Virus record (IMG/VR): IMGVR_UViG_2541047086_000003
Coordinates: 1-64,000 of that record
DNA from: an uncultured virus (IMG/VR IMGVR_UViG_2541047086_000003)
Taxonomy: Duplodnaviria; Heunggongvirae; Uroviricota; Caudoviricetes
Reading direction: 5' to 3' (one strand)
DNA length: 64,000 nt
A program made the translations under genes and the position numbers. This document shows, piece by piece, positions 1 to 64,000 of the stretch (its first letter is position 1; every line of letters starts with the position of its first letter). The notes below the pieces were generated by a model, which saw only the letters and a program-made list of their open reading frames with translations, made no database searches and was not told the origin of the DNA.

Positions 1-920
1 CTAACCCTCTTGAACCCTTGTCACATCAAGGGTTTTTTTCGTTTTAGGAATCATATTATAAATAATATTCAAAAGGACGGCGGTAAAGCTTCCGGCGACG
101 ATTCCGTTTGTGGTCAGCAGATTGAAGTAAGACGGCAGGTGCTTAAACATATCGGGAACGACGGTTACACCGAGTCCCAATCCGACCGAACACGCGACAA
201 TCAGAAGGTTTTCCTGCTTTTTAAAGTCAATTTGACTGAGCATTTTAATGCCGTAGGAGATGACCATGCCGAACATGGCCACCATCGCGCCTCCCAGTAC
301 GGAAGACGGGATGATGGTCGTGAAGGCTGCGATTTTCGGAAAAAGGCCGAAGAGCATTAAAAGTGCGCCCGTGACACCGATAACCGCGTTTTTCTTAATT
401 CCTGTCAGCTGCACGAGGCCGACGTTTTGCGAATAAGCCGTGTACGGAAAAGCATTAAAAATGCCGCTGATGAATACCGCCAGGCCTTCCGCGCGGTAGC
501 CTTTTGCTAAATCACGTTCAGACAGGCGACGGTTTGTCAGGTCACCGAGAGCGAAATAGACGCCGGTTGACTCAACAAGGCTGACAATGGCAACGATGGA
601 CATCGTAATAATCGGTGCCGCATGAAATGTCGGCGTCCCGAAGTAAAACGGTTTAATCATTTGAATTGCGTCAGCATTCGCCACATTGTCAAATTGCACT
701 TTTCCCATAAAATATGCGATGGCCGTCCCGATGACAATGCCGATTAAAATCGAAATGGATTTCAAAAATCCTTTTGTAAACCGATAAAGCAGCACGATGA
801 TGACGAGCACCGTAAATCCGAGGGCAAGGTTAGCCGGATCACCGAAATCCTTGCTGCCTTCCCCGCCGGCAATATGATTCATCGCGACCGGCATTAAGGT
901 CATCCCGATAATCGTCACAA
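1..920 (-). pseudogene. pbuX: 3' part of host xanthine permease, interrupted by prophage insertion
   Basis: NCS2 permease sequence (VTIIGMTLMPVA...YTAYSQNVGLVQLTG...); similarity starts abruptly mid-protein; GC-richer than the DNA beyond ~920. Confidence 0.92.
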
Positions 921-940
921 GCATTATAGTTTAGGCACAA
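905..940. other. Prophage attachment junction (crossover ~917-922) inside pbuX
   Basis: pbuX reading frame gives way to non-pbuX AT-rich sequence here; exact core not determinable without the other end. Confidence 0.8.
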
Positions 941-975
941 CAAAAAAGAGCCGGTTTAATGGCTCTTTTCTTTTG
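941..975. terminator. Intrinsic terminator, probably bidirectional
   Basis: aaaagagcc-ggtttaat-ggctctttt stem-loop with A/T tracts on both sides. Confidence 0.8.
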
Positions 976-1120
976 CTAATAAATTAGACATTACTTCATT
1001 CACTTTTAGGTTGACTTTCTTAATTGCTTCAGCTGATGGTTGATTCATGCTTTCAATCGTTATATGATATTTTTCTATTTCAAACGATTGCTTTGAGGAC
1101 GATTTAACGAATTCACTCAT
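956..1120 (-). CDS. 54-aa protein, candidate recombination directionality factor (sprB position)
   Basis: ORF MSEFVKSSSKQSFEIEKYHITIESMNQPSAEAIKKVNLKVNEVMSNLLAKEKSH; ATGA overlap with yotM stop; last phage gene before att. Confidence 0.65.
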   Translation of the reverse strand: MSEFVKSSSKQSFEIEKYHITIESMNQPSAEAIKKVNLKVNEVMSNLLAKEKSH

Positions 1121-1671
1121 ACAGCGCTCACACTCTGCTGTTCTTTTTTAATCAAATCATCGCAAAGCTTATTCAAGTAATATGTATAGTTAACTTTTTT
1201 CTTCATCGAACGGACTTCTGTGCCGATCTCTTCGCAAATTGCAAGTGGAATGCTGGATTTGTTTACTTTATTCCTATATGTATGTGACAACTGATTTTCA
1301 GCTATGTTCTTATATGTAAGGAAATCATTAATATGTACGAAATAAACTTTGTTTTCTGGCTCTCTAAACTGAAATAGAAAACCAGGAATTATGTTTGGAT
1401 ATTGCGCTGCCTCTTTTAAGTGTTTAATCTGTTGTGGCTTAATGATCTTTTCACTGAAAGATACAGACTTGTTCTTTGTTGATTTAAGTTCAAAAGGAAA
1501 AAGATAACCTTTAAAGTGCAGGAAGCAATCGTATTTGTTTTTTGATACAGCTGCTCCCCTTTTCAAAAACATTGGGTTAACATCTTTGATTCTGTAAAAG
1601 AACAGCTTTTGATCTGCAGCTGATTTTTCTATATTTGCTTCAAAAACCTTACCCTGGTTTGTACCTACCAA
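1117..1671 (-). CDS. yotM: RecU-like Holliday junction resolvase
   Basis: GKVFE...YDCF...FELKST RecU motifs; SPbeta synteny. Confidence 0.85.
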   Translation of the reverse strand: MVGTNQGKVFEANIEKSAADQKLFFYRIKDVNPMFLKRGAAVSKNKYDCFLHFKGYLFPFELKSTKNKSVSFSEKIIKPQQIKHLKEAAQYPNIIPGFLFQFREPENKVYFVHINDFLTYKNIAENQLSHTYRNKVNKSSIPLAICEEIGTEVRSMKKKVNYTYYLNKLCDDLIKKEQQSVSAV

Positions 1672-1768
1672 TCAATCACTCTCCTAAAATATTGAAATCA
1701 AAATTGATATTAAAATAAACCTTTGTTACACTGTTTTATGTCAATTAATATTGAAAGAAGTGTACGAA

Positions 1769-2008
1769 ATGAAGCAATGGACACCCCTACGCCCTCGTTT
1801 AAATGAATTAATGTTTGAATATGACCTCACAGTTGATGACCTTTTCAAACGTACAGGATATCCGAGACAACGTATCCACGATTATATAAGTGGAGCCAAA
1901 GCAAATATGAACTTAGCTACAGGCATGACTTTTGCTGATGCCATTGGTTGCTCAATTGAAGAGCTATACGAATGGAACCACGAAGAAAGAAGAAAAGTTA
2001 AATCTTAA
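1769..2008 (+). CDS. yotL: XRE-family HTH regulator
   Basis: HTH pattern ending IGCSIEELYEW; synteny. Confidence 0.8.
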   Translation: MKQWTPLRPRLNELMFEYDLTVDDLFKRTGYPRQRIHDYISGAKANMNLATGMTFADAIGCSIEELYEWNHEERRKVKS

Positions 2009-2183
2009 TCCCTTTTTGAGCCCATCTGATTTCCTGCATCAATTCTTCATTATTATCCGAAAGGTTGATTAGGTTACGGTGGGCTCTTTCGTAATCTTTT
2101 TCTTCAATGGCCTCCTTTGCTGTTTTCATTTGCCTATCCATCTTATTACACAGTGCTTGAATTGAATGATAAGGCTTGTTAAT
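1998..2183 (-). CDS. yotK: 61-aa phage protein, apparent ATT start
   Basis: Open frame (I)NKPYHSIQALCNKMDRQ...QKGIKI behind RBS-like AAGAGG; size and position match yotK. Confidence 0.6.
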   Translation of the reverse strand: MNKPYHSIQALCNKMDRQMKTAKEAIEEKDYERAHRNLINLSDNNEELMQEIRWAQKGIKI

Positions 2184-2296
2184 TGTTCTCGCCTCTTTTC
2201 CCTATGTTATTTGAATTTATTGTCTCGCTACTAAATGGTAACTATATCATGCGATTATGTATGTCATTTCTTGATTAAGTAATTGTCCATTATCAC

Positions 2297-2746
2297 TTAA
2301 TGGGTAACTAGTATATCAGGATCATTCGCTCTATATGGAAATTCTAAATGATCATCAAAGTAATGTACTGTGGTATGCGGGCTATGAAAATTCCTATTAT
2401 AGTTACTAGTTCTCATTTTTATTGTGCTACGGTTATACATCTCTTCCCACTTCAAATAGGCGACTTTATTGTTTTCAGTATCAACTAAAGCAAGAACATC
2501 AAAACTAGTTTTCGAATACACATTGTTAGATCTGCGAATATCAAATACCAATTTATCATTCAGAACCTTATTAGAAGCTTTTACTTGAATTTTAAAGGAT
2601 GCACCATTTTTTATAGCAACAATATCAATTAAGCTTCCATTATTCATTGGGGAAAAAAGCTCAAACCCCTTTTTAGTTAAGTCATATAAAACTAGAAACT
2701 CTCCACAGTCCCCAGTTTTTCTTTTTTCATCTTTTAATAGACCCAT
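2297..2746 (-). CDS. Free-standing PD-(D/E)XK endonuclease (intron-associated PD-(D/E)XK-like)
   Basis: TGDCGE...IDIVAIK...KIQVKAS motifs. Confidence 0.7.
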   Translation of the reverse strand: MGLLKDEKRKTGDCGEFLVLYDLTKKGFELFSPMNNGSLIDIVAIKNGASFKIQVKASNKVLNDKLVFDIRRSNNVYSKTSFDVLALVDTENNKVAYLKWEEMYNRSTIKMRTSNYNRNFHSPHTTVHYFDDHLEFPYRANDPDILVTH

Positions 2747-2794
2747 ACATTCACCTCTACTAATTTTATTTTTACTCTAAACAAAAGACCGATT

Positions 2795-3226
2795 TTATTT
2801 AATCCTTAATTGCTTAACTTCATTTTCCAGCCATTCAACATACGACATCTCTTGAGTGTTTTTTGCATATTCATTTAATAAAGAATCCTCTTCTATAAAA
2901 TCAAATGCGATTTCTGTTTTTTCATCAATAGGCAAGTAAATAGCTGCAATTCCGTTTTTCGGATAGAAAGAAGTCTCAAACCATGATAAAACGTTATTCC
3001 CTTCATCATCTCTCCAATCATACCGCGCAACGCTTCGATTGTATGCTTCAAAAGGATTCAAATCTAATAAAAATTTAATCTCATCATACTCAATTGAAAC
3101 CCCAATTATTTTCCCCATCATCATGGGATCGACTGATTCTTCAATCCATTCATACACATTGTCATTAAATTTAATAATCGGTTTTTTACCTTGTAATACA
3201 AGTTCATATAATTTAATCGTCTTCAT
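2795..3226 (-). CDS. Hypothetical phage protein
   Basis: 143-aa ORF with GGGAGG RBS. Confidence 0.75.
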   Translation of the reverse strand: MKTIKLYELVLQGKKPIIKFNDNVYEWIEESVDPMMMGKIIGVSIEYDEIKFLLDLNPFEAYNRSVARYDWRDDEGNNVLSWFETSFYPKNGIAAIYLPIDEKTEIAFDFIEEDSLLNEYAKNTQEMSYVEWLENEVKQLRIK

Positions 3227-3488
3227 TGAAATAATCCTCCCTAAACCCTTTCACTGGTTCATAATTTGTCACTTCATAAAATTCTTCTTTTTGATTAAAT
3301 TTGATCGGCTTATCCAATGTTTTAGCATTCCGTTCCAACCACTCTACTGTATTTTTTACTTTGTTATCATATTTTTCATAGCTATCCGACCAATCATAAT
3401 AACTGTCTCTGGTCTTTATTAACCCCAATAGTTCTTTGACATGCTTTAGCTTTACATATTTATTTTCAATATCGGTGATATTGCTCAT
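3213..3488 (-). CDS. Hypothetical phage protein
   Basis: ORF starting MSNITD behind GGGAGG RBS. Confidence 0.7.
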
Positions 3489-3664
3489 TGAAATAACCCT
3501 CCCCAAATCACTCCTGCTGCAATGGCAACAATGAAAACTGAAACAAATTTAATTACACCAATATACACTGCAAATTTAATATTCCCTTTGGAATCCATGT
3601 TTGCTAACAACACAAGCCCAAATGCAACGAACAATATCCATGCTGTAACGATCAGATCACTCAC
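3485..3664 (-). CDS. Small membrane protein (yotH-like)
   Basis: 59-aa ORF with two hydrophobic segments, overlapping both neighbours. Confidence 0.6.
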
Positions 3665-4073
3665 CCCCTTTGATTAACTGTTTGCAAATATTAATATATT
3701 CTTGAATACTATTAATAATCGTGATGATACAGCTCCTTACCTCTTCTGGTTCTTTAAAATCCATCTCACATTTAAGACAGTATTCATCGAACTCAATCAT
3801 TGCAAGAAATTGATCATTGCTTGGTAAATTTTCAAAATCAATTTTCTTTAATCTTGGGATGCCCTTTCCCCTAATCCATTCAATAAAGTAATCAACATTA
3901 TTTTTTGCTGTTGCGATTTTTAAAAACTCGTGAATATCAGAAGAGTTTTCAATATTGAAATAAATGTGGAGACTCTTCTTCATGAGATCAAATAACCGCA
4001 ATAGAGCTTCATCAATGTTATTGTCTGGTTTAAACTCAAAATCTAAATCAAACCAGGACATTGCGTTTTTCAT
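3657..4073 (-). CDS. Hypothetical phage protein
   Basis: 138-aa ORF with RBS. Confidence 0.7.
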
Positions 4074-4467
4074 TCAATCCCTCCCTGTGCAAATCGAATA
4101 TTTCTGGTACCCGTTGAAAGAATGTAATAATACAACCTCTCGCATCAAAAGGGTATTCACAATCAATTTCGGCACCTGATATGTAAATTTCATATTCTAT
4201 GCTGGATATTAGTTGAGGATTATAAGGTAGCTCGAACTGTAAGTACCTCTTCAGATTAGGTAACTGCTCATTGACAAACTTCAAGAACTTCTTTTCATAC
4301 TCAGGAACACGTTCATATAATTTGTTTACATGTTCTTCAATTGTGTTTGCTTGCACTTTGTATAGATTCTCGAACAGCGTTTTGTTGATGTCCATTAACT
4401 CACTTAGAGCTTTAACAGCTCCCTCGTCTCCATTTAGAGTAACACCCCACCATTTATCCAAATGCAC
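4048..4467 (-). CDS. Hypothetical phage protein
   Basis: 139-aa ORF with AAAGGA RBS. Confidence 0.7.
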   Translation of the reverse strand: MHLDKWWGVTLNGDEGAVKALSELMDINKTLFENLYKVQANTIEEHVNKLYERVPEYEKKFLKFVNEQLPNLKRYLQFELPYNPQLISSIEYEIYISGAEIDCEYPFDARGCIITFFQRVPEIFDLHREGLNEKRNVLV

Positions 4468-4498
4468 TTAATCATCCTTTCTATTTAAAATCAACATT

Positions 4499-4660
4499 TT
4501 AATCTGTTGTAATCGTAAATGAACCATCATCTTCATCTAGAGTAATAACAATTTCACGAATACCATTGCCACAGTCACTGAATTCTTGCATTTCCTTTCC
4601 TAGTTTCTGAATTGATTTGGCCAATTCCTCCGGTGTATTTGCCCCTCTTTGTGTACTCAT
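4499..4660 (-). CDS. 53-aa hypothetical protein between two junction motifs
   Basis: MSTQRGANTPEELAKS...FTITTD; RBS GGAAGGGGG; stop lies inside the motif at 4486-4501. Confidence 0.65.
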   Translation of the reverse strand: MSTQRGANTPEELAKSIQKLGKEMQEFSDCGNGIREIVITLDEDDGSFTITTD

Positions 4661-4707
4661 TTTTAAATTCCCCCTTCCAATAAAATTAGAATTTCACCCG
4701 AATCGTA

Positions 4708-4938
4708 TTAATTAACTAATTCCCACTCTCCAGGACTAAGTTGATCTAATGTGAAGAACATTGGCGTACCGTCGTTCATAAACTCAATAATCATCAATCG
4801 ACCTTGTTCATTTCTTGGGCAGCTATCTGGGTTACTGTATGTAGATTCGGCTGTAACAGTTGTATAGGTTCCACCGTAAGCCCAAGAATCACCGATATAT
4901 TTAATTGCGTCTCCTTCTTTAACACTTGAAAAATCCAT
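4708..4938 (-). CDS. Hypothetical phage protein
   Basis: 76-aa ORF with GAGGTG RBS. Confidence 0.7.
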
Positions 4939-5038
4939 GCAATCACCTCACTTCAAATTAATGTGTATAATCTCAAAACATCTCCACACAATACAATTGA
5001 ACAAACTTGTTTTACATACTACTTTAGGAGATGATCAT

Positions 5039-5257
5039 ATGGCTCAACAAAACAGATCAAGATCAAACAATAATAATGAGTTAGTTGTACCGCAAGCTGC
5101 TTCAGCAATTGAACAAATGAAATATGAGATTGCTTCTGAATTTGGTGTTCAATTGGGCGCTGAGACAACTAGTCGAGCAAACGGATCAGTAGGTGGAGAA
5201 ATTACAAAACGTTTGGTTCGACTGGCTCAACAAAGCATGAATGGTCAATTTCATTAA
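5039..5257 (+). CDS. sspC: Alpha/beta-type small acid-soluble spore protein
   Basis: [10 protein letters not shown]...[21 protein letters not shown] signature; sigmaG-like -10 elements upstream; terminator ~5263-5286. Confidence 0.95.
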
Positions 5258-5337
5258 TTTATGAGGGGATTGCTCCCCTCTTTTTTATGCTCCTCTTCCA
5301 AATCCATAAAGTACTACTGGCATTGTATTCACCTCCT

Positions 5338-5526
5338 TTAGTGAACAAATGTACTTTGTCTAACCAACTCGTCTAAAACGATTTGAAGTTTCCTTCTTTG
5401 GTCTTTTATGTATGCTTGGTTATCGGTACGCAATCCATCATTAATTCTATTTTGTATGTCTGTCTTCAGTGTCTCTAGGCTTTCTTTTGGTAATTTTTCT
5501 AGACTAGCTTTATATAATTGACTCAT
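5338..5526 (-). CDS. Small phage protein (yotC-like)
   Basis: ORF MSQLYKASLE...; synteny. Confidence 0.6.
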   Translation of the reverse strand: MSQLYKASLEKLPKESLETLKTDIQNRINDGLRTDNQAYIKDQRRKLQIVLDELVRQSTFVH

Positions 5527-5863
5527 TTTAATAGCCCCCAACAAAAACAAATGAAATTATCAATAACCAGAAGACTGCTCCAGAAACAGCAAGAAAGCTT
5601 TTTGCAATACTCATAAACTCTTGAAAATCATTCTTTAACGACTCTTTCACTGCATCACCTTCTCTTTAAAATACAGATTTCATATTAAAAGTTATGATAA
5701 TCAATATCTTTTTTATCCATCGCTTTTCGGATTGCTCGTTCGTGTTTCGATCTCCTTCTTTTGTTGCTTCCTTTAACTTTTGGTGCTTCAAACATTCCAT
5801 CACAAGTCCAGTCATAACCGCTATACTTTTTAAACACCGCAGTCTTCAGGCGTCTATGATGCG

Positions 5864-6586
5864 TCACTCACCTCCTACCTCTTCGCGTGAGTCGTCGATG
5901 ACTTTATAGCCGTATTTACGTGCATCTTTCAAGTATATTACTGCATCACCGGAAAAAGGCGGCCAACTATCGTCTTCAATAACTAGTGCTTTGTGAACCC
6001 CTCTATCATCCGATATAAAATCGCCCACACGAACCTCAGTCGGCTGCGGAGCGTTCAAGTATTCGTCTGGCACCGTCAGGCCTAGCGCACGTCTTAGCGC
6101 GATCGCACGACCAATATGAACGTTGAAGCAGTCGGACGGTGCGGCTTTGGCGATTCCTCGCGCTACGATTTGACCATCCGCTATCCACCGTAAAATTGTG
6201 ACTACGGTTCTTTTCTCGCAATTTACGATAAATTCCGCTTTCGTATTCCGTCCATAAGCGTAGTAGTAACCGTATTTATTCGCCAGTTTCTCAACGTCCG
6301 CCTTCGCCTGCTCAACGATTTCATCGCGTAGGGCTTGGGCGCTTTTCTCCGGCTTCCATAAACGCTCCTCTAGTGTTGTACAGACCGGAGTCGTTACCGT
6401 ATTTACATCGCCAGATATAATAACAACATCTTGATTCGTTTTTGCATAGTGAACAACGAATCTATAAGAATACGCGCCGCCAATAACAATATCTCCAAAA
6501 CGAGATTTATAACCGAAATATTTATCGTCCTTCTTTTCAAATACCGTATTCGCATTATTGATCACCGTTTGATTTACGTTTTCCAT
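5864..6586 (-). CDS. Hypothetical phage protein, GC-richer than surroundings
   Basis: 240-aa ORF; contains ARGIAKAAPSDCFNVHIGRAIALRRA. Confidence 0.75.
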   Translation of the reverse strand: MENVNQTVINNANTVFEKKDDKYFGYKSRFGDIVIGGAYSYRFVVHYAKTNQDVVIISGDVNTVTTPVCTTLEERLWKPEKSAQALRDEIVEQAKADVEKLANKYGYYYAYGRNTKAEFIVNCEKRTVVTILRWIADGQIVARGIAKAAPSDCFNVHIGRAIALRRALGLTVPDEYLNAPQPTEVRVGDFISDDRGVHKALVIEDDSWPPFSGDAVIYLKDARKYGYKVIDDSREEVGGE

Positions 6587-6930
6587 TCCTTATCTCCTCC
6601 ACTTCCAATTAAATTAATTTGATCCTCAAGTTCATAAATAAACCCCTCTAAAGCTTCTTCATCAACCATAACTTGTCCATCATGGACTTTGATGATTTTT
6701 TTCATTCGGTCATCCATATTTCTAAATTCTTCTGCTTGCTGAACAGTAAACATTGCTCTGTATTTCTTTATGTATAAAAAAAAATCTTTAAGTACTCCGA
6801 TCTCCCCAATTTTGTGGAGATTGAAATCTTCTTGTTCCACTTCCAGCCGAAGTAAAGCTACTTCCTTTTCTAAAACGTCAACTTCAAGCTGTTCTTTCTT
6901 TGACAACAATTCACGCTCTTTTTGTTGCAA
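6574..6930 (-). CDS. Hypothetical coiled-coil phage protein
   Basis: 118-aa ORF with AAGGAGGTG RBS. Confidence 0.75.
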   Translation of the reverse strand: MQQKERELLSKKEQLEVDVLEKEVALLRLEVEQEDFNLHKIGEIGVLKDFFLYIKKYRAMFTVQQAEEFRNMDDRMKKIIKVHDGQVMVDEEALEGFIYELEDQINLIGSGGDKEWKT

Positions 6931-6989
6931 TTTATCACCTCCTTATAAGGATTAAATATGTATTCACAATGTGAATGTGGATTATGTTT

Positions 6990-7355
6990 TTAAACTGATT
7001 CATACTTTAAATGATTGTTTTTCTTTTTGTTAATTCTATACTCTGCAATTTTTAGTGATTCAAGAGTCCATCCGTTTTTGTTTAAACTCCCGTAAAGTGT
7101 GTTCAATAATTGGAGCTCTTGTTTTAAGCTTCTTCGCTTTCTCAATATCTTTTGACCTTTTAACGAAAGGTGATATCCCTCTGAAGCATTAAATTTGTCC
7201 TCTTCTAGCTTGTGATAAAATTCATTGAGCTCTTTATCAACTTTCCCTAGCTCTTTATAAAGGCTATCAATTTCATTTTGAAGTCGTTGTTTAGTCTCCT
7301 CAATTGCTGCAAGAGGTTCCGAAATGGAAACAAGGTAATCCGTTGCAGTTTTCAT
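6990..7355 (-). CDS. Hypothetical coiled-coil phage protein
   Basis: 121-aa ORF downstream of a repeat-associated promoter. Confidence 0.75.
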   Translation of the reverse strand: MKTATDYLVSISEPLAAIEETKQRLQNEIDSLYKELGKVDKELNEFYHKLEEDKFNASEGYHLSLKGQKILRKRRSLKQELQLLNTLYGSLNKNGWTLESLKIAEYRINKKKNNHLKYESV

Positions 7356-7483
7356 ATCGCCACTCCCATTTATTATTTTATTTTTATTCTAAAAGTGTGT
7401 AAAAAAAGACAAGCTTTTAACTTGTCTTTATCTTATCATTCAACTTCTCGGATGTCTATAACTATTTTATTTTTATTCTTAAA

Positions 7484-7990
7484 TTATTTTGAGTAAGTCA
7501 CAAATGAATAATTAAATGTGGTATTGTTGTCTGCTTTTCTGTGATCCTTTTCGATTACTCTCCAATCATCATTTAACCTTGGAAAATATGAATCTGCCTT
7601 CGCAGCAACTGAATCAACAATCGTTAAATAAACCTTGTCTGCATGCGGTAAGAATGCCTCGTAAATAGCGCCTCCTCCAATGACCATTACTTCTTCATTT
7701 GTATCCAATTGGCCACGTATAAGCTTTAATACATCATCAATTGAATGATAAACGAATGAAGAGTGATCAGGCTTGAAATCCTTATTTTTAGTCAATATGA
7801 TATTCCTTCGGTTCTGAAGTGGCTTTCCTGTAATGTTTACGATCGATTCGTATGTAAGTCTTCCCTGAATACACAACTTTCCTGTAGTGAATTCTTTAAA
7901 ACGTTTCATATCGTCAGGAATATGGTAAAGAAGATTATTCTCGTACCCAATGGCCATTGATTTGTCGCAGCAAGCAATAAGAGATAGCAT
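7484..7990 (-). CDS. Dihydrofolate reductase
   Basis: LIAC...IG...IPDDMKRFKEFT...GRLTYESI...PLQNRRNIILT...VIGGGAIY DHFR motifs. Confidence 0.93.
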   Translation of the reverse strand: MLSLIACCDKSMAIGYENNLLYHIPDDMKRFKEFTTGKLCIQGRLTYESIVNITGKPLQNRRNIILTKNKDFKPDHSSFVYHSIDDVLKLIRGQLDTNEEVMVIGGGAIYEAFLPHADKVYLTIVDSVAAKADSYFPRLNDDWRVIEKDHRKADNNTTFNYSFVTYSK

Positions 7991-8829
7991 TATACTGCTA
8001 CCTCAAAGTAAAGCTTGTCTCCATGCTTATAATTAATCAGTTTGAAATCGTCAATTGTGAAATCATAAAAATCCTTCATATCTGGATTAATCCATAGCTC
8101 AGGTGCTTCATATTGTTCTCTGTCCATTTGAATTTTCAAATTGTCTATATGGCGAGTATATACATGACAGTCTCCGATATTGAAGATGTACTCACCCAGC
8201 TCATAGCCAGTAACTTGAGCAATCATACGCTGTAATACATTGTACTGGAATACATTAAACGGATTCCCTAAAGCCATATCATTACTACGTGCTCTTACCT
8301 CTAAATGAAGCTTGCCTTGTTTTACGTACCATTGTGTCTCATACACACAGGGGGTTAAGGACATTGAATCTAATTCATCAGGATTCCAAAGCATTGTAAT
8401 ATTTCTACGTGATGATGGATTATTTTTCAACTGATGAAGAAGATAATCAACCTGGTCAACTTTCTCACCGTTTAGCTCCCTGTTCTTTTTACTTAGCTGA
8501 TATCCATATGCTTTGCCGATTGTACCATCTTCTTGTTTCCATTGATCCCAGATATGGACGCCCATCTTGTTTAATTCGTTAACATTGGTTGATTTAAGCT
8601 GCCATATCCAAAGTAATTCCTTGATTGCTGTTTTCCAGGCGACTTTTTTAGTCGTTAAAATCGGTACTTCGGAATTATCAAACCGCATTTGCTTACTGAT
8701 TACACTGAGTGTATGTGCCGGTGTCCCATCTGTATCCCATTTGGTTCTGACATCGAATTCTTCGTCTGATACTCCATTATTAATTATGTCATTTATGATT
8801 GTGTTGTACTGCTTATCAAATTGACTCAT
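7990..8829 (-). CDS. thyA: Thymidylate synthase (thyP3/ThyA type, 279 aa)
   Basis: LTPCV, RSNDMALGNPFN, GDCHVY motifs. Confidence 0.96.
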   Translation of the reverse strand: MSQFDKQYNTIINDIINNGVSDEEFDVRTKWDTDGTPAHTLSVISKQMRFDNSEVPILTTKKVAWKTAIKELLWIWQLKSTNVNELNKMGVHIWDQWKQEDGTIGKAYGYQLSKKNRELNGEKVDQVDYLLHQLKNNPSSRRNITMLWNPDELDSMSLTPCVYETQWYVKQGKLHLEVRARSNDMALGNPFNVFQYNVLQRMIAQVTGYELGEYIFNIGDCHVYTRHIDNLKIQMDREQYEAPELWINPDMKDFYDFTIDDFKLINYKHGDKLYFEVAV

Positions 8830-8890
8830 ATTTTCCTTCCTTTCAATTCCATCGTTTGGTAAAATATTCTTGCCCACATAATGGAAAGAG

Positions 8891-9526
8891 GTGATCTTTT
8901 TGTCTGTTTACAAATACAAGCCAGCGGTGGTTAAAGAAGTACTGGAATGTAAAACCGAAAGATTAACAGACTCAATTGAAGCAAGATATTGTTTATCAAT
9001 AAAGCTTAATAATAATTTAGACTCTTCATATGTGTTTATTATGTTAAATCCAAGTATTGCTGACAAAGAAGTATCAGACCTCACTATAACTAAGTTATGT
9101 AATTTTAGCCACTCATTAAATGAAGTTGGATCCATTCATATTGTCAATCTCTATCCTTTTTACGAAACAGACTCAGCAGAATTGTCCTCAATAATTCATA
9201 AGCTTCAAAAAGCGGACAGGAGTCTGTATGAAACTGCTGTTAAGACTAATCATCAAATTATAGCCAATTTAGCCAAAGAATCTAAAAAGATAATCTTTGC
9301 TTGGGGTGATTGTCCAAAGCGATTCGATAAACGAAGTTTTAATAAGCAATGCCACGATGTTAAACAGCTCCTAAAAGGAATAAATAAAGACGAGGCATTT
9401 GTTATCAAAACCCATTACAACAGGCTTCTCACAGTTAAGAATTCACCAAGACATCCATGCATGAATCGCCTTAATGGCCTTATGCCATATCAAGAGCCAT
9501 ATGAACTGTCTCAGATGACACAATAA
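8891..9526 (+). CDS. DUF1643-family protein, opposite orientation to neighbours
   Basis: FIMLNPSIAD, VNLY, FAWG, PRHP motifs. Confidence 0.75.
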   Translation: MIFLSVYKYKPAVVKEVLECKTERLTDSIEARYCLSIKLNNNLDSSYVFIMLNPSIADKEVSDLTITKLCNFSHSLNEVGSIHIVNLYPFYETDSAELSSIIHKLQKADRSLYETAVKTNHQIIANLAKESKKIIFAWGDCPKRFDKRSFNKQCHDVKQLLKGINKDEAFVIKTHYNRLLTVKNSPRHPCMNRLNGLMPYQEPYELSQMTQ

Positions 9527-9924
9527 ATATAGTTACCTACAAAAATAAGATTACCGCAAACAAAAAGCATGTATACGAACTTGTTTTGCTTATTGTTTGA
9601 GTCACCGTCCAAAACATCAAGAATTTTAAACATTGTTAAACCGGTATATATTAAAGCAAAAGCTGTCCAAGCTAACATTAGCACGTTACCGTGCGTAATC
9701 AATCCAATAGTAGCCAAGGGGACAATGAACGAAATCCCCTTGAACAATGTAATGGCATACACTAAGTTCTTATTTTTCTTCAGTTCTTTATACGGTGAAT
9801 TAGAAAGTATATGTGTAACTTTAGCGTATACGTTCTGTTCTCCTCGTGTAATTAGTCTAATTTCATTAATGTTTAGTGTAAATAAGTATGCTGCAAGTAA
9901 TAACGTAAAGTATGTAATTCTAAT
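9511..9924 (-). CDS. Membrane protein, apparent ATT start
   Basis: Frame of 9511..9762 stays open to ATT codons at 9918/9924 behind AAGGAG. Confidence 0.55.
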   Translation of the reverse strand: MRITYFTLLLAAYLFTLNINEIRLITRGEQNVYAKVTHILSNSPYKELKKNKNLVYAITLFKGISFIVPLATIGLITHGNVLMLAWTAFALIYTGLTMFKILDVLDGDSNNKQNKFVYMLFVCGNLIFVGNYIYCVI

Positions 9925-9964
9925 ACATCTCCTTATTTTATTTTTATCTTATAAATAACTATGT

Positions 9965-10264
9965 TCAATCAAACAGCTCGCCGGATCTCTTCATGTCTTT
10001 AATTTCTTCGCTTACACTTTCTTTAATTGCATGAGGTAACTGGTCAATTCCCCGTTGTATTCTTTTCTGTCCTGTATTTCTTATATGTAAGGTTAATTCT
10101 TTAAACCCTTCCATTGATTCATCTGAAATTAAATCAAACTGATGTTGAATCTTAGCTAATAAGCTTATGTATTCTTCTTCATCCTCGCTGAATAATTGGA
10201 GACCTTGTTTAAAATTTTCTATTTCTTTTAGATGGGCTTTTATTTTCTCTATGTGTTTATTCAT
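9965..10264 (-). CDS. Hypothetical phage protein
   Basis: ORF MNKHIEK... Confidence 0.7.
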   Translation of the reverse strand: MNKHIEKIKAHLKEIENFKQGLQLFSEDEEEYISLLAKIQHQFDLISDESMEGFKELTLHIRNTGQKRIQRGIDQLPHAIKESVSEEIKDMKRSGELFD

Positions 10265-10523
10265 GATGGCTAATCCTTTCAACAATTTCTAAAACTTCAG
10301 CGATCTTATCTGTTAGCTGTCTTCCTAGGTCTGTTGTTTGTTCCTGATCCAGTTTGTTCACTTTTCCTTTGCCATTAAGAAGCTCTCTCTTTTCCTCCAA
10401 AATTCCAATTTCAATTTTAATCAGTTCTCTATAAGCTTCGCTTTCTTTAGGAAACAACTCAGAGACAACTTTCACAGCCTGTAATCCTTTGTTTAATTTA
10501 TAATAGCGATAAATATTTTCCAT
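10257..10523 (-). CDS. Hypothetical phage protein
   Basis: 88-aa ORF with AAAGGGG RBS. Confidence 0.7.
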   Translation of the reverse strand: MENIYRYYKLNKGLQAVKVVSELFPKESEAYRELIKIEIGILEEKRELLNGKGKVNKLDQEQTTDLGRQLTDKIAEVLEIVERISHHE

Positions 10524-10542
10524 ATCTTTGCCCCTTTTTGTT

Positions 10543-10743
10543 TTAATTTGATTCTAATAAACTCAAAAAATTAACTGCTGCAACTCTATACCTTTGGTCT
10601 TCTTCATAAGCTGCAACTTGTTTCATATGCTCCAAAAACACATCTTCAAGCCCATGTTTTTGAATAAATCCTAAACACAGACCATTCCTGAAGAGCATGT
10701 TGTCATATTTTGCTTGCAAATCTTTATAACTGTTTTTGTTTAT
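10543..10743 (-). CDS. 66-aa phage protein, apparent ATA start
   Basis: TAAGGAGG RBS 9 nt before ATA AAC AAA AAC AGT TAT..., open to stop at 10543. Confidence 0.6.
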   Translation of the reverse strand: MNKNSYKDLQAKYDNMLFRNGLCLGFIQKHGLEDVFLEHMKQVAAYEEDQRYRVAAVNFLSLLESN

Positions 10744-10955
10744 GGTCTTTTTCCTCCTTATTGTTTTAGATAAAAGTCTTCTTTTATTGAGATGTTCATT
10801 CCATCAACATCCCTGTATCGACGCCTTTTTGTAAAACCTTTTCCTGAAACAACCTCTTTGTTTGGCATAATTATTGAGCTTTTTGAGTATTTTAAGTTGT
10901 ACCCTGGCTAAGACCCTCCACTGGACAAACATCATGATCTAAGCCAGGGCTTGTA

Positions 10956-11384
10956 TTACTTAGTTCCAGTTGATCCGTGTCCACCTCGATCATCGTTGCC
11001 TAGATGATCTACCTCAATCAATTCAACTGCAGGCATTTTCTTCATGATTCTGAACTGACAGATACGTTCCCCTTTTTTAATTTCTGTATCCCGTAATGCA
11101 TATGCAGGAAAGAACCAGAAATCATTGTCTCCCTTGTAGGACTCATCAATAACACCCATTGAGTTTGTCTCAATGATGCCAAAGTTTTTAAATGTACTTC
11201 CCCGGGGTACGATATGAGCCTCATATCCTTCTGGTAGCTCCATAGCTACTCCTAACGGGAGAAGTTTAAACTCATCCTTTTTGATTGCTACATTTTCAGC
11301 TGCCCGCAGATCAATCCAATCCCCTTGCTCAATTTTGCTGATTCTCGTTTGAGTTTCGTCTAGATATTTGATTTTAATTTGCAT
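10956..11384 (-). CDS. yosS: dUTPase
   Basis: [32 protein letters not shown] motifs. Confidence 0.95.
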
Positions 11385-11465
11385 TAAGTATTATCTCCTT
11401 TAATTTATGTTGTTTATTTTTATTCTCTTATTCCTACTTAAGCTCAACGTTGGAACTCTGATTTT

Positions 11466-11675
11466 TTAAACAATTTCCCACTGTCCTAAATCCAATCCCT
11501 CTACTGTATGGGGAGATATTTCATCACACCATATAACTGGCGTACTAGTATTGTCTGGCCTATCTCCATAAACTGTGTAAATGCAATTAGTTTCAAAATG
11601 CCAATCCCCTCTTAGGCATTTAAGTTTGTCTCCAATCTTTATTAACGATTTTTGTTCTTCTGAAATTTCAAACAA
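11466..11675 (-). CDS. Hypothetical phage protein
   Basis: 69-aa ORF. Confidence 0.6.
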   Translation of the reverse strand: MFEISEEQKSLIKIGDKLKCLRGDWHFETNCIYTVYGDRPDNTSTPVIWCDEISPHTVEGLDLGQWEIV

Positions 11676-11909
11676 CCTCCCTTGCTAACTTATCAAGCTC
11701 ATCGGGCTTAAAGCCAATGCTTCGTTTTACTTCCTCTCCTTGATCACTCAGCAGAATGGTTACCGGTACTCCCATGACACCAAATCTTGCTGCTACTTCT
11801 GGTTCCTGTGTAACGTCAACTGTCTCAAATTGAATATTTGCTTGTTTTAAGTAATTGGCACCGTTTTACACGGATTGCAATTAGGCTGCTCTAATTTAAT
11901 TAATCTCAT
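11668..11909 (-). pseudogene. yosR: Thioredoxin/NrdH-like redoxin with a 1-nt deletion
   Basis: [17 protein letters not shown] then shift to NYLKQANIQFETVDVTQEPEVAARFGVMGVPVTIL...; span 242 nt = 81 codons minus 1 nt. Confidence 0.85.
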
Positions 11910-13703
11910 TGAATACATCCTTTCTCGGTAAAAATGAAATCAGAATCCTTTAATGGCTCAACAGTTGCTTTTTTGTACCCATTTCCTTTTTGGCTAAAGA
12001 AGTCATGCGACTTAGTTTTAGTACTCAATCCATTAATAACGATTGGATTAACATCCTCTTCTTCAAACCAATGATCAAAGCCTAGATTGTTTAATGCTTT
12101 ATTTGCGTTGTATCTGATGAATTTCTTTACATCTGGAGCTAAGCCAACCTGATCATAAACATCTTCTGTATACTCCAATTCATTTTCATAAAGCTCTTGG
12201 AGCAAGCTTAAAGCCCATGTGAACAGTTCTTTTTGCTTCTTAGGAGTTTGATTCTTATATATCTCCTGTGCTAATAAACCGACGTAAACGCCGTGCAGTG
12301 CTTCGTCTCTAATACCTTTAGTTCAACCGAGTTCGCTACTCTCAGCTCGTTGCCCTGTCGCAACCGCCTTACGTTACCGTAAGGAGCAGACTATATCATC
12401 ATCCCTGTAGGATGCCTCCCGTTTCGATTTAAGGGGTTCTCACCCACGCCAATAGCTTGCGCCCTACTCGTTTTGCGGAATTTCGCCGCCTATGCGATAG
12501 TCGTTGAACGTTCTATGCGATCCCATAAAGTCTTCCATCTTCTTTTATGTCGAATCAGACTAACGTAACGAGGATGAAGGCTGTATTTTTCACCAGCTTC
12601 AACATTATTCATTCCAGCAAGCAAATCATAGATTAAATTTGTTGCCTCTGAGTCTGTGAGCTTTGACATTGAATTACTTTCTCCAGGTTGTCCTGACATT
12701 AATCCAATTTTCATTGCATGTAGAGTATTTTCTTTAGGTGTAACTATCTCTAAGTTCCGAACGTGATTGTTTAGTTTATTTCCGTCTATGTGGTTTACAA
12801 ACATTCCTTTTGGTATTTCATGAATAAAATATTTCGCGACTAACCTATGTACTAAAAAGTTCTGTGTTCCTCTTTTCGGATGCGTGTATCCTATCATTTC
12901 ATAGCCATGTGGAGTAATAAATGTCTTTCTTGGCTTCTTTATTTTTTTTGATATGATAACTCCCGTTTCCGTTATCCACCAAGGCGCTTCTTCGACTTCT
13001 TTCCTTATCATTTTCACCTCCTTTGGGTTCGCATAGCTTCGCTGCTGATTGTCCTAAAAAGGATTTTCCAGCAATTAGAGAGGTTCGCATTTGCCGTTGC
13101 CGACAAAAGGGACTATTAAATAATCAGGTTAATGATCTCACCGCTCTGCATGAGCTTCCCTTGTCCATAAAAGTAAAGTGGATAATAAAACCCTGAGTAA
13201 AACAAGAAACTCTCCAGAAACACAGATGCAACCATTGCTTTGAATAAGGAAATATCATCGTTTTTCTCAACTGCTTTATAAATTGAAACAATTGTTCTTG
13301 CTTTCTTTTGAAGAAACTTATTGTTTTTCACCCAATCAAACACTTCATTGATCTTCTCGGTTGGAGCCAAAGTTAGAAAGATGTTGCTGTAAGATTTCGC
13401 ATGGACAGCATTTTCCATCATGGCCATAAAGTTTAATACTGCTTTTCTTTGATGCCCTTCAACGTGCTCGGCCACAATCGGCATGCCCGTGTTCCCCTGC
13501 TCTGTATCTAATAAGGTAAGCCCAGCTAAAACTTTCATATAAGTGTCTTGTTCCTTTGTTCCAAGATACTTCCAAGTGAGGAGATCGCCGTTTAATGCGA
13601 TCTCTTCGGGAAGCCAGAACTGCTTCACATTTTGGTTGTAAAACATCTGGGTGAAATCATCTTCATGCTTTGACCAGTTTGCTGCGTCATAAATTTTTGT
13701 CAA
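11906..13703 (-). CDS. nrdF: Class Ib ribonucleotide reductase beta subunit, spliced (exons 13703-13123 and 12314-11906; 329 aa)
   Basis: Splicing restores [15 protein letters not shown] in frame. Confidence 0.95.
12315..13122 (-). mobile_element. Group I intron in nrdF (808 nt) carrying an HNH endonuclease gene
   Basis: 5' exon ends in U, intron ends in G; R (AACGACUA, ~12498) and S (GAUAUAGUC, ~12389) elements. Confidence 0.93.
12490..13011 (-). CDS. yosQ: Intron-encoded HNH homing endonuclease
   Basis: HRLVA...[17 protein letters not shown]...EN motif. Confidence 0.92.
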
Positions 13704-13946
13704 TTATTCGTCCTCCTTAACTTCTGGAACTCCAATAGCTACTGCAAGGTAATAACAATAAAAGAAGAAAACATTTCGATCTTTCTTAAAAAATATAGGA
13801 ATCCGTCGTTTTCTTCCCTTCTCATACCAAACTGTTTCTCCTAACGCAAATACAAGTCGAAAGCATCCAAGGCTAATATATAGATATCGAAAGACTTCAC
13901 CGACTTCTGTGATGCGTTTGTCCGTATAGATATTTAAACAACGCAT
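13704..13946 (-). CDS. Small hypothetical protein between nrdE and nrdF
   Basis: Open frame filling the whole nrdE-nrdF gap. Confidence 0.5.
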   Translation of the reverse strand: MRCLNIYTDKRITEVGEVFRYLYISLGCFRLVFALGETVWYEKGRKRRIPIFFKKDRNVFFFYCYYLAVAIGVPEVKEDE

Positions 13947-16566
13947 GACAAGCAACCCTCTTGAGTCGTATCCTTCGTTCGAGCATAATACAGCGTTTTA
14001 ATACCTTTGTGATGCGCATATAAGTCAATCCGGTTTAAATCTCTTGTCGTCATCGTATCTTTCAGGAACAACGTAAATGAAATACCTTGATCGACGTGCT
14101 GCTGAAGAGTTGCAATTAGATCAACTACCTTAAACATATCCATGTCATACGCTTCTTTATAAAAGAACCAATTCTGAGCCGATAAACCTGGCATCGGATA
14201 ATATGTCTTACTGTTTCCGTATGTACGTTCCTCAATTCTCTCCATAATAGGCATTACACCGGCCGTAGATGATTGAACATATGAGATGCTCCCAGTAGGT
14301 GCAACAGCTTGCCTATACGAATGATACAAACCATATTTCATCACATCCTCTTTAAGCTTCATCCAATCTTCAATGTTAGGAATATGTTGATCTCCAAATA
14401 GGCTTTTAACCTTTTCATATTTAGGGCTATAATCATTTGTCACGTACTTTTCGAAATACTCGCCTGATTTGTAGGTTGATCCATCAAACTTGTAGTATGT
14501 CTCCCCTGTTTCTTTTGCAATTTCCATTGAACGCTGCAAGGAGTAGAAATTAACCATCATAAAGTATGTATTTGCAAAGTCCTTAGCCTCTTCACTTTCA
14601 TAAGAGATTTTATTTTGAGCCAGAAAACCATGTAGGTTCATCTGTCCTAGACCAATTGATCGCATTAGTGTATTTGCTCTCGCAACAGCTGGGGCATTTA
14701 CAATGTTTGTTTTCCTTGTAACAGTTGTCAGCGAGTCAATTGCTATTCTGACCGTTGATGCAATTGATTGATTACTCATTACATTTACAATGTTCATGGA
14801 TCCAAGATTACATGAGATATCTAATCCAATTTCATCTTCCTGATCGTAATCTGTATAAACTGATACTTGTGATGCTTGGAGTACCTCTGACTTTAATATT
14901 CAACGAAAGGCGCAACACTCTCGTCCGTTCTCTTATGAACTGCTTACGATCACTCGTAAGAATAGACTATATCATCGACCTATAAGGTCGCCCGCCGTTT
15001 CCATCGCCATATGCTTGCGATGTACTCTACTCCCTTACGCGTATGCGTGGTTTCGATAGTCGTTCGGCATTTCCGCAAGGTGCGGTTTAGCACGGTATTG
15101 TCTATTGAATAGAGTTTCACCGTTTAGACGGGTTTGCTACGATCATTGCTGACCGAAGGTGCTACAGTTAACACAAATTAGAAAACTTCACTTTTGAAAT
15201 ATGTTCATTTGGATGCACTTTATTTACATTGTCAGCAAACATAATATACGGATACCCAGATTCACTTCTTAGAATGGCCAATTGCTCTAACAGCTTTCGA
15301 GCATTTCCTTTGGCTTTTCTAACCCTAGGGTTTTCAACAAGCTCATCATATATTTTATTGATGTCCATCTCATCAAGATACTGTCCATATTCTTTGTAAA
15401 CTGAATGAGGATAGAACATATAAAAATCCTTATCTTCTCTTGCCAATTCAATGAATTTATCAGGAAGCACTACACCAATGGATAGTGTTTTAACTCGGAC
15501 ATCTTCATCAGCACTTATTTTTTTGGTATCCAGGAAGTCTGTAATATCTGGATGAAAAACACTGAGATAAGCCGCTCCTGAACCTTGTCTTTGCAGACCA
15601 TTCAGGCGTGTTCGCTAAGCACGCCCCGCCATACGGCTGCTTCATGTTGCCATGAAGGTTAGACTATATCTTCATCCTTTCAGGATGCCTCCTGTTTCGA
15701 CTGCCAATAGCTTGCAGCCTACGCCTTTCGGCTAGTCGTTGCACGTTCAAGACTTTAGTCTAGCTTCGCTCATGATTGTCCTTGTAGGAGTTCCCATGAA
15801 TTAAAGAGGTTTTCGATCGCCATTGCTGACGAAAGGGGCCAAATCAACCCATTTGGTCGGCATATCTAAAAGCATTATCCAATAGCTTCATAACACCTAC
15901 GACACCTTTAGTTGCATTCTCTACGTCTTTTATCGCTTCACCCTTGGCTCGTAATTTGCTTAGGTTTAATGCTACACCACCGCCTAATTTAGACAGCTGC
16001 ATTGAAATGTCAATTGCACGAGAGATGTCATTCAAACTGTCTCCCACTTCAAGTAGGAAGCAGCTCACCATTTCACCTCTTCGCTTACGGCCGGCATTAA
16101 GGAAAGTAGGTGTTGCCGGTTGATACTCTTGCTTCATCATAGCGTGTACTTCCTCAACAGCCTTTTCATAATCACCGTTTGCACAATACAAAGCTACAAT
16201 TGAGACACGATCCTCATATCTTTCTAGGATTTTTGTTTTGTCGTTTGTTTTCAATGCATAGTCATTGTAGAATTTAAAGGCACTCATGAAAGATGGAAAT
16301 CTGAATTTGTAACTGTAAGCAATTTTAAAAATCGATTTAATCTGCTCAAATGTGTATTCGCTTAAGAATTCTTCTTCGTAATAATCATTTTTAATCAAAT
16401 AATCAAGTTTCTCTTTTAGATCATGGAAAAAGACTGTGTTTTGATTAATGTAATCAACAAAGTAACTGTGTACTGCCTCCTTATCCTTCTCAAATTGAAA
16501 CTTACCGTCTTTCTGAATCATGATCTCATTATTGAGCTTGATCCACTTTGGTATTGTGTTTGTCAA
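13934..16566 (-). CDS. nrdE: Class Ib ribonucleotide reductase alpha subunit, spliced (exons 16566-15847, 15593-15171, 14890-13934; 699 aa)
   Basis: Splicing restores ADQMG|QRQGSG and SNLC|SEVLQ; PATPT, APTGSIS and C-terminal CLSC motifs. Confidence 0.95.
14891..15170 (-). mobile_element. ORF-less group I intron 2 in nrdE (280 nt), right after the catalytic Cys codon
   Basis: Exon ends UGU, intron ends G; R (~15057) and S (~14965) elements. Confidence 0.92.
15594..15846 (-). mobile_element. ORF-less group I intron 1 in nrdE (253 nt)
   Basis: Exon ends GGU, intron ends G; R (~15733) and S (~15662) elements. Confidence 0.93.
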
Positions 16567-16924
16567 TAAGTTGTACCTCCCGATTAATCTTCTGCAAGTC
16601 TTGTTTTGTTCCACTTAGTTCAAACTTTAATAACAATGGTACATGGAACATTGCTGAAAGCTTGTCCCCAGCTAAACCATAGTTATCACCCCAAACCTTA
16701 TTACCACTCACAACAACTCCTTTTATTTTATTTTTATTCTTAATAATAAAATGCAAAGTCCTTTCAGGTACTTCCCCAAAGCCTATCGTATATGTAATAT
16801 GTATGAATTCTTCCTCGACAATTAAGTCATCTGTAATTTCAATGATGTCGAAGTTTAACTCCCTTTGTAATGCTTGAGCAAACCTTTTCACGTTACCTGT
16901 CTTGCTTTCATATGTAATAATCAA
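16529..16924 (-). CDS. nrdI: Flavodoxin-like RNR stimulatory protein
   Basis: YESKTGNVKRF...TYTIGFGEVP...SGNKVWG...KFELSG. Confidence 0.93.
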   Translation of the reverse strand: MIITYESKTGNVKRFAQALQRELNFDIIEITDDLIVEEEFIHITYTIGFGEVPERTLHFIIKNKNKIKGVVVSGNKVWGDNYGLAGDKLSAMFHVPLLLKFELSGTKQDLQKINREVQLIDKHNTKVDQAQ

Positions 16925-17271
16925 TATTCTTTATATTCCCCGTTAACTAGGCTGTTCGTGGTTGTTTCTGCTTCATTTTCAGCATGATGGAATGCTTCAG
17001 ACATTTCTAAGTTAAGGTCTCCCATTTCCATGTAACCTTTGGCCATCTTAGCTTTTAAATCAGAAAGCTCTGACATTGGTACTGGGATATAATCTTCTTT
17101 CTGCTCTTGCGTGATAACCATTTGATCCCCTTCTAAATTGGTCGCAATCAGCTCTCCTTTTAAAGCAGTGTAAGAACCACCATTCTTCATATGTACTTGC
17201 GTATTTTCTTTTGCTTCATCCAAGGTTACAAAGTGACTGCGCTTAACGTATAACTGTTTAGCAGCTCCCAT
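16921..17271 (-). CDS. yosL: YosL-like protein with MazE(NdoAI)-like C-terminus
   Basis: MAKGYMEMGDLNLEMSEAFHHAENEAETT resembles the NdoAI C-terminus; position upstream of nrdI. Confidence 0.8.
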   Translation of the reverse strand: MGAAKQLYVKRSHFVTLDEAKENTQVHMKNGGSYTALKGELIATNLEGDQMVITQEQKEDYIPVPMSELSDLKAKMAKGYMEMGDLNLEMSEAFHHAENEAETTTNSLVNGEYKEY

Positions 17272-17289
17272 TCCACAACTCCCTTTTCT

Positions 17290-17439
17290 TTATTTTTTGT
17301 TTTTATCTTTGTCATGTCTTACGTCTAACTTATCCATATCATTGAGAATATGGTCAATAACAACATCACTGAACTTACCATAGACCTTATATCCAATTAA
17401 TTTGCTTCTTAGATCTCTCCACTTTCTTGCTGCACTCAT
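17290..17439 (-). CDS. 49-aa hypothetical protein
   Basis: MSAARKWRDLRSK...; GGAAGGGG RBS after junction motif 17457. Confidence 0.55.
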   Translation of the reverse strand: MSAARKWRDLRSKLIGYKVYGKFSDVVIDHILNDMDKLDVRHDKDKNKK

Positions 17440-17469
17440 TTTGTTTCCCCTTCCTATGAAACTGTGATT

Positions 17470-17829
17470 TTATCTAGAAATAACTGAAACCTGCTTTGGT
17501 TTATCAATGTATGGATCAATCGTTTTACTCAAAACATACTCCAGTGTTTTGTATCTGCCTTCCTTGTTTTTTTGGAAACATAGGAGTTCGCCAAGTTCAT
17601 TCAGGCTAATGTTGAAAGGATCATTACTTACCTTTTTTTTAAATGCAGTTAATTCACTGAATTTATCTTTGAATTCCATAAATTGCTCTTGATTCAAGCT
17701 ATCGATTTTATGACCAAGTATCTCAACAAGTTCTAGTCTTCTGTGTTCAATTAGTTCTCTTAATTTTGATCTCAAACCCAAGAACTTTTCGTCTTTTCTC
17801 TGCTCATCAATAAACTCTCTAATGTTCAT
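17470..17829 (-). CDS. Hypothetical phage protein
   Basis: ORF MNIREF... with AAGGAG RBS. Confidence 0.7.
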   Translation of the reverse strand: MNIREFIDEQRKDEKFLGLRSKLRELIEHRRLELVEILGHKIDSLNQEQFMEFKDKFSELTAFKKKVSNDPFNISLNELGELLCFQKNKEGRYKTLEYVLSKTIDPYIDKPKQVSVISR

Positions 17830-17852
17830 TTTCATTCTCCTTTTCATTGCTC

Positions 17853-18212
17853 TTAGAGTTTTTTATCTACAATGCTTTTAATGGTTTGTAATGTTTGTTT
17901 ATATTCACTGTCTAAATCACTAACATCTAACTCGGTTGAGACTCTAAATTGTGAGCTTGTATCATACATAGTAATTACTGATTCAATCCCCTTTTCTTCG
18001 GCTATAAACGTAACACCAAAGACCTCAATATCATTAGCGCCATGTGCATCTTTAAGCTCTTCTAAGAAACTCGGTTGCATATGTTCAAACAGCTCATTTG
18101 AATTCTTGAATATTCTTTGTTCAATATAACTGCTTTCTTCATCGTTTGAATCAAAGTGCAAATTAAAGTCGATGTATCCCTTTACGTATTTACCATGCTT
18201 AATGTACTCCAG
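17853..18212 (-). CDS. Hypothetical phage protein, possible CTG start
   Basis: Frame open from CTG at 18212 behind AAAAGGA. Confidence 0.6.
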   Translation of the reverse strand: MEYIKHGKYVKGYIDFNLHFDSNDEESSYIEQRIFKNSNELFEHMQPSFLEELKDAHGANDIEVFGVTFIAEEKGIESVITMYDTSSQFRVSTELDVSDLDSEYKQTLQTIKSIVDKKL

Positions 18213-18226
18213 GCTTCATCATCCTT

Positions 18227-18544
18227 TTAATTTATTTTTGTGAATCTCTTAATCTCTTTGCCATCAATAATCACTTTTCCAAAGAACATTTCTTTAGGTC
18301 TTGCCCAAAGAACACCGTCTTGATCTTCATATGTAACCAGCTTTTCTTCTGTTTCAGTGTGAATGACCTCTCCAATAACCTTATACAGACCGCCTTTATA
18401 ATGTCTAAACTGGCAACCCACTACTTCGTATGTATCCTTCAAAGCATTCAACAACTTCTGTGCATCTTGAGCACTTTTTGAACTGCTGTCATATTTGTTG
18501 AGATGTAAAACCGCTTCCTGCATTTTCAAATTCACTTTGTTCAT
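18227..18544 (-). CDS. DUF1653-domain protein
   Basis: FRHYKGGLYKV...HTETEEKLVTY...WARP...F motif. Confidence 0.75.
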   Translation of the reverse strand: MNKVNLKMQEAVLHLNKYDSSSKSAQDAQKLLNALKDTYEVVGCQFRHYKGGLYKVIGEVIHTETEEKLVTYEDQDGVLWARPKEMFFGKVIIDGKEIKRFTKIN

Positions 18545-18785
18545 CCTTCCCGGTTCCTCGAAGTGCATTAACTTTATTCACCATTTCTCTAAGCTCTTCA
18601 AGCTTCACTTTTGCATTTTCATATTCCCACTCTGGATAATACAAAGATTCCAGCTCCAAAATTCTTCTCTTGAGTAGATTGAGAACTTCTGATAATGCTA
18701 TATCCATTCCAATTTTCTCAGCAGTTGTGTTTGAATTTATCAGAGCTTCTCGAATACGTTGAGACTTCCTTTGACTTAAACTAAT
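18489..18785 (-). CDS. Hypothetical protein, apparent ATT start
   Basis: Frame of 18489..18707 open to ATT at 18785 behind AAGGAG. Confidence 0.55.
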   Translation of the reverse strand: MSLSQRKSQRIREALINSNTTAEKIGMDIALSEVLNLLKRRILELESLYYPEWEYENAKVKLEELREMVNKVNALRGTGKDEQSEFENAGSGFTSQQI

Positions 18786-18816
18786 GTCTAATCAACTCCT
18801 TAAAATCATCCTTTTA

Positions 18817-19314
18817 TTAAATAACTAAGTTGCCCTCTCTATCAATTGCTTTATATGTATTCACGTGTTCATTACTGAAAATGACTAGTGCATTAGGGAA
18901 TGGAGCATTAATTTTACTTCCTCCAAATTTTAGTCTGTGTCTAATGAATAAGATTTCACCTTTCATACAGTATTCGTGCCACCAAGCAGAACAAGTTCTT
19001 GCAGGAACAAGACAAACTGCAATTTCTGAATTCCCATTTTCAACTTCTTCATAAGCTTTTTTAATCCATTTTTTAATTTCCCTTCCATATGGAGGATTCA
19101 TCCATACCCTGCCAACCCATTTTTGTTTCAATCCATCAATTTCAGGAGTAAAGAAGTTTTTACATTTAGCGTTTGATGGCTTGGCACACACATCAAGATT
19201 TAACTTATACCTTTCATTGATTTTATTAAAAAAGTCAATTGGGGTAGCCCAGACGTCAGTTCGATCCTCTGGGTTAAAAAATACCCCCTGGTTAAAGTTT
19301 GTTTTAGTCTCTAT
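18817..19314 (-). CDS. Phage DNA N6-adenine methyltransferase (Dam-phage type), apparent ATA start
   Basis: WATP...LDVCA...DGL...WMNPPY...VPART; frame open to ATA behind GAGGGGG RBS. Confidence 0.85.
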   Translation of the reverse strand: METKTNFNQGVFFNPEDRTDVWATPIDFFNKINERYKLNLDVCAKPSNAKCKNFFTPEIDGLKQKWVGRVWMNPPYGREIKKWIKKAYEEVENGNSEIAVCLVPARTCSAWWHEYCMKGEILFIRHRLKFGGSKINAPFPNALVIFSNEHVNTYKAIDREGNLVI

Positions 19315-19354
19315 ATTTAGTTCCCCCTCTGTTTAGATAAAATAAAACTTTCAT

Positions 19355-19777
19355 TTATATCTCACCTGCTACACAGAATTTCCAAAACCTCTTCCACCAG
19401 GAAGTTTTACGTTTTTCTTCTTCCTCTTTAAAGCGTTCATAGTTTTCTTTAACTTGCTGATTCCATTTCTGTATTTTTTCTTGTGTTTGAATCGCTTTTT
19501 CAAGGCTCTCTTTATCTTCAATTGTTTTAATTACCTTGTCAGTCTGATATGTCCATTCATTTTTTGTGTTGCGCTGCCTGTCTGTTACGACTACGTATTC
19601 GTTAAACCCTGGGATATACACTTTCCCTTCGATTTCAATTGGGTCTAAGTCAATGATCCCTTCAAAAAATGGCTGGTATTCACATTGCTGCTCAATTGGG
19701 ACAAGGGCATCACACAGACCTAATGTCCAACTTTTCTTAATTACCTTCCCTTCAAATGTTGCTTTATGCCGTCCCAC
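19355..19777 (-). CDS. Hypothetical SPbeta-type protein
   Basis: 140-aa ORF with GGAGGTG RBS. Confidence 0.75.
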   Translation of the reverse strand: MGRHKATFEGKVIKKSWTLGLCDALVPIEQQCEYQPFFEGIIDLDPIEIEGKVYIPGFNEYVVVTDRQRNTKNEWTYQTDKVIKTIEDKESLEKAIQTQEKIQKWNQQVKENYERFKEEEEKRKTSWWKRFWKFCVAGEI

Positions 19778-20227
19778 TTATTCACCTCCTTGTAAAAGAT
19801 GTTTCTTTACAAATTGAAGGAGTGTATCAACGTCTTTCGTAGTTGCCTTGTCATTGATCAAGAAGAAATCTGCCATAATATATTTTGAATAGTCACCATC
19901 GCCATAATATTTATCTGCCACAACTACTTTTAATTGAATATTTTCTGTTATAGGAATCAAATGAACATCTGTTCCATCTACTGGAAAGTCTAAAGGATAC
20001 ATATCAATATTGTTTTCTGTTATGTACTGGTTAATTGAATAAAGGATTTCTTCCCCTTCATTTTCATCAAAGCTGCCAGTATAGCCGGAGAGTTGCTTTC
20101 TAAAATAATCACTTAATTCATTGTTTAAATCGGTGCGCTTTCTTTCAATTAGACCAGCCATACCAACCATTAAGCCTTGTCCCTCCGCTTCTTGGATAAT
20201 AGCCCGGGTTGCTTTTTTGAGCTTCAT
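19778..20227 (-). CDS. Hypothetical phage protein
   Basis: ORF MKLKKATR... with GGGGG RBS. Confidence 0.7.
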   Translation of the reverse strand: MKLKKATRAIIQEAEGQGLMVGMAGLIERKRTDLNNELSDYFRKQLSGYTGSFDENEGEEILYSINQYITENNIDMYPLDFPVDGTDVHLIPITENIQLKVVVADKYYGDGDYSKYIMADFFLINDKATTKDVDTLLQFVKKHLLQGGE

Positions 20228-20243
20228 TTTAGTCGCCCCCTTC

Positions 20244-20423
20244 TCACATTTCATTAAATGCTGTTATTGCCACCAACAGTTGCTTTGCCTCAACTTCTGC
20301 CATTTGATCTCCAATTTGCACCTTTACCCATGTATCTGGATAATCAATACTCTTAGTTGCCAGGAGTTTCAGAGTTTTTCTGTTTACTCCTCTTAATGTG
20401 AATTCGGATGTAATGTCTCTCAT
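20244..20423 (-). CDS. 59-aa phage protein (yosB-like)
   Basis: MRDITSEFTLRG...; AAAGGAG RBS after junction motif 20442. Confidence 0.6.
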   Translation of the reverse strand: MRDITSEFTLRGVNRKTLKLLATKSIDYPDTWVKVQIGDQMAEVEAKQLLVAITAFNEM

Positions 20424-20485
20424 GGTTTTCTCCTTTCTTTATAAAAATTGAATTTTATTTATAATTGATTGCTTTAAACAGTCTC

Positions 20486-20824
20486 TTACAGCCTAGGCTC
20501 AAAATTTTCACGTCCTAGTGGAATTGATTCCAAGAGTGTTTTGCTCCCGTCTTCATTCCACTTATAAAGATAAACACCATAATTCAACCCATTTTTGAAA
20601 TATCTTTTACTTGCATATTCATATAGCTTTTTCTTTGCTTTTTCCTCTTTTTCAAATTGCATTGAGTAATGCCCACTATATGCTAAGACATTTGCTACAT
20701 AAGGTTTTTGCATATTATTAATTTTAGCAATATTAGACTCAACATCTTTCAGTTTCTCTTCTAAAACCTTTTTCTCTTTCTCTAGCTCTTCTTTTTTCTC
20801 TTTTAAAGAATGTGTGTTGGCCAT
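20486..20824 (-). CDS. Hypothetical coiled-coil protein
   Basis: 112-aa ORF with RBS. Confidence 0.7.
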   Translation of the reverse strand: MANTHSLKEKKEELEKEKKVLEEKLKDVESNIAKINNMQKPYVANVLAYSGHYSMQFEKEEKAKKKLYEYASKRYFKNGLNYGVYLYKWNEDGSKTLLESIPLGRENFEPRL

Positions 20825-20916
20825 TTACTCCACCCTTTCTTAAAACACTGATCTCTGATTGTTCTAATTTGTCGTATACTGCGCTTGCCCGGGAAATTAT
20901 GAATATTTTCTTCTGA

Positions 20917-21468
20917 CTATTTCCTCCAATAAGAATTCCTGCACGCATCCCATCGCTTACTACTTATCCAGTCAATCGTTATGGGTTTGAAATCTGTATT
21001 CTCAACGCTTATGCACACATGACTTAAATTTTCTAAGCCAGTTTCCTTGCTGTGCGTATGCCCATGTACATTGCAACAAAGTTGAAATTCCTCAATTAAT
21101 CTGTTCATATTCACCTGAGAAATTGGTTCATGAGTAAGGATGTAATCCTCATAGAGATACATCCTATGTGGATCAAAACCAAGTCTTCTAAACTTTGTAT
21201 CTGAAATTCCTTTGTCATGATTTCCTCTAATAAGTATGTTTCTGGTTTTCTTTAACCGACTCACTATGTAATCAATTCTTTTTGAATTACAGAAGAACAT
21301 ATCCCCTAGCCAAAATACTGTATCCCCTTCATTTACAGTGTTATTAAAGTTCTCAATGATAACATTGTCCATATGTTCTGTATCTGTAAACGGTCGTTTA
21401 TCGCCTTCATATTTAATGATGTTTTTATGTCCAAAATGTGGATCACTGATAAACCAATTAGTTGCCAT
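20917..21468 (-). CDS. Calcineurin-like metallophosphoesterase
   Basis: SDPHFGH, LGD, GNHD, THEP, HGHTH motifs. Confidence 0.88.
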   Translation of the reverse strand: MATNWFISDPHFGHKNIIKYEGDKRPFTDTEHMDNVIIENFNNTVNEGDTVFWLGDMFFCNSKRIDYIVSRLKKTRNILIRGNHDKGISDTKFRRLGFDPHRMYLYEDYILTHEPISQVNMNRLIEEFQLCCNVHGHTHSKETGLENLSHVCISVENTDFKPITIDWISSKRWDACRNSYWRK

Positions 21469-21537
21469 TAAACTGTCTCCTCTCTATACACTTTTCTTTA
21501 CGTATATCTCGATAAAAGGAATATTTTATTTTTACTC

Positions 21538-21723
21538 TTAAAGTAATTGCAAGTAATCCAATGTCTTTTCTAATTTCATGTCTTTACAATTTTCAATGCA
21601 TTCTTTCTTGAGTGCTTCTCCGCATTCTCTATGTACCGGGAATTCCCTGTATTCTTTGTTGTCAGCTATTCTTATGTAATAAACGATCTCGCCTATGTGA
21701 TCCTTGCATTTAACACACTCCAA
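21538..21723 (-). CDS. Small Cys-containing protein
   Basis: CxxC and HxxC; follows a repeat-associated promoter (TTGATT/TATATT, ~21750-21778). Confidence 0.65.
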   Translation of the reverse strand: MECVKCKDHIGEIVYYIRIADNKEYREFPVHRECGEALKKECIENCKDMKLEKTLDYLQLL

Positions 21724-21816
21724 TGCATCACCTCGCTTCCTATATTTCTAATATACTCGCTTTCTCCCAAACAATCAATAACTATTTTATTTTTACTCTG
21801 AATATTTTTTAAAAAG

Positions 21817-21837
21817 TAGGAGAGTTTCCTCCCCTAC
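21817..21837 (-). terminator. Intrinsic terminator after the secreted-protein operon
   Basis: gtaggagag...ctcccctac stem followed by a T run on the minus strand. Confidence 0.65.
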
Positions 21838-21855
21838 AGTACAATAAGGCTGCTG

Positions 21856-22020
21856 CTAATGGTTTTGAGTTCGTTTATGAAATACACGAACAATTATTGC
21901 TGCTATGAAGAATAAGGCAAACAATCCAAAAGCCATTGATCCATTCTTTAAAATTATCCCAAAGATCAACAAAGCGCAACCAGACAAAATAAATAGTATT
22001 TTACTTAAGATATTGATCAT
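21856..22020 (-). CDS. 54-aa two-helix membrane protein, putative immunity protein
   Basis: MINILSKILFILSGCALLIFGIILKNGSMAFGLFALFFIAAIIVRVFHKRTQNH; ATGA overlap with upstream gene. Confidence 0.65.
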   Translation of the reverse strand: MINILSKILFILSGCALLIFGIILKNGSMAFGLFALFFIAAIIVRVFHKRTQNH

Positions 22021-22778
22021 TTACACTTCTCCATACAATCAAAGAATGCATTTACACCAATAATACCAGCAGAATTTACACAAGCATAGCAAGCAGTCCC
22101 CGCTGTTGCTGGAACACCAGCTGTGCATGAAACTCCACATAAAATAGCTAAACCGGTAATTGCCCATTGGCTAATATTCTTATCACCTAAGCAATCTGAT
22201 ACGCATCCAGTCCAACTCTTCTGAGCACTCATCATGTTAGATGTACTTCCTTTGTCCTCTGAAGTTTGTTTTGTTTCAAAGACCCCAGACTTGTCCTCAT
22301 CCTTAACACCATTAACCCAATAATTCATTTCGTTTTGAGTGCTGCTGATTTTCTTCATGTCAACTTCATAGTACTCTTCAATATTCATATCGCTATCAAA
22401 CGAAACATTAAATGAGCTAACTCTGTCTACTTTTTCAGTGGCCACGTATAAATAAGAAACCGAATAAGTTACTGTGCCATCATCATACTTAATAGCTCTA
22501 ACTGATGATGCATTATCAAATACCTTTTCGTTTGATTTATGATACTTAATGTCTCCATCTTCAATTGCTTTTTCTGCCTTGGATAGAAGTTTTTCCTTAG
22601 TCTTTTTACTCACATCAATAGTGTGATCTGCAATAAATTCTGCCTCTGATTTTACTTTATCCTTGTCGACATTATCTGTTGAGATTGTGCTCTTTGCATC
22701 ACTGTTCGGAGGAAATGTTGAAAAGGCCAGGACAAACACGGCAACTAGTGCTAAGATCGTTCGATAAAAATTGTTCAT
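22017..22778 (-). CDS. Secreted protein with 8-Cys hydrophobic C-terminal domain (bacteriocin-precursor-like)
   Basis: Sec signal peptide, charged pro-region, CxxxC/CxxxC/CxxC/CxxxC tail. Confidence 0.7.
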   Translation of the reverse strand: MNNFYRTILALVAVFVLAFSTFPPNSDAKSTISTDNVDKDKVKSEAEFIADHTIDVSKKTKEKLLSKAEKAIEDGDIKYHKSNEKVFDNASSVRAIKYDDGTVTYSVSYLYVATEKVDRVSSFNVSFDSDMNIEEYYEVDMKKISSTQNEMNYWVNGVKDEDKSGVFETKQTSEDKGSTSNMMSAQKSWTGCVSDCLGDKNISQWAITGLAILCGVSCTAGVPATAGTACYACVNSAGIIGVNAFFDCMEKCK

Positions 22779-22965
22779 TAAAATATCCCCTTTGTAAAAA
22801 TATAATTCTCATCTGGCATCAATACTTATCAAACAGACAATCTCATAAATCACCTTCTTTCTTTAATAAATGCTACCAATCATATAAATAATTGTTAAGA
22901 AATACTGACGATTTTGAATATTAAGTAACACAGATGTCGTTATATCAAAGGGATATTGCTCACCT

Positions 22966-23661
22966 TTATAAACAACTTATGTAATTTTGTAATTCCTTAG
23001 ATTTAGTAAAAATCTCACCGAATTTTTTGTCTATAGTTTTCCATTGTCTTTCAGATGTTGAAGGCAACTCATTTTCAAGGTAAATGAACAACTCATCAAC
23101 TCTGCTACTAAGTTGATCCATATTTTGCACAAGTGTTTCTTTTATTGGATCAGATATGTACACGGATCCGTCCTCCCTTATGAAAAGATAATTACTGCCT
23201 TGCTGTTGTTATTTTTTATGTATGGAGAATATTTTCGTTCAAGATAATTCCTTGACGCTCCTTCTCCCAGACTCACGTTATAAACGATCTTTACTTTATG
23301 TATGTCTAATGCCTTTCGTTTTGCCTGTTCAGGTGATAGCGCCTCAATTATCAAAGACGTATTTTCGTCCTTGTGATCTTTACATCTAACATAGTACCTT
23401 TTCAATAAACATCCCTTTATCCTTTCTTGTTATCCTGTTGTATTAATCCTTTTTTAGATAAGACTTGAAGAACTCATCTAGGTTTGCAGCAATCGCTCCA
23501 GCTACTTCTGCACAATGAGCATGACTCTTTTCTTGAGCTATTAAAAACTCAACTGCAGACTTAGCAATGGCTTTTATTTGCCCATCGTCTAATTTGCCGC
23601 TTCTTACTTCGTCTTTAATTTTTTCGGCTTCCTCTTTTAAGCTTTCTGGATAGTTCACCAC
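22966..23661 (-). CDS. Three small SPbeta-type genes (22966-23163, 23178-23405, 23443-23661; yorV-Y region)
   Basis: Short ORFs each with an RBS; synteny. Confidence 0.6.
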
Positions 23662-23762
23662 AGGATTCTCCCCTTTCTCTATAAAAGAGATATTTTATTT
23701 TCATTCTCAAAATATTGAATTTAAAAGGTACTCTTTTTGAGCACCTCCATCCTTGTCAAAAT

Positions 23763-24962
23763 TTATTTCTGTAGAGATAATGCATATTCATTATCATTGA
23801 TCACATTAATTCTCTGTTCTAGCCTTACTACAAATCCTAAAAACTCAATGTTTTTTTCACTGCCCAGTTTAAATGAGCCAATAATATTTTTTATTGTGTC
23901 TTTTTGATCAGTTGTTAACTCATCTATTATTAACATAATTCTCAGGTTTTCATGAAAAGATTTTGTTAGCAATTTATGTAATTCCAATGAAATTTTTTGT
24001 TCATTGATATCAGGGTGTATCTCCCTAATCCAACCAGATACCTTTATTATGATATCCTCATCTGCATATATGTGTTCAATTATTTTTTCAACCCAAGATT
24101 TTATTGTAGAGTCTCTTAAACTGCTATCTGTAGCGATGCTAAATGCAGATGCAAACCTCATTAATTGAGGTATAATATGACCGTTCAGGTAGTTGAATTT
24201 ATCCATTAGCTTTGTTTTATTTTGTCCATAACATTCGTATTCTATTAAATTCAGTTGAAATGGTGAAGCAATGTTACGTTTGTTGAAGTTTATTAGCAAA
24301 GCATCTGGGATGCTACTTATCCCCTTGACCATTCCATTAGACATTTCACTCCCTAATGATGAAGTGATAAATTTGCGATTATCTGAAATAAGGATAGACG
24401 ATCTTTTCTGATAATCATCAAATAAATTATAAAAATTCTTATTAACAAGGGTTTCCAATCCTCTGGATTTATGTTGTTCACTGTGAAATTTTATGGTTGT
24501 ATAGGTGCCCATGATTTCGATTGGGGATAATTCAGTATCTATTTCTTCAAATGTTGCTTTTAAAGATTTATGTAAAGACTTTTCATTTGGTTTTAAAAAG
24601 TTACTATTTAACAAACTTATGGCTTCTTTGTCTTTAATTGCTTTCGAGGATTGCATATATTTCGCGCCCCAATATTTCCCTCCGATTTCAGCAAGGACTT
24701 TTAGGGGAAACGGATTGCAAAACTCCATATCCTTCAAGTGAAAAGATTGCACATAATTATCTTCGTCTCTCCAAGGTCTTTCATCTGTAATCTCAGCAAT
24801 TACGCCTCGGACTCCGCAGAAGCTTTCATTATCCTTCTTTACAGAGATATAAATTAAATCACCTATTGTTGCAGTTCTTTTAGTAAATCCAACAATCTTA
24901 TTATCTATGCAAATATTATAATTCTCTATAGATTCACCACAATGTAAAATTCTTACGGACAT
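23763..24962 (-). CDS. Putative nuclease: N-terminal EVE/PUA-like region plus PD-(D/E)XK-like domain
   Basis: ENYNIC...VG...GDLIYI N-terminal pattern; IPDALL...LIEYE catalytic-like motif. Confidence 0.55.
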   Translation of the reverse strand: MSVRILHCGESIENYNICIDNKIVGFTKRTATIGDLIYISVKKDNESFCGVRGVIAEITDERPWRDEDNYVQSFHLKDMEFCNPFPLKVLAEIGGKYWGAKYMQSSKAIKDKEAISLLNSNFLKPNEKSLHKSLKATFEEIDTELSPIEIMGTYTTIKFHSEQHKSRGLETLVNKNFYNLFDDYQKRSSILISDNRKFITSSLGSEMSNGMVKGISSIPDALLINFNKRNIASPFQLNLIEYECYGQNKTKLMDKFNYLNGHIIPQLMRFASAFSIATDSSLRDSTIKSWVEKIIEHIYADEDIIIKVSGWIREIHPDINEQKISLELHKLLTKSFHENLRIMLIIDELTTDQKDTIKNIIGSFKLGSEKNIEFLGFVVRLEQRINVINDNEYALSLQK

Positions 24963-25036
24963 AATACAACACTCCCAATTATTCTATCCGTAATAAGTTC
25001 TACAAATTATGTCATATTCCTCTTTTAAATACAAAA

Positions 25037-25993
25037 TCAAATGCAATCTAGACGCTTGTTAGCGATCTTTATGTAATCAAAATCAATTTCAAACCCTAAA
25101 TAATTACGGTTTAGTTTTTGAGCTGCTACACATTCACTTCCCGATCCAACAAAAGGTATTAGAATATTATCATGTTGATTTGAACTAGATGTAATAATTC
25201 GCTCACACAAATCAAGTGGTTTTTGAGTGCTGTGTCCATATCTTTCATCTTTGTAAAAATCAATTTCCCAGACATCTGTCACTCCCCTAGGGAGATTAAA
25301 TTTAATCCGGTTATCTTCATACATTTGTTTTAATTCCTCCCAAGTCTTTTCAAAAGAACAACCGTGAGAAATTAATTGATTATATTTCTCTTTTGTAATA
25401 AATGCAGGTTGAGACTTATCTCTGAAATAATGTCCTGCTATTCCTGAATTGATTGGATGTCCCCAAATTTTATTTATGTCTTTCATTTTTAAGTCAAGTG
25501 CCTTGATTCCTTGTTGAAGAACATTATGTATTGGATCAAGAACACTCGAACCATCCTTCAATCTGCCTACTGTATCTTGCTTAGTTAAAATCCATAGATA
25601 TTCTGTTGCTGTTGGAAACTGTTTAAGCTTACTTGATGTTCTTCCAGCAATAGATTTTACACCCTTATGAACAGTGATATTCTGTCTAAGAAAAAAGTTT
25701 TTCTTGATTTCATCATACAGAGGCAACATGTTATTAAACCATCCATATAAATATAAAGTACCGTTTACCTTCAGTACTCTATCAAATTCTTTTATTATCT
25801 CACAAATCCAATCTTTAAATTTATCATAATCATTGCCCCATTGATTGTCCCATTTATCTTTAACTACCCCAAAATAAGGTGGGTCTGCAATTATTAGATC
25901 GATACAATTAGATGGTACTAATTTCAATCCTTTTAATACATCGAATTGATAAATTCTGTTTAATTCCAAACTTCCTAAAAGCTCTTTTGTCAT
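25037..25993 (-). CDS. Site-specific DNA methyltransferase (N4-C/N6-A, beta class)
   Basis: DLIIADPPY motif IV before HSTQKP and IPFVGSGS motif I. Confidence 0.9.
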   Translation of the reverse strand: MTKELLGSLELNRIYQFDVLKGLKLVPSNCIDLIIADPPYFGVVKDKWDNQWGNDYDKFKDWICEIIKEFDRVLKVNGTLYLYGWFNNMLPLYDEIKKNFFLRQNITVHKGVKSIAGRTSSKLKQFPTATEYLWILTKQDTVGRLKDGSSVLDPIHNVLQQGIKALDLKMKDINKIWGHPINSGIAGHYFRDKSQPAFITKEKYNQLISHGCSFEKTWEELKQMYEDNRIKFNLPRGVTDVWEIDFYKDERYGHSTQKPLDLCERIITSSSNQHDNILIPFVGSGSECVAAQKLNRNYLGFEIDFDYIKIANKRLDCI

Positions 25994-26050
25994 TTAAGTT
26001 CCCCTTTTTCATTTTTATAGCTGATATGTTCTTTTATTCCAATTCCAAAC

Positions 26051-26548
26051 CTATCCAATCAAATGAATAATATCCTCTACAATTTCATCACTATTCCACT
26101 CGTTTGTATCCCAAGAGTTCATATGTAAACCCATTTCATCAATTACCTGGTTGTAAAGTTCTAAAACCGGCTCAATATCCCGGTCATTTATGTATTCATC
26201 ACCACGTTCAAGTAAACGCTGCTTAATAATTTTTGGATCAGCATATAAGTAGATCACTTTTGCTTTATCTCTAATCTTTTCCTCAATTGCCCTTTGTTGC
26301 TCTTCCGTTAAGATAGAGTAATCCTTGAATTTTCTCGCATAAACCAAATTTGAATATATGTATCGGTCAATAATTATATTGTCCTCATCAGCCAGCTTGC
26401 TAAAGTGTTCAAATAGCTTCTCATTACCGCTCTTAGCTAATTCAAAACTGGATCCTTTTGTTACCGGATATCCGAGTTCTTTGCTTAGCTTATCTGCTAT
26501 TGTTGATTTGTAGCAGCAGTCAGCGCCTTCTAAAATAATCATCGTCAT
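26051..26548 (-). CDS. yorR: Deoxynucleotide monophosphate kinase-like protein
   Basis: IILEGADCCYKST P-loop variant; IIDR motif. Confidence 0.85.
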   Translation of the reverse strand: MTMIILEGADCCYKSTIADKLSKELGYPVTKGSSFELAKSGNEKLFEHFSKLADEDNIIIDRYIYSNLVYARKFKDYSILTEEQQRAIEEKIRDKAKVIYLYADPKIIKQRLLERGDEYINDRDIEPVLELYNQVIDEMGLHMNSWDTNEWNSDEIVEDIIHLIG

Positions 26549-26703
26549 TTATCTTCCACCCTTCTTACATTGCTGAAGCCAATCACTCTATATGAGCCGT
26601 CTGGATACTCAACTTCTAATTGCTTATGTCCTTTATCAACTTGTGCAACAACACCAATCTCTCCTGTAAAACCTGCAATTACCTTCTCTCCCTTTTTAAA
26701 CAT
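26545..26703 (-). CDS. yorQ: 52-aa phage protein
   Basis: MFKKGEKVIAGFTGEIGVV...; synteny. Confidence 0.6.
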   Translation of the reverse strand: MFKKGEKVIAGFTGEIGVVAQVDKGHKQLEVEYPDGSYRVIGFSNVRRVEDK

Positions 26704-26707
26704 ACAA

Positions 26708-26911
26708 TTAACCTCCTTTAGCTGGATTTAATTCATGCTCCTTAAAGAATGTAATATCACCTGTTTCATCACTGACCGCGTAATCATATGTGGCAGAGTG
26801 TAGTAGCTCAATAATTTTCCCTTCCCGTCCAACATGATGAGGACAAGCGTTCTTTGCATTCTCATTTATGATGACTTTTAACCCTTCTGGATAAGACCAA
26901 AACTTCGGCAA
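26708..26911 (-). CDS. yorP: YorP-family protein
   Basis: MPKFWSYPEGLKVIINENAKNACPHHVG. Confidence 0.85.
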   Translation of the reverse strand: MPKFWSYPEGLKVIINENAKNACPHHVGREGKIIELLHSATYDYAVSDETGDITFFKEHELNPAKGG

Positions 26912-26922
26912 TTAACCGCCTC

Positions 26923-27630
26923 CTAACTAATAATCGAGATTGTCCCATTTTGCTTACCAAAATTAATTGCGTCACGCTCGGTTGCTACAAGCAAGTCCAC
27001 TTTATTTCCAACGATTGCGCCTCCAGTATCAATCGCAATTGCTTTGAACGTTTCCCCACCAATGCTTACTTCAACTATTGAATTCAAGGGAATAACACTT
27101 GGATCGGTTGCAATAATACGATACCCTTTGTAATAGATTGATTGTGTAACATCAACACCTGTTTTAGTTGTTCCTGTGCATCCTTCTTGGCAGTGGGCAA
27201 TATAAGCACTCAGCTTAACCTGGATGGTTTTCTTTGCGGCCGGTGGTTTGCTTTCTTTTTCTTTAAAGGATATTTTATTTTTACTCTTAAAAACTCTATG
27301 CTTTGTCTTCTCACCTCCTCTCATGTGCCTTTTCTTACTTTGCTTAGGTTTAATGAGTTTTGCTGAGATAATCTTCTCTGTGTGCCTTTTTAATTGTTGT
27401 TCTTTGTTCGTTTGAGCTTTTTTAAATAGCCGTAAGACAATACTCTCACTTGATGGGATCCTAATCTGTCTAGGCTTCTTATAAAATGATTCTTTTATTG
27501 AGTCTTCATTTCCCTCTGTTTTATGCAAATGTTGCTCATAACTTATGTAAGAAAAAGTGGTTAAGGGAATTAAAATCATCATACCATAAACAGATCTGAA
27601 AATGTGTAATTTTATTTTATTTTTATCCAT
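26923..27630 (-). CDS. yorM: Membrane-anchored 3D-domain protein
   Basis: N-terminal TM; IATDPSVIPL...AIDTGGAIVGNKVDL. Confidence 0.85.
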   Translation of the reverse strand: MDKNKIKLHIFRSVYGMMILIPLTTFSYISYEQHLHKTEGNEDSIKESFYKKPRQIRIPSSESIVLRLFKKAQTNKEQQLKRHTEKIISAKLIKPKQSKKRHMRGGEKTKHRVFKSKNKISFKEKESKPPAAKKTIQVKLSAYIAHCQEGCTGTTKTGVDVTQSIYYKGYRIIATDPSVIPLNSIVEVSIGGETFKAIAIDTGGAIVGNKVDLLVATERDAINFGKQNGTISIIS

Positions 27631-27656
27631 AAAATTTTTATTGATAATCCTGCCTC

Positions 27657-30600
27657 CTATACTTCAGCTCTTTTGGTTGTTAGACTGATATTCCCTTTCC
27701 TGTCAACATGATCAATTCTACAGACCGTGTGGCTATAGATGCTGTTCTTATATACTTTAGGAATAAAATTGTTGCCTCTTCTGAATCCAGTGAACATGAG
27801 CAAAGTTCCTCTGGTATACCAAGACTTCTCAACAACCTCTTTTTTGCCGCCAGCAACAGGTCGAGAAATCTGTTTATTATAATGCCCGAAGCTGCCAGCC
27901 CACTGTTTAACTGTAACCACCCCTGTAGGTGTAAGGAGTGTGATTGTGTGCTTGTTTTTATCCCTGTCTAATACGGTTCCTATAATTCGAGTCGTTTCAT
28001 ATTCATACAGAGTTTTTCCTCGCCATTGATATGGTTTCCCTTTGATTGGCTCTTCTGGCAGCTCATAAAAATCAGCAATATCATACTTAGCAAAGTTAAC
28101 ACCAGCAAGTTCATGATCGTTATAATAATAACTCAATGAATCCATCTCCCATTTACCAAGAGATCCATCGGCATACTTAGACCACTCTTTCTTAAGTAAG
28201 CAATTGTTAAGTCCACTTAAGGCTTCTTCAGTCGATATCCAGTCTTTGATTTTGGACATTTTACTGTCATATTCTTTTTTAAACAATCTTTCTGATATAA
28301 CAAGTTGTCCATTAATCACATCAACGATTCCGCTTTCACTGAAATGCTGATTGTAAAAGTCGGAAGACATATCATCTAATAAGAAAAGCCTGTCTTTTGG
28401 AGATTTCATTGTCTTGTAAACCTTTTTGCTGATGTATTCTTTGAAACGGAAGAATCTAATTTCTAAAGCATATTCCTGGGGAACAATATCGTTTTCGATT
28501 AGCATTTTTAAATTCGATAAAGTCAGTTTGGTTTTAGGCTCAGATATCAAACTAATAAAGGACTTCATTATTTTTTGTCTATCACCAAAAGAATCAAAAC
28601 AACCACCTTTTATTAGTTGGATTACCTGTCCTTTTTTAATACCATCTCTTTTGAACATTCGTTCTATAAAATCATAGAAATCTTTGTAAGGTCTATTTGA
28701 AATTAAGGTATGGATTACGTCATCTCCAATTCCATTCATACCCTTTAGCCCAAACAATATCGAATTTCTGTTAACGTCTGCCCTAAACCCAAAATCGGCT
28801 TTATTTATATCTGGCAAGTCTATTTTTATTCCTCTTTGTCTAATGTTCCCAATGGCTGAGGCAACCTTCCCATAGTTTGTGGCAGCTGTCTTTTTATTGT
28901 CCTTTGTTTCTTCGGTCTCTATCCCACCACTGTTTACCGTTAAACAAGCAGTGTTCCAATATAAAGGATCATATCTATAGTTCAGATTTAATTCCTGTAA
29001 GGCAATAATTGAGTATGCCAATGTATGTAGTAAGCTGAATGAATCTTTCTATACCCTCGGTTTCCCGATATTTAATTAAGGGAATAGACTATATCTTCAT
29101 CTACGCTTTTTTTGTAGTCATTTTCATAGGCCCATTTGTAACCCGCAAAAGAATTCCTTTTTCCCTTACATACTTGCGATATAGCGCCATTGTTTATTTT
29201 CCCTAACGATATATAGGCTTCTGTGATGCTATCAAAATAGCTTATAAATTTTCCGTCAAGAGTTAACTGTACAATTCCTCTGGTATAATGTTTCACATTT
29301 CCCGATATATCTGTGACCTTTCGCTTGTCATTTACGAACCTCCATTGGTACCCGCTGGCCTGACTACCTTCTTTTTTAGTAAGTCCATTACTAATTGTTC
29401 TTACGTCAATATTAAGCAATCTTGCAGCGTCACTTTCTGATTTGTACTCAGCAATTTTTTGTCCAGTTAGCGTATATTGCACAATGGCTTTTGGTAATTT
29501 GGATAATCCAATATCAAAGCAATGTCGCATATTCTCTTTTCTTGTTACCCACTCAAGATTACTAATATGATTATTTTGCTTATCTCCATCTTTATGATTA
29601 ACCTGCAAGCTATTATTTTCTCCGATGAAGTATTTTGCAACTAATCTGTGCGCATACATATAATAATTTTTTCTTTGGTGGACAATACAATATTGAACAT
29701 AACCACTTTTACTATTTATTTTCGGTTTTAATATCCCTTTTGTCTTCCACGAAGATTTTTTTATGTTTCTGCATCTTCCAGTGTTAGATATTTCATAATT
29801 TGTTTCACAGTTATCAATGTAAATTCTCTTCCATAGTTCCATTAATCTCACCTCCTTTTTAGCGTAGATGTGTGGCGCTTCGTAAGCAGGAATTTCACCT
29901 GCAAACTACTCCCATAAGGGATAGTCGTTACACCTTCCTAAAATTAGGCTTGGCACGGTATTGTCATAGGATATCTCCCTTAGAGTTCCACCGTTAGCAT
30001 CCTAAATGGACACACCCTGCACTTACAGGTTCACCACATACGGGCTATCAGTTAACCCAAATTGTCTTTTAAATTGAACATTCCAGACATAATTCAAAAG
30101 GCTATCTGAAGTGCCAATCTTCTTTCCTTTTTTGAAAAACAATTCCTCTACTTCTTTTAATACATCTTCTTTCTTTTTTGCTATGGATTTCCTAAGATAA
30201 TTAGATTCTTTAATGTTGAAGTTAGCTATATCCTTATCCATAACCATCAGCATAACGACTTCCTGAGTATCAGCAACACCATAAATATCCTTAAGGTGTC
30301 TCTCCATTACTTTGATTTCTTTGTCGTTTAGACCGTATCGCTTCATCTCTTCATACCATGCACTAAGGTCATTTTTGTATTTAACATATGTATCCACAGG
30401 TTGTTCTTCGCCGTCTGACATAAGCCTCATTAATGAATTGGTTACAGCTGCTTCAAGCAAGTTCTTAGGTTTTACTTTAACCACTGATTGATGCCCAACT
30501 TCAGTTGAGAACTGAAACAAATCCATGATCTCTCCATTGCCGGCCATTTCCCACAGCCTTGGATCTTCATACTCAATTACGTCTGGATGAATGTATTTCT

Positions 30601-32584
30601 TGTATGTTTCCTTTAAGTTTCCTTGCCATTCAATTTCTTTGTTTTCGATTAATTGATCTAAGGTTACTCGAATCTTATCTAAAGCCTCAATCGTAAGAAG
30701 ATCAAACTTTACCGATCCCATGGCTTCACTATCACCCATATTAAATTGTGTAATATAAGCCCCTTTAGGAGTCTTCATCATTGCATTGGATTTTGTATAC
30801 TCATCATTAAATATGATTACTCCAGCTGCATGAGAAGAGCGCTTATTAGTCAAACCCTCAATTTTTAAAGCTGTTTCTTTAAGGTTTGGATATTGCTCAA
30901 TTTCCCTAATAAACTCTTTGATTGGTTTCCTGCCAGTCTCTTTGTCACCAAAAAAGCAATGCGATAAAGGCCAGTTTGATCCTCTTTCAAAAGGAATCAT
31001 TCCGCTTAAGTATTGAGATATGTCATTATCGATTCCTATACCTCTACACGCTGTTTGAAGTGCCGACTTGGAACCCTCAGTCCCAAAGGTAGCTATCTGA
31101 AGCACCCGCTTGTCCCCAAACCTTTCTCTAAGAGCCTTAAGAATTTTTTGTCTTTTAGAGCCCTCCGTATCAATATCTATATCGGGAAGATCAGGTCTTG
31201 ATTTATGTATGTGTCTCCAATGCGGCAGATCATACTGCATTGGATTGATTTGAGTGTTATCGAGTAGATAGTTAACTAAGTACCCTGCTGCACTTCCCCT
31301 GGCTGCCCCAACTAAACTATCTCCACCACACTCATCATCCCAAATAATATTAATTATTTCTCTGACTGTTATGTAATAAGAAGACATGGACTGGTTTAGC
31401 TTTTGGCTGATTTCCCAAAGCTCTCCTAGCTCAACATTAATCCTATTTAATATTTTGTGAAATGCTTCCTTTGTTAGTTCATTTGTTTTCAGCTTATCAT
31501 CAAAGCCATCTTCAATTAATTTCAAGAGATATCTGTCCTGCTCATCTTTTGATTCAGACATCTTCTTTATGTACTCATACTCATTATATGCTGGTTTAAA
31601 TAAATGTCTTAATTTAAACTGGGGTAGCTCCATTTTTGGAATAATTGGTTCGTGCTCAATAGTATAGTCTTCAATCATCTCTCCAATTAGCAATGTGTTT
31701 TCAATGGCCTCATTGATGATCTCTTCGTCCATGTAGTCCATTCTCTCATGAATTTCATCAACATTCTGAACAAAACATGCTTCATAAAAAGAGTCGACTT
31801 CTCTCTCTCCATCCTTGGCGTTTAAAAAGGCTTGATGAATTGCCCTATCTTCCGGTCTAAGAAAGTGTGCATCGGTTGTGACAATCATTTTCAATCCATA
31901 ACCGTTAGCTATATTAACAAGTTTCTTATTACAATAAATTTGCTCTTCACTTAAAGCTGGTTGAAGCTCAATAAAGAACTTATCTTTCCCAAAGACTTTA
32001 ATACACCATGTTATAAACTCATGAATTTTTAATTTGTGCTGCTTGATTGACTGAATGTCTCCGCTTTCTTCGCATTCTTTGATTCTGAGTAAATTGATAT
32101 TCACCTCAGAGCCAAGACAAGCTGTTGTAGCGATAATATGACCTGGATCTTTGCTAAGCAGTTCTTCTACATCCTTTTTAACTGTTGGCACTCTTTCCAT
32201 TGTTCCTGTGTAAAATGAATTTTCCCAGGCTTGTGAAGACAGTATTCTTAGCTGCTCATGTCCTATAGGGTCAATTGCCAACATTAAAAAGTGCGGAAAC
32301 TTTGTGTGTCCTGACTTATAGTTATCACGAACTTCTTCAAGTGAATCGACTAAATACGCTTCATTCCCAAGTATGAGTTTAAAATCTGCAGGCATATCCC
32401 CTTCTTTCTTCATTTCTCTGACAGTCTTAATTGCTTCCAAATGCGCTGAAAGAACCTCATGGTCAGTTATGGCCAATCCTTTATAATTCATCTGAACCGC
32501 TGTTTTAAGCAATTCTCCTACTGAATTTGTTGAATCGAGAAGCCTTATGTTACTTTTATCAGTGTGACAGTGACATCCAATCAA
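27657..32584 (-). CDS. yorL: DNA polymerase III alpha, spliced (exons 32584-30055 and 29044-27657; 1305 aa)
   Basis: PHP HCHT motif, RGSAAG, PDIDID; splicing restores KRQFG-Y-SFSLLHTLAY. Confidence 0.95.
29045..30054 (-). mobile_element. Group I intron in phage dnaE (1010 nt) with homing endonuclease gene
   Basis: Exon ends U, intron ends G; R (~29922) and S (AAGAUAUAGUC, ~29087) elements; removal restores frame. Confidence 0.92.
29072..29842 (-). CDS. Intron-encoded NUMOD4-HNH-NUMOD1-type homing endonuclease
   Basis: WK...YEISNTGR; HRLVA...VNHKDGDKQNNHISNLEW; two C-terminal IVQ..L.G repeats. Confidence 0.88.
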   Translation of the reverse strand: MELWKRIYIDNCETNYEISNTGRCRNIKKSSWKTKGILKPKINSKSGYVQYCIVHQRKNYYMYAHRLVAKYFIGENNSLQVNHKDGDKQNNHISNLEWVTRKENMRHCFDIGLSKLPKAIVQYTLTGQKIAEYKSESDAARLLNIDVRTISNGLTKKEGSQASGYQWRFVNDKRKVTDISGNVKHYTRGIVQLTLDGKFISYFDSITEAYISLGKINNGAISQVCKGKRNSFAGYKWAYENDYKKSVDEDIVYSLN

Positions 32585-32596
32585 TTTTCATCCCCC

Positions 32597-34324
32597 TTAA
32601 AACACAAGTTCTTTTTTCTTTGTACGAACCACCTCCAAGTCATAAATTTCAATTTGAGGTGTTTGTCTGCCCTTATATTCATTTACCTTTGCCTTACCAA
32701 CAACATTAAGTATTAAAGTTCCATTTGATTGAGTAAGTTTCTCAAAGTATTCTGTATCGCTTTTAAAGCGTATGTATTCAATATCTCCATGTTTAAACTT
32801 GATTGTTGTCTTGTTCTTTTTCCCTATGTGTTCAATTTGATCAGTATCAACTTCTAGTTCTGTTATTGCTACTAATGGTTCTTCGACCTTATAGCCCCAA
32901 TAATCTTTATAGCTATACAGCTTAATTAAAAATTCCTTTCTAAGTTGATTAGCCGGTATCTCAAAGTCAACATTTTGAACTTCTTCACCTGTCTCTACAT
33001 CTTTAAATTTTTCATTTAGAACTTCATTAACCAAAATCAAGTTTTCACGCTTGATTGCAAATCCGGCTGCATTTGGATGGCCTTCAACAAATTCAAACAG
33101 CCCAGTATCTGTTAGCTCTTTTTTAAAATCTTTGATGTAGCCAGTCTCATACCCTCGAATAGACCCGCTCAACATCCCTTCTTCTTCATCGCTTTTTCTA
33201 GCCAGCAAAACTGGCTTTTTATATTCACCTGCAAGTACATTTGCTACTAGCCCAGTCAAGCTTTTATCCAAAATTCCCTCAGTGTAGACTATAAGCACTT
33301 TATTAGCTACCAAATTCTTTCCTTCAATTCTGTTTTTAATTTCCACTGTAGCTGCATCAACAATGCGTTTCTGTTTAGCTTTAAGGTTCCCCAAAATCCT
33401 GACTGTGTCATCGTGAATTGACACGAGATTGATTTCATCTTGTCCACGTTTCTTATATGGAACTTTTTCTTTAGACAACAGAAACGATCTCAACAATTGA
33501 TCTTTTTCTTCACTGCTACCGACCCTTATAGCTGCGTTAATTAATGGATTAATAAAGAACTGTGTGTTCTGTATGTTTGTGCAACCCTTGGTTGAAAACT
33601 CTTGTTTTTTAAAGAGCTTTTTGATTAATGGATGCTTAATGTTCCTTAAGCCTTCATTCATAAAGTACCTGGTCTCTAGATTTCTTGAATCAGCTGAATC
33701 GGCTATATTACCAATAGAAACAAGATCTAAAAATTGTTCTGCTTTGGTTTTGCCTAGCTTATAATCAATGGCCTGGCAAAGCTTATATGCCATTCCAGCA
33801 CCCGTTAATGTTTTGTTTGAATACTCAGTCGAGAGCTGATTGTTGACGACTATAGCGTGTTTAGATTCTCTTTCACATTCATGATGGTCAATAACAATTA
33901 CATCTACGCCATTCTTTTTTAGCTCCTCATGTTCATCAAATTGACCTGATCCAGCATCCGGAATTAAAACTAAGTCGACATCATCAGGAATTGTATCAAT
34001 GAAAATGCCGTGCTCTTTATCCTCATGAATCCGGTATCGTATGTCAGCTTTCGGATAAATTGCTTTTATGTAATTGATAATGATTGAACTGGATGTGTAC
34101 CCATCTACATCGCTATCCACTTGAACAAATATTTTATTTTCATTCTCTAAATGCTTTATTAAACAATCAGATGCTTTATCAATGTTATCGAGTTTTGAAA
34201 AATGAATGACTGAGCTCTGGTTCACATCAACAAAGCTCTTCGGATTTTCAATCCCTCTGTTTTTAAAAATTGTCGATAATGGATTGAAATTATAATCATT
34301 GTTGCCAATGAGCTTATAAGCCAC
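32597..34324 (-). CDS. yorK: RecJ-like ssDNA exonuclease (DHH family)
   Basis: DSDVDG, IDHH, GHPNAAG motifs. Confidence 0.92.
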   Translation of the reverse strand: MAYKLIGNNDYNFNPLSTIFKNRGIENPKSFVDVNQSSVIHFSKLDNIDKASDCLIKHLENENKIFVQVDSDVDGYTSSSIIINYIKAIYPKADIRYRIHEDKEHGIFIDTIPDDVDLVLIPDAGSGQFDEHEELKKNGVDVIVIDHHECERESKHAIVVNNQLSTEYSNKTLTGAGMAYKLCQAIDYKLGKTKAEQFLDLVSIGNIADSADSRNLETRYFMNEGLRNIKHPLIKKLFKKQEFSTKGCTNIQNTQFFINPLINAAIRVGSSEEKDQLLRSFLLSKEKVPYKKRGQDEINLVSIHDDTVRILGNLKAKQKRIVDAATVEIKNRIEGKNLVANKVLIVYTEGILDKSLTGLVANVLAGEYKKPVLLARKSDEEEGMLSGSIRGYETGYIKDFKKELTDTGLFEFVEGHPNAAGFAIKRENLILVNEVLNEKFKDVETGEEVQNVDFEIPANQLRKEFLIKLYSYKDYWGYKVEEPLVAITELEVDTDQIEHIGKKNKTTIKFKHGDIEYIRFKSDTEYFEKLTQSNGTLILNVVGKAKVNEYKGRQTPQIEIYDLEVVRTKKKELVF

Positions 34325-35460
34325 TAAATCCCTCCTTCATTCGTATTGATTTCTATTTTTCTTCTCATCAACTCCTCTAAAACGTCTTTTCCCTTATCAG
34401 CTGGACTGTCTTTATAATCCAGCATGTTTTCAAAATCCCATAAAACATACACACGAACATACGGAGTAAATTTTGCTGCAAGCTTCAAGATTTTTTTCTG
34501 ATACTCTAGCAGTTTACGTTGATACTTCTCCTCTGTCTCATGCTCTTTCGGTGGTCTATATTTATCTAAAGCAATAAACACTTCTTCCACTCCAAGAGAA
34601 AGTAAGATATCACGGTGAAAATTTGAAATGTTGTTTGAACAGACTGCACATGTGAAATTTGCTTCACCATAAAAGTCCTGGCATTTTAAAACAGACTTTT
34701 CTGATTCAAAAATTAAGGCTTTTTTAAACCTTTCAATTGAATCTTTTGTTTTATGTAATCCATATAAATTCATCATGGTCTGATGATTATACAGGGTGTT
34801 CCCAACTTTTAAAGGCATATATTTATAGCCGGCATCAACTTCCTCTTTAATAAGAGATCGTCTACGTATGCCAATCAATCTATTATTTAAATCTCGATGT
34901 GGAATAGTTATCCCTTCTGTGTGAGTTCTAAAATAGTAACCAATTTCAAAATTATTTAATGTTTGCATGCTTATCCCCTCGTCCAACCACATTTGATGAG
35001 GATAAGGCATAAACACATCTAAAACAGTTTCATTGAAGCTGGGAAGTTCAATGGCTATCTTTTTCTTCTTATTGAACTTCCCCATCCATTCCCAGTCATC
35101 AATTAAATCATTGTTCGTAAATGTCTCTCTATTACCGAAACCAAATGTTCTCCCCGCCAGCCTTGCAACATACTCAATGGCTTGATTGAAAGGTATATTG
35201 ATCCCTTTTTGACTTTTTGCTCGTATAACAAGCTCAAAGACATCGAATGTATCTCCACATTCTGTATAGCAATGAAATTGCTTTGCTTCGTGATAATAAT
35301 ACAGCTTGTAGCTTCCCCCAGAAGCGTTATGGCAAACGGTTCTGTATATTGGGTTTCCTTGTTGATCCCATTGATTATTTTCGCTACCCAATTCTTTTAA
35401 TATTTTATGTATATCCTCAAGCGTAAGACTTTCTTTTATTCTGTCCTTATCATATTTCAA
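34324..35460 (-). CDS. yorJ: DNA primase-like protein
   Basis: Zn-binding CH...CYTEC; TOPRIM-like FESEKS and ALD. Confidence 0.85.
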   Translation of the reverse strand: MKYDKDRIKESLTLEDIHKILKELGSENNQWDQQGNPIYRTVCHNASGGSYKLYYYHEAKQFHCYTECGDTFDVFELVIRAKSQKGINIPFNQAIEYVARLAGRTFGFGNRETFTNNDLIDDWEWMGKFNKKKKIAIELPSFNETVLDVFMPYPHQMWLDEGISMQTLNNFEIGYYFRTHTEGITIPHRDLNNRLIGIRRRSLIKEEVDAGYKYMPLKVGNTLYNHQTMMNLYGLHKTKDSIERFKKALIFESEKSVLKCQDFYGEANFTCAVCSNNISNFHRDILLSLGVEEVFIALDKYRPPKEHETEEKYQRKLLEYQKKILKLAAKFTPYVRVYVLWDFENMLDYKDSPADKGKDVLEELMRRKIEINTNEGGI

Positions 35461-35475
35461 AGGGTGCTACACCCC

Positions 35476-36990
35476 TTATCCTGCTTTAACATTCAATTTT
35501 TCAACTGTAATTAATTCGTTATCGAGATTTGTTGTGAAACAATCCTTGATGCGCATATTCCCCATATTTATAAAGGAGAAGACTTTTACTTTGTCGTACT
35601 CATTCCCCCTGTTTTTAAACACATGTGTAACAAAATTTGGCTCTGAATAAAAACCTGCTTTTAAAATCGGATCAATAGCATCCTTCTCTTTTTTGCTTAA
35701 AGGGAGAATAATCATTGCAGCATCAGTCTTATCTGCAATAGCTTTACTTCCTCTAAGGTAAGATGCATCTATAACTTGTCCTTTTTGCCATGCCTCTTTC
35801 CATTCACCATTTAACTGAGTAGCACTCATCATATAGACATCGTATTTATTGCATAAGCCCTTTAACTTATCAGACATAAGCAAAAGGATTTGATCCTCTC
35901 TTAGGTTGATTCCGCTTTTTTTACTCATCTCCGAAAAAATTGTCACCGATGAGTGAATATAATCAAAGTAAATGTACTCAACATTATTTTTAATTACATT
36001 CTTTTCAATCGTTCTCTCGATCTCCTGGATATTGAAATCTGGAAGATGCTCAAACCAAATATTGGACTCTTGAAGAACTTTAGCAGCTTTGCGTACAAGC
36101 TGTTTTTCTTGCTCATTAATAGTATTTCTGAGTATTTTTTTCTCTTCTACACCACTGATATAGGCAAGTGCCAAGCTTTGCAATTCCTCTCCCATCATTT
36201 CCGTTGAGATGACCGCGGAACTTTCATCCCAAGGATTTTTCACCCACTCCTTCTTTTTAAGGTCGTACAACTCAGTTGCACTTAATCGACAAGCATCAGC
36301 AACCATATTTCTTGTTTTACCACCACCGGTAATACTTGAGCGAATGTAAAACTTTTTCTTGCGAGACCCGCGGAAAATTGACGTAAGCATTTCGCTATTT
36401 AGTGGCACCCCAATATCCGGCGACTCCTCAAAAGAATCTAATAACTCATCAATGCCTTCTCCACCTTGAATTCCCACGCTTTCGGATGAGGTTCGAAACT
36501 TCTCTTTTACTTCTACAATCTTCATTTCATAAGCTGCTAGAATTTCGTCAATCGATTTCTTATCAAACTGTTCCTGCATTTTTTCTTGTTCTTTTGGATC
36601 AATTATAGTTTCATCATAAATTTCCTTGATATCGAAACCTAAGCCGCTCATTTCTCTGAGCAAACTAAACTTTTTTAGTCTTTTGTAGTGGTAATCAAAG
36701 TTTTCGACTACAGCCAGCTCTTGAATTCTTTCGATGTATTCAAGGCCATTGTTATCATGAAAAATCTTATATTGAATGTCGTAATCTTTTAGATATCCAT
36801 CTATCTCAACCTCATTCAATACTTCCGTCCCTTGCTGGAATAAGTTACTCATAGCAAAAAACAGTATTGAGTGAAATCTTGAAGGGAAATCATCCGAAGT
36901 AATCCTATACTTGTTGCTTTCAGACAAGATTGTGGGATCCTTGAGTATGCTTCCTAAAACCTGAATAATTGCCTGTTTATCTTGTAGCAA
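35476..36990 (-). CDS. yorI: DnaB-like replicative helicase
   Basis: GGGKTR, STEM, FDYI, TQLN motifs. Confidence 0.9.
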   Translation of the reverse strand: MLQDKQAIIQVLGSILKDPTILSESNKYRITSDDFPSRFHSILFFAMSNLFQQGTEVLNEVEIDGYLKDYDIQYKIFHDNNGLEYIERIQELAVVENFDYHYKRLKKFSLLREMSGLGFDIKEIYDETIIDPKEQEKMQEQFDKKSIDEILAAYEMKIVEVKEKFRTSSESVGIQGGEGIDELLDSFEESPDIGVPLNSEMLTSIFRGSRKKKFYIRSSITGGGKTRNMVADACRLSATELYDLKKKEWVKNPWDESSAVISTEMMGEELQSLALAYISGVEEKKILRNTINEQEKQLVRKAAKVLQESNIWFEHLPDFNIQEIERTIEKNVIKNNVEYIYFDYIHSSVTIFSEMSKKSGINLREDQILLLMSDKLKGLCNKYDVYMMSATQLNGEWKEAWQKGQVIDASYLRGSKAIADKTDAAMIILPLSKKEKDAIDPILKAGFYSEPNFVTHVFKNRGNEYDKVKVFSFINMGNMRIKDCFTTNLDNELITVEKLNVKAG

Positions 36991-37004
36991 ATGGACTCTC
37001 CTTC

Positions 37005-37475
37005 CTATAATGTTGAGATGTCAACAAGTCCCCTTTTCTTTCTCAATCCCTTTTTTATAATTAACGTGATTTCTTCTCTTTTGTGATTCTTAGGGTCTTC
37101 AGCTGATTTTTGGATTGCCTTTTGTTTTATGTAATGTCGCTTAGCTTCGTCATATACAAAAGGGACGATTCCAATACCGTCACCTTCTCTTGGGTGATTC
37201 TCCAGTGTTTCATAAAAGTATTTAAGCGCAAGCTCAATTCCTTTTAGCTTATAACCATAATCCTCTTGAAACTCTTTGATTTGTTTTAACATCATACCGG
37301 TCGGAGATGAAAGACCATATAAATTGCATATGTATTGAAGTAACTCTTTTCGATGGTCTGCCTCTTGTCTCCACGTGTTGAAGCACTGTTCATGGTAGTA
37401 TCTTTTTTTATAAGAAATCGCTAAATCTTTATCTAATTTAGTCTCACAATATGGACATTTGACTTGTCTCCCCAA
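37005..37475 (-). CDS. yorH: Zn-finger replication-region protein
   Basis: CPYC...HEQC; synteny. Confidence 0.8.
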   Translation of the reverse strand: MGRQVKCPYCETKLDKDLAISYKKRYYHEQCFNTWRQEADHRKELLQYICNLYGLSSPTGMMLKQIKEFQEDYGYKLKGIELALKYFYETLENHPREGDGIGIVPFVYDEAKRHYIKQKAIQKSAEDPKNHKREEITLIIKKGLRKKRGLVDISTL

Positions 37476-37516
37476 TTAATCACCCCTAATAAGGAGGAGG
37501 GAATAATCCCTCCTGT

Positions 37517-38488
37517 TTATTTAGTTAGAAGATCCTTTAGGTCATCCAAGATTACAGACATAACGTTTACTTGTTTGCGGCTGCATTCAGTCACTTTAAC
37601 TCCCTTGCCTAAATGTTTCTCTGTAATCTGATTAACCTCTTCCAGTCGTCCTTCTTCATTGAGCTTAATTCCAACTTCTTTGATTTGCTCCATCAAAGAG
37701 TCATAATCAAGCTCCTCTGAAGCATTGTTTTGTTTTTGCTCTTCATATGTAACAGCAACAATGCCTTCTGCTTCTTCCTGTCTTTCAACTGCCTCGATAA
37801 TGGCCTTCTCCAGGTTCTCTGCAGTGAATTCAGGAAGGTATGTGTCAATGTAATCGAATCGGCTACGTGCAAAATGCTCATCTGTTTCAGCCAACCAGGC
37901 GCTTGATTTGATAACCTTTCTATCTTCATCAACACCATTAGAACTTAGATAAAGTACAATATCACTGTTATCAATAACTGGGGCCAATACACGTTTATCA
38001 CCTTTAGGATAAACTTTTCCTTTTTTGTCCTCTGCAGCATGAGCAATAAAGATAACAGTAAATCCTACACCAATGAGTTTATTAATCTCTTCCCATACTT
38101 CTGTTTCATACTCTTTCCAAAGACCAAACCCATCATTTCCATCTTTGATCCGTTCTACATCATATTGCTCACAAACATATCTGGTTGCATATTTAGCAAA
38201 TGCATCTACTTCATCAACAATAATTGTCTGATACATTTCTTTTGCCTTTTCTGCATTTTTGGTTAACTGTTTATTAACCTTCTTAAAATCCGCCCAGCTA
38301 TTAATAGCCATAAATTGAACACCTGCGATGGCATTCAAACCTTTTTCAAATGGCAAGTATAAAGGTTTCTTCATTCGTGTGCTTTGTTTTGTCTTACCCA
38401 AGTTGTTAGAACCATAGATAGTAATAACTTTTCCCTCTAAACCTTTTGCGACTACTGAAACTTGAGGATTGAAAATATCAATTGCCAT
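37517..38488 (-). CDS. yorG: AAA ATPase (Sak4-like)
   Basis: GSNNLGKT Walker A; IIVDE Walker B. Confidence 0.85.
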   Translation of the reverse strand: MAIDIFNPQVSVVAKGLEGKVITIYGSNNLGKTKQSTRMKKPLYLPFEKGLNAIAGVQFMAINSWADFKKVNKQLTKNAEKAKEMYQTIIVDEVDAFAKYATRYVCEQYDVERIKDGNDGFGLWKEYETEVWEEINKLIGVGFTVIFIAHAAEDKKGKVYPKGDKRVLAPVIDNSDIVLYLSSNGVDEDRKVIKSSAWLAETDEHFARSRFDYIDTYLPEFTAENLEKAIIEAVERQEEAEGIVAVTYEEQKQNNASEELDYDSLMEQIKEVGIKLNEEGRLEEVNQITEKHLGKGVKVTECSRKQVNVMSVILDDLKDLLTK

Positions 38489-38576
38489 TTAAACTCTCCT
38501 TTAATTTTGATTTGATGGGTGAGTCAAAGCCCACCCCAGTTATGTATTTTCTGTTACGATATTTTATTTTTATCCT

Positions 38577-39491
38577 TTAAAAAGGTAGGTCATCATCTGA
38601 AATTTCAACCGGCTTTGAAGGCTTGTTATTAGGAGCGCTTCCGCCAAACCCAGACTTTTTATTGTTCTCATTGCCACTTTCATTCTTAAGCTCATCTAGG
38701 TAAATCTCTCTTTCAGTCAATGCTTTTTTAATTGCATCTGCATTAAAAGCATTTTTGCTATCCTCGTCATATGGATCATTTCCACCTGTAATTAGGTACT
38801 CTCTTTTCGAATTAATAGTGATTTCTTTCTTGTCTTCGCCAAATGCTGCTGTTTTGGTCGTTACTTTTTGCTCTTTAAAGTTAATAATCTTTCCAAAAAC
38901 GTTAACAGTAGACCCTTTTTCATAATTATTTTCAACGTATTGAGATCCTTCTTTTGTAACTACAAATTCAAACGGAATTACTTTCCCACCATATAAAGGA
39001 ATATAACCATTTAAATTAACTCTGCCCGTTTCTTCACCTTTTACTTTTTCTTCGGTTACATTCTTTACAAACAGCTCAACATCAAATTCTGCTCTTGGAT
39101 TGAATTCTTCATTGGCGTCCAGTCTATTTACAAAGTTAGTCGTTAACTGTGGATACGCCTTTAAAATCCCTTGAGAGTAATATTCATTCAATCCAATCTT
39201 TCCTTGGGTAATTCTCACTTTATCAGCTTGATCTCTCCCGTGTTCTGCAATGGACTTATAATCACTGATAATAGTTTGATACCCTTTGGCAATAGCATTA
39301 TCTGTGCCATCAGCTTTCTTATATTTTGAAAAGCCCTTCACTGTATGTACTTCATTTGGCGCAACCTCAATGTCTAATTCAATATTTAACCCCTTGCCGC
39401 TTTTCCACTCAGTGTGTCTTACCTCAGCAAGTGTCCCCTCAATAGTTACAACATTTGATGCTTCACGTAATACTGTTTTATTTTCTGCCAT
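38577..39491 (-). CDS. yorF: Single-stranded DNA-binding protein
   Basis: Acidic DDDLPF C-terminus; synteny. Confidence 0.85.
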
Positions 39492-39519
39492 TTAAATAAT
39501 CAACCTCTTTCTTTTTCGT

Positions 39520-39894
39520 TTATATTTTATTTTTACTCTTAAAATGCCTATAATGAGACTTACTACTAAACTTACAATCCTTGATACCCAGTAGCTTGTT
39601 TAATTCTATGTATCTCTTTTTTGGAAAGTCCCAAGGTTCAGGATCACCTTTTACATTTTCTATCCTTATTACTGTTCCATGCCGAATTGTGATCTTTAAG
39701 TTTCCATATGAGTATGTTTTAGAAAAAAGACCTCTTTTAATTCCCTGTGGTTTAAATTCCTTTACCAACATCACATTCCTGGTTAATTTTCTCCTTGCTT
39801 GGTCTTCATCAATGTCGTAATTCCTTTTGACATCGTTTTTGTAGGTATGTAAAGCTTCAGCTGATACTTTCAGTATCTTTAATTCCTTTTTCAT
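39520..39894 (-). CDS. yorE: Phage protein, first gene of replication operon
   Basis: Synteny; AGGAGG RBS. Confidence 0.75.
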   Translation of the reverse strand: MKKELKILKVSAEALHTYKNDVKRNYDIDEDQARRKLTRNVMLVKEFKPQGIKRGLFSKTYSYGNLKITIRHGTVIRIENVKGDPEPWDFPKKRYIELNKLLGIKDCKFSSKSHYRHFKSKNKI

Positions 39895-39928
39895 CTCTTT
39901 CCTCCTTTCTCTCTTTGGGATAACTTAA

Positions 39929-39977
39929 TCTTACATCACCAAAACGAAACGGTCAATAACTATTTTATTTTTATTCT
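39929..39977 (-). promoter_or_regulatory. SigmaA-type promoter of the replication operon with SPBRE-like repeat just upstream of -35
   Basis: Minus strand: repeat, TTGACC, 17 nt, TAAGAT. Confidence 0.75.
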
Positions 39978-40129
39978 AAAAAGTTTTAATGAGTATCTTT
40001 ATCAATTGCGGTACAGACTGCATCTGAAGAATGATTTTCTTGTTTCCACTCCCAACAGCGTAATTTTATAAAGTCATATCGAGAGTTAAGAAGCACCTTT
40101 GCTTAGGCGCTTCTGTATAACAAACTATC

Positions 40130-40297
40130 CTATACCCGAAATTCAGCTACGTATCTCTTATCTGATCCTTCATTACCGTAATCAGAAACTTTTGCAAAGT
40201 CCGTTGTGAAAGTTTCATCTGGGTACTCACGGATCATTTTTCTACATAGGTTAGACAGAGCTTCTTGCTTCGTTCTGCCATATTCATATACCAACAC
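40130..40297 (-). CDS. 55-aa protein with sigmaG-like promoter
   Basis: MLVYEYGRTKQEALSNLCRKM...; upstream GGATG-18 nt-CATAATA. Confidence 0.55.
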   Translation of the reverse strand: MLVYEYGRTKQEALSNLCRKMIREYPDETFTTDFAKVSDYGNEGSDKRYVAEFRV

Positions 40298-40399
40298 ATT
40301 AAACACCCCTTAACATTATTATGAGAGAGCCTTTTCCTTCTCATCCTTAATGTACCCACTTAACGATATGACAAATCAAAACGAGTGAAAATTCTAAAA

Positions 40400-40777
40400 T
40401 TAAACAACTTCACTCCATGACCACATGTTCATTGTTTGCAGCGTAAAACCGTCAGGAAGCTTTTTCATTTTTACATTTACATTATATCTTTTCCCAGTGG
40501 TCTTATGAATTACAGCAAGTTCTTCACCATCATAGAACCGCACAATTGCTTCATTAAATTCAATTGGCTGATCAACCACGTAACCTTCTTTGAGCGCTTT
40601 GATATACAGATAAGGATCTGTTTTATAAAGCTCATATAGTCTATTGCCAAAGTCTTCGTGTTTATCTCTAAGCAGATTAAAATTAATTAGGGATATGTAC
40701 AGTTTTTCCGATATGTTTAGCTTGTTCTTGAAATACCGGATTGCTTCATCTTGTTCTTTACTTAAAATATTGGCCAT
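40400..40777 (-). CDS. yorC: YorC-like protein
   Basis: MANILSKEQDEAIRYFKNK; synteny. Confidence 0.7.
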   Translation of the reverse strand: MANILSKEQDEAIRYFKNKLNISEKLYISLINFNLLRDKHEDFGNRLYELYKTDPYLYIKALKEGYVVDQPIEFNEAIVRFYDGEELAVIHKTTGKRYNVNVKMKKLPDGFTLQTMNMWSWSEVV

Positions 40778-40815
40778 ATATCCATCTCCCAATCTTGTTA
40801 AAACTACAATTTTAT

Positions 40816-42558
40816 TTAGACTACAATATCTCCTTCTGCTGTCTTCAGCGTCCCACTATCGAATGTGTTATGAATTAAGGTTGTATTCTTTGCTTTATCT
40901 GTGCAATACGGGTGAGATAATAACTTACCTCCAATTCCACGCGCATCGTTTCTGACGAGACGTACTTTGTCCGTATTCTCCAAATAAACACCATATCCTT
41001 GGTCTGTTGACCTGTTAAACATGATCTCATTATCCTTTAATATGTGTTCTGATCCACCAGTCAGTTGAATAGCGATTAATGCTTTACAGAAATAAATCTG
41101 ATTCTCACTAATCTGACAACTGTACTTCTCAGGAGTGCCTTTAATTGCTACGTTCCTAGGCTCATGAATTTCATTTCGTTGCAGCGAGACGGAAGAGTCC
41201 TTATCCCAGAAAATGCCGTATCCACTTCCGTTTAACAATAAGTCATTCCCCTTTAAACGAACTGACTGAGACCTTTCGCAATAAATTCCACCGTACACAT
41301 TTACAAATTCATTATTAATTAGACTGATCCGGGTAGAGTCCATTATCTTTACAGCGTATGCTGAGATTGTTCCTTTCCCTTTGTTGTTCACAACCCTTAC
41401 ATCATTTGAGTTTCTAACCTGGACTTGAATGCAGTCACTGTTCTCTATTCTGTTATCTGTGATTAATACATCTTCTGCCTGATGTGTTGCAATTGGACAT
41501 GCCTTTATCCCTTCTAGAGTATTATTTGATATCGACACGCCTTTTCCTCTTGCGCAAATTCCTACTTCAAACCCTCTTACCGTATTGCCCTCAATTTGAA
41601 CTCTGTTTCCGGATTCCGTACTTGAAACACCAACCGAGTCAATTCCGTATTTCTTAACCTCTGCATCATTGATTATCTTGTTGTTTTTAATGCTGACATC
41701 AGTGCTGAATCCGTAAGAAATAACGTTGTCACTGTAGTTCCCTTCAATAATTACTTGACCGCTTGTGTGAGCTGTAACGGATCCACGTCCGTTGTTTTTA
41801 AACCTGCAGTTTCGCACAGTTAATTTATACGGGTGATCATATTTAATTCCGTTTTCTCCAAAGCCCTCTAAATCAATTCCTAATTGCGGCCCAATTGTAT
41901 CTCCCCCAGCTTCCTCTATATCACAGTCGTCTACAAGAAGACCTTCACAACCATTGGTAGCCAGATTATTTCTTCTCCCTCTCAAAAGAGTACACTTTCG
42001 AACGGTTACATTCTTTGAAGGCGTATATGTTCCTGAAGTATTCATCATTCCATCAGCTGCTATCCAAATGTTATCTCCAATACAGTCAGAGACTTGTACA
42101 TTTTCAATTAACACATTACTGCTACCATGAATATGAATTCCGTATCCCCATTCATGTGTCCTTTTAATTGAAGTTACTTTTGAATAATCGTGTTCATACC
42201 GGTCACCTATAATTTGACCACCGCGAATCGTTACATTACTCGCTTGGCCGATATAGAAACAGGAATAGCCTTGAGAATCATTTGGCAACACCTTAAATAT
42301 TGCCTCTGGATGAAGTACTAGCTCAATATTTGAAGGAACATTTATACCTCCGCCGAATTCAGGCAGCCGCCTTGATGTATTCACAGCATCAATTAGATAG
42401 GTACCTTTTGGAATATGTACTTTATAGAATGATTTTGAGCTTGCGTACTTTAAAGCTCGGTTTATCCCTTCTGTCGTTTCAATAGCATTTGACCCTTTAT
42501 CATCAATTCCCCAATCCAGAGCATCAACAGAATAGTATAATGGCTGCTGCATGTTCAT
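40816..42558 (-). CDS. yorA: Right-handed beta-helix (pectin-lyase-like) protein
   Basis: IPKGTY motif and repeated beta-helix pattern. Confidence 0.85.
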   Translation of the reverse strand: MNMQQPLYYSVDALDWGIDDKGSNAIETTEGINRALKYASSKSFYKVHIPKGTYLIDAVNTSRRLPEFGGGINVPSNIELVLHPEAIFKVLPNDSQGYSCFYIGQASNVTIRGGQIIGDRYEHDYSKVTSIKRTHEWGYGIHIHGSSNVLIENVQVSDCIGDNIWIAADGMMNTSGTYTPSKNVTVRKCTLLRGRRNNLATNGCEGLLVDDCDIEEAGGDTIGPQLGIDLEGFGENGIKYDHPYKLTVRNCRFKNNGRGSVTAHTSGQVIIEGNYSDNVISYGFSTDVSIKNNKIINDAEVKKYGIDSVGVSSTESGNRVQIEGNTVRGFEVGICARGKGVSISNNTLEGIKACPIATHQAEDVLITDNRIENSDCIQVQVRNSNDVRVVNNKGKGTISAYAVKIMDSTRISLINNEFVNVYGGIYCERSQSVRLKGNDLLLNGSGYGIFWDKDSSVSLQRNEIHEPRNVAIKGTPEKYSCQISENQIYFCKALIAIQLTGGSEHILKDNEIMFNRSTDQGYGVYLENTDKVRLVRNDARGIGGKLLSHPYCTDKAKNTTLIHNTFDSGTLKTAEGDIVV

Positions 42559-43379
42559 GTTGCCAAACCCTTCCCTTCTACATTCCCATTGATAAACCGT
42601 GACAGAGTGTCAATGAAGTTATAAAAGTTCTCATTTCTTGTGCCTGAGCGTCCTTTTAGAGAAAAGGTGTTAAACATTGATTTGCGCAGTCCAGTACTTA
42701 ACTCAAGTTGAATGCTCTTTCCTGTTTTATTTTTATTGGCAATATTATTCGGGTTGCTACCAGATAGCCTTGTCCCTTCGTCAAGAAGCTCTGCAGAGTA
42801 ACCAGCATTATTTAATGTACTTGTTATCGCTTCAGCTTTGTCTCGATCTGTGCCGCCAACTAAAACATGCCGGTCATTATTTGCATAACCGTGAAGTGAC
42901 AGTGTGAACTCATGTTCCTTCAACATTTCAAGTGCTTGTGGTTCATCAAAATTCGTACTGGTTAAATGTAAATCAAATGCTCCTGGTGTCTTTAAAGCTT
43001 CAAAAAGATATGTAGAGTATGCTTCGCTTAATTCCTTAGCGAGCTCACTTGTTCCCCCTTCTATGCCACCTCCATGGGGAGCAAGAATTAATACATCAGT
43101 GTCTTGCTCTTTTGAGAATACGCTGAAACTGAACGGTGATTCATTCACTTTAAGCTCTTCAAAGTTTCGATACTTGTCTGCTGCTAGAGAACTTACTGGA
43201 TTCAGAAATGAAGCTAGAGCTGTCACCAAGACTGGAAAAGTCTTCTTAACTGTGATACACTTTAATAGCTTCGTAGTGATACGATGCATGCAGAGTTGGG
43301 AGCGCCCGTCATAGCAAACCCTCTCTGCCTCTTCAATCTTTTTTAACATTTCCTCTATTCTGTTTTTAATCCTCAACAA
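42555..43379 (-). CDS. pghZ: Poly-gamma-glutamate hydrolase
   Basis: APHGGGIEGGT, HLTST.FDEP, SLHG, QLELS motifs (YoqZ/PghP family). Confidence 0.9.
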   Translation of the reverse strand: MLRIKNRIEEMLKKIEEAERVCYDGRSQLCMHRITTKLLKCITVKKTFPVLVTALASFLNPVSSLAADKYRNFEELKVNESPFSFSVFSKEQDTDVLILAPHGGGIEGGTSELAKELSEAYSTYLFEALKTPGAFDLHLTSTNFDEPQALEMLKEHEFTLSLHGYANNDRHVLVGGTDRDKAEAITSTLNNAGYSAELLDEGTRLSGSNPNNIANKNKTGKSIQLELSTGLRKSMFNTFSLKGRSGTRNENFYNFIDTLSRFINGNVEGKGLAT

Positions 43380-43553
43380 TTAATAACCACTCCTTTTTAT
43401 TTTTGTTTTATTCTTAAAACTCAAATCACATAGGTAACTCACATTGTTATCACCCCCTTAAATAAAAAATTACTTTTATTCAAAAATCAATACGATTAAT
43501 CAACTCCTTAAGGTAAAATATGAGTATCTCTCTTTGAAAGGATTGAGCTATTC

Positions 43554-43730
43554 GTGATTAAACTTTCTCCAGAAGAAATTGATGAAATCGCTAAAGAATG
43601 GGAAAACAAAGGTAATCCACCCTGTGATCATTCTCAAATAGGAAGAGAATATACACTTGGTGCTCATACTGATTACGCCTGTCTACAATGCGGTGAAAGA
43701 CGTTACAATATTGAAGACTTCAGGAGATAG
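43554..43730 (+). CDS. 58-aa putative Zn-binding protein, inverted, between two junction motifs
   Basis: MIKLSPEE...PCDH...YACLQCGERR...; AAAGGA RBS. Confidence 0.6.
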   Translation: MIKLSPEEIDEIAKEWENKGNPPCDHSQIGREYTLGAHTDYACLQCGERRYNIEDFRR

Positions 43731-43761
43731 GGTATTTACCCTTCTCTTTAAATTATCGTTT

Positions 43762-44034
43762 TTATTCAGTTTCTTTTCTTACCCATTTTCTAACCTTAAC
43801 TTCCTTAAGCTCAACTTCAAAACACTCAACCTGGTCATCGTATTCCCATGGTCTCTCCTCTTGTAACTCTGTAGCGCCTTCCCTGTAAGTTGTCTCATAA
43901 AACTTGTCTTGAAATGCAAACACAATACGATAATGAATACTCCACCTAGACGTATCAGTGATTTCTTCTAAAATTGAGGATTCAGGCAGCCCCAATTCAT
44001 TTACCATGTAATCTTTGTCCAATTTAATTTTCAT
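43762..44034 (-). CDS. Hypothetical phage protein
   Basis: 90-aa ORF; stop inside junction motif. Confidence 0.7.
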   Translation of the reverse strand: MKIKLDKDYMVNELGLPESSILEEITDTSRWSIHYRIVFAFQDKFYETTYREGATELQEERPWEYDDQVECFEVELKEVKVRKWVRKETE

Positions 44035-44914
44035 TCAAAATAACCCCTCTTCCTTTGCAGCATTCACATTCGACTAAGGGCTCATTGATTTTAGTCATCA
44101 GATCATCTAAAAATTTCTTAATATTACTCTTTAAATCTTCAACGTCATTACCACTAAAAGGCTCTACAATTGGATAGCTCTGATAGGCTTTGGGTGCAAC
44201 ATTGTAAATTTCAACCTCCCGCTTTGTTTGAAATCTTTTCTCAAGTTTAGGTTTTCTACGTTTGTACATTGCATTTAGATCAACTACGTACTCTTGAGGT
44301 TTGTAAAGCTCCAAAACTTTGACCACAGTTAAACAGAAATCATAATCACTCGTGATTCTTGCCAATTTAGGGTTAATATTGGCTTTAATATGGTCTCTGA
44401 TAATCTTATAGCTTTCTTCTCGGGACAAGTAACACGGCTTTGTTTCAAGAAGCATTGGATGAGTTTGAATTCTATCTAGTAAGTTATAATTCAAGTTAAA
44501 ATTATGGCTTTGCAACTTAAGTTCTCCGTCAATTTCTTCAATTACATTCATTTCAAACTCAATTTTTTGATTCTGTTGCGGGACTTCTTCAAATTTTAAA
44601 TCATATAAACCCTTCACTTCATAGTATTCACTGTCTTCACCTATGTAAGAAGTTTTAATTACTTGTGGCGTCAAATCAGTTTCCTGGAACCCCTCTTTTA
44701 ATTCATACCTTTGATTGATTTTTTTAGCAGGCATTTGTTTTTCAATAACACTTGGCTCCTTATCAAGCTTAAACCAGTCTGATTTATACGTTTCAGTTGC
44801 TCGTTTCCCATCGAAAAACAATTCATCTAATTGACTATGAAAATATTTCTTTCCTTCAATATTGTCAGACACCAAAAAACAGTTACTTGTTTTAATACCA
44901 ATTAGCTTCATCAA
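44024..44914 (-). CDS. Hypothetical phage protein with C-terminal CxxCxGxG
   Basis: 296-aa ORF. Confidence 0.75.
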   Translation of the reverse strand: MMKLIGIKTSNCFLVSDNIEGKKYFHSQLDELFFDGKRATETYKSDWFKLDKEPSVIEKQMPAKKINQRYELKEGFQETDLTPQVIKTSYIGEDSEYYEVKGLYDLKFEEVPQQNQKIEFEMNVIEEIDGELKLQSHNFNLNYNLLDRIQTHPMLLETKPCYLSREESYKIIRDHIKANINPKLARITSDYDFCLTVVKVLELYKPQEYVVDLNAMYKRRKPKLEKRFQTKREVEIYNVAPKAYQSYPIVEPFSGNDVEDLKSNIKKFLDDLMTKINEPLVECECCKGRGVILNEN

Positions 44915-44943
44915 ATTTCCCCTTTTTAATTTTATTTTTATTC

Positions 44944-45135
44944 TTATAAATCAATTATGTAAGTCTCATACATGTCATCCCAATAAGGGTCTGTTCTTGC
45001 TATGTATTTCTTTGCTCTTCCATTTTCCTCAATCTTGAATGTTTGCCCCTTTTGGATATCCGTGAACTTCTTCTTTGTCCATATACCTCTAATCAACACT
45101 TCAACTTCTTTTACCTCAACTGTTTGCCGTTGCAT
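44944..45135 (-). CDS. Small phage protein (yoqX-like)
   Basis: [11 protein letters not shown]... behind AGGAGG. Confidence 0.6.
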
Positions 45136-45206
45136 CACATTCCTCCTTTTTGATTTTCGTGTATCAAGCCTGTACAATATTCAAAAAACCCTAAAGGATG
45201 ATGAAC

Positions 45207-45881
45207 ATGTGTGGCAGGTTCACTTTATTTTCTGAGTTTGACGACATCATCGAACAGTTCAATATAGATCAATTTTTGTCTGAAGATGAATACCATCCAA
45301 GTTATAACGTTGCTCCTTCACAAAACATCCTTACAATCATCAACGACGGATCAAACAACCGTATGGGTAAGCTAAGATGGGGTCTTATTCCTCCCTGGTC
45401 TAAGGATGAAAAGATCGGATACAAAATGATCAATGCTCGCGCTGAAACATTGGCCGAGAAACCCAGCTTCAGAAAACCGCTTGTCAGCAAACGTTGCATC
45501 ATCCCTGCGGACAGTTTTTATGAATGGAAACGTCTCGATCCGAAGACTAAGATTCCTATGCGGATTAAGCTCAAATCCTCCAATCTCTTTGCATTTGCCG
45601 GCTTATATGAAAAGTGGAATACACCTAAAGGTAATCCGCTATACACCTGCACAATCATTACTACAAAGCCCAATGAGCTTATGGAGGACATACATGATCG
45701 TATGCCTGTTATTCTTACTGATGAGAATGAAAAGGAATGGCTAAATCCCAAAAACACCGATCCGGATTATCTTCAAAGTCTTCTGCTGCCGTATGACTCT
45801 GATGACATGGAAGCTTATCAAGTTTCATCTTTAGTGAACTCACCTAAAAACAATTCACCTGAGCTGATTGAATCCCATTAA
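45207..45881 (+). CDS. yoqW: SRAP/HMCES abasic-site protection protein
   Basis: MCGRF N-terminus, YNVAP, INARAET, HDRMPVIL. Confidence 0.95.
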   Translation: MCGRFTLFSEFDDIIEQFNIDQFLSEDEYHPSYNVAPSQNILTIINDGSNNRMGKLRWGLIPPWSKDEKIGYKMINARAETLAEKPSFRKPLVSKRCIIPADSFYEWKRLDPKTKIPMRIKLKSSNLFAFAGLYEKWNTPKGNPLYTCTIITTKPNELMEDIHDRMPVILTDENEKEWLNPKNTDPDYLQSLLLPYDSDDMEAYQVSSLVNSPKNNSPELIESH

Positions 45882-45950
45882 GTACCACTGCCATATCGCT
45901 TTATATATCACCTTCGCTTAGCTAATATGTTATAAGTAGGAGGTGATATT

Positions 45951-46763
45951 TTGTTTGTATCGCCAATGTTATTGCATTCAATAAAAGAGCCATTTGACGA
46001 CGAGAACTATTTCACTGAGCTCAAATTTGACGGAATCAGACTCATCCTTTCAAAATTTGATAATCAGATTAAGCTATATACTCGTCACAACAATGAAGTA
46101 ACAAGCAAGTTCCCAGAACTCTTGGATCTCGATATACCCAATGGAACTGTTTTAGATGGTGAAATTATTGTTGCTGCCCCAGGCGGTGCTCCTGATTTCG
46201 AGGCTGTAATGGAACGCTTTATGTCTAAGAAATCAGCCCATAAGGTGGTTTACTGTGTATTCGATGTAATTTATATTGATGGGCATTCAATCGCTAATAA
46301 GCCGCTCACTGAACGTAAAAACATGCTTTTAAATCTTAACCTTGATCACGATAATGTATATGTTATTGAGGGCCTGCAAGGAAAAGGGTTAGCTTACTTT
46401 AATCTAGCCAAAGAAAAGCATCTTGAAGGAATCGTACTAAAGAAAGCTAACTCCCCTTATGAAATCAATAAACGTTCCCACAGCTGGCTGAAAGTGATTA
46501 ACTATGATTACACAGATGTCCTTATCACTGGCTACACCAAAGAGGATATAAAATTTCTTCTGTCTTATCCTGATGGTACGGCAGCTGGATTTATGGAATT
46601 CATGCCGAACGCAGAACGAAGTAAGTTCCACTCTATGAAACATGTAAAGTCTGAATCTGATGAATATGTATTTATAGAACCGATCTTATGTAAGGTTAAG
46701 CACAGATTTAAGACTAAGCATGGTAAACTCCGCATACCTTCCTTTGAATCCTGGAGAGTCTAA
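45951..46763 (+). CDS. ligB: ATP-dependent DNA ligase
   Basis: ELKFDGIR, LDGE, FDV, EGIVLK, WLK motifs. Confidence 0.95.
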   Translation: MFVSPMLLHSIKEPFDDENYFTELKFDGIRLILSKFDNQIKLYTRHNNEVTSKFPELLDLDIPNGTVLDGEIIVAAPGGAPDFEAVMERFMSKKSAHKVVYCVFDVIYIDGHSIANKPLTERKNMLLNLNLDHDNVYVIEGLQGKGLAYFNLAKEKHLEGIVLKKANSPYEINKRSHSWLKVINYDYTDVLITGYTKEDIKFLLSYPDGTAAGFMEFMPNAERSKFHSMKHVKSESDEYVFIEPILCKVKHRFKTKHGKLRIPSFESWRV

Positions 46764-47842
46764 TCTCTCCGTTACATAATTCCTTAATGTCTCTTTCTTA
46801 ACAAAATTCAAAATCTATTACATTAACACTTTAAGTTAGTTCTATTCCATCTCAATCCACTTATAATATTTCCCTATATGACAATCAAAGCGCCAACCAT
46901 CCTCAATGACTTTCGTATGACTATTCTTATATTTCGAGTGATTTAATAACACCCTAGGAGAAAACATTATTCTCTGCCAATTAAATAATTCTTTCATTTT
47001 TCATACCCCTTTCCTTGTGAATTTTCACTTTTGATAACAATGTTATCTTTACAGTTCGTTCAATTAAATATTCTGCATTGCAATAATCGCATTTTACTCT
47101 AAATTCAAGAGATGGCTCATAAACAATGGTTTCTCCACAAATCTCACAAGGAAAAACATCTTCATTAATTCTCCCCATAAATAAATCACATCCTTTAAAA
47201 TAACTATTTTATTTTTATTCTTTAATAATCACCAAATATCATAGCCCACAAAATCATTTAGAATATTCGTCATTTATTCTCCTCCTCCATTTCCATATCC
47301 GCTATGGGAACTACTTCCGAATAACCCGAGGGAAACGACTAATGCTGTTATAAACGACGACAGTATAAGGGGAATCAAAAATACTGCCAAGCCGGTATAG
47401 TTACCCGACTCAAATGTAATAAGCTGTGTGATCGAATATGCGAAAAAGAAAACATATGCCCCGTACGTAATCCAAAACCGCAATTATTCACCCTCCAATC
47501 GTTTTAATGCTTCATTGTTTTCGTATATAGTTTCGTTAATCAATACTCTACGAGCTTTCTCCTTCGTAGTTATCCGGAATGTACAGTCGTCTCTCCCATA
47601 CATCTCGCAATAAACAACGTAATCGCGGAATAGGTCGTTCATATACTCGATGTCGCCGCATCCGTACAACTTACCGTTCAGAAAGCACGCATATATTTGC
47701 CCCATATGCTCCACCTCAATTTTCTTCATGTTTTTTTCAATTCTTTTTGATTTTCATATTGCTTTTCACTCTTTTATTAATAGAGGCATGTCTTACGCAT
47801 GTCATCTAAGAGAGATAGGACATTCTTGGGAGGTGAAAGGTA

Positions 47843-47995
47843 ATGAAATTTCTAATGGATCTATTCACAAATTGGACTTTTGATAAAGTCATGGATTACA
47901 TGCTAGCTGCTGTAATTTGGTTTGTATTCAAGTCCAAGACAAAGCAGAATGAGTATCCCGATGACTTTGAGGAAAGAAGGCGTTATAGAGATTGA
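47843..47995 (+). CDS. 50-aa membrane peptide (yoqT-like) with sporulation-sigma-like promoter
   Basis: MKFLMDLFTNWTFDKVMDYMLAAVIWFVFKSK...; GGGAGGTG RBS; TCATC-14 nt-CATTCT upstream. Confidence 0.65.
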   Translation: MKFLMDLFTNWTFDKVMDYMLAAVIWFVFKSKTKQNEYPDDFEERRRYRD

Positions 47996-48446
47996 TATTC
48001 TCTCTATGATCGATATCTATATGGTTACTGCTTTAGATAGCGATCTTCTAGGAGTTTAATTTAAATTCAACACCCAAAAAGTCACATAGCTCTTCCTTAA
48101 AATCCGGTTCTCCAAATGTTCCATTCAACAACCTGTGTTCTAAAACATTGAGAGTAACCTCTTCAGGTTCCCACTGATCTTCTAAACCGTGGCATGAACA
48201 GTGGGAACCATTAACCTCGAACAATTTCCCTTCCTCTTCAAATAGAACCCAAGCGTGCCCTTCACAAATGTCACCATCATAAGAGGCAAACAGAATGTTT
48301 ACATCAGTTTCTTTTTCTTCAAAGTCTGACAAAACGTCAACCTTTTCTTTTCCTTCCCATTCGTTCAGGAGTACTGATTTTTGATTAATGATTTCTTCAA
48401 ATTTTTTCATTGTTACTCCCCCCATTTTCACTTTGAAAACTATCTT

Positions 48447-48962
48447 TTAATTAGATATCGTTATTGAACTCCAATCAAACGTTTCGAGAATTTTAAGCAG
48501 CCGCTCTACTTTCGGTGCCCTCCAAGCTGTCATTGCGTAAGTATGAGCTTCTGAAGTGTAGTGATGCCTATTTAATTTGATATGAGCCTTCGCTTCTGCT
48601 TTGGTCAAAAACATTGTATCCGGCCGTACAATATGAACCTTTCTTTCTGGAATTAATTCTGCTTCTTCATCAATGTATTTTTGAATCCACTCAATAGGAT
48701 CATCAAAGTCATCCTTTTTCAACTCTGTTAAAGCTTCCTTAGAGAGCTCACTATCTTCTTTTAAATCTTCTAAATAATCATCTAAAACATATGCTTCTGC
48801 AATATATGGCAGGTATACAGAATACCGTTCTGCGTTTTCTTCTCGAACTTCGACCCATTCATAATCGCCAACTGTCCAGAAACGCGGTGCAGCTTGACAG
48901 TCGCTGTCTTGATTTTTCAACTCTTGCTGAAGTTCTTTTAAAAACTGAATATCTTGATTCAT
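48447..48962 (-). CDS. yoqJ: YoqJ-like protein
   Basis: 171 aa; QAAPRFW...AWRAPKVE. Confidence 0.6.
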   Translation of the reverse strand: MNQDIQFLKELQQELKNQDSDCQAAPRFWTVGDYEWVEVREENAERYSVYLPYIAEAYVLDDYLEDLKEDSELSKEALTELKKDDFDDPIEWIQKYIDEEAELIPERKVHIVRPDTMFLTKAEAKAHIKLNRHHYTSEAHTYAMTAWRAPKVERLLKILETFDWSSITISN

Positions 48963-49539
48963 TCGCTTCCTCCTATCTGTTTAAAATCACGATTTCATTC
49001 AGTCCCACTGCCTGATGATCTTAAATCCCTTCTCTATATATAAGCAACGCTGTATTATGAGTTCGACCTGTATTTATTGAATTATATTTGATATCAATAA
49101 CTTCAATCTTTTTTGATTCCGCTCTTATAAAACCGTTTATTAGTCTATCAATTTCAACCCATTCACCATTGCAATATTCATCTTGGAATATCCTTGTTTT
49201 AATCATTGTTTAAACCCTTTCTTTAATGAACTTTTTTCGTTTAACTTTCGGAAAACATATTAATCTACTAACATTAATAACTCATCGACTTCATAATTAT
49301 ATTCACCGTATTCACCAGAGTCCCATTCAACGCCTACAGAACCTTGATTTGTCGTCCACAATATAATTCCCATCTCTCCATCTTCATGCCACCTTACTCG
49401 CTTCCCTTTCTGATAACCAAGCATGTTTCCACCCCTTTCTTGAGAAAGCATTTTAATTTAACTTTAATGTGGATCACCTTGAGAAAATCCCCTTTAATTG
49501 GTAAACTCATACCTAACTTACATACGAGTGGGTGATTCC

Positions 49540-49914
49540 TTGAATAAAACAATCGGTATTACTGGATTAATCATCAGCATAGTAGTGCAATCATTTTCGG
49601 CCGATGATTCGTTATCCCACAGGATTGCTACGGGTTTGTTATTTGTATCAATAATGATTTATAATTTTGAACACGCTAAAGATTATTCTAAAAAGTCACT
49701 TGTAATTTTAGGAGTTTCCTTTATTGCTTTTATGCTAGGGATTTATAAAATCCTCTCTATTACCAGCGATTACTTTGAAAAGCTTAATGTGAATTTTGGA
49801 TACATCCTCTTATTTGAAATAGCATTGATTATTGCATTAGTGTCGATTGCGGTAAACGTAATGAAGTACATTGCGAACCGGTTAAGGAAAACACCTGATG
49901 GTAAAGAGCTTTGA
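49540..49914 (+). CDS. yoqO: YoqO-like membrane protein
   Basis: Four hydrophobic segments; inverted orientation. Confidence 0.65.
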   Translation: MNKTIGITGLIISIVVQSFSADDSLSHRIATGLLFVSIMIYNFEHAKDYSKKSLVILGVSFIAFMLGIYKILSITSDYFEKLNVNFGYILLFEIALIIALVSIAVNVMKYIANRLRKTPDGKEL

Positions 49915-52253
49915 CTCTTTGCCTTTTTTAAGCTAAATACTTCTTCTTATGTGGTCTTCTATGTACAAAATCAAATGCGATATCAACTTTTTCCGTTTCC
50001 TTCTCATTTGCTACTCGTTCCGTAACAACAATCAGTTGTCCATTTTCCTGGTGATCAATGCTATGGACTGAATATCCTTTAGCAGCGTAATATTCACCAA
50101 TAATCTCATCAACGTGATTGCTAAGCAGATTCCTCTTTATCACCCTTATAACCTCCATTTATTTTATTTTTACTCTTTAAGAATTTATATGTATTCCATC
50201 CACAGCCATCAGATATGCTTATATCCGCTCCAAGATGCCACTTAAACCAAACTAAGTTAAACCAGGCTGTATCAATTATGTATTTGATGTATCCTATGCT
50301 AACGACATCCTTTCAACTAATTTTTCAATGAATTCTTCTTTTCTTTATCAATATCTTTCTTAAGCATATCCTCAATCTCCTCCAATTTATCAACCACTTC
50401 AAATGTAAATTCATCATCATTGGTATAGCGAATCTGATCACTTGCTTTCTTTACAAGCTCAAGCGCAACTTGTCTCGGATCTTTATAGTTCTCACTCAAA
50501 TTCCCACCTCATTTCATTGAAATAATCCTTTTAAACAAATACCAACTCTGGCTCTTTATCCTCTTCATATCGTTTATAGCCAATAAAGTAATTCTCATCT
50601 GTTTTATAGATAAATGGTGAAATCCAATCAATAAAATTCTCAATTTCATTATTATAGTTTTTTAGATTGCATCTAATTGTTGCATAATACCCATCTACTA
50701 GAGTATCCCTTACAATTTCACTGTGGGTTTTGCCATCAAAATAATAACTATCAGATTGAAGCATGAATCGCCACCTGTTCCCTTCAAGAAACAGCTTATG
50801 CTCTGGAAGCTCATTTGGTTGTTCATCTCGTTGACCAGTCATAAACTCTAAAATTTCAATTATGCAACTTGGTGTTTCCTTAATAAGTTCAAAAGCACAT
50901 ACCAATTCTGTATACATCCCCATTAATACATCTCCCTCTCTTTAAAACAGTCTTTTTATTGAAAATATTTATCTGATGTGCAGGCCATTTCTTCCTCGCC
51001 TAAATAGTTTTTTATTTCATTTAAGCTATAAATGACCTTATTGAATTTACTCCTAATGTGCAGTGCAAATTCAACTGATGAATCGGACATCCCTAATTCC
51101 TTTAGATTTGTGTCTAATTCTTTAAAGTAACCTTGTAACTTTACGTTCACTGAAAACTCTCCTTTTTTTGTTGAATTCTTATTAAAGCTCAATTTTATTC
51201 AATTTCTTCAGAAAAATGCTCTTCTTGAATTACAGATTCTCCCCTAGTGTTCACTATTCCAATTTGTAAAAGAGAAGGTGAGTATGACCAAGACTCTCTT
51301 TCCATCCCAAGCAACGAAGATAATTTTTCAATTTTCGCATTTGCCTTTGCTTCAATTTCTTTCTCCATCCTCATGTGAACATAATCTCTATGTTTTGCAT
51401 GGTACTCGATTCTTTCTTCACATAATCTAAGCTCTTCTTTGGCCTCTGAAAGCAAGAAGTTTAATGCAACTTGTTCCTGTGTTTGATATCTTCTCATATA
51501 GCTCCTCTTTCCATTAAAATTTTACTTTTAATCTAATTTCCTCATATCATCCCTCTGTTTAATATAGCTTTTGAAATATTCCCAATCCTGATCAATCTCC
51601 TTAATGTTAAGTTCAATGAAATCCTCTGCCTTTTTTCCATCTATAATGTTACTTACAGAAAGTTGGAACATCATCTCAATTTTCGCGATTCTCTCAGCAA
51701 GATTTCGAGAGTACTCTTTTGCTCTATTTAAGCGCCCTTGACTTAAACCGTGTTTTGTTTCCATACAGTTCCCTCCCTATCAAAAAATTTTGCTAAATAT
51801 ATAGTGTTGACCTTTAAATCCATAGGTATCACTGAATAGCATATTACCGTACCTATCATCATTGTCTGACCAATGTTTTAGTCTGTCGAGCTTATTACGA
51901 CTCATCAATAACGAAAAAGTTGCTTTCCTTAGCCATGTCGTAATCTTGCTTATCTCGAATATAAGCGATAAATTTTTCGTCAACAGCCCCAAATTCCAGA
52001 ACCTCAACGTAAACCGGTTGATAATCGTCCCCTTCAATGCTTACTTTTCCGCCGTTTGCAACCGCTTCTTTATAGGCACGTTCAATCCCATACTCATCCT
52101 CAATAAACAACGCTGCGTAATCTCCGTCTCCGTAAACGTTAATAATTTTCATCGTTTTACCTCCCGTTAATTTGTATTCAAGCGCTTTTTTCAAATCATT
52201 CTTTTCCCAATTTCATTACTCCCCCTTGAGATACTTTAAAATGCATCTTTTAT

Positions 52254-52661
52254 TCACTTCTTTGTAGCATAGCTTTCAAAGAATTCTTCAATTGATCTAA
52301 GGTAACGGTATTTATTTGGATCTTCCGGATTTCTGAATCTTTTCGATAGCACCAATGACCAATTAAACATCAACGGTGAAAACCTCGCCCATTTGCTAAA
52401 GCTTAACTGAAGACCTTTCCACTCTCTTCCCGCTAATTCTGCTAATTTCAGAATTTGATCTTCTTTTAAATTCACTTCTTCTTCAAACATCACTTGAATT
52501 TCTTCGTATGGTTTATGCCCAAAACAACAGTGGCGTGTTTTTAATCCAATCTTGAAATTTAAAATATCAATTAAATTGATCATTTGTGTATCAAGCTCAT
52601 CATAGGGAATACCATTTGCAATGAATTTTTCTCTTTGGTTTGTTTTCACATTAACCTCCAA
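52254..52661 (-). CDS. yoqC: YoqC-like protein
   Basis: 135 aa; TRHCCFGH motif; synteny. Confidence 0.6.
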
Positions 52662-52667
52662 TAACAG

Positions 52668-53006
52668 TTACACCTCCTGGCCACTCCACGCTTCAAATTT
52701 CTCTATAGCAGCCTTTTGTTTATTTTCATGATTAATTTGCTCCTGAACGGAATTTTCGTATGTAATGACTTCATTGATTGCCATCTCTATGTAATTGTAA
52801 TCCCACTTTGCCTCGAAATAACTAGGTGCTGACCCCCCTTCTGCTGTGAGACACTTAAACTTTTCTTTCCCGAATAAACCGCGTACCTTTTTATATAAAG
52901 AGACCCTGACAAAGCCTTTTGAGTATCTATCACTGTAAATACTTACGGCATACTCATTACCTTCAACCGAAGTCACGGGATATTTGTGTAAGTGAAATTC
53001 GCTCAT
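52668..53006 (-). CDS. yoqB: YoqB-like protein
   Basis: 112 aa; synteny. Confidence 0.55.
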   Translation of the reverse strand: MSEFHLHKYPVTSVEGNEYAVSIYSDRYSKGFVRVSLYKKVRGLFGKEKFKCLTAEGGSAPSYFEAKWDYNYIEMAINEVITYENSVQEQINHENKQKAAIEKFEAWSGQEV

Positions 53007-54017
53007 TCCGCACCCTCCTTCACTATATAACCTTTTAAAATTGCCTGATTCAGATCATCAGCATACATACTATTCAGTGGTTCAAACAATCCAGTCCACG
53101 GTTCGACGTCACCATTATTGATGACAAATTGTTTCCCTACAAATTGAAGGCGCGCAAATTCTTTTTTGTCCCCATTTGTTAAGTCGTTCACTCTCTGAGG
53201 GTCATTATCAGCCATTCTTAAATAAAAATTCTTACCTTCCTCAATTGCTCGTGCCTGTGCTTTTGTGACTTCAACCTTATCGCTTGTTTTAATTGTGATT
53301 TTGTTCACTCCATAACCTCCTTAATAACCCGATTACTCCTTCTATCTGCAAAAATGTTTGTTTGGTATTCCTGTAACTGATTTTCAATAGTTTCCACAGA
53401 AGCTAAAGGGAAAGCAGTTTTTTCCCACAATATAAAATCACACTGCTTATCATTGGCATCGGGAAAGTAATTCCTCACTAAATCTATCCACGTCATTCTG
53501 AACCCTCCTTTGCTTTTATAAGATTTTTATCACTCCATTGAAAAATTTCTTTCAACTTGTTTACGGGGTTACTGAATACCATTCGATAACCGTTAATAAG
53601 AGTGAGGCGCGTTTGGCCACCAGGTTGCTCTTCAATAGCTACTATATCCTCATTGGTAAACTCGAGTTCAATTCCACCTCTAAATCCAACTTTGAATTTT
53701 TTAAATCCATTTTGCATCATTATTCCTCCCTCGTTTCAAAACTCAATAAAACTTACATTTTATTTTTATCCTTAATATATTCATGCTGATTCACAACATC
53801 ACGAAGTATGTATTGTATTTCCTCTAAATTGTCTTTAACAAAGTCCAGGTCTCCTATTGCCATTCTGATTTCATTATTCTCTATGCTGCGCAAAGATCTT
53901 TCGCATGATGCTAAGAGCTTTTCATATTTCCTTAAAACCATAGTTCTTATTTGATCGTTAATTTGTTCATTAATCAATAATTAAAGCTATCTCCTTTCCT
54001 TATTCTAATTCGATTAT

Positions 54018-54062
54018 ATAACCCCAACCAAATGTTGTAAACAATTATTTTATTTTTACTCT
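54018..54062 (-). promoter_or_regulatory. SigmaA-type early promoter with SPBRE-like repeat
   Basis: Minus strand: repeat, TTTACA, spacer, TATAAT. Confidence 0.7.
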
Positions 54063-54734
54063 TAAAAATTTCAAAAAAATCAGCTTTACTCATACTGTAA
54101 AGCTGCTGTCTTCATAAACGTCTTCATGCCGTCTAGTTTCCAAAGAGTTTCATTTATTTTGTCTCTAAATTCTAAAACTGAAGCATGATCCATTCTAATC
54201 CTCAAACAATCCCCATTGTTTTTAAAAATAATGTCTATGTAGTACTCTCCACTTTGGATGTTCTTAGAACCAACACTCATGGAAACTGATCTCATAATGT
54301 CTTTCAAGTCAATTTCAAGATTAAAATCCATTGTATGCTCCAGTCTGACTAAAAAGTCACCAATTTTTTATGTCTCATGATGACTGACAAGATGTGTATG
54401 TATTTTTACTTCGATGATAACAATTGTGAAGATTTATAATCCTCATTTTCAAACGAATCGTCTATTTCTTCGGCATAAGAGGTTGTTAATTCAGCATCCT
54501 CTGTACACATAATATCTACATCAAATAGTGCCTCATATTTTTCATGATCTTTTTGAAGAAACCCCATTTTTCCTGTTTTATTTCTCAATTTCTTTTTAAT
54601 TGATTGATATGCGAACAAAAGTGCTTCCTCTTCATTCTTGGCTTTTATTCTGCCGAAAAAAGGTATGCACAGCTCCCCTTGAATGAAATAATCCTTTTCT
54701 GACATACGTTTCCCTCTCTCTGGTAGTAATTAAC

Positions 54735-54793
54735 CGAACCTACGTTCCCTTTTTTGTTGACTTAATTATAACCTTTTACCTAGTTAGTGGCAA
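54735..54793 (-). promoter_or_regulatory. SigmaA promoter with downstream LexA (SOS) box
   Basis: TTGCCA-17 nt-TATAAT (54793-54765); CGAAC-CTAC-GTTCC at 54735-54748. Confidence 0.75.
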
Positions 54794-54870
54794 ATCTTTT
54801 TTCTTTCATTTAAAAACTTGGAAAGAATTGATATAGTATGATAAGCAATACTATATCAGGAGGTTGTCCG

Positions 54871-55092
54871 ATGCTTGAGGTTGAAATCGGACAATGTTTG
54901 ATATCCATTCTCCTTGAACGTAGAGGAATGTCCCTAGGGCAACTTTCGAACCTAACAGGCATCAGTAAGCAAAGGTTAAGTGATTACGCTAATGGCGTTA
55001 GACCTTCTATGAATATAAAAACAGCGAGAATCATTGCAATTGCCCTAAACTGTTCGATTGAAGACCTCTATGAATGGAAAATCAAACATTGA
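54871..55092 (+). CDS. yopS: XRE-family HTH regulator
   Basis: LGQLSNLTGISKQRLSDY HTH; GGAGG RBS. Confidence 0.85.
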   Translation: MLEVEIGQCLISILLERRGMSLGQLSNLTGISKQRLSDYANGVRPSMNIKTARIIAIALNCSIEDLYEWKIKH

Positions 55093-55293
55093 CTTAATCG
55101 CTAGGGAGTTTGACCTAGCGAACCTCCTTGTACCCTTTTTAGTGTATAGAACTATTTTACTGCATATGTACAAATTTGTCTCTGTCTAACTTTGTCGAAT
55201 TCTGAAAAATATGAACAAAATCCTGATATTTTTTTAAAAATATCACGAGTTAATTCACATTGTTTTTATTTTTACTCTAAAAGTTATGTAAAG

Positions 55294-55316
55294 TTAATCC
55301 CTGTAACAGGGATTAA
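55294..55316 (-). terminator. Hairpin at the end of yopR
   Basis: ttaatccctg-taa-cagggattaa perfect inverted repeat. Confidence 0.6.
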
Positions 55317-56296
55317 GAATTAGTCTCAATTACTTCAGACTTGATACAATATTTTTCTAAGTTCTCCATATTCACTACTTTCCTCAGTGATTGTGAATTA
55401 AACTCCGCGTCTTCATTCAGGAATCCATATTGTCGAGTTATTTTCTTATAATCAGGTACTTTTAATTCACCCTTCTCTTTGTATATCTCATACGCCATGT
55501 TGAGCTTTCCTGAGTTGATAAGATTCTTAGGTGAAAAGAAGGGTTCTTCTAAAAATTTTTGAAACTGACTAAAAGAACGGTGAATTAAAAATTTGTCAGC
55601 TTTCATACTCTGATTAGAACTCTTATATTTTAACCTAAAAATATTTTCGCTTTTAACTAATGTAGCAAATTTGTTTTTAAGTCCACTCTCTGGCGAACCA
55701 TTGCTAAGATGATATGTTGTTTGATCATTAGCGCGCTTAAGCAACTCATAACATTTGTCGCTTACAGTAATTATTCTTACACCGTGTTTATCATCTACAA
55801 GCTTTACCTTGTTATCATCAAGTAAATCGTCACCTGTTAAATTCAGTAACTCTGAATGCTGATAACCATCTATGCCTTCATAAATAGCCTGTATCATCGC
55901 TTTATCCTGATCATTAACCATAAAATCAACATATTCTTCTACTTCTTTATTGGTGAATAGTGTTTTTTTGTTTTTATCTATAAACTGCTTTAAGTCCCCA
56001 TCCTGTATCTGATACACTTTGTTGATGTTACTGTTTGCCAAGCCATTTTCCATTGCCCAGGTTGTGTATTGTCCAATTACAGCTCTTGCTCCTCTTAGTG
56101 AATCTATAGATTTGCTATCTAAATCTAAAAATAACGTACGCAGCTCTTCCAAAGAAAAATTAAATATGTCTTTTTGAAGTATTTTTTCTGTAGCTGAGAA
56201 ATCCCTTAGCCTTAGCCAATAATGGTTTCTTGTTGCTTCACTTTCGTATTTCTCTAAAAACTTTTCCTTCAATTCAGCATTATACATTTCACTCAT
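55313..56296 (-). CDS. yopR: Master repressor with integrase-like fold, catalytically degenerate (MrpR/SroF)
   Basis: [12 protein letters not shown] start; lacks the R and HxxR catalytic residues; synteny. Confidence 0.85.
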
Positions 56297-56316
56297 ATTA
56301 AATTCTCCTTTAGGCT

Positions 56317-57666
56317 TTAAACAACAGCAATTTCATCATAAAATATTCGCTTAAGTTTCTTCTTCATAACATTCTTTAGTTGATTTTCATTATTTTGTCT
56401 TCCTAATTCTTCAAACACTCTTCCGCTTTTACTAAAGTCAATCGTATTAAGGATATTTTCAAGCTTGTTTAGTTCTACATTGTTTTCCTTCATCTTCTTG
56501 GCCAAATAAACATAACCGTAAAACATTACGTTATGATTAATGTATGATTGCTTTCTAATGGACGATAAATCATCTTCAAGAAATTCATCTGGGAAGGCAT
56601 AAAAAAGGTTATCGAAAAAGTCTACCAGGTATTTCGCAATTTTCAACGCATCTTTTCGAGATTTCAACTCAAATGCATCGTCTATAGCTTCTGATAAAGT
56701 ATAATATGTCACAAGAAAATTGCTATCGATACCAATTTCACTTTGTGGGCTTATTTTATTTTTAAGTTCACTTTTAAATTTCAGCTGCTCGACAACGGTT
56801 GAAGAATACCGTTTTTGTCCCAATTCTTCAATTCTGGATTTTTCAACTGGGTTTATGGTATTCATTTGAGCAAAGTGAACCTTAGCCTTTTCTTCATCGT
56901 AATTGAGCACATTTAAAATGAATGGTTGATCTAATTCAGGGACTTCAGCAATGGCCTTAACAATACCTGAAATTCGATGATATCCATCAAGAGCATCTAA
57001 TAAGGTTCCTCGTGTTACAGTGAGGGATTGGTCGCTTGGATCATATTCAACTTCTTCATCACCATCAGATGTTCCAAGACGAGCGTTAAAAGTTAACATT
57101 GATACAATTAAATCGCCTTTAATAAACAATTCTTTGATCTCATCAACTGATTTAGGGTTTGTTTTAGGTACAGGAATAAGGCTACCCTTAATGTACTTTC
57201 CTTCACGCTGAGTGTTGTAATTGTACTGCAGGATGGAGCTATTATATAACTCACTCAGTTCTTTGGCAGTAATGGAAGTGACATAGTTATCCTCTTTAAT
57301 TTTAATCACATTTTTAAACTTGTATGGAAGCTTAACTACTTCTTCACCGGCGAATACTCTCCCACCTTCAAGCTCTTTTGCCAATCTGGTTGGAAAATAA
57401 TTTGACGGATCTAAAGCTTGCGCCCCAAGAATTGAATACATCTCTTTTGAAACAATGTACACTTCTTTTTCGTTTAAACGTTGTACGTTGTTATCATTAT
57501 TATTTAAAATTTCTTGGATATAACCAGGGAGTGCCTTGTATTTGTCCGCCATTGTGGCTTTTAATTCCTTCACCATATTGGGATCATTTTTAATATCATT
57601 AAGATTTTCCTCTATTTCAGTTTTTAACTTATAAAGTTTATCCGTTGTCAACAAAACTTCAGACAC
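56317..57666 (-). CDS. yopQ: DGQHR/DndB/ParB-like protein (SroE)
   Basis: YNYNTQR and LDGYHR motifs; synteny. Confidence 0.85.
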
Positions 57667-57742
57667 ATTATCACCTCACATAATCATATTAAATTTATCA
57701 TTATTTTCATAAGCAAGTAAAGCTTTTATATGATTATTTGTA

Positions 57743-58801
57743 TCACTTGTTCAAAAACATTTTAAGTTTATTCTGTATATACATGTCTGATTTTAAAAAG
57801 AATTCTTTATATTGCTCTAAAGTAACATCTTCTAAAAAGGACATGTCTTCTTTTTGATCAACCAAAACCCCTGGATCTTGAGAATAATCCCTTTCATTGA
57901 CTAAATAATGGTCATTTAAAGTATTGATATTACTGTGGCCAGAGAACGCTGCCACTTTTTTAATATCACCATTAACGCTGTAAGAAAAGTTTGTTGCAGT
58001 ATTGCGTAAACTATGCGGAGTTATCTTTCTTTCTTTGGGAATGCCCATAACTCTACATACGCGATTCCACATATCCTGTATTGAATCAACTGTTAACTTA
58101 TGAAATAAAAGCTCATGTTCCCCATACTCTTGCTTTAACAGCAACAACTCTTCATAAAAAGCAGTGGAAATCCCAACTGGCCTAGCCTTTTTTTGCTTAG
58201 TTTTTTTAAAGGTGACGAGATAGCATTGGTGCTTTTCTGAATAAGTAATATCATCCCACCCAACTCTAAGCACCTCTGATTTACGCCCACCAGTACGTGC
58301 ACTAAACAAAATAAACATCTTTTTCATTAATCTGTTCTGACGCTCAGTAACATAAGCTGCCTCAGCAAACTCATCAGCTTCCGATATTCCTTCAAAAGAC
58401 CCTGCTGGGTTCTTTTCTGTTGGAAGAGGTCTAAAATTAAATACAGATGAATCACACTCATGTTCAGATTCAAGGTACTTAATCATACTTTTCAGTGCGG
58501 CAATCTTATTGTTAATTGTTGAATTGGAGTTACTTTTATTTTTAGCCAAATGGGTTCGATAATCATACAGGTCACTCTTCTTAATCGCCAGGTCACTCTC
58601 AGTTAAATATTCAATATCCTTGGCAGCATAGTGGTTGAAAAACTCTCTTATATGCCTCTCATACGTGGCTCTAGTATTAGACTTTTCAATTTCTCCAGTT
58701 TCTCGATCCCTGTTTCTTAAATCTAATTCATCAAACCACCTATTTATGTTGTTGTATATTGAATAATCCCTTAGTGTTGACGCTTTCTTTTGAGCTTCCA
58801 T
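57743..58801 (-). CDS. yopP: Tyrosine recombinase with intact catalytic residues (SroD)
   Basis: TGGRKSE, KTK, HSLR, SGHS, DHY motifs. Confidence 0.88.
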   Translation of the reverse strand: MEAQKKASTLRDYSIYNNINRWFDELDLRNRDRETGEIEKSNTRATYERHIREFFNHYAAKDIEYLTESDLAIKKSDLYDYRTHLAKNKSNSNSTINNKIAALKSMIKYLESEHECDSSVFNFRPLPTEKNPAGSFEGISEADEFAEAAYVTERQNRLMKKMFILFSARTGGRKSEVLRVGWDDITYSEKHQCYLVTFKKTKQKKARPVGISTAFYEELLLLKQEYGEHELLFHKLTVDSIQDMWNRVCRVMGIPKERKITPHSLRNTATNFSYSVNGDIKKVAAFSGHSNINTLNDHYLVNERDYSQDPGVLVDQKEDMSFLEDVTLEQYKEFFLKSDMYIQNKLKMFLNK

Positions 58802-58810
58802 AATGACACC

Positions 58811-59471
58811 TCATATCATTTTTTTCATTAAGTATTGATCAAATTCTTTCCACGCAACAATCCATTCAGTTTCACCTTGAATATTACTCAGCAGCATTAT
58901 ATTGGCGTTACAGATTTCCATTTGCTTTAACATGTCGTATTCTTTAAGAGCGTTAATTAAGATGCCCGTATTCATTTTATCACACCTAATTTATTTTTAT
59001 TCTATAATAAAATTCAGTTTAGGACATTTACCCTCTCATCCTTGCAGACGTTTATAATTGGCATCCCCGTCAGTTCCTCATACAACTCCTCTTCGAACCC
59101 AACCCATTCATCACTTGTCGCTTCTCTTCGTAAGAACTCATTATAAGCAACTGCTATCTCAGGCTGCTCTAGAAACTTCAAAACGATCATATGCTTTTTC
59201 CAAACTTTAGCCTTGTTTTCTTCTGTATAATATTTATTATTCATTTTATTTTTACTCCTTAAATGCATTTTATAGAATTCTTTTGTTCTTTAATGAGGTT
59301 GTATTCTTTATGATTTTTTCTCATTGTAGTTACATTATTAGGTGTAAACACATCTGGATCCTCTAGGTGGAGATTGACTCGTGTGAAGTTCTTTAGTTGT
59401 TTTATGTATTGATATTGTCTTAATGATGTAATCTTCAACTCTTCTTTTTGAGTGGCACTGGTAGTTTCCAT
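58811..59471 (-). CDS. Three small genes at the start of the sro-like operon (59471-59259, 59244-59014, 58975-58811)
   Basis: Short ORFs with RBS between aimX and yopP; upstream promoter TTGCAT...TATAAT with repeat at 59544. Confidence 0.7.
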
Positions 59472-59620
59472 TGTTTCATCTCCCAACAACGTTCATCTTG
59501 TAACTTCATTATATATGTTACCATAATAATATGCAATGATTTATTTTATTTTTATTCAAGACAAATAACACATCCCCTATGTATGTGTTAAAATGTCTGC
59601 TGATTTGTCTTTAATCTTCA

Positions 59621-59776
59621 TTAGGATACCTTTGCTTTATATTTTGATCTTACCATTTCTGCTTCATTTTCAAGATGATTATCTTCCTGGGAAATTTCTA
59701 AATTAATATCTCCCATTTCCATGTATCCCTTAGCCATATCCTCATAAGAAAGTACTTGTCCGAAATGCTTTTTCAT
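59621..59776 (-). CDS. aimX: AimX, 51-aa MazE-mimic type
   Basis: MKKHFGQVLSYEDMAKGYMEMGDINLEISQEDNHLENEAEMVRSKYKAKVS directly after aimP. Confidence 0.85.
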   Translation of the reverse strand: MKKHFGQVLSYEDMAKGYMEMGDINLEISQEDNHLENEAEMVRSKYKAKVS

Positions 59777-59788
59777 TTTAATTCCCCC

Positions 59789-59825
59789 ATGTTCTTGTTT
59801 TTTATATTATGAATTTCTGGAACAT
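59789..59825. promoter_or_regulatory. Putative AimR operator
   Basis: Perfect inverted repeat ATGTTC-N25-GAACAT between aimP and aimX. Confidence 0.8.
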
Positions 59826-59838
59826 TCTCTTAAAATTA

Positions 59839-59871
59839 GAAAAGACGCCTGATCCAGTGGATCAAACGTCT
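59839..59871 (-). terminator. Terminator between aimP and aimX
   Basis: agacgtttgatcca-c-tggatcaggcgtct hairpin followed by a T run. Confidence 0.75.
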
Positions 59872-59897
59872 AGCCAAGTTATGTATCATCTTTGAAG

Positions 59898-60038
59898 TTA
59901 AGCCCCGCGGCTTGGTGATGCAACTTTTACAGGCTGGTCTACATGGTCTACCGATGCTGTCTCAATTGATTGTTGTCCGGCAACAAATCCAACAGCCATT
60001 GCTAACAAGATTACTATTCCAAGAATAATATTTTTCAT
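59898..60038 (-). CDS. aimP: Arbitrium peptide precursor; mature peptide SPSRGA
   Basis: MKNIILGIVILLAMAVGFVAG...PVKVA-SPSRGA; signal peptide and RGA C-terminus. Confidence 0.93.
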   Translation of the reverse strand: MKNIILGIVILLAMAVGFVAGQQSIETASVDHVDQPVKVASPSRGA

Positions 60039-60059
60039 TTAATTCACCCCCCTTCAATT

Positions 60060-61208
60060 TTAGACCATGATTAATTCAAGTAATTTTTCGTCACAGCCCA
60101 TTTTCCTTAGCTCCGCTAATGGAAGATTGATAAATAATTTATCACCAGATTTTTTCAACTTTGCAGTGCTTTCATAAAAATAATTCTTATTTTGGTATAG
60201 AATCCCCTTAATGTAATCTAGAATCCCAGAATCATATTCGTATAATTTCATATTTTCAAGCTCATTTATTACTTTCTCTGCTTTATTAAATTCCTTATTA
60301 TTAGTATAGTAATATGCTACCTCAATCTTATCAGGGATATTATCAGTGTCGAAGTCAAGCCATTTATTATCCTTGTTCCATACGTTACTTAAAAAGCAAA
60401 GAGCTAATCGCAGCTTATATTTATGATGTTCATTATCACGCGCAAATTCCAATCCTTTAAGATACTGCTCTTTGGCTTTAGAGTAGCTTTCAAAAATTAA
60501 TGTGTTCCCATATGTTAAATGCCCAAATACTTTTAGGCGATTTATATTTGAATTTTGAATAACTTGTTCTGAATAATACCTAGATTTTTCAATTTCATTA
60601 TCATTCAAATAAATATTTGCATTTAATAATGAAATTCTATTCATATAGCAATCTTTCACAAAGCCTTCGGGTAAGTCGTTGAAATTGAGAAGTGACAATG
60701 TGCTTTTCATCAATCCAAACTCGCCTACCTTCAAATACTCATACATCAGCATAGCATTTGAGAAAAACAACATTTCATCTGTTTTGCACTTTCCGGTTGC
60801 TCTTATTGCATCAGTTAAACTTATCTTACTTTCGCTCAATCTTCTATGTATACTGTATGTATTGCCCCATTCTTGACTTGCTAGGTTTTTTGAACTAGAT
60901 AGCCTCGACACTATCTTGTCTGTTAACGTATCCCATTGATTAATATCTGAGTATTCAACAGATTGTCTGGCACATTTTTTGTTGGGATCCAGTGATAAGA
61001 AGTAATCACTTAGAAGCTGCTCCTCATTATCAGGAAACAAGCTTTTAACAATATTAATTAAACCGCCTAAGTTGTCCATTTCTTTCTCTGGGGTGTTGAT
61101 GAATTTGTAAAAGCCGTTAACCTTTTCGTACCCTGCTATTTTTGAGAGTTTCGCTGCGAGCTGGTTGTCTTTTTCACATTCATTCTTAATCATCTGCTTT
61201 AGATTCAT
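60060..61208 (-). CDS. aimR: Arbitrium receptor (RRNPP/TPR family)
   Basis: 382 aa; N-terminal HTH-like region, LDPNKKCARQSVEY; upstream of aimP. Confidence 0.93.
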   Translation of the reverse strand: MNLKQMIKNECEKDNQLAAKLSKIAGYEKVNGFYKFINTPEKEMDNLGGLINIVKSLFPDNEEQLLSDYFLSLDPNKKCARQSVEYSDINQWDTLTDKIVSRLSSSKNLASQEWGNTYSIHRRLSESKISLTDAIRATGKCKTDEMLFFSNAMLMYEYLKVGEFGLMKSTLSLLNFNDLPEGFVKDCYMNRISLLNANIYLNDNEIEKSRYYSEQVIQNSNINRLKVFGHLTYGNTLIFESYSKAKEQYLKGLEFARDNEHHKYKLRLALCFLSNVWNKDNKWLDFDTDNIPDKIEVAYYYTNNKEFNKAEKVINELENMKLYEYDSGILDYIKGILYQNKNYFYESTAKLKKSGDKLFINLPLAELRKMGCDEKLLELIMV

Positions 61209-61226
61209 TGGTTACTCCACCCCTTC

Positions 61227-61300
61227 CCAACTAATGTTCCCTTGTTTATAATATACATTAGAGTTGTCAGAATTACAAGTATTTATTTTATTTTTATTCT
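61227..61300 (-). promoter_or_regulatory. aimR promoter with SPBRE-like repeat and a degenerate SOS box
   Basis: Repeat 61286-61300; TTGTAA...TATATT; GGAAC-ATTA-GTTGG at 61240-61227. Confidence 0.55.
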
Positions 61301-61373
61301 AATTCTTTTTTGAAGGATCCGTATCTGTTTAAAATTCGTATTTTATTTAAAAGGGGAGCATCTCCCCCGGCTT

Positions 61374-62771
61374 TTATTTATCCAGAATTTTTTTCGCGTG
61401 TGAAAAATTTTGGTTTAAATTCCTGTTTTCTTTCATACTATTTAAAATAATTTCTTCATCCAGCCCTATTTTTTTTAGGATCAAAAATGTTAATAGACCA
61501 TTCATTCTTAAGGAAGCGTAATATTTCTCAACTGCTTGATGGAAAACCTTAGTTTTGTTTGTTAAGTCATAGTGAGTAAGATAGTTTCTAGTCTCAACAA
61601 GACCAAAAATAAAACTGTCTCTATTTTTACTATTACCCGAAAGGAAGTTTTTTGTATCTGTTGATTGTTGATTAAATAACTCCTTTAGTCGCTTCATTAG
61701 ATTAACTTCATTTATATGCTTTAACTTATTTAAGAAAAACGACTTATTGTCGTCTGAAACATTAGAATCAATAAACTCTCTTACTTTCTCAGTTTCAAAT
61801 ATTAGTTCTTGGTTAAATTCTGAACTGGAGCAATATCTTCTGTGAAATATCTCTAAACACTGAATATTTTTAATGAATTTGGTTTCCACAAACTCTTTCT
61901 GATCTTTACTATTCATAAATAAACTAACTATTGTGCTCAGCTTTTCTCTTTCTTGAAACCAGTTATTTAACAATGTTTCATAATTTGTTCTAACCTTATT
62001 GTAATCAAACAAGAAATTTGCATTCTTCTGTCTAAGGACTTCTCTGTGATGTTGAAAGTATTTATATTTCAATTGTCTTTTGTTTTCTTTCACGTTTAAT
62101 GTAATATTTATATCGTAGTTAATGTTGTTCATAAGAAGGTTTACGAGTCTAACCTGATGATTCACATTCTCATGAAACCAATTCAAATCTTTCCTTTCTG
62201 ATGGGATTATTTTGAATCCACTAACATGCTCCATAGATATACACTGTCCAGATTTCTGATTCTTAATCTTTACCTCACTAGTTTCTTGTACTATAAAATC
62301 TTTGACCGTAACCCTGTTTATATTTATTCTGTCATAATGTATTTCATGTTTTTTACCCTTAGAGTCAAACACTTGTGTGAAGGCATTCAAACCCATCCAT
62401 TCTGTTAAATTACCAGTTGAAAACTCGGCGGAGTCAAATTTTTCTGGGAATACCTTAGTGTAATCTCCTACTAAAAAACTCCTAATTTCATAAACTGAAG
62501 TGGGTATTCCAGGTGATCTGAAGTTTGAATTTCCTGCTGCAAGAACATCTAGCTTATACAATTCGCCATCTACTGATATTCCATTGATAACTTTTGGGGT
62601 GTCACCAATATCAATAAAGTCATTAACTAATGCACCCATTATCTCTAATGTAATTTCTTCTGGTTTATATATTAATGTACCTGGAACTTGGTTTTCTTTA
62701 TCTTTATCAATCCACCAATACCCTTGTACAGTAAAAACATCAAAAATATCCTTATTTACTATGTTTTTCAT
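61374..62771 (-). CDS. ApeA-like HEPN protein, candidate anti-phage effector
   Basis: GYWW...VPGTL N-terminus (ApeA NTD-like); C-terminal RNYLTH HEPN motif. Confidence 0.8.
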   Translation of the reverse strand: MKNIVNKDIFDVFTVQGYWWIDKDKENQVPGTLIYKPEEITLEIMGALVNDFIDIGDTPKVINGISVDGELYKLDVLAAGNSNFRSPGIPTSVYEIRSFLVGDYTKVFPEKFDSAEFSTGNLTEWMGLNAFTQVFDSKGKKHEIHYDRININRVTVKDFIVQETSEVKIKNQKSGQCISMEHVSGFKIIPSERKDLNWFHENVNHQVRLVNLLMNNINYDINITLNVKENKRQLKYKYFQHHREVLRQKNANFLFDYNKVRTNYETLLNNWFQEREKLSTIVSLFMNSKDQKEFVETKFIKNIQCLEIFHRRYCSSSEFNQELIFETEKVREFIDSNVSDDNKSFFLNKLKHINEVNLMKRLKELFNQQSTDTKNFLSGNSKNRDSFIFGLVETRNYLTHYDLTNKTKVFHQAVEKYYASLRMNGLLTFLILKKIGLDEEIILNSMKENRNLNQNFSHAKKILDK

Positions 62772-62917
62772 AAAAACTCCTTTTTGTCATCAATGGTTTT
62801 ATTAAAACTAATCAAAGGGGTGCTTTTTTCTTTAAATCACTCACTTAAGTCGTAAACAAAACTCCAATTGTTTCTCTCTTTCAATTAATTGATTATTTCA
62901 TGACCTCACTCTTTTAT

Positions 62918-63049
62918 TTAAAGCCGTTTCCATTCAACATACTCAAATCGCTGCTGATAAAGGTCTTCTAGGATCGCGGCCCATTCAACCCAACCGTCAG
63001 CAACAATGCTTTTCTTCTCTCCATCCTCAATCCATTCAATCCAGTACAC
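62918..63049 (-). CDS. yopG: 43-aa phage protein
   Basis: MYWIEWIEDGEKKSIVADGW...; synteny. Confidence 0.6.
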   Translation of the reverse strand: MYWIEWIEDGEKKSIVADGWVEWAAILEDLYQQRFEYVEWKRL

Positions 63050-63060
63050 CTGTACACTCC

Positions 63061-63276
63061 TCACCTAGTAATAACTTCAATTTGTCTTATGGCAGAAGTG
63101 ACTTTAAACTCTGTATGTAGCTCGTTTGAGATCACTAAAGCTTCTGACATTGTAGTGAACTTAGAAGCGCCATGAAGCCCCATAGATGCTATATAACCAC
63201 TGCCATCTAATTTAAATGACTTGAAGTAATCATCATTTTCAAATTGAATAACAAAAAAGTTATCGATAACCGGCAT
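63061..63276 (-). CDS. yopF: 71-aa phage protein
   Basis: Size and synteny. Confidence 0.55.
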   Translation of the reverse strand: MPVIDNFFVIQFENDDYFKSFKLDGSGYIASMGLHGASKFTTMSEALVISNELHTEFKVTSAIRQIEVITR

Positions 63277-63278
63277 AT

Positions 63279-63530
63279 CTAATCCCTCTTCAGCAGACCA
63301 ACAATTTTTATTCCAACAGGCAGCAATCCACTTAAAACGTAAAACACCATGATGTTTATTTTACTCTTAAAAAACAACTCTGCCATGTTTTGTTGCATTC
63401 CTGGTGAACATGAATCAATCAGTTCCTGTTTAAATTCCTCATCGTAAACTTGGTCAACGAATAAGGCTTTAAATCCCGTCAGGAAGCCGACACCAAGCCA
63501 GAGTATTAAGAAATATGAAAATCCAATCAA
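63279..63530 (-). CDS. yopE: 83-aa membrane protein
   Basis: Two hydrophobic segments; synteny. Confidence 0.55.
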   Translation of the reverse strand: MIGFSYFLILWLGVGFLTGFKALFVDQVYDEEFKQELIDSCSPGMQQNMAELFFKSKINIMVFYVLSGLLPVGIKIVGLLKRD

Positions 63531-63600
63531 AATAAAACCCTCCTCATATACATCGTCTGGTATTATAGTAGTGTTAAATACTTTGTGTAGGTGAAATTTA

Positions 63601-63783
63601 ATGGAAGAGAAAGATTTTGAGACTAACGGGTACGATGTAACAATTGTATATGATTATAAGGAGTATCCCGATGTTAAATATGGTCGCTGTGACAACTGTG
63701 ATTACGCTTTATTCAAGAGTTCAGTGAAAAGTGGTGTATTTTTGCGCGAGTGTCGTAGGTGTGGTATGAAGAAGAGCATTTAG
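63601..63783 (+). CDS. 60-aa Zn-ribbon protein
   Basis: CDNC...CRRC; AGGTG RBS; terminator-like hairpin ~63771-63799. Confidence 0.65.
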   Translation: MEEKDFETNGYDVTIVYDYKEYPDVKYGRCDNCDYALFKSSVKSGVFLRECRRCGMKKSI

Positions 63784-63797
63784 TTTGATGCTCTTTT

Positions 63798-64000
63798 TTA
63801 TTTCACTGGAATCATGTAGCTTACATATACTTCAATTCCGTCTTCAGTTTTATATTCCGCAATTTTGTCTGGATCCGATTCAATCTTTTCAATAAGCCGC
63901 TTTGCACTTTTATTGCCCTTTTCACTATTTGCAGCAACAATCCAAGACCAATAATTCCATTCAGTTATGCAGGGCTTAATCTTTTCTGGTATTTCATGAC
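63798..64000 (-). CDS. 3' end of a hypothetical gene (partial)
   Basis: Open frame ...KIAEYKTEDGIEVYVSYMIPVK-stop running in from the window edge. Confidence 0.5.
   Translation of the reverse strand, partial: HEIPEKIKPCITEWNYWSWIVAANSEKGNKSAKRLIEKIESDPDKIAEYKTEDGIEVYVSYMIPVK

Follow-up and report, generated by a model that had tools for sequence, protein, structure and literature searches.

Palindromic sites at gene junctions of an SPbeta-like phage

The analyzed stretch of 64,000 nucleotides, hereafter the window, represents half of the 128-kb genome of an SPbeta-like Bacillus phage and carries its genes on the minus strand. Between many of these genes, a 16-base palindrome composed of TAAAA, six free bases (the centre) and TTTTA is located. 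Twenty-four such sites had been named in an earlier note on this DNA; 21 of them are exact matches to TRAAA-N6-TTTYA, whereas those at 2782, 43749 and 51182 carry one mismatch. They are listed below without strand; relatives are six SPbeta-like genomes, and distances are given from the palindrome.

2782..2797: junction palindrome with a single mismatch, the coding strand ending in TTTTG; stop of ORF 2795..3226(-) inside the motif; centre found in exact sites of 6/6 relatives
4486..4501: exact junction palindrome; stop of ORF 4499..4660(-) inside the motif, start of 4048..4467 18 nt beyond; centre in 4/6 relatives
4681..4696: exact junction palindrome; non-coding; same centre in 6/6 relatives, with a different downstream flank in Goe14
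5667..5682: exact junction palindrome; 2 nt past the stop of 5685..5867(-); same centre in 5/6 relatives, with different upstream flanks in Goe14 and BUCT083
10771..10786: exact junction palindrome; non-coding; centre absent from the 6 relatives
17457..17472: exact junction palindrome; stop of 17470..17847(-) inside the motif, called start 17 nt beyond
18801..18816: exact junction palindrome; adjoins the stop of 18817..19191(-); 16-mer in 5/6 relatives, with five upstream and five downstream contexts
19338..19353: exact junction palindrome; stop codon of 19355..19777(-) 1 nt away; centre shared by 6/6 relatives
20442..20457: exact junction palindrome; start of 20244..20423(-) 18 nt beyond; 16-mer in 6/6 relatives
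21513..21528: exact junction palindrome; 16-mer in 6/6 relatives; overlaps one copy of a second repeat, TAAAAATAAAAT
23682..23697: exact junction palindrome; start of 23443..23661(-) 20 nt beyond; 16-mer in 2/6 relatives
40799..40814: exact junction palindrome; 1 nt from the stop of 40816..42558(-), called start 21 nt beyond
43463..43478: exact junction palindrome; non-coding; 16-mer in 2/6 relatives
43749..43764: junction palindrome, one mismatch; stop of 43762..44034(-) inside the motif; centre found in exact sites of 2/6 relatives
47196..47211: exact junction palindrome; start of 46981..47178(-) 17 nt beyond; nearby, at 47221, the window and a contig of run X1 diverge
48434..48449: exact junction palindrome; stop of 48447..48962(-) inside the motif; same centre in 6/6 relatives
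48982..48997: exact junction palindrome; start of 48447..48962(-) 19 nt beyond; SPbetaL2 keeps the downstream gene, but behind a different centre
50518..50533: exact junction palindrome; stop of 50531..50923(-) inside the motif, start 18 nt beyond; different upstream flank in SPbetaL2
50943..50958: exact junction palindrome, the most promiscuous joint; stop at 50956 inside the motif; 16-mer in 7/7 genomes, with five upstream and five downstream contexts
51182..51197: possible junction palindrome of uncertain membership, one mismatch; stop of 51195..51497(-) inside the motif; a search of the relatives found no site with this centre
51515..51530: exact junction palindrome; stop of 51528..51764(-) inside the motif, start 17 nt beyond; 16-mer in 5/6 relatives, with four upstream and five downstream contexts
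52237..52252: exact junction palindrome; 1 nt from the stop of 52254..52661(-); 16-mer in 6/6 relatives
53747..53762: exact junction palindrome; start of 53493..53720(-) 26 nt beyond; same centre in 6/6 relatives
61330..61345: palindrome upstream of the promoter-like region of an aimR-like gene; the start of 60060..61208(-) follows after 121 nt; in SPBc2, a copy occupies the corresponding position, with a terminator on one side and the aimR promoter on the other

All copies had been placed at gene junctions. This applies to the 21 exact copies in non-coding DNA, but four further exact copies lie inside ORFs, a number equal to the chance expectation:

27482..27497: exact match in ORF 26923..27630, probably chance (about 3 chance matches expected per window)
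35648..35663: exact match in the helicase-like ORF 35476..36990, probably chance or coding-driven; SPBc2 has a match at a like place in yorI
46316..46331: exact match in the ligase-like ORF 45951..46763 (plus strand), probably chance
53539..53554: exact match in ORF 53493..53720, probably chance

The recurrent palindrome with a 6-bp spacer is real. In total, 25 exact copies were counted in the window, and none of 100 dinucleotide shuffles reached this number (mean 2.94, sd 1.73, maximum 8). Scanning spacers of k=0–14 between the arms showed that k=6 alone is enriched, yielding the 25 copies compared with 0–7 for every other length. The enrichment also held, as asked for in the earlier note, against an AT-rich non-coding background (14,918 nt, 65.6% A+T), for which 20 copies were seen and 0.43 (shuffle) or 0.72 (Markov) expected; the corresponding simulations produced at most 3 or 5 copies in 1000 trials. 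Sites with up to one mismatch numbered 66 compared with 48.7 expected, i.e., the single-mismatch class is not enriched.

Placement and symmetry of the sites

The palindromes occupy the narrow gap separating a gene's stop codon from the ribosome-binding site of the gene that follows. Checking of the ORF ends confirmed that the stop codon lies inside the motif for nine ORFs (2795, 4499, 17470, 43762, 48447, 50531, 50956, 51195 and 51528); since the genes are encoded on the minus strand, this stop is the complement of the TTA that ends the motif. Five further stop codons are situated 0–2 nt from a palindrome, likewise as described before. A closely following start was recovered for 12 of the 21 non-coding copies, with the called start 17–26 nt beyond the motif; the gene calls are crude, cover about 81% of the genome and miss small genes. 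A Shine-Dalgarno (SD) sequence plus start comes after 121 of the 266 copies in seven SPbeta-like genomes, in one orientation only, and the gap between motif and SD mostly measures 4–11 nt (mode 8). In two distant Paenibacillus prophages, the SD follows 1–2 nt after the motif in 26 of the 56 copies with SD plus start, where the SD pattern applied overlooked further weak SDs. Moreover, sites occur throughout the 128-kb genome, in either gene orientation; some precede promoters or separate genes that converge or diverge, and SPBc2 copies between terminator and promoters of aimR and yorE lie outside any RBS context.

Regarding the polarity claimed for the site, the window agrees on the coding strand, where T or G follows TAAAA in 24/25 copies and the mirror position is A or C in 14/25. 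However, among 86 distinct sites of the seven genomes the respective values are 81% and 76%, i.e., the site is nearly symmetric, and the logo derived from these sites is mirror-symmetric. Strong conservation is limited to 5–6 bases per arm, flanked by weaker positions outside. Mirrored variable positions in 182 distinct 32-mers paired at chance rate (z −2.4 to +0.9), and the coding strand of 121 oriented sites showed no preference for G-U over A-C (10 AC, 5 GT). Because covariation is missing from the mirrored positions, the palindrome appears to be a double-stranded dyad site rather than a hairpin.

Distribution in related phages and hosts

The six relatives contain 36, 42, 34, 40, 37 and 39 copies (2–5 for the reversed pattern), and the Paenibacillus prophages, with about 55% identity in YonO, harbor 49 and 72 copies at k=6 compared with 1–7 at other spacers. 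Host DNA (4.5 Mb) is poor in copies, with 180 compared with 95 for the control. The palindrome sites are real, kept across genera, non-coding and symmetric, and they lack hairpin covariation. Among relatives, the six-base centres stand in the same order and the genes between them differ. The proposed tie to variable accessory genes was substantiated: site-adjoining genes have homologues in 1.5–1.8 of 6 relatives compared with 3.1 for other genes (p=0.018).

Homology breaks at the palindromes

Breakpoints between related phages are enriched at the sites, as had been anticipated: homology breaks at 53 of 74 motif junctions compared with 77 of 193 matched junctions (OR 3.8, p=5e-6); these and the following exchange counts refer to pairs or junctions rather than independent events and are inflated by relatedness. 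Homology on the upstream side stops at +13 to +25 in 49/85 cases, and on the downstream side it starts at −2 to +2 in 48/86 cases. A check of whether a spacer travels with a given gene, as proposed in the earlier note, spoke against it: 97% of 69 pairs sharing the upstream but not the downstream flank have identical centres, as do 91% of 57 pairs of the opposite kind. At least two genomes share each of 48 16-mers; multiple flank classes accompany 40 of these 16-mers, and for 20 this holds upstream as well as downstream. For same-centre pairs, the right-arm variant differs in 29/201 pairs with different downstream flanks compared with 2/129 with the same flank (p=3e-5), independently of the upstream flank (p=0.55); the left-arm variant exhibits the mirror pattern (19/223 compared with 2/107, p=0.027). 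In the Paenibacillus prophages, 18–24% of HSP ends fall at a site although sites make up 3.5–3.8% of the span. Twelve 16-mers are shared and stand in collinear order.

Among 454 replaced or indel segments, only 13% of ends fall at a site, and 344 segments have a site at neither end. Movement of site-bounded units as cassettes was not borne out, as segments with a site at both ends showed no excess (10 compared with 7.9 expected, p=0.41). Accordingly, the sites are not the main route of mosaicism. In laboratory phi3T x SPbeta hybrids, crossovers occurred inside identical blocks of 1.4–18 kb, which points to ordinary homologous recombination; no crossover can be placed at a palindrome. Break enrichment could also be a by-product: exchange is tolerated in any case where independent, variable genes meet, and in such short gaps every viable break has to abut the palindrome.

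Candidate recombinases and binding proteins

The inverted arms around a 6-bp centre are real, and their geometry fits a tyrosine recombinase, as previously noted. Genes for XerC-like and Cre-like recombinases are present, including the following candidate:

57743..58801, minus strand: YopP-like XerC-type tyrosine recombinase gene (candidate), with Pfam Phage_integrase and SAM-like N domains

In its product, R, H-x-x-R, H and Y align with XerA 4a8e; identity amounts to 76% to the phi3T type and just 32% to SPbeta YopP. Furthermore, an HU-like gene is encoded about 0.9 kb downstream of yonO in 26/72 yonO loci. Loci with this gene contain 57 palindromes at k=6 compared with 18.0 at other spacers, and loci without it 60 compared with 33.0, a comparison confounded by phylogeny.

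Interpretation of the palindromes

A true integron-like system, in which site, RBS and ORF form a cassette that is excised as a circle and re-inserted by an integrase, is very improbable. Sites at gene ends with an often shared stop codon, tyrosine recombinase genes and variable adjoining genes speak for it, but the sites measure 16–28 bp without a long imperfect repeat, covariation does not support an attC-like fold, the centre stays while either flank changes and is thus not gene-borne, and segments bounded by two sites are not in excess. Whereas integrons feature attC-like folding and a single array led by an integrase and promoter, the SPbeta-like palindromes appear to be duplex sites and are dispersed over 128 kb in both orientations; they act partly like cassette borders yet fail the integron tests. 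An A/U-rich RNA-level element just 5' of the SD, serving translation initiation or re-initiation or an mRNA processing or stabilizing cut of long early transcripts into gene-sized units, had been named as an alternative and is less likely, indeed rather improbable. It would account for the tight coupling to the RBS, and contigs of two RNA libraries span the copies at 50518, 50943 and 51182, which may be DNA carry-over. Nevertheless, tight packing by itself explains why the motif abuts the SD, RNA recognition needs no mirror symmetry, pairing covariation and a G-U preference are missing, copies occur upstream of promoters and between convergent or divergent genes, and an Rfam search returned no family match at the sites. 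Moreover, a 5-bp A-U stem is unstable.

The other alternative named was a dimeric regulator site. A purely operator-like or architectural palindrome, at which a conserved dimeric DNA-binding protein (an HU-like YonN homologue, the ParB/DndB-like YopQ, a small HTH protein or a host factor) would occupy gene borders and silence, insulate or organize early and accessory genes, appears somewhat unlikely. Breaks would then gather because borders of independent, dispensable genes coincide with a short conserved island convenient for recombination. Dyad symmetry without covariation fits a dimer on duplex DNA, and copies outside the RBS context (SPBc2 terminator to aimR, yorE promoters), the missing paired-end signature, the 76% of replaced segments avoiding sites and, with phylogeny confounding, the palindrome excess at yonO loci with the HU-like gene agree with such a role. 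Association of arm variants with their own flank around a fixed centre is, however, unexpected for a passive island, so strict an avoidance of coding DNA would not be needed, and the ChAP-seq data for MrpR, as given in PMC10516654, comprise ten peaks at a different motif. Identity with the operator SPBRE, target of the master repressor MrpR (YopR/SroF), deserves practically no credence, even though, in SPBc2, the aimR, yorE and yosX promoters that carry SPBRE have palindrome copies in their vicinity and MrpR has a tyrosine-recombinase fold according to PMC10516654. When the ten ChAP-seq promoter regions were searched de novo to derive the SPBRE motif, the different, non-palindromic AYAAAWAATATGTATA emerged in 10/10; this pattern has no match in phi3Ts, compared with 34 palindrome copies in phi3T. 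Furthermore, SroF is described, in bioRxiv 10.1101/2025.11.27.690993, as binding a phage-specific box of 24–26 bp as a monomer, which also argues against this identity.

Judged from sequence comparison, the tentatively preferred reading is that the palindromes would be dyad sites, most likely docking a protein dimer, and would additionally act as labelled joints for SPbeta-like gene exchange. Arms of 5–6 conserved bases are short for a recombinase arm, and YopP shows just 32% identity across phage groups that have identical sites; both count against exchange joints. In the proposed mechanism, a protein would bind the palindromes, each joint would combine the common arms TAAAA and TTTTA with its own six-base centre as an individual label, and exchange would occur at the site itself, either by a tyrosine recombinase needing matching centres (phage YopP-like or YomM-like, or host Xer) or by short-homology recombination at the common arms. 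SPbeta-like relatives may thereby exchange genes on either side of fixed palindrome joints.

Occurrence of the Palindrome in the Phage Genome

The window features a negative GC skew throughout, and almost every long ORF is located on the minus strand. It represents the first half of a phage genome of 128,463 bases, and its region 43,760–50,960 matched SPbeta-like Bacillus phages with 86–92% identity (25 phage records). Features identified in the window are listed below.

Features of the window (coordinates, strand, description)
5039–5257, plus strand: gene for an alpha/beta-type small acid-soluble spore protein (SspC-like), 89–93% identity in the six SPbeta-like relatives
14943–15235 and 15640–15893, minus strand: two group I introns in the ribonucleotide-reductase region (Rfam RF00028, 68 and 90 bits)
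55.3–61.2 kb: AimR-like, MrpR-like and DndB/ParB-like (YopQ homologue) proteins and a YopP-like tyrosine recombinase (Pfam)
61374–62771, minus strand: ApeA-like protein with N-terminal ApeA domain and HEPN domain, adjoining the aimR-like gene

The SspC-like gene is encoded on the strand opposite to that of its neighbours, and the ApeA-like gene is likely a defence gene.

The exact palindrome TRAAA-N6-TTTYA, consisting of two arms around six free bases, occurred 25 times in the window compared to 2.94 expected copies, a number reached by 0 of 100 shuffles. Within non-coding DNA of the window, 20 copies faced an expectation of 0.43–0.72, confirming that the repeat described in the earlier note is real. 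Of its 24 coordinates, 21 represent exact copies and three contain one mismatch, a class showing no enrichment in the window. The four exact copies missing from that list are all located within ORFs and correspond to approximately the number expected by chance. When the spacer between fixed arms was varied from 0 to 14 bases in the window, a spacer of six yielded 25 copies and all others 0–7, leaving six as the sole outlier; this spacing accounts for 38 copies across the 128-kb genome and 36 in SPBc2. Stop codons within the motif (nine) or 0–2 nt away (five) had been noted correctly, but they belong to minus-strand genes. Moreover, the polarity claimed for the last spacer base was present in the window (24/25 vs. 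14/25) but nearly lost in a set of 86 sites (81% vs. 76%).

Another repeat, (T)TTWAGAR-TAAAAATAAAAT, is strand-specific; it was observed on the minus (coding) strand and is visible in the spacer scan of the window as TTTYA-N1-TTTYA (33 occurrences). Across the genome, TAAAAATAAAA was counted 29 times on the gene strand and four times on the opposite one.

Examples of the second repeat in the window
2774, 7386, 7475, 9946, 16736, 21534, 21795 and 39973, minus strand: second repeat
44940, 47217, 50172, 53768, 54058, 59554 and 61296, minus strand: second repeat, further examples

At 7475, 21795, 39973, 54058, 59554 and 61296, -35-like and -10-like hexamers follow directly, resembling the arrangement of an UP element, and elsewhere a Shine-Dalgarno (SD) sequence is next. 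The repeat overlaps the left arm of the palindrome at 21534, 47217 and 53768.

Anatomy of the Site

On the coding strand, the order of elements is stop codon (often the TAA of the motif itself), motif, a few bases, SD sequence and start codon. Among 266 copies in seven genomes (the six relatives and the phage of the window), an SD sequence and a start were found downstream in exactly one orientation for 121, with a modal distance of 8 nt between motif and SD sequence. According to the SPBc2 annotation, 14 of 36 copies are located 19–35 nt ahead of a start and ten contain the upstream stop; about five are intragenic, and some of the remainder are positioned next to terminators or ahead of the aimR and yorE promoters. 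The copy at SPBc2 50182–50197 departs from this order, with the SD sequence of yonB contained in its six-base centre and the start codon placed immediately after the motif.

Compiling 86 distinct non-coding 16-mers into a logo revealed a dyad spanning approximately 28 bp, T-Y-T-n-n-W-TAAAA-K-nnnn-M-TTTTA-W-n-n-A-R-A, in which only five to six bases per arm are strongly conserved. The site thus possesses the core layout of lox and dif sites, with a strict 6-bp centre between two inverted arms whose flanks are mirrored (T-Y-T ... A-R-A). No conserved positions appeared at -15 to -7 in the logo, and no promoter consensus was found there. Among 182 distinct 32-mers, complementarity of mirrored variable positions did not exceed the level given by base frequencies (z between -2.4 and +0.9); the complementary parts of the site are the fixed 5-bp arms only. 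Furthermore, G-U pairs were not preferred on the coding strand (five G-U-compatible vs. ten A-C variants), and Rfam matched nothing at the sites, the two group I introns being its only hits. Each half of the motif varies independently of the other. This lack of covariation fits a dimer binding double-stranded DNA rather than folded RNA or an attC-like single strand, and an RNA or DNA hairpin was therefore ruled out. In summary, each copy represents a conserved site of dyad symmetry positioned at the border of genes.

Distribution across Phages and Hosts

The relatives SPbetaL2, phi3T, SPR, Goe14 and BUCT083 each harbour 34–42 copies, compared to 2–5 occurrences of the reversed pattern. Host DNA is poor in copies: 180 were counted in the 4.5 Mb of B. 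rugosus, prophage included, vs. 95 for the control. In 72 neighbourhoods of yonO, the excess at a spacer of six was retained in Paenibacillaceae (41 vs. 7–21 at other spacers). Two full Paenibacillus prophages, whose YonO proteins are approximately 55% identical and whose islands have a G+C content of about 35% in hosts of 52% G+C, contain 49 and 72 copies compared to 1–7 at other spacers. Their core reads A-TAAAA-N6-TTTTA-T, and an SD sequence is located 1–2 nt beyond it in 26 of 56 oriented copies, a value on the low side since the search pattern missed further weak SD sequences. The counts in SPbeta-like phages and Paenibacillus prophages characterize the motif as a conserved hallmark of long standing among large prophages that encode YonO.

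In two other Paenibacillus genomes, yonO homologues reside in small low-G+C islands of approximately 30–40 kb with one and zero copies of the palindrome; these islands may be remnants or elements of another type. A scan of viral contigs with the 28-bp pattern returned mostly single matches among the matches listed. A YonO protein 96% identical to that of the phage analyzed here was found in a 133,358-base, about phage-sized contig titled Streptomyces sp. and in a contig titled Paenibacillus sp., both of which probably represent contamination or mislabelling.

Gene Exchange at Motif-Bearing Junctions

Exchange was analyzed by local BLAST among the seven genomes, and all counts below are numbers of pairs or junctions drawn from related genomes and do not represent independent events. 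Homology broke at 53 of 74 motif junctions compared to 77 of 193 matched junctions (OR 3.8, p = 5e-6) in a de-duplicated test confined to co-directional gaps of 15–90 nt in motif-dense neighbourhoods. This test superseded a pseudo-replicated first count (153/218 vs. 402/990). In transcriptional orientation, 49 of 85 stretches of homology arriving from upstream stopped between +13 and +25, and 48 of 86 from downstream started between -2 and +2. Hence, the entire 16-mer belongs to the shared part both ways.

Based on ungapped flank classes, which misjudge some indel-shifted flanks, the centre was identical in 97% of 69 pairs sharing the upstream but not the downstream flank and in 91% of 57 converse pairs. 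After reclassification with gapped scores, 40 of 48 16-mers present in several genomes occurred with multiple flank classes, and for 20 this applied to both sides. The joint at window position 50943, present in all seven genomes, occurs in five contexts upstream and five downstream. Moreover, the order of centres is kept between SPBc2 and the window and for the 12 16-mers shared by the Paenibacillus pair.

Arm variants were compared in 330 unique same-centre pairs. The right arm differed in 29 of 201 pairs with different downstream flanks but in only 2 of 129 with the same flank (p = 3e-5), and no association with the upstream flank was observed (p = 0.55). Correspondingly, the left-arm variant tracked the upstream flank (19/223 vs. 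2/107, p = 0.027) but not the converse one (p = 1.0). Since arm variants go with their own flank and centres are shared, some exchange points appear to fall within the motif itself, between its centre and arms. The enrichment was replicated in the Paenibacillus pair, where 18–24% of HSP ends coincided with a site compared to 3.5–3.8% of the span. Genes beside copies are also more variable, having homologues in 1.78 and 1.47 of six relatives vs. 3.08 (p = 0.018). Of 509 distinct single-copy islands, 81 contain the motif and a further 52 overlap a copy, which represents only a rough enrichment, many other such islands being located in diverged homologous genes. As deduced from these genome comparisons, exchange between relatives is concentrated at the sites and partly maps inside them.

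The sites are, however, not the main route of mosaicism. Among 454 unique segments representing replacements or indels, 13% terminated at a copy on the left and 13% on the right, within a zone comprising 2% of the genome, and 344 segments touched no copy. Both ends were at a copy in ten segments vs. 7.9 expected (p = 0.41), i.e., there was no pairing excess, and the 454 segments showed no sign of two-site-bounded units moving as cassettes. In laboratory hybrids of phi3Ts and SPbeta, the crossover intervals consist, with one exception, of identical blocks of 1.4–18 kb, pointing to ordinary homologous recombination in which the crossover is not placeable at a site; the exceptional interval measures 40 bp and lies 7 kb from the nearest site. 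Natural block edges are located 2–7 nt from copies in four of five distinct long hybrid intervals.

The phage is contained at 100% identity in two RNA libraries, as contigs only, and two raw-read runs yielded 0 and 2 reads. One RNA-library contig leaves the window at 47221, 10 nt past the copy at 47196–47211, and continues with other sequence; it may represent another junction variant in the same sample.

Known Elements and Candidate Binding Proteins

SPbeta is a 50-year-old model prophage. In the SPBc2 record, two copies of the motif are labelled 'stem_loop' only, and the two features annotated there as 'palindrome' correspond to different sequences. In a full-text search and in passages of SPbeta papers, no description of the motif was found among the texts covered.

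Identity with SPBRE, the operator of the SPbeta master repressor MrpR, was considered. In the ten SPBc2 promoter regions named from MrpR ChAP-seq, a de novo search recovered the non-palindromic AYAAAWAATATGTATA in 10/10; this pattern is our own derivation from these regions and not the published logo. It had no matches in phi3Ts, in line with the phage-specific SroF boxes of 24–26 bp, bound by a monomer, that are reported in bioRxiv 10.1101/2025.11.27.690993. SPBRE shares with the palindrome that it is a repeated non-coding element of the same phages, but it is non-palindromic, phage-specific, monomer-bound and confined to about ten peaks at promoters, where a recombinase-fold protein binds it (PMC10516654). 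Given the different sequence and the presence of 34–42 palindromes in all relatives vs. no SPBRE in phi3Ts, identity of the two was rejected. A YonO promoter was likewise rejected, since YonO initiates transcription of the late operon from a single position ahead of yonK, as mapped by 5'-end enrichment and primer extension (PMC5467207).

Candidate binders were sought among the encoded proteins. The YopP-like protein possesses a XerC-type architecture (Pfam Phage_integrase and SAM-like N domain), and its R, H-x-x-R, H and Y residues align with XerA. However, it shares 76% identity with the phi3T type but just 32% with that of SPbeta, although the sites in both groups are identical. A weakly Cre-like YomM-like protein is encoded by all six relatives (62–88% identity) but was found in only one of the two Paenibacillus prophages. 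Furthermore, an HU-like YonN homologue adjoins yonO in many loci, a co-occurrence discarded as evidence because it is confounded by phylogeny. The YopP-like, YomM-like and YonN-like proteins are regarded as no more than candidate binders of the sites.

Comparison with Known Recombination Systems

In integrons, the attC sites form long imperfect repeats that recombine in a folded single-stranded state and are organized in one array near intI, attI and Pc. The earlier note had proposed an integron-like cassette architecture, which holds in part as an analogy: in both cases, small genes that look promoterless carry a site at their 3' end, and there is a link to tyrosine recombinases and to variable genes. 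Membership did not withstand the folding, array and cassette tests, since the folded strand, covarying pairs, single array and two-site cassettes of integrons were not encountered for the palindrome. The 38 copies are dispersed across the genome ahead of genes on both strands, and no array adjoins the YopP-like gene. Phage integrons are treated in PMC9892861.

Promoter-early stem-loops (PeSL) of T4-type phages are described as composite promoter-terminator motifs (PMC2839356, PMC4122927). They likewise are short repeated non-coding motifs beside variable genes of a large phage, at which indels and replacements between relatives start and stop; both may be regulatory elements doubling as recombination substrates. 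The palindrome also is a non-coding repeat at variable-gene borders where relatives differ. In contrast to PeSL, it lacks a promoter consensus (positions -15 to -7) and a stable stem-loop (covariation), and each copy has its own six-base centre, with order kept among relatives.

The dif layout is 11+6+11, with arms differing for XerC and XerD, and the extended logo of the palindrome likewise covers 28 bp. Its arms are mirror images with only five to six strongly conserved bases each, and Xer is a candidate only. Acinetobacter plasmids carry Xer-dependent pdif sites and dif modules (PMC6449649), which comprise many recombinase-type sites with inverted arms and a 6-bp centre, scattered in accessory DNA beside adaptive genes. 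Genes in these modules have sites on both flanks, whereas the palindrome shows no pairing excess. Heterospecific lox and FRT sites, which are engineered, combine common arms with differing spacers and are used for recombinase-mediated cassette exchange; Cre sites feature 13-bp arms and an 8-bp spacer. The palindrome shares the principle of same arms and different spacers, by which only like-centred sites would pair and gene order would be preserved on a swap, matching the collinear, centre-specific joints. Its enzyme is only putative, however, and the signature of double-site exchange was not seen in the 454 segments.

Interpretation of the Sites and Their Significance

Three readings were weighed. 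The sites are tentatively interpreted as addressed crossover joints, at which the shared centres, flank-specific arm variants and excess of homology breaks would arise from exchange. A pure operator or architectural site is considered less likely; the dyad would suit a dimeric DNA-binding protein, and viable breaks must abut the motif because the gaps are so short, but exchange points inside the motif point towards joints. A signal acting at the RNA level, as the position between stop codon and SD sequence might suggest, is considered unlikely in view of the independently varying halves.

A more far-reaching version of the crossover-joint reading, namely that the 35–70 lox/dif-like sites per SPbeta-like phage of Bacillus and Paenibacillus constitute a natural recombinase-mediated cassette exchange system, is regarded as doubtful. 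In such a system, sites would have common arms and each its own six-base overlap, and a YopP-like, YomM-like or host Xer tyrosine recombinase would join only like-centred sites. The partners would be two co-resident genomes, between which gene blocks would be swapped in register without flanking homology.

Whichever reading holds, the motif is a sharp lineage marker across genera. If the sites are operators, they would represent a second genome-wide regulatory layer beside MrpR and SPBRE. If they are exchange joints, they would provide a concrete mechanism by which large temperate phages become modular mosaics, explain the rapid turnover of defence and counter-defence genes and offer a possible job for the orphan recombinases YopP and YomM.
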